Positions 1 to 64,000 are shown, numbered from the stretch's first letter. The stretch: 64,000 nt of DNA from an uncultured Chloroflexia bacterium (GCA_963849635.1 CAWKIA010000036.1:81923-145922); one strand, 5' to 3'. A program made the numbers and translations. The notes: generated by a model not told the origin, from the letters alone.

Positions 1-1
1 T

Positions 2-1387
2 GGAGGCACCTGGTGGTGGGACTTCCGGCACCGGGCCGAGTCTGAACGCGGACTCGGCGACCACGGGGATCTCTTCGCACCCGGCGTGTTCGTCGACCGG
101 CTCGAACCGGGGCAGACGGTTGCGCTTATCTACTCGACAGAGCAGCAACCGGACCTGGATGCGCGCGCGTCTCTGGCCGCGGCCAAAGAGCGCCTGGGAA
201 CGCTCCTCGTCCGGGCAGACGCACAAGACGCGGACCCGGTCGTTCAACAGTTGGTACTCGCCACAGACCAGTTCCTTGTCTCGCGCCCTCTGCCAGACAA
301 TCCGGATGGGCGATCGGTGATCGCTGGCTACCACTGGTTCAACGACTGGGGCCGCGACACGATGATCTCCCTCCCCGGTCTCACCCTGGCGACGGGCCGC
401 GCCGACGAGGCAGGTTCGATCCTGCGTACCTTCGCCGAGTTCCTCGCCGACGGACTCCTCCCGAACAACTTCCCCGACCACGCCGGCGTCATCCCCGGCT
501 ATAACACCGCCGACGCAACGCTCTGGTACGTCATGGCGATCCGCGCCTACCGTGAGGCTACTGGCGAAGATCGCCTCGTTGCGGACTTGCTGCCGGTCTT
601 GCAAGAGGTCATCGAACGTCACCGAGCCGGGACGCGTTATGGCATCGGAGTTGACCCCTTGGACGGCCTGTTGCGGGCTGGGGAGGCGGGGGTGCAGCTG
701 ACCTGGATGGACGCCAAGGTCGGTGACTGGGTTGTCACTCCTCGGATCGGGAAACCCGTGGAGATAAACGCCCTCTGGTACAACGTCTTGCGGACCGTGG
801 GCGACTTCCTTCGCTCCGCTGGCGACGTCGGCGGCGCTGATCGCTACGGGACGTGGGCCGACGACGTCCGCAGCGCATTCCGTGCCCGTTTCCTGCGTTC
901 CGACCTCGACCATCTCGCCGACGTGGTTGACGGGCCGGATGGTGACGACTGGACGGTCCGGCCGAATCAGGTCTTTGCCCTGTCGCTCCCCTATCCGCTT
1001 CTCGAGGGCGACGATGCCCGGATCGTCCTCGACGCAATAGGTCGTTCCCTGTTGACCAGCTTTGGCCTGCGCTCGCTTTCTGCTGACGACCCCTCCTTCC
1101 GCGGCACCTACGGTGGCGACCAGGTCCAACGCGACGGGTCCTACCACCAAGGTCCGGTCTGGAGCTGGCTGCTGGGCGCGTATGCGGAAGCTCGCTACCG
1201 GCTCGACGGCGACCGTGCCGCGGCGCTCGCAGTCCTTCGCCCGATCGGCGACCACTTGCGTGACGGCGGACTCGGTTCGGTGTCCGAGATTTTCGAAGGC
1301 GACCCGCCACACCTGTCCAGGGGATGCATTGCCCAGGCCTGGGGAGTTGCCGAAACTCTGCGGGTGTTTCGGATGGTGAGCGCCTAA
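2..1387 (+). CDS. Glycogen debranching enzyme (amylo-alpha-1,6-glucosidase, GDE_C family); 5' end lies before the window
   Basis: Frame open from base 2; motifs AGYHWFNDWGRDTMI, QLTWMDAK, SYHQGPVWSWL, SEIFEG and CIAQAW. Confidence 0.9.
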   Translation, partial: GGTWWWDFRHRAESERGLGDHGDLFAPGVFVDRLEPGQTVALIYSTEQQPDLDARASLAAAKERLGTLLVRADAQDADPVVQQLVLATDQFLVSRPLPDNPDGRSVIAGYHWFNDWGRDTMISLPGLTLATGRADEAGSILRTFAEFLADGLLPNNFPDHAGVIPGYNTADATLWYVMAIRAYREATGEDRLVADLLPVLQEVIERHRAGTRYGIGVDPLDGLLRAGEAGVQLTWMDAKVGDWVVTPRIGKPVEINALWYNVLRTVGDFLRSAGDVGGADRYGTWADDVRSAFRARFLRSDLDHLADVVDGPDGDDWTVRPNQVFALSLPYPLLEGDDARIVLDAIGRSLLTSFGLRSLSADDPSFRGTYGGDQVQRDGSYHQGPVWSWLLGAYAEARYRLDGDRAAALAVLRPIGDHLRDGGLGSVSEIFEGDPPHLSRGCIAQAWGVAETLRVFRMVSA

Positions 1388-1410
1388 GGCGAGACTGCGG
1401 TGCCGCTCCA

Positions 1411-2217
1411 ATGGATCAGACGGCGAAACTAAGCAATTTCGACCTGTTCATTCTCGCGTTATCGGTGTTCTCGTTGGTCAACATCGTTTGGTTATTCGTG
1501 CCGTTGCCCGAGCAAATTATTCGCGTCGTCTTAATCATCGACTCTCTCTGCACCATCGCCTTCCTCATCGACTTCTACCTACGGCTTCGCCGGGCACCCG
1601 TGAAGTCGTTCTATGTCCTCCGCCAAAAGGGATGGCTGGACCTGATCGGCAGCTTCCCATTTCCGGTCCTCCGCTTGGCCCGGGTTTTTCGGATGCTCCT
1701 CGTCTATCGACGGTTGCGAAACGACGGTGGAGAGGCCGTCCTGCGGCGAATGGTTGCCGACCGCGCTGGCAGTGCCCTTCTGTTCGCCGTGTTTTTGACG
1801 ATCGTGGTGCTCCAGTACGCGAGTATGGCCATTCTCTGGGCAGAGTCGAACGACGCCGACGCAAACATCCGGACGGCATCGGACGCGGCCTGGTGGTCCT
1901 ACGTCACGATCACCACCGTCGGGTATGGCGACCGCTACCCGGTAACGGAATGGGGTCGGTTGGTGGGCGTCCTCTTGCTGTCGACTGGAGTCGGCTTGTT
2001 TGCCGTGATCACCGGTTTTCTCGCCAACACGTTTCTGGCGCCCCGGCGGGCCTCGGCGAAGGACGAAGCTGCCAAGCTGGATGCTCTGGACAGCAAGTTG
2101 CGCCAACTGGATGAGTTGATCGAGCGGCTCCGCCCCATAGTGCCGAATCCCACCCCGCCGGACGATGGTGAGGTGAAACCGAGATATTCGCCGGATCGCC
2201 AGGAGGCAACGCCATGA
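1411..2217 (+). CDS. Voltage-gated-type potassium channel (6TM ion transporter)
   Basis: TTVGYGD selectivity filter; Arg-rich S4-like helix RLARVFRMLLVYRR; ATG at 1411. Confidence 0.88.
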   Translation: MDQTAKLSNFDLFILALSVFSLVNIVWLFVPLPEQIIRVVLIIDSLCTIAFLIDFYLRLRRAPVKSFYVLRQKGWLDLIGSFPFPVLRLARVFRMLLVYRRLRNDGGEAVLRRMVADRAGSALLFAVFLTIVVLQYASMAILWAESNDADANIRTASDAAWWSYVTITTVGYGDRYPVTEWGRLVGVLLLSTGVGLFAVITGFLANTFLAPRRASAKDEAAKLDALDSKLRQLDELIERLRPIVPNPTPPDDGEVKPRYSPDRQEATP

Positions 2218-3578
2218 CGCCCGACACGAGCAGCGCTACGACCAGTACTCCTGACGTTCGCTGGAAGCGCTGGCTCCGTCGAATCCTGCTCTTCGTCTCG
2301 TGCGTCTGCCTCGTGCTCGCGGTGATCACGCTCTGGTTGCATATACAGATCGACAATACCGATCGGTTCGTCCGGACCGTCGAACCGGCCGCATCTGACA
2401 CCGCGATTCAAGAAGCCATCGTCGACACGCTCACCAATCGTTTCTCCGCACGCCTGAGTGAGGCGCAGGCACGGGACGGAGTCGTGGATCTGCCGGACTT
2501 TCTCGCCGGATCGCTCAACCAGACGCTAACCGACTTCGTTGAGGAGACCATCCGCTCGGTCGTAACCTCTGATCAATTCCAACCGTTTTGGACCGAGGCG
2601 ACCCGGGCCATCCATCCGCCACTGTCTGCGATCCTGACCGGGGACGAAACCGACAACATGACGACCGAGGCCGGGGTAGTCGTGCTCGATCTCACCCCAC
2701 TTGTGGAAGCTGTGCAGAATCGACTCACCGAACAGGGTATCGACATCTTCGAGAGGCTTCCAGGTGACAGGGTGGACGATTCAATCGTCCTGTTCGATTC
2801 CCCTGATCTGGCCAAAGTCCAGGAAATCATTCACGTACTATTTTCGCTCGCCGTGCTCTTCCCGATCATTGCCCTCGTCACCCTGGGTGGGTACCTGTGG
2901 CTGTCGCACGACCGGCGGAGTGGGACCCTCTGTGCCGGTCTCGCCGCGGCCACGTCAATGGCGATGCTCCTGCTCCTCCTGTCCGTGGCTCGCTGGCGGT
3001 ACCTTGACGGGGTGAGCGCCGATGTCAGCCAAGATGCGGCCGCGGCCCTGTTCGACATCATCGGCAGGTACCTACGAGCGGCCATCCGGCTCATCGCTCT
3101 TCTCGGTCTCGTGGTTGCGGGAGTCGCGGTTGCTACCCGGCCGGGAGGCTGGGTGGCGCGCCAGTTCGGCGAGGTCAGGCGGCGGACGGCGGGAGGTAGA
3201 CAGGTCGATCAAACCTTGGCCGAAGGGAACCTCCATGTCCTGTTAGGAGCCATGCTCGCAGTCATCTGCCTTTGTCTCATCACACCTGAACGCTTATCGC
3301 AGGACTGGTGGCGAGCGACCTTGTTGGCCGCCGTCCTGAGCCTGGCGGTGATCCTGATCCCGTCTCGCTTCGGGAATCGTGTTGAGCCCGCATCCCCTGT
3401 CGATCCTGGACCAAAATCCCTCCAGCTTGTCCCGAACCTGCCACCCGCCACCGGAGTCACTGGAGGTGCGTCGGCCGGCGCCGATCCCGCGACCGGGGCG
3501 AGACTGGACCCACCGGCCGCACCCGCGCTCGAACTCTCTGACGCCGATCGCGAGCTCCGGGAACCTTCTACCGAGTAA
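2214..3578 (+). CDS. Hypothetical multi-pass membrane protein with a large extracytoplasmic domain
   Basis: 454 aa ORF with ATGA overlap to the channel gene; N-terminal TM helix, soluble domain, about 5 C-terminal TM helices. Confidence 0.75.
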   Translation: MTPDTSSATTSTPDVRWKRWLRRILLFVSCVCLVLAVITLWLHIQIDNTDRFVRTVEPAASDTAIQEAIVDTLTNRFSARLSEAQARDGVVDLPDFLAGSLNQTLTDFVEETIRSVVTSDQFQPFWTEATRAIHPPLSAILTGDETDNMTTEAGVVVLDLTPLVEAVQNRLTEQGIDIFERLPGDRVDDSIVLFDSPDLAKVQEIIHVLFSLAVLFPIIALVTLGGYLWLSHDRRSGTLCAGLAAATSMAMLLLLLSVARWRYLDGVSADVSQDAAAALFDIIGRYLRAAIRLIALLGLVVAGVAVATRPGGWVARQFGEVRRRTAGGRQVDQTLAEGNLHVLLGAMLAVICLCLITPERLSQDWWRATLLAAVLSLAVILIPSRFGNRVEPASPVDPGPKSLQLVPNLPPATGVTGGASAGADPATGARLDPPAAPALELSDADRELREPSTE

Positions 3579-3705
3579 TGCCCCGGCAGCCCCGTTCTTT
3601 CGCCGGGTAGACGGGACGATATCCTCTCGCATTCGCTTCGACGATCGTGATAGGACCCCCAGCCGAGACTACTGGAAGAGGACAACGGATTGTGCGGCGA
3701 CCCGG

Positions 3706-4434
3706 TTACGCAATAGGTAACTGGATTGCGTCGAAGATGCCGACGGCGAGCATGACGCATGACAAGGCGATCAGCGCCATACTCGCCGGCATCCACCGTA
3801 TACGAGGGGCAATTCCCGCGAAGAAGAGAACCGTTGCCAGGAGAACCGTGTTGAACACGTATTCTTCGCTGTAATGTTTGCTCTCTTCACCTGCCGCGAA
3901 GGCGGCCTGAGCCTCGGCGTTCAAATTTTCCGAATTGATGGTCTCCGGGAGACGGTATTCCGGCATCACGAACGGGGATGGAGGCGCGTCCGGATTTGAA
4001 AGTGGTGTCATCGCCATCCAGGCGTCGAACGCCGGCTTGAAATCACGGCGGAAGCGTGCCACGTAAAAGTCGGCGAGTTCGGTTTCACCTGTCGCGTAAG
4101 CATTGATGTAGTTGGTAAACGTCGTGACGTCGATAGTGGAAAACTGCATCGAAAGGGTGCTCTGGCGCGTCGATTCGGTCAGCAGCGCCGTGGCGTTGGC
4201 ATACTTCGATGACTGATCACCGTTCCAATGATGTGCCTGATACGCGCTCCATGCCGCCACGAGTGATGCGATAGCAAGCATTCCGACGAGTACCGCATCG
4301 ACGGCGGGTTCCCATTTGACCCACCGATGCGCTTCCGTCGTTTCCGAACCGTCGGCGGTCGTATTCGACCCGTGACTGCGGCGACCTCGGTGTGGCACAT
4401 CCAGATGGGCGCCCCCACCGCCATGCGCTGCCAT
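3706..4434 (-). CDS. Hypothetical membrane protein (DUF4337-like architecture)
   Basis: LAIASLVAAWSAYQA TM segment, F.PAF.AW...P..NP.APPSPF.MPEY motif, two C-terminal TMs; start uncertain. Confidence 0.7.
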   Translation of the reverse strand: MAAHGGGGAHLDVPHRGRRSHGSNTTADGSETTEAHRWVKWEPAVDAVLVGMLAIASLVAAWSAYQAHHWNGDQSSKYANATALLTESTRQSTLSMQFSTIDVTTFTNYINAYATGETELADFYVARFRRDFKPAFDAWMAMTPLSNPDAPPSPFVMPEYRLPETINSENLNAEAQAAFAAGEESKHYSEEYVFNTVLLATVLFFAGIAPRIRWMPASMALIALSCVMLAVGIFDAIQLPIA

Positions 4435-4645
4435 GGCTGTCGTCCTCTTTGTTCGCCGTATGGCGCTCCATTGCCGGACCCAGTTGCCTCAAACGACATC
4501 TCGCCCTGGCTGACGGATGGTCGGTCGTGTAGGCCTTTTCCATGGATTATCGGGAAAAGGCAAAACCAGTAGCCGTTGGCTGGACGGTTACTGGCGTTGC
4601 CCCGAATAGGGAGGAGTGTTTGAGATTGGGACGCAATCCGGTGTC

Positions 4646-5236
4646 TTACGAGGACGTGCCGCTATCCGCTTTTGCGTCCGACGTTGCTTGCGCTGGCTCC
4701 TCGGCTGACTTCGTCGCCAGGATTTCGACGGTGTCGCCAGTTTCAGAATCGGCTGCGGCGATCAGGAGGGCGGCATCCTCAGCGTCGACGCTCATCCTTG
4801 AGAGTCGCTCGTAGCCCTCAATCGCCCGGGTGTACTGCTCGATCCAAGTGTCTTCGATGACCGCGATGATGGCCGATTGGCCAGGCTTCAGTTCCTCGCC
4901 GAACTCCTTGAGCTCGTCGTTCTTCATCCCCTGGTCGGTGAATCGGCCGAGTACGCCGCCGGCGACTGCCCCGACGACCGCTGAGACCAGGATCGACGGG
5001 GGGAAGATCGCACCGACGATGCCGCCGATGACCGCCCCGCGACGTCGTCCCTTCTTGGGGGTCAACTCCTTGACCTCGTTGATCTTGAGCTTACCGTCGG
5101 GCTGCTTCACGAGGACGGCGGCGTCGAGGATGTCGATCGTGCCGTCCTTGTCCATCCGCTTTAATCGATCCAGGCACTGGTTCGCCGTGTACTGATCCGA
5201 GAAGGACGCCGCGATAAGTTCTACCTGTTGAATCAT
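4646..5236 (-). CDS. DUF1269-like glycine-zipper membrane-associated protein (paralogue 1)
   Basis: DAAVLVK..DGKLKI, GAVIGGIVG zipper and L.PG.SAI motifs; strong RBS (AGGAGA). Confidence 0.82.
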   Translation of the reverse strand: MIQQVELIAASFSDQYTANQCLDRLKRMDKDGTIDILDAAVLVKQPDGKLKINEVKELTPKKGRRRGAVIGGIVGAIFPPSILVSAVVGAVAGGVLGRFTDQGMKNDELKEFGEELKPGQSAIIAVIEDTWIEQYTRAIEGYERLSRMSVDAEDAALLIAAADSETGDTVEILATKSAEEPAQATSDAKADSGTSS

Positions 5237-5317
5237 GGTCCTACTCTCCTTTCGAATCCGCGCAATGGCAGACCCAGACCGACCTCACCGCATGGTGCGA
5301 GGAATGACCTACCCCGA

Positions 5318-5560
5318 TCAATGGTGCGCGTTGTGGGTGGACTTCGATTGTTTCCGCCAGTAGTTGTCCCGTTGGTGCTCGTACTTCGACCCCTTCTTCG
5401 CCGGCATGATCGCGCCGAACAGCCAGAGTAGCGGCATGAGGAACCCGATGTAGAAGAGGACCTTGCGTCCCTTCCTGTATGTGGTGAGGCCGATGGTGAA
5501 GACGACCGCAAGATAGATGAAGCCAAAAATGGTGAAGAGGATCACGTCACTCGTGCTCAC
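5318..5560 (-). CDS. Small membrane protein, 'PAKKGS' family (paralogue 1)
   Basis: GTG start after AGAGGAGAG RBS; T..KG...G...P.LWL.GA..PAKKGS.YE shared with 17631 and 55115. Confidence 0.8.
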   Translation of the reverse strand: MSTSDVILFTIFGFIYLAVVFTIGLTTYRKGRKVLFYIGFLMPLLWLFGAIMPAKKGSKYEHQRDNYWRKQSKSTHNAHH

Positions 5561-5614
5561 ACGCTCTCCTCTCGGTTGCGTAGGTGTTGAATTACTGGCT
5601 TGGCGTACCACCGC

Positions 5615-5662
5615 ACGCTACGGTGCGCGCGGTCGTATCAGCATCCTTCCAAGGGCGTATTC
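5615..5662 (-). promoter_or_regulatory. Regulon promoter element, site A
   Basis: GAATACGCCCTT-GGAA-GGATGC-TGATACGACCGCGCGCACCG-TAGCGT. Confidence 0.8.
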
Positions 5663-5817
5663 CCCCGGGGTGGCTCACCAGCGAGGATGTCCGGGCACGC
5701 GGGACCTGAGTCGCGAGAAAGGTGCCGAATCGCAAGCACAACGTGAAAACACGTGGCCGCGCGACCGAGGCGGCCGCGGCTGCCCTTTCCCGCGTCTTGA
5801 TCTGCACTCAGGATCGA

Positions 5818-6696
5818 TCACATCACGTCGAATACCCCGGCCGATCCCTGCACGGCGGCGGGCTGACCCGTCGTCTTGCTGACGGTGAAGACTACGACCC
5901 CGTAGGTGCCAGGCTGGAGATCGAGTGACACCCAGACGGTTTGGCCGGACGAAACCAACGTGCACACGCCGACAACTGGAGCAGTTGCGAGATCGACGGT
6001 GCCCGGTGCAGGAGTAGCCGACGGCCCCTGATTAATGGACTCGACAAACTGCTCGATCGTGGTCCCGTCGGGCAGCTGCATCGCGACAACCGATTGCGGC
6101 GCGGCCGTGATGTTGGAGATTGCCCAGATGGCGGGACCGCTCGATTCCGGGGTTGGTAATCCCTGAAGCGGCCCGTCGCCGATGGTGATGTCCCAAGTCG
6201 CGGTTATATCCGAGGTGGCGATCGGAGTCGCCTCACCGGAGACGGTGAACTGCGTGCTCGGAACGTCTGGAATGCTGGTCCAGACGCCCCAATCGCCAGC
6301 GGTTAGCTCGACGACGGCTTGCGCGGACTCTCCCGCGGCGGCGTACGGACCACCGGCGAAGACGGAGTTGTAAACCCAACTCGGTAGTGCCTCGCCCGCA
6401 TTCGAGATGTTGGCGGAAATTTGGTCGGCCGTCTCCCCAGTGGGAACGATCATGATGTTCGGCCCAGCAGCGTCGGATGGCAGGCTGTTGACGAAGTTAA
6501 CGAGGGTCCAGCCGGCGTTGAGTTCGGCGGGCTCGACGGTGAATCCCGACTCGGTGAGCGTGATGTCGAGCTCTGGCAGATCGAGGCTGGCGAAGGCATT
6601 GCTCTCCTGCGCCAACACCGCTCGACCACGCGAAAGTGAACCAGTCGCGACCAGGGCGAACACGCCCGACGCCTTGATCAACGCTCGGCGATGCAT
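5818..6696 (-). CDS. Tat-exported hypothetical protein with two beta-sandwich (cupredoxin-like) repeats
   Basis: MHRRALIK twin-Arg signal with AVLA cleavage site; repeated ..L.AG.W / L.PG.Y motifs. Confidence 0.7.
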   Translation of the reverse strand: MHRRALIKASGVFALVATGSLSRGRAVLAQESNAFASLDLPELDITLTESGFTVEPAELNAGWTLVNFVNSLPSDAAGPNIMIVPTGETADQISANISNAGEALPSWVYNSVFAGGPYAAAGESAQAVVELTAGDWGVWTSIPDVPSTQFTVSGEATPIATSDITATWDITIGDGPLQGLPTPESSGPAIWAISNITAAPQSVVAMQLPDGTTIEQFVESINQGPSATPAPGTVDLATAPVVGVCTLVSSGQTVWVSLDLQPGTYGVVVFTVSKTTGQPAAVQGSAGVFDVM

Positions 6697-6791
6697 CGGT
6701 TTCCTCCTACGTCAACGCCGCTCTCTACGCGGTGCCGCGCGACTCCTAATCCTCACCTCCGTCCCGCCCATTTGCGTTGTCGAATAGGATG

Positions 6792-6839
6792 AGCATAGGT
6801 ACCGGCCAGGAGTAAGGTCATCCGACAAAGGGCGTATTC
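6792..6839 (-). promoter_or_regulatory. Regulon promoter element, site B
   Basis: GAATACGCCCTT-TGTC-GGATGA-CCTTACTCCTGGCCGGTACC-TATGCT. Confidence 0.8.
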
Positions 6840-7196
6840 ACAGTACGGGGCCTTGTGGACTGCGTCATGGCTTCAATGGCGTCGTCTGGTGTCCGGAACG
6901 CTAAGCCAGTGCTGTTCCGGCGGCACCAGGAGCATGAGTGGAGACGGTCGTTTCTGCCGCGCGCCAGGTCGGCGGTGCCGCACGTAGACTCATGAGAGAC
7001 CTATGATGGAAGTCGGTACGGTGAACGCATAGTCGATGCTGGTTATCGCATTTACGGGCGCCTTGCCTGGGCGCATCAAGAGCGCACTGATCTGCAGACC
7101 CACGATTCGGGCGAGCGCCTGAAAGGCGGCCGAGTCCCCGAGCAAGGGCCCCTCAATCCTCCCTGACGGCAACTCAACCGCGGCGCTGCGAATGGC

Positions 7197-7244
7197 CGAT
7201 GCGTCTTTTGACCGATGCCGCTACGACCCCCGGCCCGGCATCAT
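7197..7244 (+). promoter_or_regulatory. Regulon promoter element, site C
   Basis: CGATGCGTCTTT-TGAC-CGATGC-CGCTACGACCCCCGGCCCGG-CATCAT. Confidence 0.65.
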
Positions 7245-7377
7245 CACGCTGATCGAATTGGAGTAGTTTGGAAAGATTCTAACTTAACTAGAGGCGGCGA
7301 TCTTCGCGGAGCTTCGACTCTCGTCACGAGATGGTTGTGGCGATCTGGACCGTCACCACCGGGTGGATTGGATCACC

Positions 7378-8565
7378 ATGCGCAAGACGGTCACGCCTAT
7401 CGTTGAGTCAGCCTCCGGCCGTCCGCATGCGGTTGGACGAGCTGCGCTTGCGATCGTCGCCAGCGTCGGTATGTTGCTCCTCATCATCAGAACGTGGGAA
7501 GCCCTGGCCCCATACATATTGGGTTTGACTATCGCCTATCTGCTCTTACCGCTGGTCCGTATGTTCGAGTCACGACTTCCCACGCAAGGCCGGCTCGGCC
7601 GTGCGCGCCATGCGATCGCCACAATGCTGACCTTCGTGGTACTGGTGATCTTCGTGGTGATTATGGCCAGAATTCTCCTTGACCCTATCGTCACCCAGAC
7701 AAAGGAAGTCTTCGGGTCGCTCTCAGCGTATTGGAACAGTATTCTCCTGGAGTACCCGACCTTTCGCTCCTGGTATCAGGACGTCGTGCCCTCCAATGTC
7801 CAGGTCTGGGCGCAAGATCATTTCGACGACCTCGGACGAGCGATCATCGAGACTGTCGTCGGCATGCTCAGGTCGCTCGTCACGTCTTTTGGCGGCGTTC
7901 TTAGCGGGTTCCTGGCTCTGGTCATGGTTCCGCTCTTCGTCGTCTACTTCGTCCTCGATTTGGATAGCATCGATACCCGTCTGCGGCGTCAGCTCCCCGC
8001 TGACTGGGCAGACGACGCAGTCGCCGTGGTGTCCATCTTCAACCGTATCTTCGGCTCGTACTCGCGCGGGGTGATCTTCGAGGCCGTCCTCGTTGGTTTC
8101 ATCACCGGGTTCGGGTACTGGGCGATCGGCGTCAATCTCTGGGCCGCCCTGGGGGTGATCGCGTTTGCCGGGGAAATTGTCCCGATCCTCGGACCGTGGA
8201 TCGCCTTCCTTATCTCGTTTCCGGTTATCCTCGCAACCCAGCCGGAAAGGGCGCTCCCGGCGATCGCACTCTTTGGCGTCATCCAACTGCTCGAAGGCTG
8301 GATCCTTGCACCGAGGATCCAGGGACACTCCGTCGATTTCTCCGCCTCCGCGACACTGATCATTCTGGCCATCGGAGGGGCGTTGGGCGGCGGACTTGGC
8401 ATTGTCATCTCCTTGCCAACCGCTGCGATCATCCGCGCCTTTATCGTGTATATAGACCGTCGGCTGTCGGGGATGACGCCGGCCGAGGCGGTCGTCGGCA
8501 TTGTCGCCGAGGTCAAGCCGCCCGCTGACGAAGGCGCACTCGATCTCCAGGAGGAACCACAATGA
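7378..8565 (+). CDS. AI-2E family transporter (UPF0118/PerM)
   Basis: AYLLLPLV, IVPILGPWI and IQLLEGWILAPRIQG motifs; about 8 TMs. Confidence 0.88.
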   Translation: MRKTVTPIVESASGRPHAVGRAALAIVASVGMLLLIIRTWEALAPYILGLTIAYLLLPLVRMFESRLPTQGRLGRARHAIATMLTFVVLVIFVVIMARILLDPIVTQTKEVFGSLSAYWNSILLEYPTFRSWYQDVVPSNVQVWAQDHFDDLGRAIIETVVGMLRSLVTSFGGVLSGFLALVMVPLFVVYFVLDLDSIDTRLRRQLPADWADDAVAVVSIFNRIFGSYSRGVIFEAVLVGFITGFGYWAIGVNLWAALGVIAFAGEIVPILGPWIAFLISFPVILATQPERALPAIALFGVIQLLEGWILAPRIQGHSVDFSASATLIILAIGGALGGGLGIVISLPTAAIIRAFIVYIDRRLSGMTPAEAVVGIVAEVKPPADEGALDLQEEPQ

Positions 8566-9152
8566 TCAGCCACCCCGTTGAACTTGCCGAACAGGAGAGG
8601 ATGGTCAGTCGTAACGACCAGCAGCATCTTGCGTTCGGCGGGGTCGGCCCGCAGGCAGCCGACAGTGGTGTAGGCGCAGCTCAGGCACCCCGCCGCGTCG
8701 AGGACGGCGCCGCGGACACGGTCGCTCGCCAGCGCGACTGGCTGAGGTGCAGGGCACCCGGGCCGCGGGTCTAGTTCGCGCTGCTCCCCCGGAAGCCGGG
8801 AGGACGCGTACCTACTTCAGCGGCACATCGGCGCGCGGTGCGGAGAGCGGCCGACGCGACTATTCCGAAGAGTCCTCACTCCGTGTCCGGCAGATCGGCA
8901 CACGTAGAAGCGGCCGACTCGTGTCGGCGGCAAGCGCGGCGTGAGGGTGAGGTAGCCTGGTGCTACACCCACCCCTGCGACGCTCTTGCCGCATTGCCGC
9001 GCATTTTGGGTGCATCCCGGATCGAGTTTGGCGGTAGCTACCACGCCGGAACGACTGGCCCGTTCGACCTATCGGCCCCACTTTGTCGGCGTCGCTTTCG
9101 CCGATTCGCGTTGCTGATCTACTCGTGGGACCGAGGTGCCTGCGAATCGGCG

Positions 9153-9614
9153 TTACCGGCGATCGCGGCGACGATCTCGGCGATTCATCCCCGCCACCGA
9201 AACGGGAGAAAGGGGATTGCCAAATGGATCGATAAAGAGCGAGCAGGCACCCGCGCTCGAGGGCAGTGTGCCGTCCAGAACGGTCGCCGCATAACTGAGA
9301 TCCGAACCAGCCAGGACCGGGTCGCTGATCTCTACGACGACGTCGCTCGGGAGAGCCTCACCCTGTCCAACGAACGCTAGCACCGCGTTAGGCGGGTCGG
9401 CCTTAAAGCTGTTTTCCCCGTCGTCCCACACCGAAACCAGCTGAGACGTGTGGATGTGACCGACTACTCGTTGCGGGCGATCGCTGAAGAAGAGCGTCGA
9501 CTCGCCGACGTTCTTTAGGATGAGGCGACCGTCGACCACCTCGGCGGCCGGTGCCACCTGTACGAACATCGCGTCAATTGCCCGGAGTTGCTCGTTTAGT
9601 TCGCTGTCTGTCAC
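9153..9614 (-). CDS. Conserved-looking hypothetical protein with Arg-rich C-terminus
   Basis: RBS GAGGAG before GTG; motifs MFVQ, TLFFSDRPQRVVGH, F.ADPPNA, CSLFIDP. Confidence 0.75.
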   Translation of the reverse strand: MTDSELNEQLRAIDAMFVQVAPAAEVVDGRLILKNVGESTLFFSDRPQRVVGHIHTSQLVSVWDDGENSFKADPPNAVLAFVGQGEALPSDVVVEISDPVLAGSDLSYAATVLDGTLPSSAGACSLFIDPFGNPLSPVSVAGMNRRDRRRDRR

Positions 9615-9747
9615 TTGGTGCTCCTCGTTGGGCAGGTCCCCCTAGAGTCCGTGTGCGCACAAGCGCGCGCAGCAGAATGCAACGGCGAAAGCCGTCTGGC
9701 GCGCTTGGGACAGGCGTCTCACCAGTTGCCAGGGGCGCGTGGACCGA

Positions 9748-9795
9748 ATGATCGGAGACAGGCGGTCGTAGTGTCGTCCCGCGAAAGGAGTATCC
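9748..9795 (-). promoter_or_regulatory. Regulon promoter element, site D
   Basis: GGATACTCCTTT-CGCG-GGACGA-CACTACGACCGCCTGTCTCC-GATCAT. Confidence 0.7.
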
Positions 9796-9987
9796 GGCTT
9801 GCATCACGAGCAAACTACAGCGCCGGGAAAACCAGGACCGCTGTTCCTGCCACGAACAGTCCGAATATGCCGATTGCCGCGAGGTGGTCGAGTCGCTGGG
9901 CGCGCGACGACGACCGGTACCTAGCGCACGACAGATCGGCCGCGCGAGGAGTTCGCGGTCACGTTGCAGGCCCCCTTTCGCCGATGT

Positions 9988-10299
9988 CTACAGTTTGCCC
10001 TTCGCCATCTCGGCCGACCATGACGCGGACCTGGCCAATTCGCGGAGTTCTTCGGCCCCGTGGTTGTGCCCGTCGTGGGGACGCTTGAAGAACAGGGTTA
10101 TGGAATTGCTGTCGGGTCGTCCGGGGGAGTTCACCGATACGAGTTCCCACTGCTTTCCGCCCATTGCCCCCAACATGAGGTCGAGCGCGCCCTTATGCGC
10201 GTCGTGATGCGCCACTTGGTCAGGACCTGCGTACTTAACGTCGATCCTCTCCTGCTCGTCGTCCTGGGTGACGACCGCGTACTCCCATGGATGGGTCAT
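9988..10299 (-). CDS. Small hypothetical protein (DUF4177-like)
   Basis: WEY...G...WELVSV...FFKRP pattern; RBS GAAGGA. Confidence 0.65.
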   Translation of the reverse strand: MTHPWEYAVVTQDDEQERIDVKYAGPDQVAHHDAHKGALDLMLGAMGGKQWELVSVNSPGRPDSNSITLFFKRPHDGHNHGAEELRELARSASWSAEMAKGKL

Positions 10300-10364
10300 G
10301 TTGCATCGTCCTTCTCGCGTTTCCGTCCGCTCCGTCCGCTCCGTCCGTGCGCCCAGGAAGCGCG

Positions 10365-11017
10365 CTAAATGGCCCCTATTAGCCCGCCGGCGATTGCACC
10401 GATAACCGCGCCTTCGTCTCCGAGGATGGCCCCTCCGATCGCGGCGCCAGCTAGAGCGCCGACGATTCCGGCCTTGACACGATCCGAGAAGGTTGTGTCG
10501 TCGGCCACGGGAGACGCCGCCTCATCGGAGGACGATCGCACGTTTCGAACGACAACTGCCAAGACGATGGCGGCGATCGTCGCCGCTACCGAACTCTCGT
10601 CGTCTCGTTCTTCTGAAAATCGGCGACGATGTCTTGGATCTGCTCGAGCTTCGTCCGGCCGTCACTCTCGCTGCTGGCCACATCGACGATCTGCTGGAGC
10701 GCGGTTCCTTCTTCTTCGGTGATGTTCTGTTGCTCTTTGAGCTGTGCCAGGTAGTCCTTCGCGGCTTGGGCAAGTTCCTCAGCGGTCTGGGCGCGTATCG
10801 TGACGATCACCGGAACCAGTGCGGAAAACAATTCCGCGGCGAGGCGGGCTCGTTCGGGCCCAGACAGCCCCTCGCCCGTTGGTTCCTCTGTGGCATCTTG
10901 CGCTGCCGTCACCGCAGCGGTCAGGCCTATAGCCGCAATCCCGCTGGCCGCGCCGCCCATCAAGGCCGCGCGACGCGTCAGCGCAACGGTCATCGGTTCC
11001 TGCAGTATGTTTCTCAC
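10365..11017 (-). pseudogene. Tat-signal protein with C-terminal glycine zipper, split by one frameshift near 10604
   Basis: ORF 10586-11017 (TRRAALMGG signal) continues in another frame as DDESSVAATIAAIVLAVV into ORF 10365-10562. Confidence 0.65.
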
Positions 11018-11133
11018 GGTTTATCTCCTGGGTGTCGCAATCCTGCCGGAACGCGGTCTTGGGTGTCCGTTGGTTTGCCCCTCCTTCCTGGTATCTCCAC
11101 AAGCCGCTCATGTGCTCGTGTCGCCACGGGTTG

Positions 11134-11403
11134 TCATGCTACGGCCGCTCCAAACAGGTCATAGAAATTCCTGTCACACGGGACAAGGTCGGGATTGGCG
11201 GCGACAAACGATTCAATCTGACTGGCGGTTTCCGCTTTCTCCGTGAAAAGGACGTTGATGCCGACCGGCAGACGCTCATCGACTGCACGGATCGACGCGG
11301 CGTGCTGAACGACGCCGGAATTGCCGTCTGCGGGGCCTCGGGCGTAGAGGCGCCCGTCCTTCAACATCGGTCCAAATGGATCGCATTGGCGCCTTTGTGA
11401 CAA
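11134..11403 (-). pseudogene. Fragment of an M20 family dipeptidase
   Basis: DPF.....DGRLYARGPADG.SG...LPVGINVLF matches the M20 RG.ADDK region but is degenerate, and only about 90 aa remain. Confidence 0.65.
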
Positions 11404-11445
11404 CGGGGCCGGATCCGGAGGAATCGGGCGATCCGTGCCCGCTTT

Positions 11446-11493
11446 AGGTTATCGGTGGTCTGGTCGTAGCATCATCCTCCTAAGGCGGTATTT
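11446..11493 (-). promoter_or_regulatory. Regulon promoter element, site E
   Basis: AAATACCGCCTT-AGGA-GGATGA-TGCTACGACCAGACCACCGA-TAACCT. Confidence 0.78.
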
Positions 11494-11518
11494 GGCTCCG
11501 TATCGAGGTCTCACTCGC

Positions 11519-12157
11519 TCATGAGAGTTGGATGACACCGACGTCTTCTAGCCCACCGAGCGCGAGTTGGATGGCAAGAGCGGCGAGTAGGAAGCCGAAT
11601 ACCATCTCGATGACCAACATGCGGTTCTCGACCAAGTGTTCGCTCACCCGGGTTGCCCAGCGAAACACGACGACGTCGAGCGCCAGCACCGCCACCAGCA
11701 TGAGCACGACCATGGCGATATACTCGATCGACTCTGCCTCCGCCGACGCGGTCACCAGGACCACAATCCCCACCGGATTCAAGAGGTACGGCACGCCAAG
11801 TGGAACGATCGCGAGTTGCATCGGGTCCTCGACTGGCCCCACGTCGAGATCGTCCGGGATATCTCTCCCAAAAACCATACGGATTGCGGTGATAAACAGA
11901 ATAATCCCGCTCGCGATGGAGAGGGCCCCGGTGGAGAAATGCAACAGCCGCGAAAGGAAACCGCCGAGAAGCAGGAGGAAGGCCGCAACGGTGCCCGCGG
12001 TCATCAGCATCTTCCCGAGGACGATACGCTTCCTCGAGTTCGGCATTCCCGCCGTCGCCTTTAGGAACGGCACGAGTGCCAACTTGGGGCCAATGCCGAT
12101 CAGCATTAAGAGGAAGGCGTCAATGACCGAGGTTGCATTGACCGAATCGAAGTCCAT
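11519..12157 (-). CDS. MarC family membrane protein
   Basis: 6 TMs; IASGIILF.TAI.M, LAIVPLGVPYLLNP and FGFLLAALAIQL motifs. Confidence 0.85.
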   Translation of the reverse strand: MDFDSVNATSVIDAFLLMLIGIGPKLALVPFLKATAGMPNSRKRIVLGKMLMTAGTVAAFLLLLGGFLSRLLHFSTGALSIASGIILFITAIRMVFGRDIPDDLDVGPVEDPMQLAIVPLGVPYLLNPVGIVVLVTASAEAESIEYIAMVVLMLVAVLALDVVVFRWATRVSEHLVENRMLVIEMVFGFLLAALAIQLALGGLEDVGVIQLS

Positions 12158-12202
12158 CTTGGCCCTCAGCAATCGCTATGGGCGCGACTCTGCCCCGGGA
12201 CG

Positions 12203-13996
12203 CTAGGATTGCTTGAACGCCTCGAACCCGTCGTGCACCGCCAAGAGGGACGAGAGGAGACCGATGTGGGAAAAGGCCTGTGGAAAGTTACCAAGCAATC
12301 GCTGCGAGGTCGGATCGTATTCCTCGCTCAAGAGCCCCACGTCGTTTTGCAGGGCGAGTAATGCGGCGAGATGCTGGTGCGCCTCCTCCGTGCGCCCGAC
12401 CGCGGCGAGCGCGTTGACGAGCCAGAACGAACAAATGAGAAATGCGCCTTCGGTGCCGGCAAGACCATCCACGCCCTCTTCCGTCGAGTAGCGCGACACG
12501 AACGGCCCCGCCGCGAGTTCGCGCATCACTGCGTCGACCGTCCCGAGCACGCGCGGATCATCGTTTGGGAGGAAACCACTGCCCGGAATCAGCAGCAGGC
12601 TTGCATCAAGCGCCTCGCTACCGTAGTACTGGACGAACGTGTTGCGCTCGGCATCGAAGCCGTGCGCGCAGATGTCGTCGTGAATCGCTTTCCTGAGCTG
12701 CTGCCAGCGCTCGGCGGGCACCTCCCGACCGGTCAATTCCGCGAGCTTCAGCGCGCGGTCGACGGCGTACCAGGCCGAGAACTTCGAATACGTGAAGTGT
12801 TGCTGTGCGCCACGGACCTCCCAAATTCCCTCGTCGGGCTCGCGCCAGCGACGCTCGACTATGTCGATGATCGCTTGGAGGTTCAGTCCCGGGGACTTCG
12901 CGGCATCTTCCCGTGGTCGGACTCCAGCCAGCGCTGCGTTATAGACCCCCGCGATCACCTCGCCGTAGATATCGAGCTGAAATTGGTCGCTGGCGGCGTT
13001 GCCGGTCCGAACCGGCCGCGATCCTTCATAGCCAGCCAGCCAGGGCAGCTCGAACTCTGTTAGCCGGTGCTCGCCGCCGATCCCATACATGATCTGTAGC
13101 TGCGACGGGTCCCCCGCGACCGCCCGCCGCAGCCAGGCGCCGAGGGCGATGGCTTCTTCCGTATATCCGAGTCGCGCAAGCGCCGCGACGGTGAAGGAGC
13201 CGTCGCGCAACCAGCAGAATCGATAGTCCCAGTTGCGAACGCCGCCGATCTCTTCCGGCAAGGAGGTTGTGGCAGCTGCCACGATCCCGCCGGTCGGCGC
13301 GTAGGTGAGTGCCTTCAGCGTGATCAACGACCGGAGGACGGTCTCGCGATGGGGTCCCTCATAGGCACACCGTCCCGACCACTCTCGCCACCACTTCTCG
13401 GTCCTGTCTACCGCCGCGGTGCAGTCGGCTTGGTCGGGCACATCCTCATGCGAAGGGAACCAGACCAGCCGGAATTCAGCCTCCTCACCCGCCGCGATGG
13501 AGAACGCTGCCGAAATGGAGGCGTCGGCAACGTCGAGCTCCACGGACGATTGGAGGAAGAGTGCCTCCGGACCGGCCAAGGAGACGATGCCATCGTTAGC
13601 CGGGCGGACGAGTGGGATACGCCGACCGTAATCGAACCGCCCATTCAGCTGGAGGGACATCGGCACGCGTCCGCGCAGGCCCTGCACGAGACGGATCACT
13701 TCGGGGTATCCACTTCGAGGCGGCATGCAGTCGACGATTCGGACCGCGCCGTCCGGCGTCTCGAACTCGGTTTCCAGGACAAGGGTACCGGGTCGATACC
13801 GGCGATCCACCCGCTGGCTGTCCGAGATGGGAGCAATCTGCCAGCGCCCGTTCTGCTCGTCGCCGAGGAGTGCCGCGAAGCAGGCGGCGGAGTCGAAACG
13901 AGGCAGGCAGAGCCAATCGATTGAGCCGTTGTTGCCGACGAGCGCAACGGACCCTGTATCGCCGATGATCGCGTAGTCTTCGATGCGCAGCCCCAT
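12203..13996 (-). CDS. Glycoside hydrolase family 15 (trehalase/glucoamylase-like)
   Basis: IEDYAIIGD, GSIDWLCLPRFDS, AAATTSLPE.IGGVRNWDYRFCWLRD, GLLSEEYD and GNFPQAFSH motifs. Confidence 0.93.
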   Translation of the reverse strand: MGLRIEDYAIIGDTGSVALVGNNGSIDWLCLPRFDSAACFAALLGDEQNGRWQIAPISDSQRVDRRYRPGTLVLETEFETPDGAVRIVDCMPPRSGYPEVIRLVQGLRGRVPMSLQLNGRFDYGRRIPLVRPANDGIVSLAGPEALFLQSSVELDVADASISAAFSIAAGEEAEFRLVWFPSHEDVPDQADCTAAVDRTEKWWREWSGRCAYEGPHRETVLRSLITLKALTYAPTGGIVAAATTSLPEEIGGVRNWDYRFCWLRDGSFTVAALARLGYTEEAIALGAWLRRAVAGDPSQLQIMYGIGGEHRLTEFELPWLAGYEGSRPVRTGNAASDQFQLDIYGEVIAGVYNAALAGVRPREDAAKSPGLNLQAIIDIVERRWREPDEGIWEVRGAQQHFTYSKFSAWYAVDRALKLAELTGREVPAERWQQLRKAIHDDICAHGFDAERNTFVQYYGSEALDASLLLIPGSGFLPNDDPRVLGTVDAVMRELAAGPFVSRYSTEEGVDGLAGTEGAFLICSFWLVNALAAVGRTEEAHQHLAALLALQNDVGLLSEEYDPTSQRLLGNFPQAFSHIGLLSSLLAVHDGFEAFKQS

Positions 13997-14066
13997 CTTG
14001 GACCTCCTTCGCGATGTGACCGACCGGTCACTGGCTGAGTTGCACGGATGAGGTGCCGTAGCTCCG

Positions 14067-15602
14067 CTATGGCTTCGCCTGGGGCTGTCCTTGGGCCGGC
14101 ATGACGTCGCGCGGGATTAGGAGGGCGGCGCCGAGCCCGATAAGGCCGATGACGGCCATGACGATGAGGGCGGCGCGATACCCCTCGTTGCCCACGAGCG
14201 CCGTCGAGACGAGCACCGAACCGACCAACGCCGTTCCGAGGGAGGAGCCGAGATTGGATGCGCTGCGAGAAAGACCGGAAATCTCGCCTTGGTCCTGCTC
14301 GGGCCAACTTGACTGGACGACGTTGACCGACGACGTCAACATGACCCCGATTCCGAACCCCGCTAGGAACAGGCCGGGAAGGAAGGTCCAGATGTCTGAG
14401 GTCGCATCGGCGATCGCCAGGAGGCACAGGATGCCGGCCACGAAGCAGATGAATCCGCCTCGGATCAGGAAGACCTGTGGGCGACGGCGGGCGAGTCTGC
14501 CGGCGATGCCGGACGACAGGATGATGCCCACGGTCGAGGCGGTCAGAACCAGGCCGGTTTCGATCGCGCTGTAACCGCGGACGGTTTGGAGAAAGACGGA
14601 GACGACGAAGAAGCTGCCCTGCAACGTCAACCACTGGATGTTCTGCGTGACCAAGCCTAGGTTGGAGGCCCGATTGCGGAACAACCGTGTGGAGAGCAAG
14701 GGCTCTTTCCCCGCTCGCTCTCGCGACCGGATATGGAAGTAGAACCATGCCAGGAAGATGGCGCCGATTGCGACCAGCGGCCAGACCGGGGAGATGCCGC
14801 CTTCCTCGATGATCACGGTGTCGCCGATCTTAAAATCCTTCGTCGCCGTCAGCCATCCGTATTCGCCGGACTGCAGGATCCCCATCACCACGAACGCAAG
14901 ACCCGCCGCCGACAGGATGGCTCCCGTGACGTCGAAAACGCTCTTCGTGCCTTTATTGCCGGTGTATTGGCGGCCCATGACGAGGATGCCGCCCACCACC
15001 AGAACCTGCACGATGAAGGACGCACGCCAACTGATGGCGCTGGTGATGAGACCGCCGATCAACGGTCCGGCCGCGGACCCCAATCCGGCCGCAGCGCTGA
15101 CGATGCCGAAAGCTTTGGCGCGAGATTCGAGATCACTGAACACGACCGTGAGCAAGATATAGATGGGAGGGATCATGAGGGCGGAGCCGACGCCTTGCAT
15201 GAAGGAGTAGCCGACGAAAAGCATGGTGAGCCCCTGGGACAACGATGCCAGCAACGCACCGAGCCCATAGATGACCAGACCCAGCATGAAGCACCGCTTG
15301 CGGCCCCAGATATCGGTCAACTTGCTGCCGGGGATCATCAGCGCGGCCATCGTCAGGGTGAAGAGCGTGATCGCCGTCTGAACCCCGTGGGTCGTTGTTT
15401 CGAGATCCTCGGCAATGCTGGTGATGGCCACGTTCATGTTGGAGCCAGCGTAGCTGGCAATGAACTGGGTCAACGCCAATGGGAAGACGATCGAGGAGAT
15501 GACGGCGGCGAGGGTGCCGCGACCCTTCAGGGTCGCGGCTTGCTTGCCGTTCGGGGGTGGTTTCTGGCCAGACCGACGTGCCGATTGGCCCTTTTTCGCC
15601 AT
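14067..15602 (-). CDS. MFS transporter, 14-TM DHA2-like
   Basis: GSKLTDIWGRKR motif A and GPLIGGL motif C. Confidence 0.9.
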   Translation of the reverse strand: MAKKGQSARRSGQKPPPNGKQAATLKGRGTLAAVISSIVFPLALTQFIASYAGSNMNVAITSIAEDLETTTHGVQTAITLFTLTMAALMIPGSKLTDIWGRKRCFMLGLVIYGLGALLASLSQGLTMLFVGYSFMQGVGSALMIPPIYILLTVVFSDLESRAKAFGIVSAAAGLGSAAGPLIGGLITSAISWRASFIVQVLVVGGILVMGRQYTGNKGTKSVFDVTGAILSAAGLAFVVMGILQSGEYGWLTATKDFKIGDTVIIEEGGISPVWPLVAIGAIFLAWFYFHIRSRERAGKEPLLSTRLFRNRASNLGLVTQNIQWLTLQGSFFVVSVFLQTVRGYSAIETGLVLTASTVGIILSSGIAGRLARRRPQVFLIRGGFICFVAGILCLLAIADATSDIWTFLPGLFLAGFGIGVMLTSSVNVVQSSWPEQDQGEISGLSRSASNLGSSLGTALVGSVLVSTALVGNEGYRAALIVMAVIGLIGLGAALLIPRDVMPAQGQPQAKP

Positions 15603-15676
15603 AGGGTCTCACCTGAACGATGTGGGCGGTCTCGGTCCAACCGCAAGCGTCAGACATTGGCCGGGGTCGTGGGACT

Positions 15677-15714
15677 GACGAGGAGAGGTCCTTCGTGAGG
15701 GACCTCTCCTCGTC
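15677..15714. repeat. Perfect 15-bp inverted repeat in the predicted 5' leader of the MFS gene
   Basis: GACGAGGAGAGGTCC-N8-GGACCTCTCCTCGTC. Confidence 0.75.
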
Positions 15715-15833
15715 CGTCACCACACGCGCCGGCTCCCGGGGAATGGGGGGGATTGGGTGCCGGCGCGGCGTGAGTTCGGGCCTCGGACGCCAGGATTCAA
15801 TTAACGAGGCCAGTTCCCCTGTGACGCCGTTCC

Positions 15834-15881
15834 ACGATAGGGGTGCGGCGGTTGTAATGTCGTTGGACGAAAGGCGTATTC
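15834..15881 (-). promoter_or_regulatory. Regulon promoter element, site F
   Basis: GAATACGCCTTT-CGTC-CAACGA-CATTACAACCGCCGCACCCC-TATCGT. Confidence 0.78.
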
Positions 15882-15986
15882 GGTCAAACGTGCGTCGACG
15901 GGTGCTCAGATTGGGAACAGGTTCGTCTCACATGCACCGGAGTCGCTGCGATGTGCGACTGGCTTGTGCCCATGCCCACACTCGCG

Positions 15987-17102
15987 TCACCCGCCCGCCG
16001 GCGCGAGCGCTAGCCGCGCCAGTACTGGCAGGTGGTCCGACCCCGCGTCCGGCCCAACCCATGCCTCGCTCAACAGCCACCCGGCCGAGACCCACACATA
16101 GTCGATCCTCCACAGCGGCCGGACCAAGAATTCGCCCAGTGAAACCCCACGCCTTACCAGCCATTCCAGCCGCACCGGCTCCGTGAACCCTGGGCCCTCC
16201 CCCGCCTCCCTGAACGCATCCCGCAACCCTGCTCCCTCCAGCCGTCGGTAGAGTCCATGCATCCGCGTCGCGTTCAGATCACCCAGCAGCAACAGCGGCC
16301 CCTCATTCTCGTCCACCAGATCCAGCAACCCCGAGACCTGCGCCTCCGCCCCGGGCCTCCGCGCGAAGCCGGTCCGGGCCAGCCGCGGGGGGGGCGGATG
16401 CGCCACGATCACCGTGACATCCCTCCCGCCAACGTCCAGCACCGCCCACAAATCCGGGCGCTCGGGGTTGAGCGGCAGCAGCGCACTCCGCAGGATCGGG
16501 AACCGGCTCAGGAGCGCCTTGCCAGGGATTCCCAACGGGTGCACGACCTGGTACGGGAAGACCCCGCTCAGCCCCGCCGCCAACGCCGCTCCCACCTCCG
16601 GCGTCACCTCCTCCAATCCCACAATGTCGGCCCCGCTCTCCCTCAGAGCCCGCACGATCTGGTCCGGACCCGCCATCCCGCTGCCCAGGTTGAAGGTCAT
16701 CACCGTGACCTCCGTCGCCCCCGCGGGGATTGCATCGGGACCGCGGCCCACGAACATGTCGCCGAACAGCCACACGAACGCCACCGCGCAGACGGCCTCG
16801 ATGGCCACCGACCTCCATCGCCGCCTCAGAACGGCGAACGGCAACCACACGAACGCCACCGGCAACGCCAGGTGCACCACGAACCCCAAGACGTAGACCG
16901 GCAGCAACCGGTCGCCCGTCGTCCGCCACAGGGCCAGGTAGACCAGCATCGCCGCGCCGAACGCGTCGGCCGTACGCCACACCCAGACGAAGAAACGACG
17001 TCGTGACGGCTCCACCCGTGGTGCCCTGTCTCTTGAATCGCCCGACCGCCGGCGGTGCCGCGGCCGCCAACCGTGCCGGGTGCTAGGGCCGATACCGGTC
17101 AT
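15987..17102 (-). CDS. Membrane-anchored endonuclease/exonuclease/phosphatase (EEP) family protein
   Basis: VMTFNL, DIVGLEEV, LLGDLNAT, IDYVW and SDHLPV motifs after 3 N-terminal TMs; start uncertain. Confidence 0.87.
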   Translation of the reverse strand: MTGIGPSTRHGWRPRHRRRSGDSRDRAPRVEPSRRRFFVWVWRTADAFGAAMLVYLALWRTTGDRLLPVYVLGFVVHLALPVAFVWLPFAVLRRRWRSVAIEAVCAVAFVWLFGDMFVGRGPDAIPAGATEVTVMTFNLGSGMAGPDQIVRALRESGADIVGLEEVTPEVGAALAAGLSGVFPYQVVHPLGIPGKALLSRFPILRSALLPLNPERPDLWAVLDVGGRDVTVIVAHPPPPRLARTGFARRPGAEAQVSGLLDLVDENEGPLLLLGDLNATRMHGLYRRLEGAGLRDAFREAGEGPGFTEPVRLEWLVRRGVSLGEFLVRPLWRIDYVWVSAGWLLSEAWVGPDAGSDHLPVLARLALAPAGG

Positions 17103-17630
17103 ACAGCGTCACCAGCAGCAAGAAGAGCTGCGCGTTCCCGACATGGATCGAGTCATCGCCAAGTGGCAGCACCAGGAAGGCGGCGAAGACGACGCCCGCG
17201 TTGATCGTCGCCGTCGGCATGAACTGGCGCTTCGATCTCTAACCTGCGGCGGGCAAGCTTTCCGACTCGTAATGGGGGACACCCGCAGGGAGGGCATCCA
17301 GAAATCGCCCGTGTTCAACGAATGCTGAAGCGAGGCATGGCGTATTCACATCAGTCGGAGGTTGTATCCCGGCACGGTCTCTCTATGTTGTAGACCCATC
17401 TCGGCAAGAGCTGCGTCAAGCACCACGTCGTCGCCGTCCGCATCCGCCACCCGTCGATTGCGCCTTTCGGCTGATGCCGCTACGACCCGCGGACCGGCAC
17501 CATCGATGGGGCACCGGTCGGTTGTCCGGCATGGTCGTGCCGGCGCACTCGCCGCGGTACCAATCGGGCGTGGCCGTGCGGCCCGACGATCTGCCGTGGT
17601 CGGTGCCACCTCATTTGCAGGAGGCGGGCC

Positions 17631-17864
17631 GTGACGTGGTTGGAATGGACGCTCGGGCTCATGTTGTTCTCGCTCTACATCATGTGCATCTTCACGGTCT
17701 GTTCCCTCACCTTTCAGAAGGGGTACATCGTGCTCGGCATCGTCGGCATCTTCCTCCCCTGGCTCTGGCTGATCGGCGCCTTTCTGCCGGCCAAGAAGGG
17801 GTCGCGCTTCGAACTTGCCCAGGCGATCGCCTACCAGCAGCAGGTGGCGCAGTACTCGCAGTAG
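17631..17864 (+). CDS. Small membrane protein, 'PAKKGS' family (paralogue 2)
   Basis: AGGAGG RBS; LY..CIFTVC..TFQKG...LWLIGAFLPAKKGSRFE. Confidence 0.82.
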   Translation: MTWLEWTLGLMLFSLYIMCIFTVCSLTFQKGYIVLGIVGIFLPWLWLIGAFLPAKKGSRFELAQAIAYQQQVAQYSQ

Positions 17865-17924
17865 CCGGCGCGTCCGCTCGCGACCGCCATCGAACCGAGT
17901 CCGTCTGAGCAGGAGGTTCTGGCC

Positions 17925-18729
17925 GTGACCGGCGTGCTTGGGGTTGGTCGTCATCGTCGGGGGCAGCCTGCTGCTGACGCTGCTCGCCGTCGTCCTCGTC
18001 CGCCGCCTGATTCCCCACCAGATCATGGCGCGGCACAACGACGTCGCCGGCTTCGTCTACGCCACCACCGGGGTCACCTACGCGGTCGTCCTCGCCTTCG
18101 TCGTGATCGCCGTCTGGGAAAACTACGCCTCGACCCGCGAGATCGCCGACCACGAGGCGAGCGCCGTCGGCGCGCTCTACCGCTTGGCCAACGGCTTCCC
18201 CGAGCCGCACCGGGCGGCGGCTCAGGAGGCGCTGCTCGGCTACGCCGAGGTGGTGGTCGAGGTGGCGTGGCCGGCGATGGAGGACGGGGAGGACCCCACC
18301 CTGGAGACGTCGGGGGCGCTGGACCACCTGTACGACGTCTATCAGCAGCCGGACTTCGTCGCCGCCGTCAACGCGCAGCAATACGGGGAGGCCCTGGATC
18401 AGCTCAACGTGGTCTCGGTCACCCGCCGCGAGCGGGTCCTGGCCAGCTACAGTGGCCTGCCCGACGTCCTGTGGCTGGTGCTGATCGCCGGTGGGGTGCT
18501 GGTGGTCGCCTTCGCGTTCCTCTTCGGCGTGGAGAGTGCGTACTCCCAGGCGGCGATCCTGAGCGGGCTGACGATCACCATCTCGCTGCTCCTCTTCGTG
18601 GTCGCCGATGCCCAACACCCCTTCCGAGGCGGGTTCGCGGTGCACCCGGAGGGCATGGAGTCGGTGCTGGCGCAGTTCGGTCACCCCACCGGCCCCAGTG
18701 GCACCCCGGCCGCCACCCCGACGCCGTGA
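17925..18729 (+). CDS. DUF4239-like (bestrophin-like) membrane protein; probable +1 indel in the G-run at 17940-17943
   Basis: HNDVAG..Y...GV.YAVVLAFVV..VWE, EA.A..ALYR, R.ER and PF.G motifs; AGGAGG RBS fits the GTG at 17925, while the long ORF begins at 17938. Confidence 0.78.
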
Positions 18730-18753
18730 TGCCAATTTTGCGTCCATCGACGG

Positions 18754-18779
18754 CTAGAGCCTGTTAGGTACTTGGGAGC
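18754..18779 (+). mobile_element. Isolated IS5-type terminal inverted repeat (scar)
   Basis: CTAGAGCCTGTTAGGTACTT matches the IS end at 56971 (CTAGCGCCTGGTGTGGACTT) at 15/20 positions. Confidence 0.45.
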
Positions 18780-18809
18780 TGGAGGAGGGCGGGGACCACG
18801 CGACAGAGC

Positions 18810-19354
18810 GTGAAGATGGCGAAGGCGGCGAAGCGGGCGGAGGCCCAAGAGTCGTTGCTCGACTACGCCGAGATCGTCGTCGAGGGGAAATGGTCGGCGA
18901 TGACGGACGAAGCGGCCCCAAGCCCGCAGACGTCGGCGGCGCTGAACGATCTGTACGCGGTCTACGCGCATCTCGACGAAGTCGCGGGCGTCAACCAGGA
19001 GCAGTACGGTGAGTCGCTGCGGCTGCTGGTCGACGTGTCGGCCGATCGTCGCGCGCGGATCCTGGCGAGCCACAGTGGTCTGCCTGACGTCCTGTGGGTG
19101 GTCCTGGTGGGCGGGGGGTGCTTCTGGTCTCCTTTGCCTTTCTCTTCGGGGTGGTGAGTCCCTAGTCCCAAGCGGCGATCGTGGGCGCGCTGGCAGTAAC
19201 GGTCTCGATGTTGCTGTTCGTGGCGGGCGACATGCGGCACCCGTTCAGGGGTGGCCTGCGGGTGAAGCCGGAGGGACTAGAACTTGTGTTGCAACAGTTT
19301 AGCTCCCTCGATGGCCCCAACCGCGAACAGCTCGGCCACCACCCCATGCCGTGA
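18810..19354 (+). pseudogene. 5'-truncated, degenerate tandem duplicate of the DUF4239-like gene
   Basis: AQESLLDYAEIVVE and LASHSGLPDVLWVVL mirror the upstream gene; frameshift near 19120 and in-frame TAG near 19163. Confidence 0.8.
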
Positions 19355-19503
19355 CCTTGGGTAGCGGGGCGCCCGTCGTGCTGGTTGCAACTGCGGATCA
19401 GACGCGGGCGATTGCGGCGACCAAGGACTTCTGCGCGCTCGTGTTGGAGGCCGGGGTGTGGACCTGGTGTCCGGGACTCGGCATTGTTAACCGACGACCT
19501 TTT

Positions 19504-19627
19504 GGAGCCACCATCGAAACCCCGCGATTGGCGGCTCCGCCCGGGGATTCATCCCCGGGCTCAGTGACGGAAGTCCCTCCGTGACTGAACACGACCGCCT
19601 CCGGTTCCTGGTTTTGATAGGCGCTCC
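19504..19627 (-). mobile_element. 124-bp MITE/REP-like element, copy 1
   Basis: Imperfect 18-bp TIRs; internal hairpin GCCCGGGGA-TTCA-TCCCCGGGC; gapless alignment to 43878-44001 (87/124 identical by hand count). Confidence 0.75.
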
Positions 19628-19662
19628 TAGTGATCCAGTCGCCAAGTTCGTGCCGCTTCCGG

Positions 19663-19710
19663 ACCCAGGATTTCAACCCTGGGTTGAGGCCACAAAACCC
19701 CTTCGGGGTT
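19663..19710. repeat. REP-like hairpin pair
   Basis: ACCCAGG-N8-CCTGGGT followed by AACCCC-TTC-GGGGTT. Confidence 0.55.
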
Positions 19711-19761
19711 GGCAACGAGCGCCGGCAAGGTGCATCCTGTGGGGCCGCTCAGGGCCCTGCC

Positions 19762-20586
19762 CTATTGCATCGACGTCTGAACATCGATGAGCGGTTGTTG
19801 TGATACCTTGAGGTAGCCGCTATCCGGGTTGTCCAGAACCGCGATCAACGTGATGACGGCCGAGAACGAGAGCGCCAGGAGTAACATCAACCAGGTCCTC
19901 CGCGACTTCGCGATCGCCGTATCGTATCCGACGGCGACCATGGCCAGACCCATGAGTGCGTAGAGCGCCGCCCAGATACCGGGCGGGATCTTCGTCTGGA
20001 GCGCGACGGCCTCCCTCAGCGCCTGGACGTCGCCCACGCTGTTCAACGAGTCGACGTACAGCGCGGCCACCTCGGAGTGCGTATCGCGTTGCGCGTGGGC
20101 GACCCCCCCATCCCAAAGTTGCGCGACGATCCCGTTCAACTGTGCGACCAGTTCCGCACGCCGATCGCCGTTGCCGGGCTCGGCCGACTCGAGGAGCACA
20201 TCCATGTACGTCCGGAAAAGCGCCTGGGCGTTGTCGCGATCCGGCTGCGGAAGGAAGTCCGTTCGAGCGTACCCGGTGCTGATCGTGATCGCCTGTTGCC
20301 GAACCAACTCCTTGCGGGCGTCGAATCGGTCGGACACGATCCCAAACGTGAAGGCCAAGAGGAACGCAAGGAGGGCCAGCACAGAGCCGGTGATCGCGGA
20401 AACCGGCGCCTCCTTTTCGCCCTCAGATCGCTTTCGAACCGCCGACCCGAGGCGATACCCGATCTCGATCGCGAGCAGGATCAGCCCCGTCGTCGCCACG
20501 AATACGAGCCACGGCGAGCTTCCGGTGATGTCCACGGATGCAAGCCCTTTCACACTGCCAACGTCGATATGCGTAGCCTGACACAT
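19762..20586 (-). CDS. DUF4239-like (bestrophin-like) membrane protein
   Basis: EIGYRLG, LALLAFLLAFTFG...RFDARK and LDNP..G...VSQQP motifs; start uncertain. Confidence 0.78.
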   Translation of the reverse strand: MCQATHIDVGSVKGLASVDITGSSPWLVFVATTGLILLAIEIGYRLGSAVRKRSEGEKEAPVSAITGSVLALLAFLLAFTFGIVSDRFDARKELVRQQAITISTGYARTDFLPQPDRDNAQALFRTYMDVLLESAEPGNGDRRAELVAQLNGIVAQLWDGGVAHAQRDTHSEVAALYVDSLNSVGDVQALREAVALQTKIPPGIWAALYALMGLAMVAVGYDTAIAKSRRTWLMLLLALSFSAVITLIAVLDNPDSGYLKVSQQPLIDVQTSMQ

Positions 20587-20811
20587 CTGGCCGCGCAGCC
20601 GGGCGACGGCTCGGTCGGTTCCTCGTCGCCCGAAAGGCCCGCATCGCGCTAAGTGGTCCGTCCGGCAAGTCTATGCGACTAACGGGGGTTGGGCGAGGCC
20701 GGCGCGGCGGGCTGCGCGGCACCAATTGCGCCTTCCCCAGACGAAGGGGAGGCGGCGGGCGTTCCAGTACCGGGTCGCGGCGGCCACCGCGCAGGCGACC
20801 TCATCCCAAGT

Positions 20812-22845
20812 CTAGAAGGTGTACAGAGCACAACCCACCTGGATGCCTGCTGCCACGTTGATGATCAGCCCGAGGTCGCCCCGATCGACCAACCCATGGT
20901 CTCGTACTGCTTGGATCCCGTATGGCAGCGACGACGTAAAGAGATCGCCCGCAGCGTGCGCACAAACATCCACAACTCGTTCTGGATCGATGAGGAGGGA
21001 GGATGCCAATCTTGCGACGAAGTTGACCGAGATCAGGGGTGGCAGCACTACCCGAATCTCTTCTCGGTCGATCCCTTCCGACATCAGCAGATCGTCGACT
21101 GCTGTCCGTATGCACGCGAGCAGGCAGTCTTCGTATTTTGGGTCCGAATCAATTGCCAGGCAGATGCCGTCTTCGCCCACCTTCGTGCGCACGGTATAGG
21201 CATCCAAATACTCGGTAACATAGCGGAACGAGAACGAGCCAAAGCCGTCTTGCTCATCAGCTGAGGGCTCCAAAATCACTGCCGATCCGGTCTCGCAGAC
21301 ACCTCGTACTACTTCGTCAATGCCTCGGTTGTTTTCGATCTCGGCGGTGGCGATCATGCAGACCTTGCCGCGTTGCGCCTTGATGAATTGGGCCGCGAGA
21401 TAGCACCCGTTCAAGAACCCAATCCCGCCGTTGAACACATCGAAAGCCAGCGTATGTTGCCGTGCGTTGGGCTCGGCGTCGGCATTGCAACCAAGTCGAC
21501 CCGCGAGGATAGTGGCGATTGCGGGCTCCATCAAGAAATCGTTCCGGTATACACCGGTGTAGATAAGCAGGTCGATATCGTTCGGGTGATAGGGCGTCTG
21601 CGCCAGGCAGGTCGTCGCCGCCTTCGTCGCCAGGTCTAGCGCGTCGGCGTGGCATGCACGGGTCGGGCATGCGATGCCGACTGCCCCGATGCGGACGCTC
21701 GGTGATCGTCCTCGCTCGAGCGCTCGGCCGCTTTGACGCCGGCGAGTTCGCCGAGTGGCGGGACCACCGGCGGTGGCACCCCGGAGAACGCGCTCAGGCA
21801 AGTCGTCAAAGGTGTACAACGCGGTACCAAATGTCAGTCCGCTCCCGGCGATATTAAACGCAACGCGGTCGCCGGATTTGACCCGACCGGCCTGGATGCC
21901 GTCCCAGACCGCAATCAACTGAGTCGACGTGGCCGTGTTTCCGCGATCCGTTAGGTTGTCGACCACATTGACGTCGCGACCGACCCCGTCCCCGTACCGA
22001 ACCTCTAGGTCCGACTTCACCCGCCGCAGCGTTGAACGAGACGTCTGATGGGGGATCATGTGATCGATATCTGAGATGGCCCAGCCTGCCCCCGTCAGCG
22101 TTCCATCGAGGTGCGTAAGCGCGTGCTCGATACCGACCGCGGCCATGGCCGCGGAGTCGGTCAGCATGATAGCCCCTCCGCGTGTCCGTTCGGACGGTTT
22201 CGCTACGCAGAGGTCGCTGTGGCGACCGATCGTGTACATATCGATCGCCTCAAATCCGACTCCCGGGGTGTCGGAGCGTTCCAAAACGACGGCCGCCGCC
22301 GCATCGCCCAGCGTCAGGCACGCGAGGCGTGGATCGGCTAGTCCTTCGATCTCCGCCTGCGCTGTAGTAGTCAGATGGGAAATGTAATCCCCGCTGACGA
22401 CCAGCGCGCACCGAATAACGCCGAGATTGAGCAAGGTGTCGACAACGCTGATGCCTGTAAAGAGTCCAGCGCACGCATTGGCGAGATCCATGGCCAATGC
22501 ATTGGTGAAGCCGAAGTGATGACGTAGTTGGACCGCGGTGGTTGGTTCGAACGAAAATCCGAAGGCCTTTTGATCGTACCTGCAGATGTTGCACGAAAGG
22601 AGGATGTCGATGTCCTGCGGTTTTCGATGGGATCGGCTCAGGCAATCCTCAATCGCGCGTTTCGCGAGATCTATCGAGAACTCCCCTTCTCCAGCAACGC
22701 GTCGCGTTTGGATCCCAGTGAGCCGTTCAAGCGGGAACTTGATCGGGGGGCGACATCCTTGGAGGATCTCTGCGGTTGAGACCGTTCGCGCCGGGAAATA
22801 GACGCCGAGGCTCTCAATTATGGTCTTGAACTCACGCTGTCCCAT
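20812..22845 (-). CDS. Tandem two-domain 3-oxoacyl-ACP synthase III (FabH-like) protein
   Basis: Domain 1 carries NACAG, PHQTS and GNTAT (Cys-His-Asn); domain 2 shows the same motif order but NGGIG, PPLIS and GDLFT. Confidence 0.85.
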   Translation of the reverse strand: MGQREFKTIIESLGVYFPARTVSTAEILQGCRPPIKFPLERLTGIQTRRVAGEGEFSIDLAKRAIEDCLSRSHRKPQDIDILLSCNICRYDQKAFGFSFEPTTAVQLRHHFGFTNALAMDLANACAGLFTGISVVDTLLNLGVIRCALVVSGDYISHLTTTAQAEIEGLADPRLACLTLGDAAAAVVLERSDTPGVGFEAIDMYTIGRHSDLCVAKPSERTRGGAIMLTDSAAMAAVGIEHALTHLDGTLTGAGWAISDIDHMIPHQTSRSTLRRVKSDLEVRYGDGVGRDVNVVDNLTDRGNTATSTQLIAVWDGIQAGRVKSGDRVAFNIAGSGLTFGTALYTFDDLPERVLRGATAGGPATRRTRRRQSGRALERGRSPSVRIGAVGIACPTRACHADALDLATKAATTCLAQTPYHPNDIDLLIYTGVYRNDFLMEPAIATILAGRLGCNADAEPNARQHTLAFDVFNGGIGFLNGCYLAAQFIKAQRGKVCMIATAEIENNRGIDEVVRGVCETGSAVILEPSADEQDGFGSFSFRYVTEYLDAYTVRTKVGEDGICLAIDSDPKYEDCLLACIRTAVDDLLMSEGIDREEIRVVLPPLISVNFVARLASSLLIDPERVVDVCAHAAGDLFTSSLPYGIQAVRDHGLVDRGDLGLIINVAAGIQVGCALYTF

Positions 22846-23125
22846 GGTCCGATACCCCCTTTGCCGTCGTCCGCCAGAGGGCTGACCGGGTCGCCAATCG
22901 CTTCATCTGGTGCACTCACGAGACGTTAACGGATTAGGGAGACGGACGCAACTAGTGGCCGAGAACGGGCAAGCGGGCAAGCGGGCACGAAAAGCTTCGG
23001 CGCCACGACCTTCGCATTCGGGGCGATCGAGCTCTGTGTGATCGTTCGTACCGTTGGTTCGCCGATCTGACCTCGGCTTCCTCGCGGATCTGCTTCCGGG
23101 TGGCCGCGCCGCTGGCGTCACCGGT

Positions 23126-24460
23126 CTACTGCTGAGACAGTCCAGGAGCGGCCGTGGTGCTGGCTTCCTTGGACCTGAGGGCCGGAACTTCTCGCCAGAA
23201 TCTGTCGACCACGACCGCCAGGGCCAGGAAAGCCACGAGCGCAATCGCGGTTCCCGGCTCGTCTACCAGTGTCTCCACCGTGAACACGACAAGGGTGATG
23301 ACAACGGTGATGATCGACAGGTAGACGATCGCGACTTTGGCGCCGGTTTCCTTCACGAGTTTGAGGTGCGCAATACCGACCATCATGAAGACCACGAGAC
23401 CGACCGCGCTGCCGATCGATGCGATCGCCGACAGATCGAAGAGCAACGTCAGGATGCAGACGAGGATTGTCGAGAGCACCGTTCCGACGTTCCCGTATTT
23501 TCCGGACTTCCGGCCGAGAACTTCTGGGAACTGACCGATCTTGGTCAGGTAGGAGACGACGCCGGTTGTCGCGAAAAACTGGGAGTTGACGGCCGACGAG
23601 GTTGAGAAGACCGCGGCGATCGTCATGATGACGAAACCGGCGCTCCCCAGGATCGGCTCCGCGGCCTTGGCGATCGCGGTGTTCCCGGCGGCGATGACCT
23701 CTTCGAGTGGGAGCATGGCGAAGACACCAATCGCAATTGCGACGTAGAGAATAGTCGTGATGATCAGAGACAGATACATGGCTCGTGGCAGGTCTTTCTT
23801 CGGATCCTCCAGGTCTTCCGACGCAAACGCAACGACGGCGAAGCCGAGGAATGCGAAGAAGGTCAGCGCCACACTCGAGATGATGGAAGTGATTCCCGGG
23901 TATCCATCAGGTGAGAGTAGCGAGTAATCTCCATTGCGCAGCGTGATGTAAGAGAATCCTCCCAAAATGGTGATGACTGCCCACACGATCGCCGTCTGGA
24001 CACGAGCGACTGAACCCCTGGCCGTCTCGAGATTGAGGATCGCCATCACCACGATGATGACCAACGCCAGGAGTTTGGTTGCCTCTGGCGAAACCTCGTC
24101 GCCAAAGAAGAGCGCGCCCGCGTAGCTGCCAAACGAGAGGGCGACCATGACCGTGACGATCTGACCGACGAGGTAGTAGAGCCACGACACGATTCCGGTC
24201 ACATGCCCGTTGCCGAACCCCTGGACGAGGTACTCGATCGTCCCACCCCGAGAGGGGTAGCGAGCGCCGAGCTTGACGAAGGAATAGCCCTGCAGCATCG
24301 AGATCGCCCCAGCGATCAGGAACGAAATCCAGACCGCGGTGCCGGCAATCGCTCCGGCTTCCCCGAGGAGCGCGAAGATGCCGGCGCCCACCATCGCGCC
24401 GACGCCCATGAAGGCGGCCCCAAACATGCTGATCTGTCCGCGGCCGTTCTCCTTCTCCAT
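23126..24460 (-). CDS. APC family amino acid permease
   Basis: GVGAMVGAGIF, ARYPSRGG and FFAFLGF...A.ASE...PKKDLPRA motifs. Confidence 0.9.
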   Translation of the reverse strand: MEKENGRGQISMFGAAFMGVGAMVGAGIFALLGEAGAIAGTAVWISFLIAGAISMLQGYSFVKLGARYPSRGGTIEYLVQGFGNGHVTGIVSWLYYLVGQIVTVMVALSFGSYAGALFFGDEVSPEATKLLALVIIVVMAILNLETARGSVARVQTAIVWAVITILGGFSYITLRNGDYSLLSPDGYPGITSIISSVALTFFAFLGFAVVAFASEDLEDPKKDLPRAMYLSLIITTILYVAIAIGVFAMLPLEEVIAAGNTAIAKAAEPILGSAGFVIMTIAAVFSTSSAVNSQFFATTGVVSYLTKIGQFPEVLGRKSGKYGNVGTVLSTILVCILTLLFDLSAIASIGSAVGLVVFMMVGIAHLKLVKETGAKVAIVYLSIITVVITLVVFTVETLVDEPGTAIALVAFLALAVVVDRFWREVPALRSKEASTTAAPGLSQQ

Positions 24461-24681
24461 GTGCGATCAACTCCGTTGCAGTCCGAGATGGCTCCCCGGC
24501 TAGGCGAGCCCGAGCGAGGATGCAGTGCTCGGGCATGGGCCCGCCCTGACGATGACGTAAAGGGACGTTACGCGCTCGCGGGAGATGACTCCTCTGAACT
24601 GACCGGATGTGACGGGCGGCCCCAACGTCGGCCCCGACCTGGTAGGCACACGCGACCCCGAGCGGAACGCCGTTACCCTCT

Positions 24682-24729
24682 CGAATACCCTACGGGCGGT
24701 TGCACTGTACTCAGACCAAGGGTGTATTC
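24682..24729 (-). promoter_or_regulatory. Regulon promoter element, site G
   Basis: GAATACACCCTT-GGTC-TGAGTA-CAGTGCAACCGCCCGTAGGG-TATTCG (weaker -10). Confidence 0.6.
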
Positions 24730-24785
24730 AACGGAACAAGGATTCTGAATATCCCGCCGTTGAAGCACGCGCTTCGTTCTCGGGC

Positions 24786-25658
24786 TCACCACCGGTGGAG
24801 ACTGATTCGTGCATCCGGGAAAAGCTCTCCGAGGCGTTTGAGAACCTCCTCCCGGACGGCTTGATCGTTGAGGCCAGTCCAGGTCACGCGTACCTGGGTT
24901 CCCTGGTTGATCGTCTCCTGCGCCAACCGTCCCGCCATACGTCCGAGCCGTGGAAGCCGGGCGATTGGCCCAGGCACCCGTACTTTTCTCAGACGTGAGC
25001 GGACCGCAATCTCAGGAAGGGAGATAAATCCCGGCACCTCGGCAAGCGCGTTCTCGACCAGCGCCCGCGTATCTTCGACCGACCGGCCGGTCTTGCCGAT
25101 GCCGTGAACGGTGACGATGGTCAGGGTAGCCCGGTCGGGACTGTAGTTGAGGACTGCTTGGGTGAAGACGAATGAATTCGGGGCGATGACCCGGGTGCCA
25201 TCATGGGCACGGATCACCGTTGTGCGAAGGGAAATCTCCTCGACGGTGCCCTCGACATCGTGGTTCGAGTACTTGACATGGTCACCAATGTTATATGGGC
25301 GCTCGAACAGGATGAACGTCCCGGCGACGAGACTCTGGAGGACGCCCTGGAGCCCGAGCGCGACAACGAGCGTGCCCAATCCGACCGCGGTCAGCAGCGT
25401 GGCCCAGGTAGCGCCCCACAGTGAAAGGAGCAGCGTTGCCGCGGCGCCGAAGATGCCCAGAGTGACCGCGTTCTCGACGATCCGCTTGGCATTCTCGGGG
25501 GCGAGGGTTGGGACCAACCGCCGCCCGATCTGGCGCCGTAGTCTGCGCGCAACGACGGCAGCGCCGAGAAAAACGACAACCGCTTCGGCCATGCCGAAGC
25601 CGATCGAAATGAACTGCTCCAGGGCACGATGCAACGTGTCCCTGACCGTGTCACCCAT
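24786..25658 (-). CDS. MscS family mechanosensitive channel
   Basis: ALGLQ..L..LVAG..I..ERPY.IGD and GTVEEI.LR.T.....DG.....PN motifs. Confidence 0.9.
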   Translation of the reverse strand: MGDTVRDTLHRALEQFISIGFGMAEAVVVFLGAAVVARRLRRQIGRRLVPTLAPENAKRIVENAVTLGIFGAAATLLLSLWGATWATLLTAVGLGTLVVALGLQGVLQSLVAGTFILFERPYNIGDHVKYSNHDVEGTVEEISLRTTVIRAHDGTRVIAPNSFVFTQAVLNYSPDRATLTIVTVHGIGKTGRSVEDTRALVENALAEVPGFISLPEIAVRSRLRKVRVPGPIARLPRLGRMAGRLAQETINQGTQVRVTWTGLNDQAVREEVLKRLGELFPDARISLHRW

Positions 25659-25744
25659 GCCTGCACGTGCCCGCTTGCCTGCCTGCCCACATCCACTGGT
25701 CCGTGAGCACGACGCTGAGATGCCTGCACGTAGGGTCGATCAGG

Positions 25745-26659
25745 TCAGTTCGGTACGATGTTCGTGCCCTTATTGCCCTCGACGATCCCTTCGATGTCTT
25801 GCAGTGCTCCGATCGCCGCCCTCCCGCCGGTCTTCTCCACGAACTGCAGTGCGGCTTCCACCTTTGGTCCCATCGAGCCAGCAGGAAATCGATGCTGCCT
25901 GAGCTCAGCGACAGTGATCCGATCGAGCCGGCGTTGGTTAGCCGTCCCAAAATCGAGGTAAACACCGTCGACGTCCGTCGCCATCACAAAGACGTCGGCA
26001 TTGAGCTCTCGCGCGAGCAGTTCGCTGGCCAAATCCTTGTCAATGACGGCCTCGATCCCGCCGAGCGTGCGAGTGCCGTCGGCTGCATAGGCGGTTGGAA
26101 TGCCGCCACCGCCGGCGCAGATGACGACCGTGCCTTTTTCGATCATCCACTTGATCGGCCGGAGCTCGAAAATCCTACGCGGCAGGGGCGAGGGCACGAC
26201 CCGCCGCCACTTGGCGCCATCCTGCTTGAACGTCCACCCCTTGGCTTCGGCTAGCCGGTCGGCCTCTGCCCGGTCGTAGATCGGGCCGACGAACTTTGTG
26301 GGATCGGCGAAAGCAGCATCGGCCGGATCGACCTCCACCATGGTCAGAAGTGTCGCGAGGGGGACATCGAACGGGAGCAGGTTTCCCAATTCCTGTTCGA
26401 GCATGTAGCCGATCATGCCCTCGGTCTGGGCGCCTAGGACGTCGAGTGGATAAGGTTCCACCGCGGAATATGCTTGAGCCTGGAGCGCTAAGAGTCCGAC
26501 CTGCGGCCCGTTTCCGTGAGTCAGCACGAGCTCGTGGCGCTGGGCCACCGGCGCCAGCGCTGTCGCTGCGATCCGGCAGTTGGCGCGTTGGACCTCAGCC
26601 GTCATCGGTTCGCCCCGTTTCAGGAGCGCGTTTCCCCCAAGTGCGACGACGACTCGCAT
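25745..26659 (-). CDS. arcC: Carbamate kinase
   Basis: [38 protein letters not shown] and GSMGPK motifs. Confidence 0.95.
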
Positions 26660-26684
26660 CGCGTGCGTCCTCCTCGTGCGTGTC

Positions 26685-28238
26685 TCAGGCGACGCCTGTC
26701 GCCGGCTGGAGCGGTATCGCCTCCTCCTTCGCCGGGAGCGCCGTCTCATCTCCGGGTATGACCTCGTCGGGACCGTATTTCTCCATCTTGAACCCCGTGA
26801 ACCCGTAGATCAGGGAGATGATGGGGTTGATGATGTTGAAGAAGCAGTAGGGGGCATAGTCAAAGGTCGAGATGCCGAGCACACCAGTGTGATAGGCACC
26901 GCAGGAATTCCAGGGAACGAGGACAGAGGTCACGGTACCGCCGTCCTCGACGACCCGTGAGAGCAATTCCGGTTTGTAGCGTCGCCGCCTGAACTCTAGC
27001 CGGAAGCTCCGGGACGGAATCACGATGGCGACGTACTGGTCGGCCGCGATGATGTTCAACCCGATACCGGTGCCGATGACCGTCGCCACCAGCAACCCAC
27101 CCGACTTCGCCTTGGCGAGCACGCCTTTGACGAGAAGGTCGAGGAAGCCGGCCGCTTCCATGATCGCGCCGAACGCGAGCGCGCCAAGGATCAGCCAGAC
27201 CGTGACGAGCATGCTGTCCATGCCGCCGCCCGAGAAGAGTGTGTCAATCGGCGCGACGCCGCTGTTCGAGACGAATCCGGTCGCCATCGCGGCGTAGATC
27301 CCCTTGACCAGCGCGAACGGAGTGCTCAAGTCCGGATCGTTCGCAAACTGGAGCACGAGGTCGTGTTGGGTGATGGTGGCGAGTACGCCCGAGAAGATCG
27401 CCGTGATGAAGATCGACAGGAAGGCCGGGAATTTCTTGAGACTGAAGGCGACCAGCAGCACCACCGGCAACAGATTGATGATCGAGATGTTGTAGATCTG
27501 CCCGATCGTCTCGCGGGCAGCATCGGTGCTCACGGAACCGGTGACGTCCTGTGTCAGGCTGATGATGAGGAAGATCACCGTCGAGACCGCGAACGCGGGA
27601 CCGACCGTGTAGAGCATGAAGCGAATGTGCTGGTTCGTCGTGACGCCGCCGACCAGACTCGGCACGAGGATGGTCGTCTCGGAGAGCGGCGACATCTTGT
27701 CGCCCATGTAGGCGCCGGAGATAACCGCGCCGGCCGTGATCTCCGGCGAGACGCCGAGGACGTTCGCGATGCCGACGAAGGCCACGCCGAGTGTGCCCGC
27801 GGTCGTCCACGAGCTCCCCGTGACCGTCCCGGTGATGGCGCAGATCAGGGTCACTGCGGCCAGGAAATAGGATGGTTTGAGGATCGCAAGACCGTAATCG
27901 ACGATCGTCGGGATCGTGCCCGCCATGTTCCAGGTGCCGATGAGGGCGCCGACGGCGAGTAGGATGAAGATGGCACCCAACGCCGACGATATGCCGCCGA
28001 TGACCGCGTTCCCGAGCGTGATGTACGAGTAGCCGTTCTTGTGGGCGATCACGGCGGCGATGGTCGCCGCCGTGAAGAGAGCGACCTGGAGCGGTCCGAG
28101 CGTCGAGTCGAGCCCGAACAGGTAAACGGAAAGGGCGATCAGTCCGATCAGGGCCACGACCGGAATGAGCGCATCGAGCATGCTCGGCGGCCTCGGCTGT
28201 GGTTCCACTTCTGATTCGTTCTGACTCGGATCCGACAT
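26685..28238 (-). CDS. NhaC family (ArcD-like) antiporter inside the arc operon
   Basis: [26 protein letters not shown] and LVPWNSCG motifs. Confidence 0.87.
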
Positions 28239-28281
28239 GACGCGAACCTCCCATTGGGCGCCGCGGCGTAAGGTCGCTTGA

Positions 28282-29295
28282 TCAGTTGCCCAGCGTCGCG
28301 ACGAGGATGGCCTTGATCGTGTGCATCCGGTTCTCGGCCTGGTCGAAGACGATCGAGGCCGGGGACTCGAAGACCTCCTCGGTCACCTCCATGCAGTCGA
28401 TCCCGAAATGCTCGTACGTCTCCTGGCCGACCTTTGTCTCGCGGTTGTGGAACGCGGGCAGGCAGTGCATGAACTTGGCGTTCGGATTTCCTGTGCGCCG
28501 CATCACTTCGGCGTTGATCTGATACGGCATGAGCAGCTTGATGCGCTGTCCCCAAACATCGTGGGACTCGCCCATCGACACCCAGACGTCCGTGTGAACG
28601 AAGTCGGCACCGGCGACGCCTTGAGCGACATCGTCGGTGACCGTGATGCGGGCGCCGGTCTGCGCGGCGCGGGCCCGGTGCTTTTCGATGAAGTCCGCGG
28701 CCGGCCAGAGTTCCTGGGGAGCGACGATCCGGACGTCCATGCCGAGCATGGCCCCGGTTTCGAGCAGCGAACGCCCCATGTTGTTCCGGGCGTCGCCGAG
28801 GAAGGCGTATGCCGTCTGCTCGAGGGGTTTGTTCGAGTGCTCGCGCATGGTCAGAACATCGGCGAGCATCTGCGTTGGGTGGAACTCGTCGGTCAGGCCG
28901 TTGTAGACCGGAACCCCGGCGTATTTGGCGAGCGTCTCGACGAGATCCTGCGAGAAGCCGCGGTACTCGATCGCGTCGTACATCCGGCCCAGCACGCGTG
29001 CGGTGTCCTTCATCGATTCTTTGTGGCCGATCTGAGAGCCTTCAGGCCCGAGATACGTCACGTGCGCGCCTTGGTCGTACGCAGCCACCTCGAACGCGCA
29101 ACGTGTCCGCGTCGACGTCTTTTCGAAGATCAGCACGATCTCCTTCTGGGTCAGCCGCTGTCGCTCGGTCCCGCTCTTTTTCTCAGCCTTGAGCGCGCTC
29201 GAAAGGTCGAGGAGGGCAATGAACTGCTCTTTTGTCAGGTCGCCAACATCGAGTAAGTTCTTTCCCTTCAAAAAGGTGGGCATGGTCGTAACCAT
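28282..29295 (-). CDS. arcB: Ornithine carbamoyltransferase (catabolic by context)
   Basis: STRTR, HPTQ and HCLP motifs; located within the ADI operon. Confidence 0.93.
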
Positions 29296-29350
29296 GGATT
29301 CGGTGTCCTCCCTCTAACGCACGGTACAGCGAGGGCTGCACGTCCGACGA

Positions 29351-30868
29351 CTAATCAATTGCCGCTGCTATCGCGAGCAACAGCGCGCAGAGAACGGTCA
29401 GCGCGGCCAACAGTGGCGTGACGAATTTCAGCCAGGTGCCGTACCCGACCCGGGCGATCGCCAGCCCTCCCATCACGACGGCCGACGTCGGGGTGATGAG
29501 GTTGACGAGACCAGACCCGAACTGGAAGGCGCTGACCACGTGCTCACCGGCAATGCCCGCGAACGCCGCCAGCGGCACCATGATCGGCATGGTCACGGTC
29601 GCGAGACCGGAGGTGGACGGGATCAGGAATGAAAGCGGGATGAAGAGGATGAAGAGGATGAGCACGAAACCGGTGCCACTCAGGTCCGCGACCGCGTCTT
29701 CACACCAACTGAGCACGGTGTCCGTGATCTTCCCGTTGTTCATAATCACGGTGATGCCGCGGGCGATCCCGATGATGAGCGCCACGCCGAGGAGATCGCG
29801 CGACCCATCGATGAATGAGCCAGTCAAGTCCGCCTCGGACAAGCCGCCGGCGATGCCGACCACCACGGCGAAGAAGATGAACGAGGCCGTCATCTCGGGG
29901 AACCACCACCACAGCGTGGGAAGCCCAACGCCCATGTCCTCCCAGGGAATGACGCCGTAGATCATCACCAGAAAGGAGAGCCCGAAGAGGGCAAGCACGA
30001 TCTTGCGTCGCCCGGTGAAGACACCGAAGTCCTCAGAATCTTGTCCCGCCAAGAATTGCCGCTCGTTCTCCTCTTTCTGGGCGAAGACGAGGGACTTCGA
30101 GGGATCGGCTTTGACTTTCTCGGCGTAGCGCATCATGAAAAAGATGCCCATCGCGAGACCAATGACGAGCACGAGGATCCGGAGCAGGATTCCGTCGGCG
30201 ATTGACACGTCGGCGAAGCCCGAGGCGATGCCGGTGGCGAACGGGTTGACTGTCGAGCCGAGGACGCCGATACCGGCGCCGAGCAAGATCACCGCCGCCC
30301 CGGTCAGCGCGTCGTACCCCGCGGCGATCATGACCGCCACGATCAAGGGATAGAAGGCGAGGGTCTCTTCGGCCATGCCGTACGATGTGCCGCCGAGGGC
30401 GAAGATCCCCATCAAGATCGGGATCATAAACTTCTCGCGGCCCTTCATCGCGACCACGACCTTGGCGATGCCCGCGTTGATCGCTCCGGTCTTCATCGTC
30501 ACACCGAGGAAACCGCCGATCACCAGGATGAAGAGCGCGACGTCGATGGCGCCGAACAACTCCCCGGTGTTCCAGAAGCTGATGTTTCCGGTCTCGTCCT
30601 CGACGCCGTACAGGCCGTTGATCGGCGCCTTGAGCGAGTCGAGCAGGATCTTTTGCGGTTCGGTATCGACTTCCTGGTAGGTGCCGGGAAGGGGCTCGCC
30701 GTCTTCGTTGTATTCGTAGGAGCCGGACGGGACGATCCAGGTCGCGATCGCCACCAAGACGATCAGGGCGAAGAGGATCGTGTAGGCGCTCGGAAGCGCA
30801 AACGACCGCTTCTTCTTCTCGCTATCGGGTGGGCCGGGCGTGGCAGATGCGACTTCGGGTTGCGCCAT
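29351..30868 (-). CDS. YfcC family membrane protein (putative arginine/ornithine antiporter)
   Basis: PSAYTILF, GMAEE, NPFATGIAS, IPSTSGLA..TMPI and NLITPTS motifs. Confidence 0.88.
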   Translation of the reverse strand: MAQPEVASATPGPPDSEKKKRSFALPSAYTILFALIVLVAIATWIVPSGSYEYNEDGEPLPGTYQEVDTEPQKILLDSLKAPINGLYGVEDETGNISFWNTGELFGAIDVALFILVIGGFLGVTMKTGAINAGIAKVVVAMKGREKFMIPILMGIFALGGTSYGMAEETLAFYPLIVAVMIAAGYDALTGAAVILLGAGIGVLGSTVNPFATGIASGFADVSIADGILLRILVLVIGLAMGIFFMMRYAEKVKADPSKSLVFAQKEENERQFLAGQDSEDFGVFTGRRKIVLALFGLSFLVMIYGVIPWEDMGVGLPTLWWWFPEMTASFIFFAVVVGIAGGLSEADLTGSFIDGSRDLLGVALIIGIARGITVIMNNGKITDTVLSWCEDAVADLSGTGFVLILFILFIPLSFLIPSTSGLATVTMPIMVPLAAFAGIAGEHVVSAFQFGSGLVNLITPTSAVVMGGLAIARVGYGTWLKFVTPLLAALTVLCALLLAIAAAID

Positions 30869-30915
30869 CGTGCGACCTCCATTTGTGGCTGGGATCGGCG
30901 TGGGTGATCCGCAGC

Positions 30916-31362
30916 CTACAACCTGTCGAGCCTGATCTGGATCAAGTCCTCGACCCGATTGAGGACGAGCGAGAGTCTGAGGAGGCGGATCTTGGTCAGG
31001 TCGTTGGAGGTATCGTCGGCGGCCTCATCGATCTGATCGATCGCGGCGTTCAACGTGTCCTTGGCCTGTTGCAGCGTCGGCTTCGCCTGGTCCGGCGACT
31101 GCGTCGCCGCGGTGGCCAGCAACTGCCGGACCTCTTCAAGCGCCGGCTGCACCTCGGCGGGCGCTTGCTCCTGGTCGACGACGATGGTCATCGCGGTTTC
31201 AGCACCGATCGCGGCCGGCGCGGAGATCAGCGCCTGCGGCGGTCCTTCGAAGAGCGCTTCCCGGTCGCGACCGAAGAAGTCGTGATCACCGTCGCCGATC
31301 GTCAGCAGTAAGATGATCCCCGCACCGGCGAGGACGGCAGCAATCCAGCCCCAGACGCCCAT
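30916..31362 (-). CDS. Hypothetical membrane-anchored helical protein inside the arc operon
   Basis: GGAGG RBS directly after the arcA stop; N-terminal TM and heptad-rich C-terminus. Confidence 0.7.
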   Translation of the reverse strand: MGVWGWIAAVLAGAGIILLLTIGDGDHDFFGRDREALFEGPPQALISAPAAIGAETAMTIVVDQEQAPAEVQPALEEVRQLLATAATQSPDQAKPTLQQAKDTLNAAIDQIDEAADDTSNDLTKIRLLRLSLVLNRVEDLIQIRLDRL

Positions 31363-31377
31363 TGCTCAGCCTCCCAA

Positions 31378-32640
31378 TCAGACCGGATCCCGCAGGATCG
31401 GGCAGGTCATGCAGTGCCCGCCGCCTCGCCCTTTACCGAGCTCAAACCCCTGAATCGGCAGGACTTCGACACCGGCGTTCCGCATGGCGGCAATCGTGTA
31501 GGTGTTCCGCTCGTAGGTCACGATCACACCCGGTTCAATTGCCACGGTGTTGTTGGCGTCGTCCCATTGCTCCCGCTCTTGCTGGTACTGGTCGCCGCCG
31601 GTCTCAACGACGGTCAGCTTCTTCACGCCCATCGCGTCCTGTACCGCACCGAGGAAGTCCTTCTCGACCGTCACGTGGAAGTCGCCTTCCTTCTTGCCAG
31701 GACGGAGGCTGATGGCACGGATCCGGTTCACGACTTGGGGGTAGGCCGTGACCTTGTCGCGGTCGAGCATCGTGAAAACCGTGTCAAGGTGCATATGGGC
31801 CCGGTCCTTGCCCATCACGGCGGCGATGACGCGCTCCGCCGCTCCCTTGGCGAAAAGCGCCTTGGCGATCTGCTCGATCATCCGCCCCTGGGTGCGCTCG
31901 CTCATGCCGATGAGGACCGTGCCGTTGCCGATTGGCTGGACATCTCCGCCCTCGAGGGTCGCCCGGCCGAAGTCTTTGACGTCAAATAGGCCATCGTCAC
32001 CGATCTCCGGATACCACCACGAGAATTCGCTCTGGCGGAACATGGGGTGGTATCGGTAGATCGTCAGGAGGTTGAGCGATTCGCGGCGTCGCGCCGGCCA
32101 GTACATCGGATTGACGGAGACGCCGCCGAAGATCCAGCAAGAGGAGTCACGCATGAAGAGCGAGTTCGGGAGGGGTGGTAGAACGAACGTCGACGGATCG
32201 TCGAGTGCCGCGCCAATGAGCGAGACCTTACGGAGCGCCTTCCAATCGAGATTGGCCTCCGCGACCGTTAATCCACCGATCAGGTGTTTGGCAAGGGTGG
32301 GTGCATCGAGCCCCGATAGGAAATCGCCCACCTCGTCGGCCGCCGACCAGCCGACCATGTAGGGGGAGGCGACCGCCTCGATCAACTTGTGACGAGCCTC
32401 GTCGCTGGCGGCGATGGCCTCCGCCAGCATCTCGTTGAGGTAAAGGACTTCGGCCCCTCGCTCACGGAGCACGGCGACGAATGCGTCGTGCTCCCGTTGC
32501 GCTTGCTCCACCCAGAGGACGTCATCAAAGAGCAGTTCGTCGTGAGAGGAGGGAGTCAGGCGCTGGAGGCTGAGATCCGGACGATGAACCATGACCTTGT
32601 GGAGTTTTCCGACCTCGGAATAAACACCAAGTGTGGGCAT
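31378..32640 (-). CDS. arcA: Arginine deiminase
   Basis: SEVGKL, LLFDD, PLPN..F.RD, EGGD, MHLDTV and [13 protein letters not shown] motifs. Confidence 0.96.
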
Positions 32641-32873
32641 CTTCACGCTCCATCTGTCTGACCGGACGGCCATCGGAATACCGTTGGGTCCGAGGGCGCA
32701 CCGCGCGGCGGCTCTCGCGCGTCGCTCCGAGGTCTTGACCGGCGACCGGCGTCCTACATGCCCACCGGTCACCCGTGCTCGCTCTCACCTCTCCTTCGGT
32801 TCATGCAGCACGCACTGCAGAAGGGACGGTCGAACACTGCCCCCGGCGTGACCGAGCATCTTCGTTCCTTCTG

Positions 32874-32921
32874 AACCTATCGAGGGAGGGGTTGTAGGGT
32901 CATGGTCCGAAGGGCGCATTT
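32874..32921 (-). promoter_or_regulatory. Regulon promoter element, site H (arc operon)
   Basis: AAATGCGCCCTT-CGGA-CCATGA-CCCTACAACCCCTCCCTCGA-TAGGTT. Confidence 0.78.
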
Positions 32922-33078
32922 CATGGTTAAACGGTGTATGAACGCTAGCCCAACATTAAAAGTTAGAAGCGCAAGGAACGGGTGCGATGGTATTGCCCTT
33001 CCCCGCGAGCCGATCCGACGGGCACCACCACATTCAACAGAGGAATGGGATATGAGCGGCTGGGCAGAGATAGCCCAG

Positions 33079-35358
33079 CTAAGAATCGCTCGGCTTTGTT
33101 GGCGCCCGAGCCGTGACGGTCGTCGAACCCGGCCCAATGGCGACCTCCAGCGTTCCACCGATTTGGCGCAGACGCTCCTGCATTCCCGGGATGCCGACTC
33201 CGTTCGGATGCGTTGCGAGCGACGGCTCGTTCGAGGTCCGTCCATTGCCTTGATCGTGCACGCGCAACTCGACCAAACCACCCCATGATTTCAACGTCAG
33301 TGTTGCCCGGTCTACGCCCGCGTGGCGGACGACGTTGGAAAGCGCCTCCTGCGCGACACGGAATAGCGCTGTCTCCGCTTCGGCTGCCAACCGCCCGACG
33401 TCTTCCACCCCGGAGGCGTCAACGTTGAACTCGCCGCGGCGAGCCAGCCCAGCCGCGTACTCGCGCAACGAAGGCGCGAGTCCGGCCATGTCGAGGAGCG
33501 GTGGATGAAGGAGATAGGCTCGGGTCCGGAGTGCGCGCAGCGCTTGCTCCGCAAGATTCTGTGCCTCTGCGAGGACTTCTCGTGAGCGTGCGCTCAAGCG
33601 CCTGCTATCTCGCTCGATCGAGGCCAGGGCGACCGTGATCGCGAACACGTCCTGAGCCACACCGTCGTGCAACTCGCGGGCGAGCCGGCGTCGCTCATCG
33701 TCCTGCAGCTTTAGGAGCTGGTGACTCAATCTACGGAGGGTCGCTTCGGTCTCCCGGAGCTCGGTAATGTCGAGCGCGGCACCGACGACCAGCCGTGGCC
33801 GCCCGTCGGGCTCCCGCGAGAGCACCGTGACGCGCGCCGCCATCCAGCGCCAGGTGCCGTCGGAGTGGCGCATCCGGAAGGAGAACTCGACCACCTCGCC
33901 GTCGGCGGCGGCGCTGATCCGCGTCATCGCCGCCTGCAGGGTCGCCCGGTCCCCGGGATGCCTAAAGGCCATCGGATCGGAGACTTCTGCTTCGGTCAGG
34001 CGCTCCGCTGTGTAGCCAAGCACGCGGCCGATGGCGTCGTTCACATAGACGGTGCGGGATTCGATGACGTCGAAGACGTAGAGAATGCCCGGACTTGCTG
34101 CCCCCACCCGATCCGCAAGGCGTCGGCTTGCGGCCAGCTCCTGCTCGGCCCGCCTGAGTTCGGTCACGTCGCGGCCGACCCCCTGGTACTCGGTGACGTT
34201 GCCGGCCGTGTCATAAACGGGATAGTCGATCCAGTGTTGAATGCGGATCTCGCCGTCGGGGAGCTCGATCGCGTGCTCGATCTCCACGGGTCGGGCCTCG
34301 GCGACGAGAGTCTGGAAGTGGGCCGAGAGGCGCTGACGTATCGATTCCGAGGCGAGGTCCATGCTCCGTCGGCCCAGGACGTTCTCCCTCTTCCGGGCAA
34401 AGCCACGGCAGTACGCGTCGTTAACGAAGGTCAGCGTCGTATCCGAGGTGAAACGGCAGATCATCTCGGTCTGGCTTTCGACCACCGCCCGGTAGCGTGC
34501 CTCGCTCTCCCGGAGTGCATCCTCGGATGCTCGTTGCTTGGAGATGTCGAGCGCCGCGCCGACCATGAGATGTGGCCATCCGTCCGGTGTTCGCGTCAGG
34601 ATCGACTGTCGCGCCGATATCCAGCACCACTCTCCGTTCGCATGTCTCAATCGAAAGATGTGCTCGACAATCGCACCGTCCGTGGCCGCTATGAGTTCCG
34701 CCGCCATTTCGGGCAGGCGCTCTTGATCCTCGGGGTGCAGCAACCCGGTGAACGGCGGCTCACCCATCCCCTCCACCATCTCGTCGTGGCTGTAACCAAG
34801 GATCCGCGCCAGGGCGCTGTTTGTATACACCGACCGCTGTTGGACCCAGTCATACACGTAGAGAATTGCCGGGCTTGCCGCCGCGATGCCCTGCTCGAAG
34901 TGTCGCAGCTCCTCCAGCCCGTTCTCGGCCATGACCTGATCGGTGACATCGCGGATGACATTGACGACAGAGCGGGTGCCATCCTCGGCCGGCAGCGGAG
35001 CGGCATGAATAATGGCCCAGCGGTCTTCGTCCGTCGTCTCGTCGTGGTACCGAATGAGGACATCCGGCGCGTCCAGACCCGCTAGCACCAGTCGCCCGGG
35101 CAATCGATCCCAGGGGAATGGCGCGCCATGTTCGTCAAACAGGGTGTACCGCCCAGGATATTCAGCCGGATCCGACTTGAGGAGTTCTTCAGGGGTGGAA
35201 AAGCCTCCCCTGCGGGCCGCGACGGTGTTCGCATAGACGACCCTGCCGCCAGCGTCCTGGACAGTCACGCTATCTAACATGTGATCAAGGACGGCCGCTA
35301 GGTCCGGCCTGGGAGTAGTCATTGACTGCCTCCGAGATCGCCGCATGGGAGACGTCAA
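33079..35358 (-). CDS. Cytoplasmic multi-PAS sensor histidine kinase (HisKA_3, NarX/UhpB type)
   Basis: Four PAS/PAC repeats; ERRRLARELHD, LFRVAQEALSNVVRHA, DQGNG and GIPGMQER; no obvious TM. Confidence 0.92.
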   Translation of the reverse strand: MTSPMRRSRRQSMTTPRPDLAAVLDHMLDSVTVQDAGGRVVYANTVAARRGGFSTPEELLKSDPAEYPGRYTLFDEHGAPFPWDRLPGRLVLAGLDAPDVLIRYHDETTDEDRWAIIHAAPLPAEDGTRSVVNVIRDVTDQVMAENGLEELRHFEQGIAAASPAILYVYDWVQQRSVYTNSALARILGYSHDEMVEGMGEPPFTGLLHPEDQERLPEMAAELIAATDGAIVEHIFRLRHANGEWCWISARQSILTRTPDGWPHLMVGAALDISKQRASEDALRESEARYRAVVESQTEMICRFTSDTTLTFVNDAYCRGFARKRENVLGRRSMDLASESIRQRLSAHFQTLVAEARPVEIEHAIELPDGEIRIQHWIDYPVYDTAGNVTEYQGVGRDVTELRRAEQELAASRRLADRVGAASPGILYVFDVIESRTVYVNDAIGRVLGYTAERLTEAEVSDPMAFRHPGDRATLQAAMTRISAAADGEVVEFSFRMRHSDGTWRWMAARVTVLSREPDGRPRLVVGAALDITELRETEATLRRLSHQLLKLQDDERRRLARELHDGVAQDVFAITVALASIERDSRRLSARSREVLAEAQNLAEQALRALRTRAYLLHPPLLDMAGLAPSLREYAAGLARRGEFNVDASGVEDVGRLAAEAETALFRVAQEALSNVVRHAGVDRATLTLKSWGGLVELRVHDQGNGRTSNEPSLATHPNGVGIPGMQERLRQIGGTLEVAIGPGSTTVTARAPTKPSDS

Positions 35359-35721
35359 TATCGTATCTCAACCGGCTTTGTAAATGGCACCGAATCTGTC
35401 GAAGACACAGCTGCGAGTGCTCAGATGACGTCCCGCTCGGCGGATCCAGGCGGCGCGGATGAGCGCGCGACGTTGATGGCCATGGATTATGAGATTCGGA
35501 TTAGCCCAAGCAGGCCTCGTTGCCGAGCCCTGGAGATCGCCACGATTTAGCACCAGCGGGGTGTGGATGATCGCCGGGTCGCCGTCGCTGCGGGCCGGCA
35601 CTCGCGTCGGATCTTGCCCGCATTCCTATCTCGTATGGCGCGTATCGACGATCAGCCAAATGCAGCGCCAGGACCAGACTACGTGTTCTCACTCCTGGCG
35701 GTCTACGACCTTCATGTGACG

Positions 35722-36093
35722 CTACTTCTCATCTTCATCGACGAGGAATTTATTCAGGATTATCGAAACCACGCTGACGATGATTCCGCCCAGGATTGCA
35801 TCGAAGAACCCGTCAACGACGAAGTGCGAGTCGAAAATGCGATTGGTCAGTCGCGCGGCAAGCCAGAGGGTGAAGCCATTGATGACAAGGAGAAAAAGCC
35901 CGAGCGTCATCGCGGTGATAGGCAACGTCAGCAGCTTGATGATCGGCCGGATGGTTGCGTTGACTAGCCCCAAGACCGCCGCCATAGCGGCGACACCCAA
36001 CCAGCCGCCGCCGCTGGCGTCGATCCCCGGCAGGAGCCATACCGCGGCAACGAGGGCGATCGCGGAGATTAACCAGCGAAGGAGTAGTTTCAC
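35722..36093 (-). CDS. 4-TM phage_holin_4_2 / YvlD-like membrane protein
   Basis: LGLVNA.IRP..KLLTLP....TLGLF.LVING motif. Confidence 0.82.
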   Translation of the reverse strand: MKLLLRWLISAIALVAAVWLLPGIDASGGGWLGVAAMAAVLGLVNATIRPIIKLLTLPITAMTLGLFLLVINGFTLWLAARLTNRIFDSHFVVDGFFDAILGGIIVSVVSIILNKFLVDEDEK

Positions 36094-36180
36094 AGCCAGT
36101 TCATCCTCTAACGAGGGACTCATCGTCGCGACGAGACCTATCCGACGCGCCATCCCGATCCATTACGGGAACACGATACG

Positions 36181-36911
36181 CTACTCGAGCTGGGAGAGAC
36201 CGACCGCCAAGGCGAAGCCAAGTACGGTCACCAGGCCGACCAGTCGGCCCCCCTCTTCAAACGCCTCGGGGATCATGGAGTCGACGAGCATCGTCAAGAT
36301 CGCACCCGCCGCGAATGCTTGGATCAGGGAACCGATTACCGGCGAGGTGCCGTCGAGGATGATGTACCCAAGGGCGGAGGAAATCGCGCTCACCGCCACG
36401 ATCGCGAGCCACACCCCCATCAATCGTCGCGGCGATGTGCCGCCCTTTTCAAACCAACGGTGGCACCGACCGCCTCCGGGAAGTTGGAAAGGAACGCCGC
36501 CACGACCATCGCGATACTGACGCCGCCCCCGGCAACGAGACTGGCGCCGACTACCATTGACTCCGGGATGCCGTCGAGCACCGTTCCCAGCATGATCGCC
36601 CGGGCATTGCCGGCCGACCCTGCGCCACTTATGTCTTTCCGCTCCTTGCCACCGCGGACGTCTATGTACCAGTCGCCGCCGAAGTAGACGAGCGCCCCGG
36701 CCGCGAGACCGAGTGCCGGCGCTCCTGTGCCCTTGCCCGTTTCGGTCGCCTTCTCGACCAGCTCGAAGGCGACGGCGCTGATCAGGGCACCGACGCCGAA
36801 GCCCATCAGCAACCCGACAAACCGAGGAGAAAGATCTCGCCGCAGCGCGACCGCCGCGCCGATCAATAGCGAGGATGCACTGAAGGCTCCCCAGAACGCG
36901 GCCTCCCACAT
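36181..36911 (-). pseudogene. ZIP family metal transporter split by a 1-nt deletion in an A-run near 36447
   Basis: GFGVGALISAVAFEL, LDGIPES and FLSNFPE in one frame; FAAGAILTML.DSMIPEAF in another. Confidence 0.8.
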
Positions 36912-37025
36912 CTCGGCGTGACTCCCTTCGAAGGGCGCACCGACCCAGTGCGAAACCATGCGTTCGCATCAGGAGTACGTGTCCGGGAATGACACAAGCA
37001 TCCATTGCCGCCGGACTCCGGAAGC

Positions 37026-37056
37026 TCGACGCCTCGGGTTTTTCCCGAGGCGTCGA
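37026..37056 (-). terminator. Hairpin downstream of ppk2 (possible terminator or processing site)
   Basis: TCGACGCCTCGGG-N5-CCCGAGGCGTCGA, a perfect 13-bp stem. Confidence 0.55.
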
Positions 37057-37178
37057 TGGAGTACTGAAAGGCCCTCAGAACGTGGCCTCCCATCCTTTCT
37101 CCGCGGCGGGAAGGCGCGGCCGTCGTCAAATCGATGTTGTGATGGCCAGGCAACGCGCCCTGTTGGTGCAAACCGGGA

Positions 37179-38045
37179 CTAGTACCGCTTCGGGACGAAC
37201 CGGTATGGGTAGTCTGGCTCTACATAATTCCCAGCAGGCTTGCGCTTGGGCAGAACGACCTTCGGCCGAGGCACATCTTTGTACGGAACGAGACTCAACA
37301 GGTGGGCAATGCAATTGAGTCGTCCCCGCCGCTTCTCGTTGGAGTCGACTACGTGCCAGGGGGACTCCGGAACGTCGGTGGCTGCGAACATCGCATCGCG
37401 CGCCCGAGAGTAGTCGTACCAGCGACGGTGCGACTCCAGGTCCATCGGGCTCAGTTTCCAGATCTTTCGGCCGTCGGTGATGCGATCTTCGAAGCGGCGG
37501 GTCTGCTCCTCAGGGCTGGCCTCGAGCCAGTACTTAATCAGGATGATGCCTGAGGCGATCATCGCGCGCTCGACTGGCAAGACGTGCTGGAGAAACTCGT
37601 CAACCTGGGCTTCCGTGGCATAGCCCATCACCCGCTCGACACCCGCCCGGTTGTACCAACTTCGGTCGAAGATCACCACTTCACCCGCCGCCGGGAAGTG
37701 CGCGATGTAGCGCTGGATGTACATCTGCGACTTCTCGCGCTCGGTCGGCGCGGGTAACGCGACCACGCGGAAGACCCGCGGACTGACCCGTTCGGTGATG
37801 CGCTTGATCGTCCCGCCCTTGCCCGCGGCGTCGCGGCCTTCGAAGACGATGCAGATCTTGGCGCCGGTGGCTTTCACCCACTCCTGAAGCTTGACCAGCT
37901 CCACGTGGAGCGAGTCCATCTCATTCTCAAACTCCCGCGCCTTCATCCGGGGCTGACTTCCATTGACGTCCAACCCGTTGGACCCGACGGGAGGGTGCTG
38001 GACCTTCTTTTCCTTTTTGCCCTTCTTTGTCGCTGTTGTCGCCAT
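37179..38045 (-). CDS. ppk2: Polyphosphate kinase 2
   Basis: FEGRDAAGKGG, FDRSWYNRAGVE.VMG and WKLSPMD motifs. Confidence 0.95.
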   Translation of the reverse strand: MATTATKKGKKEKKVQHPPVGSNGLDVNGSQPRMKAREFENEMDSLHVELVKLQEWVKATGAKICIVFEGRDAAGKGGTIKRITERVSPRVFRVVALPAPTEREKSQMYIQRYIAHFPAAGEVVIFDRSWYNRAGVERVMGYATEAQVDEFLQHVLPVERAMIASGIILIKYWLEASPEEQTRRFEDRITDGRKIWKLSPMDLESHRRWYDYSRARDAMFAATDVPESPWHVVDSNEKRRGRLNCIAHLLSLVPYKDVPRPKVVLPKRKPAGNYVEPDYPYRFVPKRY

Positions 38046-38082
38046 TACTCGCCTCCTGCATGGTTCCTGCTGGTCCGCGTGC

Positions 38083-40854
38083 TCATGCCGCCTGCGGGCT
38101 GGGTTGCGGCGCCACCTGCGCGGCGACCTGGGGTGCCGGCTGCGCCCCGCGCCGAGCGAAGTAGAACTTGATCGCTTCTTCTACCACCAGCAAGATCAAC
38201 GCGACCCCAAGGCAGATGAGCCATTGGTTCAGCGTGAGCGAGACGGTGCTGAAGATCCGCTGGAAGAGCCCGATCTCCGTGGAGAGGATGGTCAACAGGA
38301 GCGCGATCGCGATCAAGCGCAGTTGTCGTCCATGGGGCAATGCCTCACGATTGAAGACCGTTCCGCGTTCGTCCCGCACGCAGAAGGTCAAGACGATGTG
38401 GAACAAGGAGAGTGCCGTCAGCAGCATCGTGGTTGCGACCGCCGCGCCCTTGTCGTCGTCGACGGCCGTGTAGATGCCGAGAACGCCGACCATCATGATC
38501 AGCCCTTGCACGGTGATGCGGATCCACTGCGCCCTCGTGAAGACCGGCGCGGCAAGGGGCCGAGGTTTGCGCTCCATCAAGCCGGGAGTCGGGATGTCGA
38601 ATCCCAGCGCGATGGCGAGCGGGATGTCGATTGCAAAGTTCAACCACAGGATCTGCAGCGGATCGAGCGGCGTACCGTTGGCGATGTTGAAGATCGTCGC
38701 GCCGAGGAAGACCGCGATGAAGGCGACCAGGGTCGCCATCTGGAACCGCAGATACTTCATCAGGTTGTCGTAGAGCGACCGGCCGAACTCGACCGCCTTC
38801 ACGATGGTGGCGAAGTTGTCATCGGTCAGGATCATCACCGCCGCGCCCTTAGAGACCTCGGTGCCGGTAATGCCCATGGCAACGCCGATGTCGGCCTTCT
38901 TCAGCGCCGGCGCGTCGTTGACTCCGTCGCCCGTCATCGCGACGACCTCTTGCGCCTTCTGCAGCGTCGTCACCAGGCGGACTTTGTCTTCGGGAGCGAC
39001 GCGGGCGATCACGCCAATTTCGGGGATCTGCCTCGTCAGTTCCTCGTCGCTCATCGCCGCGAACTCAGCACCGGTGATCGCCCTGCCCTCAATCCCGAGC
39101 TCTGCGCCGATCGCGGCGGCGGTGGTGGCGTGATCACCGGTGATCATGCGAACGCGGATGCCGGCGCTCTTGCAGTCGGCGATGGCCAACTTCGCTTCTG
39201 CGCGCGGTGGGTCGACGATGCCGACCATCGCCAGCAGCGTCAGGTCCTGGACGAGGTCAATCAGGTTGCCGTTCGGATTGAAGGTCGCGGGGTCAAAATC
39301 GCGCTCGGCAACGACCATGATGCGCTGACCCGCGGCGGCAATGCGGTCGTTCTCGTCCAGTGCGACTTGACGATTCTGGTCGTTGACGGGTAGGCGCTCG
39401 CCGTTAAGCCCGCGGAACCAGCTGGAACGGGAAATCAGGATGTCCGGTGCGCCCTTGACGAAGCCGCGTACGACTGGCTTGCCGGCGGCATCGGTCATAT
39501 TGTGAAAAGTTGCCATAAATTTGTAAGCGGCATCGAACGGGACCTCGGCGATGCGCGGGTACGTTCGCCGGGTCTCGTCGAGATCGAGCCCGCCCTTTGC
39601 CGCCAGGACGATCAGCGCTCCTTCGGTGGGATCACCGATCAACCGTTCTCCGTCCAGCGTGGCGTCGGCGCAGAGGGCCATCGGCAGCAGATAGGGATCC
39701 AGGTCATGTTCTGCCCCGCCCGGGCGCAGGATCTGTCCTTCTGTGCTGTATCCCTCGCCGGAGATCTTGAAGCGGTTGCCCTGACCGGGAACAACCAGTT
39801 CTCGCGCGGTCATCTTGTTGAGCGTCAGGGTGCCGGTCTTGTCCGAACAGATGGCGGAGGTCGAGCCCAGCGTCTCCACCGCCGGCAACCGTTTCATGAT
39901 CGCGCCGCGTTCGGCGAGCGCGCGGGTACCAAACGAGAGGAGTGTCGTCACCACCGCGGGCAGACCTGTCGGGATGGCGGCGACTGCCAGGGCGACACCG
40001 GTGATGAACAATTCGTCCAGCGACTGATCGCGCGCCAGGCCGACCAGGACGATCACCGCGAGTGCCAGGGCGGCGACCGCGGTAATGACCTTCGTCAGCT
40101 CGTCGAGCTTCTTCTGCAGGGGCGTCTTGTCCGTCTCGGTCGCGTTGAGCATTGCACCGATGTGGCCGATCTCGGTGTTCATGCCGGTGCCGGTGACGAT
40201 CATTTCCCCACGGCCGCGCGTGACCGAGGTGTTCATGTAGGCCATGCAGGCGCGGTCGCCGAGCGCGACCTCCGGCTTGTCGATGGTGGCGACGTCTTTG
40301 GAGACCGGTACGCTCTCGCCTGTTAGCGTGCCTTCTTCGATCTCGACGGTTGCCGCAACGAACAACCGGCCGTCAGCAGGAACGAGATTGCCCGCCTCCA
40401 TGAGCACGACGTCGCCGGGCACGATCTCCGTGGCATCGAGCTCCACGGGCTGTCCGTCCCGGCGAACCCGTGCAATGGTTTCCATCATCCCCTGGAGCGC
40501 TGACAGGCTCGCCTCGGCCTTCGCCTCCTGGTGCAACCCCATCACGGCATTGACCACGGTGAGACCGATCAGCACCAGCGTGGTGCCGAGATCCTGGGTG
40601 ACTATTTGGTTGATGACGCCGGCGCCCAGCAGGACCATCTGCATGAGGTCCTGATACTGGCGGAGGAACGCCTGCAGGCCAGACTCCTTCTTACCCTCCG
40701 CCATCTGGTTTGGGCCGAATTTCGTCAGCCGGGATTGCGCTTCGGCGGCGCTCAATCCCGTTGCCGGATCGACGCCAAGTTTTTCGGCAACCTGGGTCGG
40801 GTTCAGGCGATACCAAGCCACGTCCTGTGCATCGGGCTTCGCTGCATCTGCCAT
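38083..40854 (-). CDS. P-type cation-transporting ATPase (P2A/Ca2+-like)
   Basis: LTGES, IPTGLP, DKTGTLT, KGAPD, MITGD and TGDGVNDAPAL motifs. Confidence 0.94.
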   Translation of the reverse strand: MADAAKPDAQDVAWYRLNPTQVAEKLGVDPATGLSAAEAQSRLTKFGPNQMAEGKKESGLQAFLRQYQDLMQMVLLGAGVINQIVTQDLGTTLVLIGLTVVNAVMGLHQEAKAEASLSALQGMMETIARVRRDGQPVELDATEIVPGDVVLMEAGNLVPADGRLFVAATVEIEEGTLTGESVPVSKDVATIDKPEVALGDRACMAYMNTSVTRGRGEMIVTGTGMNTEIGHIGAMLNATETDKTPLQKKLDELTKVITAVAALALAVIVLVGLARDQSLDELFITGVALAVAAIPTGLPAVVTTLLSFGTRALAERGAIMKRLPAVETLGSTSAICSDKTGTLTLNKMTARELVVPGQGNRFKISGEGYSTEGQILRPGGAEHDLDPYLLPMALCADATLDGERLIGDPTEGALIVLAAKGGLDLDETRRTYPRIAEVPFDAAYKFMATFHNMTDAAGKPVVRGFVKGAPDILISRSSWFRGLNGERLPVNDQNRQVALDENDRIAAAGQRIMVVAERDFDPATFNPNGNLIDLVQDLTLLAMVGIVDPPRAEAKLAIADCKSAGIRVRMITGDHATTAAAIGAELGIEGRAITGAEFAAMSDEELTRQIPEIGVIARVAPEDKVRLVTTLQKAQEVVAMTGDGVNDAPALKKADIGVAMGITGTEVSKGAAVMILTDDNFATIVKAVEFGRSLYDNLMKYLRFQMATLVAFIAVFLGATIFNIANGTPLDPLQILWLNFAIDIPLAIALGFDIPTPGLMERKPRPLAAPVFTRAQWIRITVQGLIMMVGVLGIYTAVDDDKGAAVATTMLLTALSLFHIVLTFCVRDERGTVFNREALPHGRQLRLIAIALLLTILSTEIGLFQRIFSTVSLTLNQWLICLGVALILLVVEEAIKFYFARRGAQPAPQVAAQVAPQPSPQAA

Positions 40855-40870
40855 GCTGCCTCCCTCTCCT

Positions 40871-41565
40871 CTAACGGCGGGCGCCAGCATGGCGCCCGCC
40901 GGGTCTTACCGTCCCGAGTTGTGGTAGTCCGAACCCTTCACATCCATCAACATGCGGCTCTCCCCTCCTTGAGGAGATTCCGCAACGGGAAGCATCCCCG
41001 CCAGGTATTCGCCATTGCTCGACCGTCGGGATATTCGGCATTGCCCCAAGGAAAGCCGCCTGTTCGAGTCCACCTCGTGACGCGTACTCCCACTCCGCCT
41101 CGGTCGGCAATGTCTTGCGGCCCAGGACGATAGCCTCCGAAGTTCTCAAGGTAATCTGGACAACCGGATATGACTCCGCGCTCCTCGATCGAGCTTGTCC
41201 GTGGGGACGCCTCCAATGGGCGCGCTGGCAAAAGTTCCACCATGTAGTGCCTAGGAATCCGGCAGCATCTGACCTAGCGGTTGCGTAAACACGCGGCCAC
41301 CCGGCACGAGCAGGTTCGCCGTGGCGTCCGGATATCGGTCCGGGCAACGCGGTCGTTCGGCGACAGTGACGTAGCCTGTGGCAGCCACGAAACCGGCGAA
41401 CTGTTCGTTCGTGACCGGAGTAGGGTCGATCCAGAAGCCGCCCACCGTCGTTCGGTGAACTGGCTGCTCCTCGGGATAGGTGTGATTCGAACCCATCCAG
41501 AACGTCCCGCCTGGGACCCGGACCATCGTGGCGGTTGGCGTGGGCGCGGTGGTCATTGCCGTCAT
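40871..41565 (-). pseudogene. Degenerate formylglycine-generating-enzyme (SUMF1/FGE-sulfatase) family gene
   Basis: GGTFWMGS..YPEE.P.H, VTN.QF..FV.ATGY.T.AE, LPTEAEWEYA.RGG and PWG...ANTW.G pieces lie in different frames; C-terminus missing. Confidence 0.85.
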
Positions 41566-41738
41566 TGTGCGTCTACAGACCTCATGCTCTGGCGATAGCC
41601 TCACCGGCGGTCCGGCCGGCAACCTCAAACGCTCGTGAGAGCCCACGCCGATTCGAACCGCTCTGGAGAGGTCTGCTGCCTATTAAGACGCCACGCCCTC
41701 ATGTAGAACGTAATGATGGAGCGGTTCACGATGAACTC

Positions 41739-41786
41739 AGCTTGGGCGTGAAGGGGTCGTATCGTCAGCGGTCCAAGGGCGTATTC
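41739..41786 (-). promoter_or_regulatory. Regulon promoter element, site I
   Basis: GAATACGCCCTT-GGAC-CGCTGA-CGATACGACCCCTTCACGCC-CAAGCT. Confidence 0.75.
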
Positions 41787-41871
41787 AGGGCTGGGGCGAC
41801 CAAGACGGTGAGGAAAAGTGAGGGGCTGTCGTCGCCGGAGGACTGCACTGACCTGGTGAAGCCCCACGCAC

Positions 41872-41919
41872 GGCTACGACCAACGACGGATGCAGCTACG
41901 ACCAGCATCCCCGTAGGCT
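41872..41919 (+). promoter_or_regulatory. Regulon promoter element, site J
   Basis: GGCTACGACCAA-CGAC-GGATGC-AGCTACGACCAGCATCCCCG-TAGGCT. Confidence 0.72.
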
Positions 41920-41989
41920 CGGAATGCGGGCGAGTCCGATCGGCACGGGCTCCGCGCTTTCGCGTCAGGAACATCGGGAGGGATATTGA

Positions 41990-42472
41990 ATGAGCACGTT
42001 GATCGCCATCGCATATCCGGATGAGCTCACCGCTAGACGGGCTCTCGCAAAGCTGAACGAGCTCCAGAAGCAACAATTAATTCAAATCGACGACGCGGTG
42101 ATCGCCCACCATGCGGGTGACAAGATCAAACTCGAGCAGGCGATCAGCACGACCGCCACCGGCGCTGCCGGCGGGGCCCTGTGGGGCGGCCTCTTTGGTC
42201 TGATCTTCCTTATGCCGATCGCGGGCATGGCAATCGGCGCCGCGACTGGCGCCGTGGCAGGGCACTTTACCGACATCGGTATCGACGACAAGTTCGTCAA
42301 GGAAGTCGGAGCCAAGGTCACGCCTGGCAAGGCTGCACTGGTCCTTCTGATCCGCTCGGCGACGTCGGACCGAGTCGTCGCCGAGATGAAAAAGGAAAAC
42401 CTGGGCGGCGAGCTCATGCAGTCCAACCTCTCAGCGGAGGACGAGGCGAAACTGATCGCTGCCGCCGCCTAA
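41990..42472 (+). CDS. DUF1269 family protein (paralogue 2)
   Basis: MSTLIAIAYPD, GA.GGALWG.LFGL.FL.P..G.AIGAA.GA and DIGIDDKF motifs. Confidence 0.88.
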   Translation: MSTLIAIAYPDELTARRALAKLNELQKQQLIQIDDAVIAHHAGDKIKLEQAISTTATGAAGGALWGGLFGLIFLMPIAGMAIGAATGAVAGHFTDIGIDDKFVKEVGAKVTPGKAALVLLIRSATSDRVVAEMKKENLGGELMQSNLSAEDEAKLIAAAA

Positions 42473-42566
42473 GACGTCGACCCTGCAGGTGGTCGTCCCA
42501 AGCGTTCACTGCGGCGATCGATGTCGTTCAATTCGAAGGTGACCGGATTCTAGCGGATCCGATCAG

Positions 42567-42612
42567 CGCCAACAGGAGGCCGGCGGCTAAACCCGCCGGC
42601 CTCCTGTTGGCG
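42567..42612. repeat. Perfect 20-bp inverted repeat (terminator- or REP-like)
   Basis: CGCCAACAGGAGGCCGGCGG-CTAAAC-CCGCCGGCCTCCTGTTGGCG. Confidence 0.8.
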
Positions 42613-42926
42613 TCGGATCGAGTTCACCTGCTATTCGACCTCAAGAGCACGCACCGGGGATTAGACAGAGCAACCCGGCCGACTGGCATTCCCGGCTCTT
42701 CGACTCCCGGGCCGTCTTTTACGATTACAGGATTAAACCGAACGTCGAGGCCACATGCTGTGCCTCGATTGCGGGAAGAACTGGGCACGGCCGCTAATCG
42801 GTGATTTACTCGGACGACAGGTTGTATGGGGAGTGATGTGCATGCCTTGCCGTCCATTAGATGGCGATGTAATTTTAAATTTGGTAACCTCGAACCTCTC
42901 GACGAGAATAACGTTTTTCTAATAAC

Positions 42927-42954
42927 TTGACGTAAGCGATAATCTCTCTAAAGT
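42927..42954 (+). promoter_or_regulatory. Candidate housekeeping sigma70 promoter of the NarL-type regulator
   Basis: TTGACG-N16-TAAAGT in an AT-rich intergenic tract. Confidence 0.5.
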
Positions 42955-42999
42955 GTACTGCCTACGATGAAAAGGCGCGTCGATCAGTGAGCGCAACCA

Positions 43000-43728
43000 A
43001 TGACGGCAGGACGGTCAGGCAACAAGCGACCAACGGACTTTCGCGGTGAGACCGCTCGCGGCGTGAGGCGGGGTGATGCGATCGACATCATGCTCATCGA
43101 CGACCACGACATCGTGCGGCGTGGCCTGAGGAGTCTCATCGAATCCAACTCCGGCTGGCGCGTCAGCTGCGAAGCAGCTACCGGTCGAGAGGCACTCGCG
43201 TTGCTGAAAACGTGTCACGCCGACGTCGTGGTGACCGATCTCGGCCTGCCGGAATTGAACGGGCTGATGCTAGTTCGGAAGATTCGCCGGATGGTACCGG
43301 CCCCTGAGGTCGTCGTCTTCTCGATGTACGAGACGGAATTTCTCGTTCGCGAGGTGATCGCGATGGGTGCGCGAGGTTACGTCTTGAAGTCAGACGCGGC
43401 GCGGCATCTGACGGAGGCCATCGAAGCTGCGGTCGAGGGCAAGCCCTATGTTTCGCCGACGATAGCGGTCAAGATCCGAGACATCCTCGCGGACCATGCA
43501 GACCATCAGATCGGACCAGGCCCTGCGGGGCGGCCGCTGACGTTTCGACAACAGGAGATCATCCAGCTTCTGGCCGAAGGAAAGTCCAACAAAGAGATCG
43601 CGATCGCACTGTCGATCAGCGTCAAGACGGTCGAAACCCACCGAAGCGCGATCATGCGCAATCTCGGACTTAATTCGATCGTCGATCTGGTCCGATACGC
43701 CGTCCAGAATGGCATCACGCATTTCTGA
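43000..43728 (+). CDS. NarL/FixJ family response regulator (REC + LuxR HTH)
   Basis: LIDDH.IVRRG, D..LP.LNG, GA.GY.LK and LT.RQ.EI..LLAEG.SNKEIA..L.IS.KTVETHR motifs; start may be further downstream. Confidence 0.93.
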   Translation: MTAGRSGNKRPTDFRGETARGVRRGDAIDIMLIDDHDIVRRGLRSLIESNSGWRVSCEAATGREALALLKTCHADVVVTDLGLPELNGLMLVRKIRRMVPAPEVVVFSMYETEFLVREVIAMGARGYVLKSDAARHLTEAIEAAVEGKPYVSPTIAVKIRDILADHADHQIGPGPAGRPLTFRQQEIIQLLAEGKSNKEIAIALSISVKTVETHRSAIMRNLGLNSIVDLVRYAVQNGITHF

Positions 43729-43877
43729 TCCCGGAGGCGCGTCCTGGCATGTGTGGATGTCCGTTGGCGCATCCAGTTGGTCCCCGTGGAGGACAAAGCG
43801 TTGTTCTTGCGTGCGCCAGTCAGTGACCGCAGTGCTTGGCACGAAGTAGAGAGATGCGGCATCATTCCAGGAGTTTT

Positions 43878-44001
43878 AGAGCGTCTATCAAAACCCGCTG
43901 TTGCCGTCGGTCGTGCTCAGTCCCGGAGGGACGTCCGACAGGTAGCCCCCGACTTTAGTCCCGGGTGGAGCCGCCGACCGAGCGGTTTTGACAGGCGCTC
44001 T
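43878..44001 (+). mobile_element. 124-bp MITE/REP-like element, copy 2
   Basis: TIRs AGAGCGTCTATCAAAACC / GGTTTTGACAGGCGCTCT; internal GTCCCGGAGGGAC and CCCGACTTTAGTCCCGGG hairpins. Confidence 0.75.
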
Positions 44002-44034
44002 TTGGCCGCGCACTTCCGTCAAAAGTACTACGGG

Positions 44035-44081
44035 AACTACAGGAAATCCCCGATGCTGGAACTCCACAAAGCAGTTAGAGT
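44035..44081 (+). promoter_or_regulatory. Variant regulator box and -10 upstream of the MalT-like gene
   Basis: AACTACAGGAAA-TCCC-CGATGC-N19-TAGAGT; TAC and CGATG sit in the same register as in the regulon element. Confidence 0.45.
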
Positions 44082-44163
44082 TAGGGGACGTGTCCATAAA
44101 GGACGTCTGCATGGCTGTGCCCCGTCGACGGGACGATGAGTTTCGTGTTCAGAGGGGAGTAAT

Positions 44164-46861
44164 GTGGTGAGCGCCGAGCTTGCGTCCATGCCGGTCTCTC
44201 AACCCGAGGCGATGCCGGCGCGTCACGGCCGTCGAATGTTAACCACGAAAATCAGCGCACCCCGGTTGCGCCCCGATCTCGTTAATCGGGCACGGCTGAT
44301 CGAGGCGATTTCCTTCGCGGACGTTCCATTGACGGTGGTCTGCGGTCCCGCTGGCTTTGGCAAGTCGACGCTCGTGAGCCAATGGATCATCAAGTCCGGG
44401 ACGCCGACCGCGTGGGCCCAACTTGACGCCTACGACAACGATCCCTGGGGCTTCTTCCACCTCATCGCGTCCGCCATCGATTCCATCGATCCCGACATCG
44501 CGTCCAGCACCCTCCAGTTGCTTGAATCACCGCTCGACGCCGGTTCGACTCAGGCCGTCATCCAATCGCTCATGGAAAGTCTCTCGGCGACGACTCGCCC
44601 ATTTGCGCTCGTGCTCGACGACTATCAAGTCATCACTTCACCCGTTATTCACGACGTCATTAGGGATCTCCTGTTGTATGTGCCGCCGACCATGCGCGTC
44701 TTCGTCATCAGCCGAACCGATCCTCCCTTGCATCTGGCCAGGCTGCGTGGACGCCACCAGGTGCTCGAGTTGGGGCAAGACGACCTACGGTTCACGGACG
44801 ATGAGGCGCTCGAACTTCTCCAAAAGACGAATAACCTCCAGGTGACCGCCGGCGATGTGGACTCCCTCAACGGCCACGCGGAAGGTTGGGTCGCAGGTCT
44901 CCAACTGGTCGCATACATGTTGCATGCACAGTCCCGTGAGGGCATTCGCCAGTTCGTCGCGGAATTCAGCGGGAGCGTCCGTTCGATCGAGGACTACCTC
45001 TGGGAAGAGGTCATCGGACGGCAGAGCGTCGCGTTCCAGGATTTCTTGCTGCGCACCTCGATCCTCGACCGCTTCACCGCTCCACTTTGCACTGCCGTCA
45101 CCGGGATCGAGGACAGCGGCGCAGCGATCCAGCATCTGGAGCGGTCCAACCTGTTCGTTGTGCCGTTGGACCATCTCGGCCACTGGTATCGCTATCACCA
45201 CCTGTTCGCGGACGTCCTCCGGGATCGTCTCGCTCAGGTACTGCCCGAGGAACAGCTGAACGATCTGCACCGGCGCGCATCCGTGTGGCTGGAAGACCAT
45301 GACTTCATCGAGCAGGCTGCTCGGCACGCGGTGGCCGGCCGTGACTGGGACCGGGTGGCCACGCTGCTCGAACAGATTTGCGGCGAGCTCTATGCACAGG
45401 ACCGAGCGGCGGCCCTATGCGCATGGATACAAGGCGTTCCTCGGGCGACACTTGTGCAGCATCCAAAGCTCGCATTTTGGTTGGCCTATGCGCTCAGCCG
45501 GATGGGTCACTTCCGACAGGCCGCCGCACCGCTCCGGATTGCCGAGCAAGCATGGGTCCTCAGCAACGACCACTCGCACTTGGGCGATCTCCGGATCGTG
45601 CAAGCGCTTCGGAGTGCCACTCAGGACACCGGTCATGCGGTCGAATATGCAAAGGAGGCGTTCGACCTGCTGGCCAATGACGGAACCGGGAGCCAGGCGG
45701 TCGCTGGGATTGCCCTTGCCGCGGCCTATCTTCACGATGGCGATATGGACGCGGCCAAAATGACCTATTCCGTTGTGCGGTCAACTGTCGACAGCGAACC
45801 GCGCGAATGGGTCCAACTTGCCGAGATGAATGGGTCCGCGTATGTCCTTGCTAAACAGGGGAATCTCTTGGAAGCCGCGGTACTGTCTCGACGCGTTATC
45901 AAGCGCGCCGACGAGCGGCATCTGATGCAGGCGCAGTTCGCACACGGCGCACTCGGTAGCGTCTGCGTCGAGTGGAACATGATCGACGAGGGCGTGCGAC
46001 ACCTTCGTAGTGCGCAGGCACTGGCAGAGCAAACACACATGGCGATAGGCCGGCATGGGGTGAGTCTGTCACTGGCGCGCGCGTTTTGGGCCTGGGGCGA
46101 CGTCGAGGCCGCCTTCGACGAGGTTGAGCGGGCGATAGAATTGGCCAATGAGATGGAATCCCCGCAGGGGATCAGAGATGCCCGCGCCCGCCAGGCGCAG
46201 TTCTGGTTGGCCCAGGGACGCGTTGCGTTGGCCCACCGCTGGGCGGACAGCAACGACCTGGATCCGTACCTGCCCCCGACCTACGGTCGCCAAAGCGAAT
46301 ACTTGACGTTCGCGCGCCTCTTGATCGTCGACGACCTCCCCGAATTGGCGCTGGCTATCCTCAACGCGGCCGCCGATCTGGCAGAAACTCAGGGACGGTT
46401 CGCCGACCTTCTTCAGATTTTGCTGCTCAGCGCCCTGGCGCACAAAGTCGCGGGCGATCAAACCGCGGCGATGCTCGCATTCCACCGGTCACTCGCCATC
46501 GGTGAATCTGGGGGATTTGCACGAATCATTGTGGACGAGGGCGCGTCGGTCGCCCCCCTCTTGCGACATGCCACCACCCGCGGTGCCTTCCGCGACTACG
46601 CGCAACGGCTGCTCACACGCGATCGAAGGGGCCCCGACCGGCGCGATCGCGGTCCAAGGGGACACGATTGAGCAGCTCAGCGAGCGCGAGGTGGAGGTGC
46701 TTCGGCTGGTTTCGGCAGGGTTGCCCAACCGGGATATCGGGAACCATCTATTCATTACCGAGAAGACGGTCAAGAAACACCTGAGCAATATCCTTGGCAA
46801 GCTGCAATCAGCTAACCGTACGCAGGCCGTGGACCAGGCGCGTCGCTTGGGCTGGTTATAA
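44164..46861 (+). pseudogene. MalT-like STAND ATPase-TPR-LuxR transcriptional regulator with a +1 frameshift near 46615, before the HTH
   Basis: Walker A GPAGFGKS, Walker B LVLDDY, ISR.DP, EGW.AGLQL and WYRYHHLF; the LuxR HTH LSEREVEVL...G..N..I...LFI.E.TVK.H is in a different frame (46502-46861). Confidence 0.88.
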
Positions 46862-46986
46862 CGGCGCGCAGCCCTGGCCGCCTGATTGTGCAGAGGATGG
46901 ATGACACCGAAGGATGCCCGGGTGGGGGGCGTCTGCACATCGCGTGTCGTACCACACGACGCACCATTTCTACCCCGGTCTCCAGT

Positions 46987-47421
46987 CTAAACGGACGTCC
47001 TCATCACCGGGCTGGATGAATGCGCACTGATCGACGTGTCGGCGATCGCCGCCAAGAGCGTTGCGGCGAGGTACGGCTTGAGGACCACCCTCACGCCCAG
47101 GGTGCCCAGATGGTGCCGCAGGGCGTCGGCCTCGCTGGCGGCCCCAGTGCAGAGCACGATCGAGGTCGCGACGGTCTTGGGGTCCAGTCGCAATAACTGC
47201 AGGAGCGACCACCCGTTGTCGTCTCCTGTCCACTTGTAGTCGAGAACGATAAGGTTGGGCGCGAGCCGCTTGATCTCTTCGCGGTCGTGGTTGTAGTAGG
47301 GGAGGAGAGAGACGACGTATCCCGCCGCTTCTAGGATGTCGTTCACTTCGAGGAGGAGCGATTGGTCCGTGCTAATGACCAACACGTGGCGCGGTGCCGT
47401 TCGGTCCACGTCGTTCTCCAT
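46987..47421 (-). CDS. Single-domain response regulator (atypical receiver)
   Basis: P.LIVLD, GW.LLQ.LR.DP.T...IVLCT and KP motifs; acidic pocket degenerate (VIST). Confidence 0.8.
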   Translation of the reverse strand: MENDVDRTAPRHVLVISTDQSLLLEVNDILEAAGYVVSLLPYYNHDREEIKRLAPNLIVLDYKWTGDDNGWSLLQLLRLDPKTVATSIVLCTGAASEADALRHHLGTLGVRVVLKPYLAATLLAAIADTSISAHSSSPVMRTSV

Positions 47422-47654
47422 CGAATTCGAACCGGACCACATTGTTCCAGATTCCAACGTCAACTGTACTACATGATGCAACGGCTCAGATGGATGAAGG
47501 TACGCCCTAGACGAACTGAAACTCCTACCTTAATCACGGGACTAACGACTGCGCCACACGCTAACTGGGCTATACCAGCCCACTCGTGTAGCGATGATCA
47601 TAGAAGCTGGCCCCTTCGACGTTGCCGCTCCTGCAGTTCGGCCACCTAAGCGGC

Positions 47655-47701
47655 GAATACGCCCTCGGTCGGATGACGCTACACCCACCTATCGATAGCC
47701 T
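47655..47701 (+). promoter_or_regulatory. Regulon promoter element, site K
   Basis: GAATACGCCCTC-GGTC-GGATGA-CGCTACACCCACCTATCGA(19)-TAGCCT. Confidence 0.78.
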
Positions 47702-47777
47702 GGGAATGGTCATCACCGCAACTGCGCGAAACCCGTGCGAAACGGCTTGTCGTGCGTGTGAAGAAGGGCAGCACATC

Positions 47778-47927
47778 ATGGGTCCCGGTACGTCACGACT
47801 TCGGGGGTTCTTGCAATGGCTCGGGTTCGCCCCAAAGAGGCAAGCCGGCCTTGTCCCCGTCTACGTTCGATCCGGCCGCCAGCGCGGCGGAGACCCGCCG
47901 CGTTCAAGCCGGAATAGGGGTGTCTGA
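47778..47927 (+). CDS. Candidate 49-aa small protein
   Basis: First ATG with a purine-rich RBS (GAAGAAGGG) downstream of site K; amphipathic LRGFLQWLGF and VPVYVR motif. Confidence 0.4.
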   Translation: MGPGTSRLRGFLQWLGFAPKRQAGLVPVYVRSGRQRGGDPPRSSRNRGV

Positions 47928-48049
47928 CGGTCACCTCCCGCACGAGGTCAGGTTGATTTTCCGGCTGGAGTGTCTTCAGCAAAGGCCGCAGACCGCCGAA
48001 CGCGCGTTGACATACGGCTTGACCGTTCAAGCGTGGCATGGAGGGAACG

Positions 48050-48814
48050 ATGGCGGAGCAGGCGAAAGCGACGTTGCAGAAGGGTATTCCGTGGCGACGC
48101 GGTCTCGCCTGGTGGGTCGTCGGACTTGAGGGACTCCTTCTCCTGGTCGCCGGCATCTATGTCGTCGCCGCGCCGGACAACGCGAAGACCGCGGTTCGCG
48201 TCATCATCGGCGCCTTCATCCTGGCAAACAGTGTCGGATCCGTGATGGCCAGCTTTCGGCCGGCAGCGCTTTCGAATCCTATCACGCCATATAAAACGCT
48301 TTCGGCCGGGTCTGGTCTGACGGTCGGGACAATTGTCGTTCTCCAGCCCTTGACCGAAAACATCACCGACAACGCCGCTCGGGTCATCCTTGCCCTGGGG
48401 CTCTTGGTATTCGGCGTCATCGGTCTCGCCGGCATTTACATGACGCGAGCAACCGGCGGGTGGCCCCGCGGACCGATCGTGACTGCCGGGGTGAGCGTCC
48501 TCTTCTCGATTTTGATGTTCTACAACGTCAGCAACGAAACGCTCGACATGCGCTGGTTTGGCTATGCAGCGCTCGCCGTCGGCGTGCTGATCTGCGGATA
48601 CGCAGGTGCTCTCTACAAAGCTGGGCAGGTCACGCCGGAGGTCGCGGCCACGCAGCCAGATCCAGCCATAGAAAGCGTGGCAGAAGACCCCGCACCCGCC
48701 TCCGCGGAGGCGCCGCGGCCACCGGCCCCCCTTTCGCCGGCACCGACGGCCGCCGAGCCGCAATCCGTCGTTGTCCCATCGAGCACCAGCCCATCGGACT
48801 CGATGGACGAGTGA
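48050..48814 (+). CDS. HdeD/DUF308-like 6-TM membrane protein with Pro-rich tail
   Basis: WW....EG.LLL.AGI.....P repeat pattern; GGAGG RBS. Confidence 0.7.
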   Translation: MAEQAKATLQKGIPWRRGLAWWVVGLEGLLLLVAGIYVVAAPDNAKTAVRVIIGAFILANSVGSVMASFRPAALSNPITPYKTLSAGSGLTVGTIVVLQPLTENITDNAARVILALGLLVFGVIGLAGIYMTRATGGWPRGPIVTAGVSVLFSILMFYNVSNETLDMRWFGYAALAVGVLICGYAGALYKAGQVTPEVAATQPDPAIESVAEDPAPASAEAPRPPAPLSPAPTAAEPQSVVVPSSTSPSDSMDE

Positions 48815-48818
48815 TCAG

Positions 48819-48854
48819 ATGCCGGGAGGGGAGCGTGTGCTCCCCTCCCGGCAT
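48819..48854 (+). terminator. Hairpin terminator-like element
   Basis: ATGCCGGGAGGGGAGC-GTGT-GCTCCCCTCCCGGCAT right after the stop codon. Confidence 0.65.
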
Positions 48855-48918
48855 AAGCTCGCCGTATCTGACCGCCTCATCAGATCCTTCCGCGCAGCCT
48901 AATCCGTCGTATCGACCC

Positions 48919-48966
48919 GAATACTCCCTTGGACTCATGCAGGTAAACCCATCCCACACATACCGT
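48919..48966 (+). promoter_or_regulatory. Regulon promoter element, site L
   Basis: GAATACTCCCTT-GGAC-TCATGC-AGGTAAACCCATCCCACACA-TACCGT. Confidence 0.72.
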
Positions 48967-49104
48967 CATGCTGGGGCTCGTGCCCGATCCCTTCAACCGG
49001 CGTCACGTGAAGGAGGAGCTAGGCAAGACATCAAGGGCGGCAATCATCCAGGCCAATGACGATTTCGGTCTCCGGAGTCTAGACAGCACCAAGGAGAGGT
49101 CACG

Positions 49105-49866
49105 ATGACACTTGAGCGACGCATATCTGGGAGGCGTGGACGCGGCGTAACCGCGCTGGTGATCGTCGCGGCGCTTGCGCTGATGATGGTGCCGGCGGGC
49201 CTTCGTCAAGCGGCCGCCCAAGACAGCTCGACCACCGTTGATGTCCAGACGCGGGCTGTCTTCCTGCATGCCTCACCGGATCTGGGCGAGGTCGAGGTTG
49301 CCCTCAATTGGGACACTCAGCTTGAAGAGTTCGGGTACGGCGACCTGAGTGACTGGGTCGATGTTCCGCCGGGAGCCGTGGAAGTAACGATCAACGCCGA
49401 ACGAAGAGGCATCAACTACATGGTCTTCGACGCCGTTTACCCGGCGCCGGCTGGAAACGACTACTTCATGGTCATCACTGATCAACTCGTCGCCGGTGGT
49501 GCCTTTGACCGAAGCCCAATCCCCGACAACAGCGCCCGAGTCCAGGTCATGCAGGGATCGGTCAGCCTGCCGGCGGTGAACGTCGTGGCGACGGGTTCGG
49601 ACGTCGAGTGGGCCACGCAGCTTCAGTATCCGCGGTCATCGGAAGCCACGGTGGTGCCAGCCGGAAGCTACAACCTCGAGGTCAGGCTCGCCGATTCCGG
49701 TGAGACGGTACTCACTGTTCCCGGCGTCTCGTTGAGCGGCGATACCGTCAACGAGCTGGTCATCATAGGCAACGCGAACGACAGCGACCATCCACTCGAG
49801 ATCAAGGTGCTGTCGAACACCACCCAACCGCGAGACGGTGACAGCGCGGGAACCCCGCCCGCCTAG
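49105..49866 (+). CDS. Secreted DUF4397 domain protein
   Basis: Signal peptide; HASPD...V.V, VPPG and VPAG.Y.L.VR repeats; AAGGAGAGG RBS. Confidence 0.82.
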   Translation: MTLERRISGRRGRGVTALVIVAALALMMVPAGLRQAAAQDSSTTVDVQTRAVFLHASPDLGEVEVALNWDTQLEEFGYGDLSDWVDVPPGAVEVTINAERRGINYMVFDAVYPAPAGNDYFMVITDQLVAGGAFDRSPIPDNSARVQVMQGSVSLPAVNVVATGSDVEWATQLQYPRSSEATVVPAGSYNLEVRLADSGETVLTVPGVSLSGDTVNELVIIGNANDSDHPLEIKVLSNTTQPRDGDSAGTPPA

Positions 49867-50051
49867 CCGCGTAGGGTTCACGAGTGGCGCCCCTTCTGGA
49901 CGTGCATCGCTGGTGAAACCGAAAGCGTACCTCGCTGAACAGCAACACAAATAGGTTTCAAGCGATGTGGCGCAACGGATCCATCAGGGTGACCCAATCG
50001 TTCTGACGTCCGGAACGTTCGGAGTCAAACGGAAAACACGAGGAGATATCC

Positions 50052-50777
50052 ATGTCTCGCATTGCAGTTGTTACCGCCGTTTTGCTCACGATGGCGCTGA
50101 TGGTGACCGGCGCCCTGCGGGCTACCGCCCAAGATGCGACTCCGGATGCGACTCCGGAAGCGACTCCTACCGCCGGGGCTACCATCACTCCACCGGGTGG
50201 AGACTACGCGGACATGGCGGCTAGCTGGGGCCAATGGCTCTTCTCGTTCCCGGCCGCGGTCAGCCCAGCGTCTGACGCCACCGGCATCGCGTGCGGTCTC
50301 GGTCAAAGCGGATCCACCTTCTTCCTGGCTCCTTCAGCCGTTGGTGCAGGGGCGATTACCCGGGCTTGCACGATCCTCGAAGGGACGAGCGTGCTGGTTC
50401 CGGTGATCGCGGTGGACTGCTCTACGGCTGAAGCCGCCCCCTTCTACGGTGACAGTGCCGACACGCTAGCATCGTGCGCCATGACCAACGCGGACGCGAT
50501 TACCGGAGGCAACGCGTCGATCGACGGCACCGATGTCGCCGATATCGCCTCGTACCGGGTGCAGAGTCCTGTGTTCGGCGTCGTCCTGCCTGAAGGGAAT
50601 ATGCTCAACGCGCCGGGCGGGGTTGCCTCGGTCGTCGTGGACGGCGCGTTCCTCAACGTCGAGGGTCTGGCTGCCGGGGAGCACACAATCTCCTATGGCG
50701 GCACGTACGAGAGCGGTGGCGCCATCGATATCACCTACAACATCACCGTGGTGGCGGCCCCGGTAGCGTCGAGCTAA
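50052..50777 (+). CDS. Secreted hypothetical protein with conserved Cys pattern
   Basis: Signal peptide, DATPDATPEATP linker, W.QW..S.P, C..GQSG..FFLA and R.CTI motifs. Confidence 0.75.
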   Translation: MSRIAVVTAVLLTMALMVTGALRATAQDATPDATPEATPTAGATITPPGGDYADMAASWGQWLFSFPAAVSPASDATGIACGLGQSGSTFFLAPSAVGAGAITRACTILEGTSVLVPVIAVDCSTAEAAPFYGDSADTLASCAMTNADAITGGNASIDGTDVADIASYRVQSPVFGVVLPEGNMLNAPGGVASVVVDGAFLNVEGLAAGEHTISYGGTYESGGAIDITYNITVVAAPVASS

Positions 50778-51110
50778 TCCAGATCGGAACCTGCGTCCGT
50801 TGCGGGACGTACTTGCCACCGGCAGCATTCCGCGACGGACGCGCGGCGGCGGATGAACCGCCGTCCATAGTGAGGCGACATCCGGGAGAAGAAGTCGGCA
50901 AGCACAGTGCGGGCAGGAAGCCACTGTCGCCGATGAGCACGCGACGGGATCAAGAGCGAACGACCGTCGCGTGATGACTAACGAAGACGTGCGGAAGATT
51001 GATCGACCACGCGAGCAAGAGGCTGCACCGCGATCTGCCCGAGCGCTGTGGCCTCCGTCGCACCACGTTTGACAGCGGCGATCCGTCAGGATGATCGAAG
51101 GGCACCTGAG

Positions 51111-51626
51111 ATGAGCAAGTCGGCGCACATGCTCGCAGCCATCTTCCCCGATCGGGAACATGCCAAGGTCATCCTGGACATGCTGGAGCAGATGCACCAC
51201 GCGCAGAGGGTCAAACTGGTCGACGCCGCCCTGGTGACCAAGGACGACCAGGGCAAGTTGCAGATCGAAGAAACGAAGGAACTCACCACAAGGAAGGGTG
51301 CGCGACGCGGGGCAGTCATCATGGGCTCGATGGCGATTCTCTTCCCGCCCACGATCATCGCCTCCGCGGTCGCCGGTGGCGTCATCGGCGCCGTCGCCGG
51401 CAGACTGCGCGATTCGGGGATCAAGAACAAGCAGATGCGCGAACTCGCTGAGCGCCTCCAACCCGGTGAAGCCATCGTGGTCGCATTGGCCGAGGATGAG
51501 TCGGTGCTGAGGGTGCAGTCGGCTCTCGAAGGTTACGAGGGGCAACTCGTCATCGCCGAGATCGACGAAGAGGCCATGATCGAGCTCCACAAAGCGGCGG
51601 TGATGAAGGCAGGGACGGAAGGCTGA
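51111..51626 (+). CDS. DUF1269-like protein (paralogue 3)
   Basis: DAALV.KD..GKL.I.E.KELT..KG.RRGA and L.PG; closest to 4646-5236. Confidence 0.82.
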   Translation: MSKSAHMLAAIFPDREHAKVILDMLEQMHHAQRVKLVDAALVTKDDQGKLQIEETKELTTRKGARRGAVIMGSMAILFPPTIIASAVAGGVIGAVAGRLRDSGIKNKQMRELAERLQPGEAIVVALAEDESVLRVQSALEGYEGQLVIAEIDEEAMIELHKAAVMKAGTEG

Positions 51627-51671
51627 TCGTTGTGTCAATCGCGGCCAACGCTCGGAAAGAGGATAGCGACG

Positions 51672-52361
51672 GTGGTCCAGTACGAAATTCATATCGGCAG
51701 CCACGTCGAAGCGAGCGACGGGAAGTCGCTCGGCTCCGTCCAGCGTCTCATTGTCCATCCGGACGCGAAACAGGTGAACGGCTTTCTGCTTGGCAAAGGC
51801 CACTTAACCGCGAACCGGATCATTGCCTTGGGCCAGGTTGAATCCGCGGGTCCCCACGGCGTCGTGCTTAAGCTCGATGCCCACCAGGCCGAACAGGCGC
51901 CGGTCGTCATCCATGAGCAAATGCTCAGGGCTCCAGGCAATCTGACGTACCAGGGAAGATGGGGAGCACAGGCGACCTTTGAGGGTACGGGAGAGCATTG
52001 GGTCATGCGGTCCCCCGAGGCCGATTTTTCCACGATCGATTCCAAATCGCTGTTCTCTCCAGCACCGATTGGCACGATCGAAGCGCAGAACATCGACGAT
52101 CTGCCGGAAGATAGCGTCCTCCTCGGCAAGCGGACCGAGGTCGTCGGCTCTGATGGACGGAAGGTCGGTCACGTCGACGGGATCACCGTTGACTCTGATC
52201 GACGGATCATTGACTTTGTGGCCAAGGCAGGGCACGTGTTTTCGCACGACGACGTGCGCGTCCCAATGTCGTCCGTGGCGGGGATCAGTCATGTGCACGT
52301 TCGCCTCGATGTCACTGCTGAGTCCGCTGCACATGCGTCGGGTCTTGACCTCGATCCGTAA
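51672..52361 (+). CDS. Tandem PRC-barrel domain protein
   Basis: Two V...DG..(L/V)G.V..(L/I).V repeats. Confidence 0.8.
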   Translation: MVQYEIHIGSHVEASDGKSLGSVQRLIVHPDAKQVNGFLLGKGHLTANRIIALGQVESAGPHGVVLKLDAHQAEQAPVVIHEQMLRAPGNLTYQGRWGAQATFEGTGEHWVMRSPEADFSTIDSKSLFSPAPIGTIEAQNIDDLPEDSVLLGKRTEVVGSDGRKVGHVDGITVDSDRRIIDFVAKAGHVFSHDDVRVPMSSVAGISHVHVRLDVTAESAAHASGLDLDP

Positions 52362-52473
52362 TCCCGGGTGTCGCGGCCCTTCGGGTGCCTTATGGCATGT
52401 TGCGGGCGTTCGGCGACGTCGTCTCCACCTGAGACGAATCCCTGCCCGCTCGCTCCGATAAAGGGAACAAGTC

Positions 52474-53037
52474 ATGGCATCCGATCGCTCATCGCGGCTC
52501 GTCAGACTCAGCCGGTCTGACTTCGCAATCGAAAATTTCAATGAGGATGTGCGAGGGCGACACGTGCTCACGATCGACGGTGACCGGATCGGCACCGTCG
52601 AGGATCTACTGATCGACAGGGAAGATCAGACGGTCCGCTTTCTGCAAGTCGGAGCCGGCGGATTCCTTGGCTTCGGTGAACACACTTGGTTGATTCCGAT
52701 CGAGGCCGTGCAAGAAGTCGACGAGTATCACGTTCTCGTTGATCAGTCACGCGAGCACGTCGCTGCCGCGCCGCTCTACAACCCTCACGTGGTGCAGACG
52801 GATCCGTATCTGAACGACGTCTACGAGCATTACGGCTATCGGCCGCCCTGGGTTCCGGGCGCCGAGACATACGTGAACACCTCCTGCCTGGTCTCAACAG
52901 GATGTTCCTTGGGCCCAAGGTTTAGTGACCATCCGGAGATTCCCCACCGATATCTGCGGCCGGTTCACGCTTTCTGTACCGCTTCCACGACCGAATACGC
53001 CCTTAGTCCGATGTCATTACAACCCTCCTCCTTATAA
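52474..53037 (+). CDS. PRC-barrel domain protein (3' end doubtful)
   Basis: DVRG..V...DG..IG.VEDL.ID, GGFLG.GE...IP, AP.Y.P and Y..YGY motifs; the tail after about aa 132 is not family-like. Confidence 0.8.
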   Translation: MASDRSSRLVRLSRSDFAIENFNEDVRGRHVLTIDGDRIGTVEDLLIDREDQTVRFLQVGAGGFLGFGEHTWLIPIEAVQEVDEYHVLVDQSREHVAAAPLYNPHVVQTDPYLNDVYEHYGYRPPWVPGAETYVNTSCLVSTGCSLGPRFSDHPEIPHRYLRPVHAFCTASTTEYALSPMSLQPSSL

Positions 53038-53040
53038 TCT
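52993..53040 (+). promoter_or_regulatory. Regulon promoter element, site M
   Basis: GAATACGCCCTT-AGTC-CGATGT-CATTACAACCCTCCTCCTTA-TAATCT (overlapping TATAAT). Confidence 0.8.
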
Positions 53041-53221
53041 CGCGGGTAGATCACATTTCGGTTTCGAGACGCTGGGGCACCGAGTGCCCGTTCACGTCTA
53101 GCCGTCGGAGCAACTCGCGGGAACGAGAGGAGTACACGTCTGTAGGGACAATGCATCGATACTCAGGCGGCGGTTTGGGAGCGCGTCAACGCTGTCATCC
53201 GATGGAAGGAGCAAAGTTGCG

Positions 53222-53714
53222 ATGAGCACTCTGGCGGTGATCGCGTATCCCCAGCAGGACACTGCGGCCCAGGCGGCTGCGTCGCTGGCGAAGATGCAAA
53301 AGGAATACCTGATCGAGCTCGAAGATATCGCCTGGGTCACCAAGAAACCCGACGGGAAGCTGAAGCTTCACCAAGGGACCAGCCTCACGGGAATTGCCGC
53401 ATCGGGCGGTGCTATGTGGGGGTTCATCTTCGGCCTCCTTTTCCTCGCCCCTCTTGCCGGCATGGCGATCGGCGCCGCCGCCGGCGGCGTTGGTGGGCCA
53501 CTTTAGCGACCTAGGCATCGACGATAAGTGGATCAAAGAGGTCTCAAGTGCAATTCCAGCCGGTGGGTCGGCGCTCTTTGTCCTGGCGCGAAACTCACAA
53601 AATGAGCGCGTCCTTCCCGAGATGGCGAAATTCGGCGGTACGGTCCTCAAGACGTCGTTGTCCGATGAGCAACAGGCCGCCCTCGAAGAGGCGCTGTCAA
53701 CGAATGCCGGGTAG
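53222..53714 (+). pseudogene. DUF1269 family protein (paralogue 4) split by a +1 frameshift near 53486
   Basis: MSTLAVIAYP...GAAAG in one frame; ALVGHFSDLGIDDKW...LKTSLS.EQ..AL in the next. Confidence 0.82.
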
Positions 53715-53881
53715 TGCGGTAGCTACCGCTTCTCGCGGTACGAGCGTTTCCCATCTTTGCCGCCAACCGCCGCGGAAGGGCGTTCGGTCGCTGGGAGGAT
53801 CGCGGTCGCGGCGGAAACCCACAGCTGCGGGCTTGCGGCACGACCCCAGCGACCACGTCAGGTCCAGAGGGAGAGCCGCCG

Positions 53882-54442
53882 ATGTTCCGGAATAGACATG
53901 CAGGAGCGGGACGCTCCGCACCACCAGAATCCGAAGGTGACCCTGTCGATGTTGCCACGGGGACCGGCAATCGGTATCGAATGGTCGAAAAGATGATCTC
54001 CATCGGCGACGATTTCTGGATCCAGAACGACCAGGGGCAGCGGGTCTACAAGGTTGATGGCAAAGCACTACGCGTGCGCGACACCTTGATCTTTCGAGAC
54101 ACGCATGGTGCCGAGGTCTGCAAGATACAGAAGCGGCTCGGCCGGATTCGCGACACGATGGAAGTCGAGGGACCGGGCGGTCAGCGGATGGCGATGGTCA
54201 AGAAAGCCATGATCACACCTCTGCGCGATCGCTACGTCGTCAAGGTGGGCGACGGGCCCGATCTTGAAGTCCAGGGCAACATCCTGTCCCATGAGTACCG
54301 GATCGGCAACGTGGCCACCGTCTCGAAAAAATGGTTCCGGGTTCGCGACTCCTACGGCGTAGATATTCAGCCGGGGCAGAACGACCTCCTTATCCTGGCG
54401 GCGACTGTCTGCATCGACCAGATGGCGAGTGATGTGGGTTAG
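53882..54442 (+). CDS. LURP-one-related / Tubby C 2 family protein
   Basis: SIGDDFWI.N..G..VYKVDGK, V.GNI..HEY.I and VSKKWF..RD.YGV motifs. Confidence 0.85.
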   Translation: MFRNRHAGAGRSAPPESEGDPVDVATGTGNRYRMVEKMISIGDDFWIQNDQGQRVYKVDGKALRVRDTLIFRDTHGAEVCKIQKRLGRIRDTMEVEGPGGQRMAMVKKAMITPLRDRYVVKVGDGPDLEVQGNILSHEYRIGNVATVSKKWFRVRDSYGVDIQPGQNDLLILAATVCIDQMASDVG

Positions 54443-54516
54443 CTCTTAGCGTCGGGGAGGGGTGCGGGCCAATCGGGTCCAGTGCGCCGCCCGCCCGCCG
54501 AAGAAGGAAGCACGGC

Positions 54517-55044
54517 ATGACGTACGGACCCATGCAGTTGTTCGCTATCGGCTTCGGTGAGGCCTCGCTGCCAACGGGGTTTGTGGACGAATTGCGTCGG
54601 TTGCGGGACGCGGGGGTGGTCCGTCTGGTCGATGCCGTGTTTGTGGCAAAGGACGAGCACGACAAGCTGAATACGATTCGAGTATCCGATATCACCCCGG
54701 AAGAAGCCGTCCTCCTCGGCACGATCGCCGGCGCGCTGGTCGGTTACGGCGCCATCGGGGAAGAGGGGATCGACCGCGGCGCAGAGATTGGCATGCTTTC
54801 CTCTGAGGATGGGTTGTTTGGCCTGTCCCCCGATGACATTGACGAGATCGCCGACCGAATCCCGCGAGGCACCGCGGCGACGTTCATTCTCGTGGAACAC
54901 CTCTGGGCGATCGGCGTGAAGGACGCTATCCGCGATGCGGACGGCCAAGTCATCGCCCAGGGATGGATCACACCCGACACGCTCGTTGCGATGGGCGAGC
55001 GGATGGCCGAAGAAGCGGAGTTGCCACCCTCCCGAATGCGCTGA
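54517..55044 (+). CDS. DUF6325/DUF1269-related protein
   Basis: YGPMQL..IGF, L.D.G.VRL.D.VFV.KD and ILVEH.WA motifs. Confidence 0.75.
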   Translation: MTYGPMQLFAIGFGEASLPTGFVDELRRLRDAGVVRLVDAVFVAKDEHDKLNTIRVSDITPEEAVLLGTIAGALVGYGAIGEEGIDRGAEIGMLSSEDGLFGLSPDDIDEIADRIPRGTAATFILVEHLWAIGVKDAIRDADGQVIAQGWITPDTLVAMGERMAEEAELPPSRMR

Positions 55045-55114
55045 TCCCTATATCGCGTGCGGAGGCGGATGTCAAAGCGAAGGGTGACTCCGGTTCAAGG
55101 AAGGAGAAGGCGTC

Positions 55115-55348
55115 ATGCCCTGGTACGGCTGGATGTTCGGCATCATGTTATTCACCGTGTACATCACCTGCATCTTCACCGTCTGCATCATGACCTTCCA
55201 GAAGGGTCGATGGCTTCTCGGGATCATCGGGATCATCTTCCCTGTCCTCTGGCTCGTGGGCGCATTCCTCCCTGCAAAGAAGGGCTCGCGATACGAGCTC
55301 GCCCAAGAGATCCAGTACGCGAGGCAAACGGAACAGTATACGGCGTGA
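55115..55348 (+). CDS. Small membrane protein, 'PAKKGS' family (paralogue 3)
   Basis: AAGGAG RBS; CIFTVC..TFQKG...LWLVGAFLPAKKGSRYELAQ. Confidence 0.82.
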   Translation: MPWYGWMFGIMLFTVYITCIFTVCIMTFQKGRWLLGIIGIIFPVLWLVGAFLPAKKGSRYELAQEIQYARQTEQYTA

Positions 55349-55769
55349 GCACGTGATACGCGCCCGCCAATTCGTTCGTCGCTCTTGGGTCGGTGCGACC
55401 AACGCGAAACCAGGATACGAATGCAGTTCGGAGCGACGGAGCTGGCAGCTGGTGTCGCCGACTTTACCCGAGCCGCCGACGCCGAGGTCGCCGCCGATGC
55501 CTTCGCCGTGATCCAACTTGCACGTGACTGCGGTCACCAGGTACTGGCACCGATGGACGAATAAGCGACGTCGGTTCTCCCTCGAAGGCTCGGCTTCCAT
55601 GAATACCCGAGACCTCCTTCAGTTCGAGATCCAATACTCGGATCAGGCAGTGGCAGTTGCGTCGTGGATCACCGCGTGCGGCGGCGCACCGGTCTCAGGC
55701 GTGACCGTTCCAAGTCTCGGTAGCGGCGGGGACGTCCGAGCCGCAGCATTTGATATGAGGAGGTGACAC

Positions 55770-56192
55770 ATGTCCCTGGGACCAATCGAATTTCTGGCAC
55801 TCAAGTTCCCTAACAACGAGTTTCGGGGGGAAATCCTTCCCGCGCTCGCCGATCTGGTCGACGCCAAGACGATCCGGATCATCGACCTCTTGTTCGTCCA
55901 GAAGACCGAGGACGGCGGAGTCCGCGTGATCGAACTGTCCGACCTCGGAGGGGATGACTACGCTGCCTTCAATCTGGTCGTATCCGACGTTTCGGGGCTA
56001 CTGGGCAATGACGATGCGCTGATGGTCGCGAACGCCCTGGAGCCAAACTCATCGGCCGCCCTGATGTTGTTCGAAAACGTCTGGGCCACCCGATTCGTTG
56101 ATGCCGTTGTCAACGCAAAGGGCGAATTGATCATGAGCGACCGCATCCCGAGAGCAATACTCGACGAGATGGTGGCTACCGCGGCGGCGTAA
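55770..56192 (+). CDS. DUF6325-like protein
   Basis: GPIEFL...FP...F.GEI.PAL.DLV....IRIIDL and FEN.WA motifs; GAGGAGG RBS. Confidence 0.82.
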   Translation: MSLGPIEFLALKFPNNEFRGEILPALADLVDAKTIRIIDLLFVQKTEDGGVRVIELSDLGGDDYAAFNLVVSDVSGLLGNDDALMVANALEPNSSAALMLFENVWATRFVDAVVNAKGELIMSDRIPRAILDEMVATAAA

Positions 56193-56231
56193 AAGGGCTT
56201 CGGTGGCGTTGGATTTCGAAAGGAGAAGCCG

Positions 56232-56603
56232 ATGATGCGGAGGAGAGGTGGTCTTGTTCGGGCGGCGGCAACGACGGCGGTTGTGGCCGGGACGGCGACC
56301 GCGGTCAGCGGTAGGGTGGCGCGGCGTCAGGAGCGGAAGTATCAGGAGGGGCAGCAAGAGGCAATGATGCAAGACGCGACGATTCAGTCGCAACAGCAAA
56401 TCGAGGACCTTCAGGCCCAGGTGTCGGCAATGCAGTCGCAGCAGGTACAGAACGCCGCCATGATGGCGCCGGCGCCGGCGGCTCCTGCTGGCGGCGGGAA
56501 CGACGTGATGGGCCAGTTACAGCAGCTGGCCCAGATGAAACAGGGGGGCCTGCTGTCGGAAGCAGAATTCCAAGCCGCCAAGGCGAGGCTACTGGGGGGA
56601 TAG
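56232..56603 (+). CDS. SHOCT domain protein
   Basis: N-terminal RRRGGL.R.AATTAVVAGTA.AV; C-terminal L.QLAQMKQ.GLLSE.EF..AK..LL. Confidence 0.85.
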   Translation: MMRRRGGLVRAAATTAVVAGTATAVSGRVARRQERKYQEGQQEAMMQDATIQSQQQIEDLQAQVSAMQSQQVQNAAMMAPAPAAPAGGGNDVMGQLQQLAQMKQGGLLSEAEFQAAKARLLGG

Positions 56604-56728
56604 GGTTTGGGACGATTCCCCCCTGGCTCAACGATCGTGATGCGTCGTCTCAAACCTTGCACGCATCACGTCAGTTTGCATCACGGTCTTATACCGAATG
56701 GGCTTGAACCGAACGAGTAGGGGCAACC

Positions 56729-56935
56729 ATGGAAACGATGAGCAAATGGACGCTCATTCTCGCGTGGATCGCCTGCGTCGTCCTCGGTGCCGTAGTGGGA
56801 TTCGGCGTCGGGTGGGTGCTCTGGCAGATAGGCTTCGAGCTCATCGGCAGCGCCGTATCCATGGTGGGTGCGGGTGTGGGTGGGATCGCAGCGTTCCTCT
56901 GGTTTCTCCAATGGTCAGAGGATCGCGGGCGCTAA
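56729..56935 (+). CDS. Small 2-TM Gly-rich membrane protein
   Basis: 68 aa; two hydrophobic GxxxG helices. Confidence 0.6.
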   Translation: METMSKWTLILAWIACVVLGAVVGFGVGWVLWQIGFELIGSAVSMVGAGVGGIAAFLWFLQWSEDRGR

Positions 56936-56974
56936 CGCACGTGACCGATGAGCGGTCGCGGCCGGCGTCTCTAG

Positions 56975-57575
56975 CGCCTGGTGTGGACTTCGTTCCGACG
57001 CCTGTGAGGCGCTTCATGGCTCCGTGTCGCTCAGAGGACGGTCAACACGGGCATGACCTTCGCCGAGGCCAGGAGCGCGGCGGCGTCGAAGTGGACGCCC
57101 GTCAGCGTCCTCTCCAGCCGCTCGTAGTCGCGGGCCAGGCGACGTTGCGCTCCACGACCCACCGCCAGGCCCGCCGCTTTCGGGCGTCGATTGCAGCGTC
57201 CGGCTGTCCAGGGTCGCCGCCGTCGGTTCGGGGGCGCGGCCAGCGGCCAGCCGCAAGCGGGTGCGCAGGTCGTGGACGATCGCCTCGAAGCTGCCGGCGT
57301 TCAGCCCCCGCCGGCTCTGCTGGTAGACGATGTCCCAGGGGGGCAGGTCGTGCGGCCTCATCCGCCACTGCCCGCCGGTGCGGACGACGAAGCGCAGCCC
57401 GTTGAAGACCTCGCGCATGGGGTGCCGCCGCCGCGGCGAGACTCCGTCTATTAGGGGCAGGTATGGGGCGACGAACGGCCATTCCTCGTCGCTCGCGTCG
57501 CTCGGGTGCGGTTTGCGCGCGGGGGGGTGCTGTCCATCCCTTCATGCTACCGCGCCCCCAAGTCTACAACTGGCA
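56975..57575 (-). mobile_element. Internally deleted IS5 family element (transposase pseudogene)
   Basis: PSD.SDEEW.FVAPYL, REVFNGLR...RTG.QWR..PHDLPPW..VYQQ and DSRTLQSTPESG joined directly to WVVER..AW; imperfect 16-bp TIRs (12/16) at 56975-56990 and 57560-57575. Confidence 0.85.
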
Positions 57576-57613
57576 TCGACAATCGAGACACTGGCAAATG
57601 AGGGAAACGCGCC

Positions 57614-58132
57614 ATGGCTATCCTCTTCGCTCTGGTCTATCCGGATCAACCGACCGCTGAAAAAGCTGCCCTCTCCGCGAAGGGCCTCGAAGGGTTTGGC
57701 TATATGGCCATTCTCGAGTCGTCGATCATTTCCAAGAACAGCAAAGGGAAGATCGAGCATCACGGGGAGCGCCATACCGTCAGGACCGGAGTCGCGGCCG
57801 GTGCCGTGGTCGGCGGGCTGACGGGACTCCTCTTCTTGGTGCCTGTGGCCGGCATAGCGGCCGGTGCCGCGTTTGGTGGATTGATTGGCAAATGGGCGAA
57901 GAGCGGCGCCAGCGAGGACTTCGTGCAATTCCGCGACCAGGTCACCCGCGATCTCCAACCGGGCGGAGCTGCGCTCGTGTTAATCGTCGAAACAGATGCT
58001 CGCGATCGCGTGATCTACGATTTGGGACAGTACGGCGGCATCCTCAGATCTACGGACGTGAGCGAGGAGCAGCTCGCTGAGGTGCAGGCCGCGCTCGACA
58101 AGGTTGCCGCTGGGAGCGAGAGCTCGCCCTAA
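57614..58132 (+). CDS. DUF1269 family protein (paralogue 5)
   Basis: ALVYPD...A, G..AGAVVGGL.GLLFL.P..G.AAGA, LQPGG.AL and YGG...STD.S.EQ motifs. Confidence 0.82.
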   Translation: MAILFALVYPDQPTAEKAALSAKGLEGFGYMAILESSIISKNSKGKIEHHGERHTVRTGVAAGAVVGGLTGLLFLVPVAGIAAGAAFGGLIGKWAKSGASEDFVQFRDQVTRDLQPGGAALVLIVETDARDRVIYDLGQYGGILRSTDVSEEQLAEVQAALDKVAAGSESSP

Positions 58133-58228
58133 CCCCACATCGTCTGAACATGCTTCGCCCCACGCGGACGTCAGGTTCCGCAGAATCGGCGGACGGCAAA
58201 CATCGGGATTGACGAGGAGTACGCGATA

Positions 58229-58525
58229 ATGTGCTGCATCTTCATGGCGCTGCTCCTCCTTGGACCTCGACTGAGCGGTTTGATCTGGTGGATCGCCGAA
58301 CCAGGGCGCTGGGACGAGGCATTCAGCTCCTTCGTCTGGCCAACACTCGGCCTGATCGTCACGCCGTGGACGACGATCATGTATGTCGTCGTCGAGCAAA
58401 ACGGCGTGAACGGATTCGAATGGTTCTGGTTGGTTCTAGCAGCCTTTGCAGACATCGCGTCGTACAGCGGCGGCTACGTAAACCGACAGCAAGCGCCCGG
58501 CTACCCGTACACCGGGGCCGGCTGA
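58229..58525 (+). CDS. Small multi-TM hypothetical membrane protein
   Basis: GAGGAG RBS; GPR...WW...RW..AF....WP.LG....PWTT..Y pattern. Confidence 0.75.
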   Translation: MCCIFMALLLLGPRLSGLIWWIAEPGRWDEAFSSFVWPTLGLIVTPWTTIMYVVVEQNGVNGFEWFWLVLAAFADIASYSGGYVNRQQAPGYPYTGAG

Positions 58526-58916
58526 ACAACTGGCTCGATTCTGGAGCCCGTAATCCGACGATGTCAGCAGCGGATGCGGCGGTTAGACATCAACCTCAAT
58601 TGCAACGACTGGGTGACCTTACGGAGGACAGAATGGCCGTGATGACGAAAGTCGTCGCGGGGAACGTGACGACCGACGAATCTGGCAGAACGTCCGGCAG
58701 GCAATGCTCAAGGTGCGGTGCCTTGATAACCGTCTGCTTCCCCCGATTCCCCATGCTGTCATCGTGTCCGTGAATCCCTTGCGGGGGTACGACGAAGATA
58801 CGCCACTCGGCCTTGGAACGTTTGGGTCGCGACCTGGATTGCCCCCAACCGTTACTGGTCCCACACGGATCTCGTGCCCTGCTCTCTCCGGAGCGCACGT
58901 GCACAGGAGTACCCCT

Positions 58917-59624
58917 ATGGTGTCCACTGAATGGACGAGGCTCGACGAGCGAGACGACCCCGCCGCGCGACGCCCGGGCGCGTCGTTGCGCCGCCGATTC
59001 GTTGCCTGGCTGAGCGCCGGCCTGCTGCTGGTGCTGGCCGCTATCCCGGCCGCAGCCCAGACGGTCGACACCGACGGGGACGGCCTATTCGATGAGGACG
59101 AGGTCGCCCTGGGCACCGACCCCAACCTCTACGATACCGACGATGACGGGTTCGGTGACAATCACGAGGTCGTCTCCGGCACCGATCCCCTCGATCCCAG
59201 CAGCGTGCCGCCGGGCGAGCCCGGCGCTGCCTTCGACGATGACGGTGACCTCCTCAGCAACGGTGAGGAGCAGGACCTCGGCACGGACCCGACCGACCCC
59301 GACACCGATGACGACGGCATCAGCGATTTCGGTGAGGTCGGGTTTGAGCCCGGCTCGAGTACCGGGACCAATCCGCTTGTCTTCGACACCGACGGCGACG
59401 GAGTGGGCGACGGCGCCGAGATCGACGCCGGGACCGACCCGACCGTGGCGGACGGCGTCCCCGCCGACGATGATTCGGCGCAGCCCGTCAGCGTGCTGCC
59501 GAACACCGGCGTCGGCTCGGACGTGGACGACGAGGATGTGGGGGTCCTTCCGGCCGCGTTGGCCGCTGCCGTCACGGTAGTCATTCTCGGAGCGTGGAAA
59601 CTCACCGGTCAGCGCCAGTCGTAA
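58917..59624 (+). CDS. Secreted acidic repeat protein (DxDxDG / GTDP Ca-binding-like repeats) with LPNTG sorting-like tail
   Basis: Signal peptide; five DxDxDG..D..E...GTxP repeats; LPNTG, hydrophobic helix and basic tail. Confidence 0.8.
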   Translation: MVSTEWTRLDERDDPAARRPGASLRRRFVAWLSAGLLLVLAAIPAAAQTVDTDGDGLFDEDEVALGTDPNLYDTDDDGFGDNHEVVSGTDPLDPSSVPPGEPGAAFDDDGDLLSNGEEQDLGTDPTDPDTDDDGISDFGEVGFEPGSSTGTNPLVFDTDGDGVGDGAEIDAGTDPTVADGVPADDDSAQPVSVLPNTGVGSDVDDEDVGVLPAALAAAVTVVILGAWKLTGQRQS

Positions 59625-59698
59625 TTGCTGCCGCAACGGGAGCGCTGTTGGTCTTTCAGCCAGCGGCGCTCCCCGTTTTCCGTCGCGGCGGGCACTGC

Positions 59699-59899
59699 TT
59701 CTTTGCCGTCCTGATCGGCCTTGTCGGCGGTCTCTTAGAGACGAACTTGATCGGCTCGTTCGTCGATGGCTCGCGCGATCTCCTCGGCGTCGCCCTCATC
59801 ATCGGGATCGCCCGCGGCATCACCGTGATCATGAACAACGGAATGATCACCGACACGGTGCTCAGTTGGGCGGAGGAGGCGGTCGCCGATTCATATTGA
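59699..59899 (+). pseudogene. Internal fragment of a YfcC gene paralogous to 29351-30868
   Basis: GSFVDGSRDLLGVALIIGIARGITVIMNNG.ITDTVLSW.E.AVAD is nearly identical to the arc-operon YfcC. Confidence 0.85.
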
Positions 59900-60311
59900 T
59901 CGCCGTCGAGGCACTGCGCGAGGCGGAGCAGGAAGCCGACACGTTGGCGGCGATGGCGGGGTGATACTATCGGCCACGTTCAATCTGATTCGCTTGTCGG
60001 CGCACGTCGCGGTTGTCGAGTTGACCGATCATCCCGCCCGAGGCGATCGGTCACGACGTCGAACGACTTGTGCGAGTCGGCGGGCGACGCTCCTTGGTGG
60101 AGATCTCAATTAGGAGGGCAATCCAGCGTCGTGCCCTCGCGTACTTCTTCGTCGGCCAGCGCATCCTCGTTTTTGGAGCGACGCCCCTTCGCGGCGAGGC
60201 GACCCGGTGGGTGGTTGCCCTTGGCTGGGCATTACACGGCGGACAGACCAAGGCGCCGCCGGCTGAGTCCACTGCAATCAAGCTCCCCAAAGTACGGCGT
60301 CAGCGAGGCAG

Positions 60312-61754
60312 TTGGTGAGCGACCCACGACCAACTGAAACGATGTCGACGGGACCGGACGGAGCTGGCGTGGTCGATTCCTACACGCTCCTCGAGTTCTT
60401 GTCGCAGCTCGGCCTCGCCATGACGGCGGCGGGGCAGCCGGTCAGCGCGAGCAGCGCCTCGCTCACGAAAATCGCGCGGGCGTACGGGGTGGAGGCCGAG
60501 ATCTCCATCGTGCCGAACACCCTCTTCGTCAAGCTCGGCGGGCGCGCGTCGTCCGCGATCGATCTGGCGACTGGCGTGAACCGTTCGCTCCGGCTCGACC
60601 AGACGGCCGAGGTCTTCGACCTGGCGCGGCGGGCCGAGCGGGCGGAGATCTCGGCCGCGCAAGGGCTGAGACGTCTGAAGGAGATCGAAGGGTCACAGTC
60701 CCGGTACAGTGCAGCGGCGAGAATCCTCGGCCACGCCGCGATGGCCGTGGGACTCGGCTTGATCCTCGAAGGCTCTTTCCCCCAACTCGTGACGTGTATC
60801 CTCCTCGGAGTCCTGATCGGGGAACTGAAGGCGCTGAGCGAGGGCAACCAGACGGCGCAGGTTCTGGTGCCCGTCATGGCGTCGCTGGCCGTCGGCGCGA
60901 TCGTCTTCTCGATCGTCAAGGCCGACCTGGTTTCCGGTCCGTTGCTGCTCTTGATCCCACCGGTGGTGACGTTCCTGCCCGGCGCCATGCTCACGACCGC
61001 GATGATCGAGCTCGCGAATGGGGATGCCATCTCCGGGTCGAGTCGTCTCGTGGCCGGGGCGGCCCAACTCCTGCTCCTGGTCTTCGGGTACGTCGTCGCC
61101 GCCGAGCTCATCGGATTGCCGACCGCCGAAGCCTTTGCCCAATTGCCGAAACCGCTGTTTGGGTGGTGGGCCGCATGGCTCGGGGTGCTCATCTACGGCA
61201 TCGGGACCTACGTCCACCAAAGTGCGCCGAAGAAGTCGTTGCTCTGGCTTTGGCTGGTGCTCTATGTGGCATATGGCGGCCAACAGCTCGGCGGAGAGTT
61301 CCTCGGAGGCTATCTGAGTGGCTTCGTCGGCGCTGTCGCGATGACGCCCGTCGCCTACTGGATCCAGGGACGACGCGGCGCCCCGCCGGCGTTGGTGACC
61401 TTCCTGCCCGCGTTCTGGCTCCTGGTCCCGGGCTCCCTGGGGCTGATCGGTTTGACGCAACTGGTTGCCGAGAAAGGGCAAGCGGGGCTGCAAACCGTCG
61501 GCGACATGACCTTCGCGATCGTGGCGATCGCGCTCGGCGTGATGGTCGGCGTCGCGCTCGTTCGTCCGTTGGGCAGGCCGATCGGCCAGGTGCCGCTGCG
61601 CACCGAGCGGGCGCTTGGGCGCGTCATCGGCAAGGCGACGATCGCGGTTAGGAACACGGGAGAGGCAATGCACAGCGAAATCGACCGCGCGAACAAGCCA
61701 GCCGACAAGGAGCGTCCAGCCGACGACGACCCAACGGCGCCCAATTCGGCCTGA
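60312..61754 (+). CDS. ThrE family threonine/serine exporter
   Basis: ThrE N-domain (A.AYG, G.RRL.EI), FLPG..LT.A..EL..G..ISG.SRL and LVPG..G motifs. Confidence 0.88.
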   Translation: MVSDPRPTETMSTGPDGAGVVDSYTLLEFLSQLGLAMTAAGQPVSASSASLTKIARAYGVEAEISIVPNTLFVKLGGRASSAIDLATGVNRSLRLDQTAEVFDLARRAERAEISAAQGLRRLKEIEGSQSRYSAAARILGHAAMAVGLGLILEGSFPQLVTCILLGVLIGELKALSEGNQTAQVLVPVMASLAVGAIVFSIVKADLVSGPLLLLIPPVVTFLPGAMLTTAMIELANGDAISGSSRLVAGAAQLLLLVFGYVVAAELIGLPTAEAFAQLPKPLFGWWAAWLGVLIYGIGTYVHQSAPKKSLLWLWLVLYVAYGGQQLGGEFLGGYLSGFVGAVAMTPVAYWIQGRRGAPPALVTFLPAFWLLVPGSLGLIGLTQLVAEKGQAGLQTVGDMTFAIVAIALGVMVGVALVRPLGRPIGQVPLRTERALGRVIGKATIAVRNTGEAMHSEIDRANKPADKERPADDDPTAPNSA

Positions 61755-61775
61755 GGACCTGGTTGAACTCGGTGG

Positions 61776-61859
61776 TGGGAATGAACCCGAGGAATGGCCA
61801 AATGAACGTTTCGAACGCCTCGTCCCAGCGACCCAGCTCGACCAGATTGAGCAGACGGG
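61776..61859 (-). pseudogene. Short remnant paralogous to 58229-58525
   Basis: RLLNLVELGRWDEAFETFIWPFLGFIP versus RLSGLIWWIAEPGRWDEAFSSFVWPTLGLIV. Confidence 0.6.
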
Positions 61860-61912
61860 TGACATGACGAATCTGGTACGCCACAAACCAATGTGGGGTG
61901 GCCGGAGGACTC

Positions 61913-62360
61913 ATGAGCGACTTTGCCAAAACCCTGAATGATCTCGCCAAGCTGTGCGGGAAAAGCGAGTATCAACTCGCCCAGTACTCGGGTCTCGACC
62001 CCACTGTTTGTTCGCCGGTTGTTCGACGGGGAGAAGCACGCTTCGAACCTGACGATCATCCGCCTGACGATCGCGCTGGTGGCGTGCCCGGATCTGATCC
62101 GGAAGTATCCGGCGCAGGTGCCGTTCATCCTGAACGCCCTGATCAGTGACGCGATTGCCCAGTTTCCCGAGTCTCGGGGACGGACCCGCTGGGCGACTGG
62201 GCCCAGGCCGAATCGTCGTACGCCTCGTACGCCGAGCGGCGGTCACCAACTTGACGACGCTGCTGACGGCGATAGGGCCGAGCACGCTCGTCGTCGCGTG
62301 CATGTTTGGCCAGTTCACGGTCCTCTACATTTCCGTCGCGGCTGGTGCCAACCTTCTTAA
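61913..62360 (+). pseudogene. XRE-like HTH protein split by a +1 frameshift near 62006
   Basis: GGAGGA RBS; F..TL..L....GKS.YQLAQ.SGLDPT continues as FVRRLF.GEK..S..TIIRL..AL in the next frame. Confidence 0.6.
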
Positions 62361-62484
62361 TAGGTCGGGCCGATTGCGAGACACGGGGTCGAGCATCGTC
62401 GCCACCGTCGCCGTCCGATGTGAGCCGTGTGTGCGACGGGCCGACAACGAGGTGTCCGGTCTCCAGTCCGCGAGCTGTGCCACA

Positions 62485-63876
62485 TCAGATAAAGTACACG
62501 AGCTTGTCCCAGAACCAGTTCTGGAGCCTCTCCCATCGCCCCTCCGGCAACTTCGCCGGCTCGGAACGCGAGAGGGCGTCATCCACCAGGATTTGGCGCG
62601 CATCGTCGGCGACACCGGCGTCATCGAAGAGGATGGCGATCTCGTTGTTGCGGTAGAGCGCCCAGGCGTCGAGATTGATCGTGCCGATGATCACCCGGTT
62701 GTCGCCGACAAATACCTTCGCGTGGATGATCGTCTCGTGCTCATACACCTTCACGCCCGCGTCGAACAGATCGCCGTAGTTGTGCTCCGCGGCATCTCGC
62801 GCCTGCGTCACGTTCGAGCCGCCCGGCACATCCACGGTGACATCCACGCCGCGCTCTCCGGCGGCGATGATGCGGTCGATCATGTCGGGGTCGGTCAGGT
62901 ACGGATTGAGAATGTCGAGCCGATTCTGCGACTGCTCGATCACCTCGGAGATCGCCTGGGTGCCCGGCTGGAACCCGCCCGGCACGTTCTGCAGCAGCGT
63001 CGCCGGGATCGTGCCCGGAACGTCCGGCGCGGGGAAATAGCGGTCGAGCCCGGACGCGGGCGGTGGACCGCCGAGGACGTGGAAACTCGTCAGGAACACC
63101 AACTGCATCTGCCGGACGACGTCTCCGGTCACCCGCACGTAGTCATCGTGGTAGTTGCCACCGTTGAAATGATCCTCGAAGCCGGCGCCGCCGATCCAGC
63201 CGATCTTCCCGTCGATGACCAGCATCTTGCGGTGGTCGCTGTTACCGACCTCGTCCTGATGCCAGTTGAAGCTGCGATCCTGGAGCAGGCCGTCCCGGTC
63301 GATCGGAAAGACATCGTTGACGACGATTTGGACTCCGGCCGCGGTCAACTCGTCGTAGATGCCCGCGGACGCATCAAACACCTTTCCGCCGTAGCGATCG
63401 ACGCTGATGCGCACCTCGACACCGGCCGCGACCTGCTGTTTCAGGATCGACACGAGGCGATCCGAAATCTCGCCGGGCGTGATCGAAAACACCAGGATAT
63501 GGATCGACGACGTAGCCGCGGCCATGTCATCAAATATCGGTGGGAAGAACTGCGTGCCGTCCGAAAAGAAGTTGACCGAGTCGGCCGTGGAAGGCGCTAG
63601 CGCGATGGCGAGGTCGGGGATCGTGACGTCGTCTCGTCGCAGGAACTCGTCGGTCTCCGCCTGCGCCTGGCCGGAAGTCACGGCGTCCGGAGGCGGGGGC
63701 CAGCTGTCGTGCTTGACGATGCGGAGCACAAAAAACCAGACGGCGAGAAGGAGGACCAGCAGCGCGCTCAAGACCACCGACCCGGCACGCTTCAGCCGCC
63801 TCCGCCAACGACGCGCCCGTGTGGGTTGGGTACCAAGCAGATTTCCACTGGGTTGCGAGGACTCGATCGCTGCCAT
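62485..63876 (-). CDS. Phospholipase D family, cardiolipin-synthase-like
   Basis: Two HKD motifs (DHRKMLVIDG, IHAKVFVGD); N-terminal TM; PYL.D and G..NLD......N.E motifs. Confidence 0.9.
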   Translation of the reverse strand: MAAIESSQPSGNLLGTQPTRARRWRRRLKRAGSVVLSALLVLLLAVWFFVLRIVKHDSWPPPPDAVTSGQAQAETDEFLRRDDVTIPDLAIALAPSTADSVNFFSDGTQFFPPIFDDMAAATSSIHILVFSITPGEISDRLVSILKQQVAAGVEVRISVDRYGGKVFDASAGIYDELTAAGVQIVVNDVFPIDRDGLLQDRSFNWHQDEVGNSDHRKMLVIDGKIGWIGGAGFEDHFNGGNYHDDYVRVTGDVVRQMQLVFLTSFHVLGGPPPASGLDRYFPAPDVPGTIPATLLQNVPGGFQPGTQAISEVIEQSQNRLDILNPYLTDPDMIDRIIAAGERGVDVTVDVPGGSNVTQARDAAEHNYGDLFDAGVKVYEHETIIHAKVFVGDNRVIIGTINLDAWALYRNNEIAILFDDAGVADDARQILVDDALSRSEPAKLPEGRWERLQNWFWDKLVYFI

Positions 63877-64000
63877 TCGTGCTCCGATGCTGGGTGACAG
63901 GTCGTAGAGCCTCACGGGCGGTTTGTGCAGCGATGGCGCGCAATCGCCGTTCACCGCCTTGACGGCGGTCGTACCGGCGGTTCGTCCCTCCGCCGCGGGC

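Follow-up and report, generated by a model that had tools for sequence, protein, structure and literature searches.

A stretch of 64,000 nt from an uncultured Chloroflexia bacterium (hereafter the window) carries 14 copies of one ~48-bp promoter element, and every strong copy faces a downstream gene on the same strand. The copies are probably activator-dependent promoters read by a housekeeping-type sigma factor, and their sequence and surroundings point to a MalT-like regulator of the LAL type, encoded in the same window, as the most likely activator.

Architecture of the repeated promoter element

Alignment of 89 distinct sites from several genomes defined a core of 34 nt, GAATRCGCCCTT-nGnCn-GATGM-nnn-TACGACC, and a sigma-70-type -10 hexamer, (T/C)AnnnT, which begins 10 nt past the core at constant spacing. 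The A of the hexamer (position 44, equivalent to -11) is kept in 75/89 sites and its final T (position 48, equivalent to -7) in 73/89; further on, G is the most frequent base at position 55 (41/89). A proper -35 is absent from these promoters, and the asymmetric three-block site lies in its place. Within the GATGM box, G18, A19, T20 and G21 are found in 74, 80, 81 and 87 of the 89 sites, and the edges of the box are loose, with G17 in only 39 and position 22 being C in 55 and A in only 26. The third block, TACGACC (positions 26-32), has T26 and C31 in all 89 sites and A27 in 83. The first-pass annotation of this DNA had described 13 copies of RAATACGCCCTT-N4-SGATGM, each followed by a 20-nt spacer and a hexamer. 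The coordinates and strands of all 13 were verified and the hexamers read as listed, including the one at 47655 that sits 1 nt closer; the consensus proved too strict, matching exactly at 2 of the 13 sites and failing at 1 to 5 positions at the other 11. The 20-nt spacer holds the TACGACC block, which had been overlooked.

Assuming that transcripts start 7 nt past the hexamer, GAATRCGCCCTT-nG would lie at ~-54 to -41, GATGM at ~-37 to -33 and TACGACC at ~-29 to -23, with the 3' end of GGATGM 33 nt from this predicted (not mapped) start. At the site C18:795259 a GTG start codon falls exactly at the predicted transcript start, as in a leaderless mRNA.

The presence of many similar copies in one region, two of them spanned by metatranscriptome contigs (48904-49499 and 52851-53324; such contigs cannot show starts), could also be expected of a dispersed repeat, a mobile-element remnant or a transcribed RNA motif with no regulatory role. 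This explanation is hardly credible: the window gave no Rfam match at the gathering threshold, RNAalifold predicted 0 base pairs on 14 copies, some 20 of the 34 core positions are conserved in copies whose flanking sequences are unrelated, and the copies, besides facing genes here, keep their place before orthologous genes in other genera.

Sites, downstream genes and genomic distribution

The sites in the window, the genes behind them and the candidate regulatory genes are as follows.

5615..5662, (-), promoter element, 43 bits, upstream of 5318-5611, 4646-5236 (DUF1269/glycine zipper) and 3706-4434
6792..6839, (-), promoter element, 38 bits, upstream of 5818-6696 (no family)
7197..7244, (+), promoter element, 34 bits, upstream of 7363-8565 (AI-2E transporter)
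9748..9795, (-), promoter element, 35 bits, upstream of 9153-9614 (no family; kept in relatives' clusters)
11446..11493, (-), promoter element, 36 bits, closest called same-strand gene 10586-11017, then 9988-10299
15834..15881, (-), promoter element, 42 bits, upstream of MFS 14067-15602, GH15/TREH_N 12203-13996 and MarC 11519-12172
17336..17369, (-), weak degenerate core, uncertain, 18-20 bits, facing 15987-17102 (Exo_endo_phos)
17456..17503, (+), 14th promoter element, 32 bits, upstream of 77-aa membrane protein 17631-17864 and bestrophin-like 17938-18729
24682..24729, (-), promoter element, 35 bits, upstream of amino-acid permease 23126-24460 and KAS III-like 20812-22845
32874..32921, (-), promoter element, 37 bits, upstream of the arginine deiminase operon
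Arginine deiminase operon, part 1: ADI 31378-32772, DcuC-type carrier 29351-30868, OTC 28282-29295
Arginine deiminase operon, part 2: Na/H antiporter 26685-28238, carbamate kinase 25745-26749, MscS 24786-25658
33079..35358, (-), PAS-HisKA_3 histidine kinase, possible partner of the response regulator
41739..41786, (-), promoter element, 42 bits, upstream of 41251-41646, P-type ATPase 38083-40890 and PPK2 37179-38045
41872..41919, (+), promoter element, leave-one-out score 18.6 bits (weakest of 13), upstream of DUF1269 41990-42472
43000..43728, (+), NarL-type response regulator, REC and GerE domains
44164..46861, (+), MalT-like STAND-LuxR (LAL) regulator, proposed activator, with P-loop NTPase, TPR_MalT and LuxR/GerE HTH
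47655..47701, (+), promoter element, 43 bits, -10 closer by 1 nt, upstream of 48038-48814
48919..48966, (+), promoter element, 35 bits, upstream of DUF4397 49105-49866, 50052-50777, DUF1269 51048-51626 and PRC-barrel 51630-53037
52993..53040, (+), promoter element, 44 bits, upstream of 53222-53506, LOR-like 53882-54442, DUF1269/DUF6325 54517-55044 and then further same-strand genes

The earlier claim that all copies point at the next gene stands for the strong sites, with an ambiguous gene call at 11446(-), where the ORF caller placed a (+) strand ORF at 11032-11400 and so left 10586-11017 as the closest call on the strand of the site; an ORF at 11134-11403(-) is an alternative candidate for the first gene. 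The 52993(+) site overlaps the final 45 nt of ORF 52474-53037. Sites 41739(-) and 41872(+) stand back to back, and the latter, whose upstream half reads GGCTACGACC, is possibly a promoter for the response regulator and LAL genes as well.

A position weight matrix built from the 13 earlier sites, which themselves scored 18.6 to 39.4 bits when left out one at a time, found 14 matches of at least 20 bits in the window, compared with a single one in total in 50 dinucleotide-preserving shuffles of it. The 13 sites listed are real, and the list is not complete: 17456(+) had been overlooked, and further sites lie beyond the window. Across the 7.46-Mb genome (G000), 25 sites score at least 23 bits, all of them clustered and separated by a clear gap from the next score, 18.2 bits. 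They are distributed over contigs C36 (17 sites), C18 (7) and C27 (1), and the cluster to which the window belongs extends past it, occupying C36:77.7-146.4 kb. Of these 25 cores, 18 are entirely clear of called ORFs, 3 overlap one partially and 4 are fully inside, as judged with a crude GC3-based caller that marked 80% of the site-bearing contigs as coding.

The motif was found in one Chloroflexia family only, where 12 of 91 genomes carry it, and it accompanies the LAL. All eight family genomes with a LAL of at least 42% identity have the motif, compared with 4 of the other 83; in two of those four (G133 and G148) a LAL of 31-33% identity lies directly beside a site. LAL genes lie in or adjoin the motif clusters of G000, G001 (C31, C9), G019 (C566, C391), G062 (C19), G161 (C4, C7), G163 (C9) and G164 (C151), and of the regulators encoded in the window only the LAL has homologs within the motif clusters of each of the six compared genomes. 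The association is looser elsewhere: G137 has its LAL of 43% identity on another contig than its sites, G115 (5 sites, 84% complete genome) has LALs of at most 32% identity except for a fragment with 42% identity at the end of a contig, and the Chloroflexia locus L062, whose LAL is 47% identical, is free of sites for 10 kb in both directions. Since related genomes are not independent, the co-occurrence could reflect hitch-hiking within one island. LAL genes are abundant in G000, which has at least 150 GerE matches.

Candidate regulators

The gene at 44164-46861 matches PF17874 (TPR_MalT) with 141.3 bits (cut-off 45) and the GerE HTH with 69.4 bits; matches to Pfam AAA_16 and AAA_22 fall below their cut-offs (22.6 and 22.8 bits), and the Walker A (G-x-G-K-S-T) and Walker B (D-D) residues are invariant in nine orthologs. 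The G062 ortholog aligns end-to-end with MalT of E. coli MG1655 (26% identity, 912 columns, E = 9e-53), indicating that the LAL is a true MalT relative, with a recognition helix that differs from those of MalT and of the actinobacterial island LALs. A 1-nt frameshift at ~46617/46618 shifts the HTH (46619-46861) to another frame, compared with an in-frame HTH in the nine orthologs (866-944 aa), and the window copy may be inactive if the frameshift is real. The activator would most likely be this LAL or the paralog encoded at C18:493443-495836. If it works as MalT does in E. coli, it would bind ATP and a signal, assemble on the site through HTH contacts with its conserved blocks, and recruit RNA polymerase, whose housekeeping-type sigma would recognise the -10, the activator site standing in for the -35.

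The first-pass annotation had put forward two local regulators, the HTH at 46680-46861, which the data above favour, and the NarL-type response regulator at 43000-43728, which fares less well. If the latter were the activator, paired with the PAS-HisKA_3 kinase (33079-35358), the LAL would be just one more member of the regulon. Its gene does lie in the island, adjoins the LAL gene downstream of the 41872 site, and is followed by a LAL gene again in G062 and G019:C387. However, its co-occurrence with the motif is poor: orthologs are absent from G001, which has 23 sites (best match 38% identity, outside the G001 clusters), and from G161 and G163 (best E 5.5e-34 and 1.3e-32), G162 and G166 have homologs 45-47% identical and no motif, and among the motif clusters of the six genomes compared only that of G062 has a kinase ortholog. 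We regard the NarL-type regulator as an improbable activator.

A variant in which two proteins share the site deserves somewhat more weight, although it too is unlikely. The LAL would then bind GGATGM only, and a second protein, such as a further LuxR/NarL-type HTH whose gene lies elsewhere, would bind TACG(C/A)CC heptamers 22 bp apart that flank the box. The strongest internal similarity of the 34-bp core is indeed the direct repeat TACGCCC (positions 4-10)/TACGACC (positions 26-32), which scored 6.69 in a set of 462 comparisons with a mean of 1.36 (sd 1.00); no second GGATGA was found within the core in that comparison or in the 89-site alignment. At the 41872 site both heptamer copies read CTACGACC, G133 has a degenerate GGATG box and retains the TAC blocks, and NarL is known to bind heptamers starting with TAC. 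Yet the clusters of the six compared genomes share no second regulator, and TACGACC is fully conserved in G001 despite the lack of a NarL-type ortholog there.

The length and asymmetry of the core, its fixed distance to the start region and the missing canonical -35 would also suit a site recognised directly by a dedicated alternative sigma factor, with its gene elsewhere in the genome, instead of by an activator. The -10 argues against this, being of the housekeeping type (A at -11, T at -7) and at constant distance. Moreover, G000 has 41 Sigma70_r2 matches and neither island holds one (0 in C36:70-148 kb and 0 in C18:330-355 kb), the only match on C36 being at 1.6 kb, and the homologous regulon of Actinoplanes needs a LAL activator (PMC7567727). 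We consider a dedicated sigma factor improbable, and favour activation by the LAL at promoters with a housekeeping-type -10.

Relation to known systems and content of the proposed regulon

The closest parallel is Actinoplanes sp. SE50/110, where the LAL MalT (ACSP50_3915) was shown by deletion and overexpression to activate 40 of the 51 genes of one region, through a motif, TCATCC-N5-GGATGA, that overlaps the -35 and ends 34.4 +/- 1.0 nt from mapped starts (PMC7567727). Both regions encode a LAL and bear one motif, over the -35 there and over the predicted -35 position here (17 promoters in the ~50 genes there, 14 here), with the GGATGA box, loosened to GGATGM here, ~33-34 nt from starts that are mapped there and predicted here (PMC7567727). 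The Actinoplanes region contains arginine deiminase, OTC, carbamate kinase, amino-acid permeases and a ThrE exporter, with ppk2 in relatives, together with many poorly annotated membrane proteins as here, and is rearranged between relatives (PMC7567727). The ADI, OTC, carbamate kinase, permease, ThrE and PPK2 families are all present in the window. Actinobacterial genomes with clustered TCATCC-N5-GGATGA have, beside the clusters, homologs of DUF1269, DUF6325, SHOCT, GH15, 3706-4434, 2214-3578 and arcA; their LALs, from another phylum, are ~30% identical to the window LAL and differ in the recognition helix. The earlier proposal of one activator over the -35 with MalT-like geometry thus gains support from the fixed -10, the LAL co-occurrence and the Actinoplanes precedent (PMC7567727).

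The operators differ. In Actinoplanes it is a palindrome, known from start maps and mutants; the putative operator described here is a single GGATGM flanked by GAATRCGCCCTT and TACGACC, so that of the published kind only GGATGM survives (PMC7567727). Allowing at most 1 mismatch, the palindrome has 20 scattered matches in G000, none on C36, and shows no enrichment. The first-pass statement that the motif is not a described operator holds within the literature searched; that annotation had missed the Actinoplanes precedent.

According to the same source, the E. coli MalT box, with core GGA(T/G)GA, lies across the -35 position at promoters without a good -35 of their own (PMC7567727). MalT belongs to the same protein family as the window LAL, but it acts at several direct-repeat boxes on maltodextrin genes, compared with one box and two unrelated blocks here. 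MalT responds to ATP and maltotriose; maltose transport genes were not seen in this region. DosR/DevR of mycobacteria (PDB chains 1zlj and 3c3w), the response regulator of a two-component system, governs a dormancy regulon from a palindromic binding site. The likeness lies in a LuxR-type HTH activator of a few dozen clustered genes for non-growth survival; in contrast to DosR, the two-component regulator here does not track the motif. In Streptomyces SARP promoters, too, heptamers in direct repeat stand in for the -35; they are spaced at whole helical turns, and the last of them lies a few bp before the -10. SARPs use an OmpR-type winged helix, and the scanned window genes included none for such a protein.

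The proposed regulon has 25 promoters in the genome, 14 of them in the window. Its members are mostly small membrane proteins (DUF1269, DUF6325, SHOCT, PRC barrel), accompanied by the arginine deiminase pathway, PPK2, a P-type ATPase, GH15 and debranching-type glycosidases, and transporters. We read this content as a module for stress, starvation or dormancy in a soil Chloroflexota, in whose genome one ~48-bp element stands before at least 14 operons with genes for membrane, stress and energy-reserve functions.

Occurrence and anatomy of the promoter element

Direct re-reading of the sequence recovered all 13 promoter sites that the first-pass annotation had claimed for the window, with position and strand correct in every case, and each of the 13 -10-like hexamers reads as it had been given. 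The proposed consensus fared less evenly, being exact only at 5615(-) and 6792(-) and off by 1 to 5 positions at the other 11 sites. The 13 sites, with leave-one-out scores of 18.6 to 39.4 bits, were made into a PWM, and scanning with it added 17456(+) as a 14th strong site and 17336(-) as a weak hit. As had been proposed, each strong site in the window has a same-strand gene downstream, and the motif stands clear of shuffled DNA, with 14 hits of at least 20 bits in the real window versus 1 in total in 50 dinucleotide-preserving shuffles. When the entire source genome, G000 (7.46 Mb in 46 contigs), was scanned with the PWM, 25 hits reached at least 23 bits and the next-best hit scored 18.2. 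Of these strong sites, 17 fall within 77.7-146.4 kb of contig C36, on which the window occupies 81923-145922; C18 has seven, of which five sit at 333-352 kb, and C27 has one. Of the 25 cores, 18 are wholly outside ORFs, 3 overlap an ORF partly and 4 fully, as judged with a crude, GC3-based ORF caller that marked 80% of those contigs as coding.

Divergent back-to-back pairs of sites are frequent, for example 41753-41786(-)/41872(+) in the window, C36:77713(-)/77787(+), and others in loci fetched from relatives (L043, L050, L055, L056 and more). Among 14 pairs counted by hand from the coordinates, five have a core-to-core gap of 37-40 bp and the others have gaps of 61, 61, 71, 73, 85, 93, 95, 160 and 164 bp, which may hint at helical phasing. 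Separately, the unit at window 17456-18729, consisting of a promoter, a gene for a 77-aa membrane protein and a bestrophin-like gene, has a second copy at G000:C18:350387-351705 with 97-98% protein identity, and looks like a recent duplication that included the motif.

The anatomy of the element was read from an alignment of 89 distinct sites of at least 26 bits, taken from G000 and from loci of relatives, with positions numbered from 0.

Conserved bases of the element (counts out of 89 sites)
Positions 0-6: C0 69, G1 72, A2 81, A3 73, T4 88, A5 61, C6 85
Positions 8-9: C8 77, C9 89
Positions 11-14: T11 86, T12 81, G14 89
Positions 18-21: G18 74, A19 80, T20 81, G21 87
Positions 26-32: T26 89, A27 83, C28 83, A30 71, C31 89, C32 69
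Positions 43-48: T43 45 (C 26), A44 75, T48 73

Ten bases without conservation separate C32 from position 43 in these 89 sites. A44 and T48 stand where a sigma-70-type -10 hexamer has its two key bases, and no TTGACA-like hexamer occurs in the element. With position 55, where G is the commonest base (41/89), taken as the predicted +1, the upstream blocks fall at about -54 to -41, -37 to -33 and -29 to -23; at C18:795259 a GTG start codon coincides exactly with this predicted +1, as expected for a leaderless transcript. The alignment of copies revealed that the 20-nt spacer of the first-pass annotation hides a third conserved block, TACGACC, which had been partly missed. Within the core, the best-scoring self-match is a direct repeat involving this block, TACGCCC (4-10) and TACGACC (26-32), 22 bp apart, which scores 6.69 against a mean of 1.36 (sd 1.00) over 462 comparisons within the core. 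The two TAC heptamers may be half-sites for the proposed activator, the MalT-like STAND-LuxR protein (LAL) encoded in the window, or may instead be the sites of a second factor.

Several other readings of the element were rejected. An RNA element found no match in Rfam at the gathering threshold and no pairs when RNAalifold was run on 14 copies. Inspection of the sequence against the consensus sequences of these classes revealed no GG-N10-GC (sigma-54), no AAC/CGT pair at ECF spacing, and a spacer without dyad (MerR type).

Contigs from four public RNA runs (X12, X18, X19 and X20), all soil and rhizosphere metatranscriptomes, cover several regulon genes, and two of the contigs run over a motif; as contigs of related organisms, with most pieces 90-95% alike, they cannot show transcript starts and speak neither for nor against the promoters. 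In a search of sequencing runs every holder's share was small (at most 0.25), giving no basis for a habitat claim.

Genes behind the sites

Gene families in the window were assigned with Pfam. The proposed regulon includes several DUF1269 proteins, DUF6325, SHOCT, PRC-barrel and DUF4397 proteins and a LOR-like protein, together with small membrane proteins that belong to no family. Ten conserved unknown proteins gave no usable family in NCBIfam and, judged by eye, have the look of small membrane proteins, not of regulators. An arginine deiminase pathway also lies behind a site (ADI, OTC, carbamate kinase and a DcuC-type carrier), and further regulon genes encode PPK2, a P-type ATPase, MscS, bestrophin-like proteins, MFS, AI-2E and MarC proteins and an amino-acid permease. 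The regulon glycosidase is a GH15 enzyme with a trehalase-like N-terminus; a GDE_C glycosidase at 86-1387 has no site heading it, and the ThrE exporter at 60312-61754 is only a possible member of the run that starts from 52993. This gene content suggests that the signal and the physiological role have to do with energy reserve, ion balance and membrane stress.

The window also contains what look like gene fragments (18810-19354, 59594-59899 and 41251-41646). Two short bestrophin-like pieces are among the fragments, one of 101 aa matches DcuC positions 287-352, and a 131-aa protein covers the FGE-sulfatase domain only from its start to position 67; they are possibly debris left by rearrangements within the island. 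The G+C content of the window is 62.7%, and that of the G000 contigs ranges from 62.9% to 68.9%, most being at about 65-67%, which mildly suggests that the island differs in its history.

The candidate regulator and its distribution

The window encodes four regulators, two of which, the LAL and the NarL-type response regulator, had been put forward as the candidate activator.

Regulator genes of the window
33079-35358: PAS-HisKA_3 kinase
43000-43728 (+): REC-GerE response regulator
44164-46671 (+): MalT-like LAL, with its GerE HTH at 46619-46861
46987-47481: REC-only protein

The LAL scores 141 bits for TPR_MalT and 69 bits for GerE, nine orthologs keep the Walker A and B residues without variation, and the ortholog from the related genome G062 can be aligned over its full length with E. 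coli MalT (26% identity, E = 9e-53). In the window copy a single extra base at about 46617/46618, past the codons for ...QRLLT, puts the HTH at 46619-46861 out of frame. The gene is intact in nine orthologs, and an intact paralog, 52% identical, is present at C18:493443-495836; the frameshift is either an assembly error or the mark of a pseudogene. The nearest solved HTH domains are of the LiaR, VraR and NarL type, which do not indicate the DNA specificity. G000 has more than 150 genes with a GerE-type HTH, many of them in 800-1100-aa open frames; for a single genome this is a very large expansion of LAL-type regulators.

Relatives were scanned with a sequence-only covariance model (R1) built from 14 window sites. 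The motif was present in 3 of 41 genomes of a first sample (23 matches in G000, 23 in G001, of the same genus, and 16 in G019) and in 8 of 151 genomes of an order-wide sample, all eight in family f1; besides G000, this family had the motif in 7 of 66 genomes, and four other families in 0 of 84. A sample of the family gave 12 of 91. LAL homologs of at least 42% identity were found in eight of these 91 genomes (G000, G001, G019, G062, G161, G163, G164 and G137), and the motif occurs in 8/8 of them and in 4 of the remaining 83 (G115, G133, G146 and G148), although the genomes counted are related to one another and these co-occurrences are not independent trials. The unpublished genomes G007, G011, G143 and G176 are among those counted in these surveys as lacking both the motif and a close LAL, and none of the positive claims depends on them. 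Two of the four exceptions, G133 and G148, have a LAL of 31-33% identity directly beside a site, and G115, which is 84% complete, has a 42% LAL fragment at a contig end.

The LAL also lies inside or adjoining motif clusters, in G001 (C31, C9), G019 (C566, C391), G062 (C19), G161 (C4, C7), G163 (C9) and G164 (C151), and it is the sole regulator among the window genes with a homolog in the clusters of 6/6 compared genomes. The response regulator at 43000-43728 does not follow the motif in this way: its homologs share 45-63% identity in G062, G019, G164, G162 and G166 and only 38% in G001, and G162 and G166 have the homolog with the motif absent. G000 has 41 Sigma70_r2 genes, all of them outside the two islands (C36, C18). 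We propose that the promoters are activator-dependent and read by the housekeeping sigma factor, with the LAL most likely sitting across the -35 region.

A search for related loci with the single LAL protein as query returned none, and one with an alignment query (A2) returned 80, of which only L061 and L063, recorded as "uncultured Chloroflexia bacterium" and "uncultured Sphaerobacteraceae bacterium", carry the motif; L065 is borderline at 25.3 bits and L104 scores 18.2 bits. The L065 match, at 14715(-) in a Rubrobacteraceae record, has a LAL of 35% identity 2 kb away, and could be a chance match or a related operator in another phylum. In two further loci, L115:1-10000 and L135:1-10000 (Chloroflexota and Ardenticatenaceae records), a distant LAL (28-29%) is divergent beside ADI, OTC, carbamate kinase and a DcuC-type carrier, with PPK2 and a P-type ATPase in addition in L135. 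These two Anaerolineae-type loci have in common a conserved intergenic sequence different from the motif, so the link between LAL and ADI may predate the motif.

Relation to the MalT region of Actinoplanes

In Actinoplanes sp. SE50/110, one region of 51 genes is reported to have 40 that are activated by a LAL named MalT (ACSP50_3915) (PMC7567727). Seventeen mapped promoters there carry TCATCC-N5-GGATGA over the -35, and the 3' end of this motif lies 34.4 +/- 1.0 nt from the start. The same paper quotes the box of E. coli MalT as GGGGA(T/G)GAGG, at about -35. In our element, 33 nt separate the 3' end of GGATGM from the predicted start. The Actinoplanes region is reported by the same source to hold arginine deiminase, OTC, carbamate kinase, amino-acid permeases and a ThrE exporter, with ppk2 in relatives.

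The Actinoplanes palindrome itself is not enriched in G000, nor in the 80 LAL loci. As a test of whether the islands are homologous, we scanned 401 genomes of the order holding G177 (locus L111, an Actinomycetospora record) for exact TCATCC-N5-GGATGA and found it in 103, often clustered, and the reversed control pattern in only a handful; from these counts, the Actinoplanes-type operator seems widespread in that order. The palindromes are clustered in six genomes, adjoined by homologs that share 31-48% identity with window genes (DUF1269, DUF6325, SHOCT, GH15, 3706-4434, 2214-3578, 41251-41646 and arcA), and two of the six, G314 and G177, have LAL homologs of 30-32% identity. TAnnnT at a fixed distance after the palindrome was seen once among 74 oriented sequences, a search made uninformative by the very high GC content of those genomes. 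The recognition helix of the palindrome-island LALs, TVKAHLRAIYRKL or TVKTHQRAIYHKL, resembles that of MalT, TIKTHIRNLYQKL, and the helix of the Chloroflexia LALs, TVKKHLSNILGKL, is unlike both, a difference that fits a changed operator and is no proof of it.

The proposal that one MalT-like activator controls the region is supported by the co-occurrence of LAL and motif, the conservation of the -10 and the Actinoplanes precedent. As far as the sequences indicate, the motif region is the Chloroflexia counterpart of a MalT-activated island with a different operator; the motif is a variant operator of an already known kind of regulon, not a new kind of system. A fuller joint reading, which we offer tentatively and consider rather doubtful, is that the Chloroflexia activator of the MalT family dropped its palindromic operator and that the regulon is an old mobile module common to Actinomycetota and Chloroflexota. 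The ancestral palindromic MalT operator would then have given way to an asymmetric site of 34 bp that the activator contacts at several phased points, among them the heptamer in the -35/-10 spacer (-29 to -23), repeating a heptamer 22 bp upstream. The module would be horizontally mobile and serve stress or dormancy, its operator having turned over and its gene content having stayed. To our knowledge, a spacer heptamer repeated 22 bp upstream is a geometry undescribed for LuxR-type or STAND activators.

The element provides a sharp, testable promoter and operator for a group of uncultured soil Chloroflexota in which almost no gene regulation is known. It would also bring under one switch about 25 promoters of membrane proteins that are for the most part uncharacterised (DUF1269, DUF6325, SHOCT, LOR-like and small 77-aa proteins). 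The two operator versions form a natural pair for studying how the operator of a STAND-LuxR activator changes. Since gene content connects the motif island to the Actinoplanes MalT-activated region, the module spans two phyla and is worth functional study.
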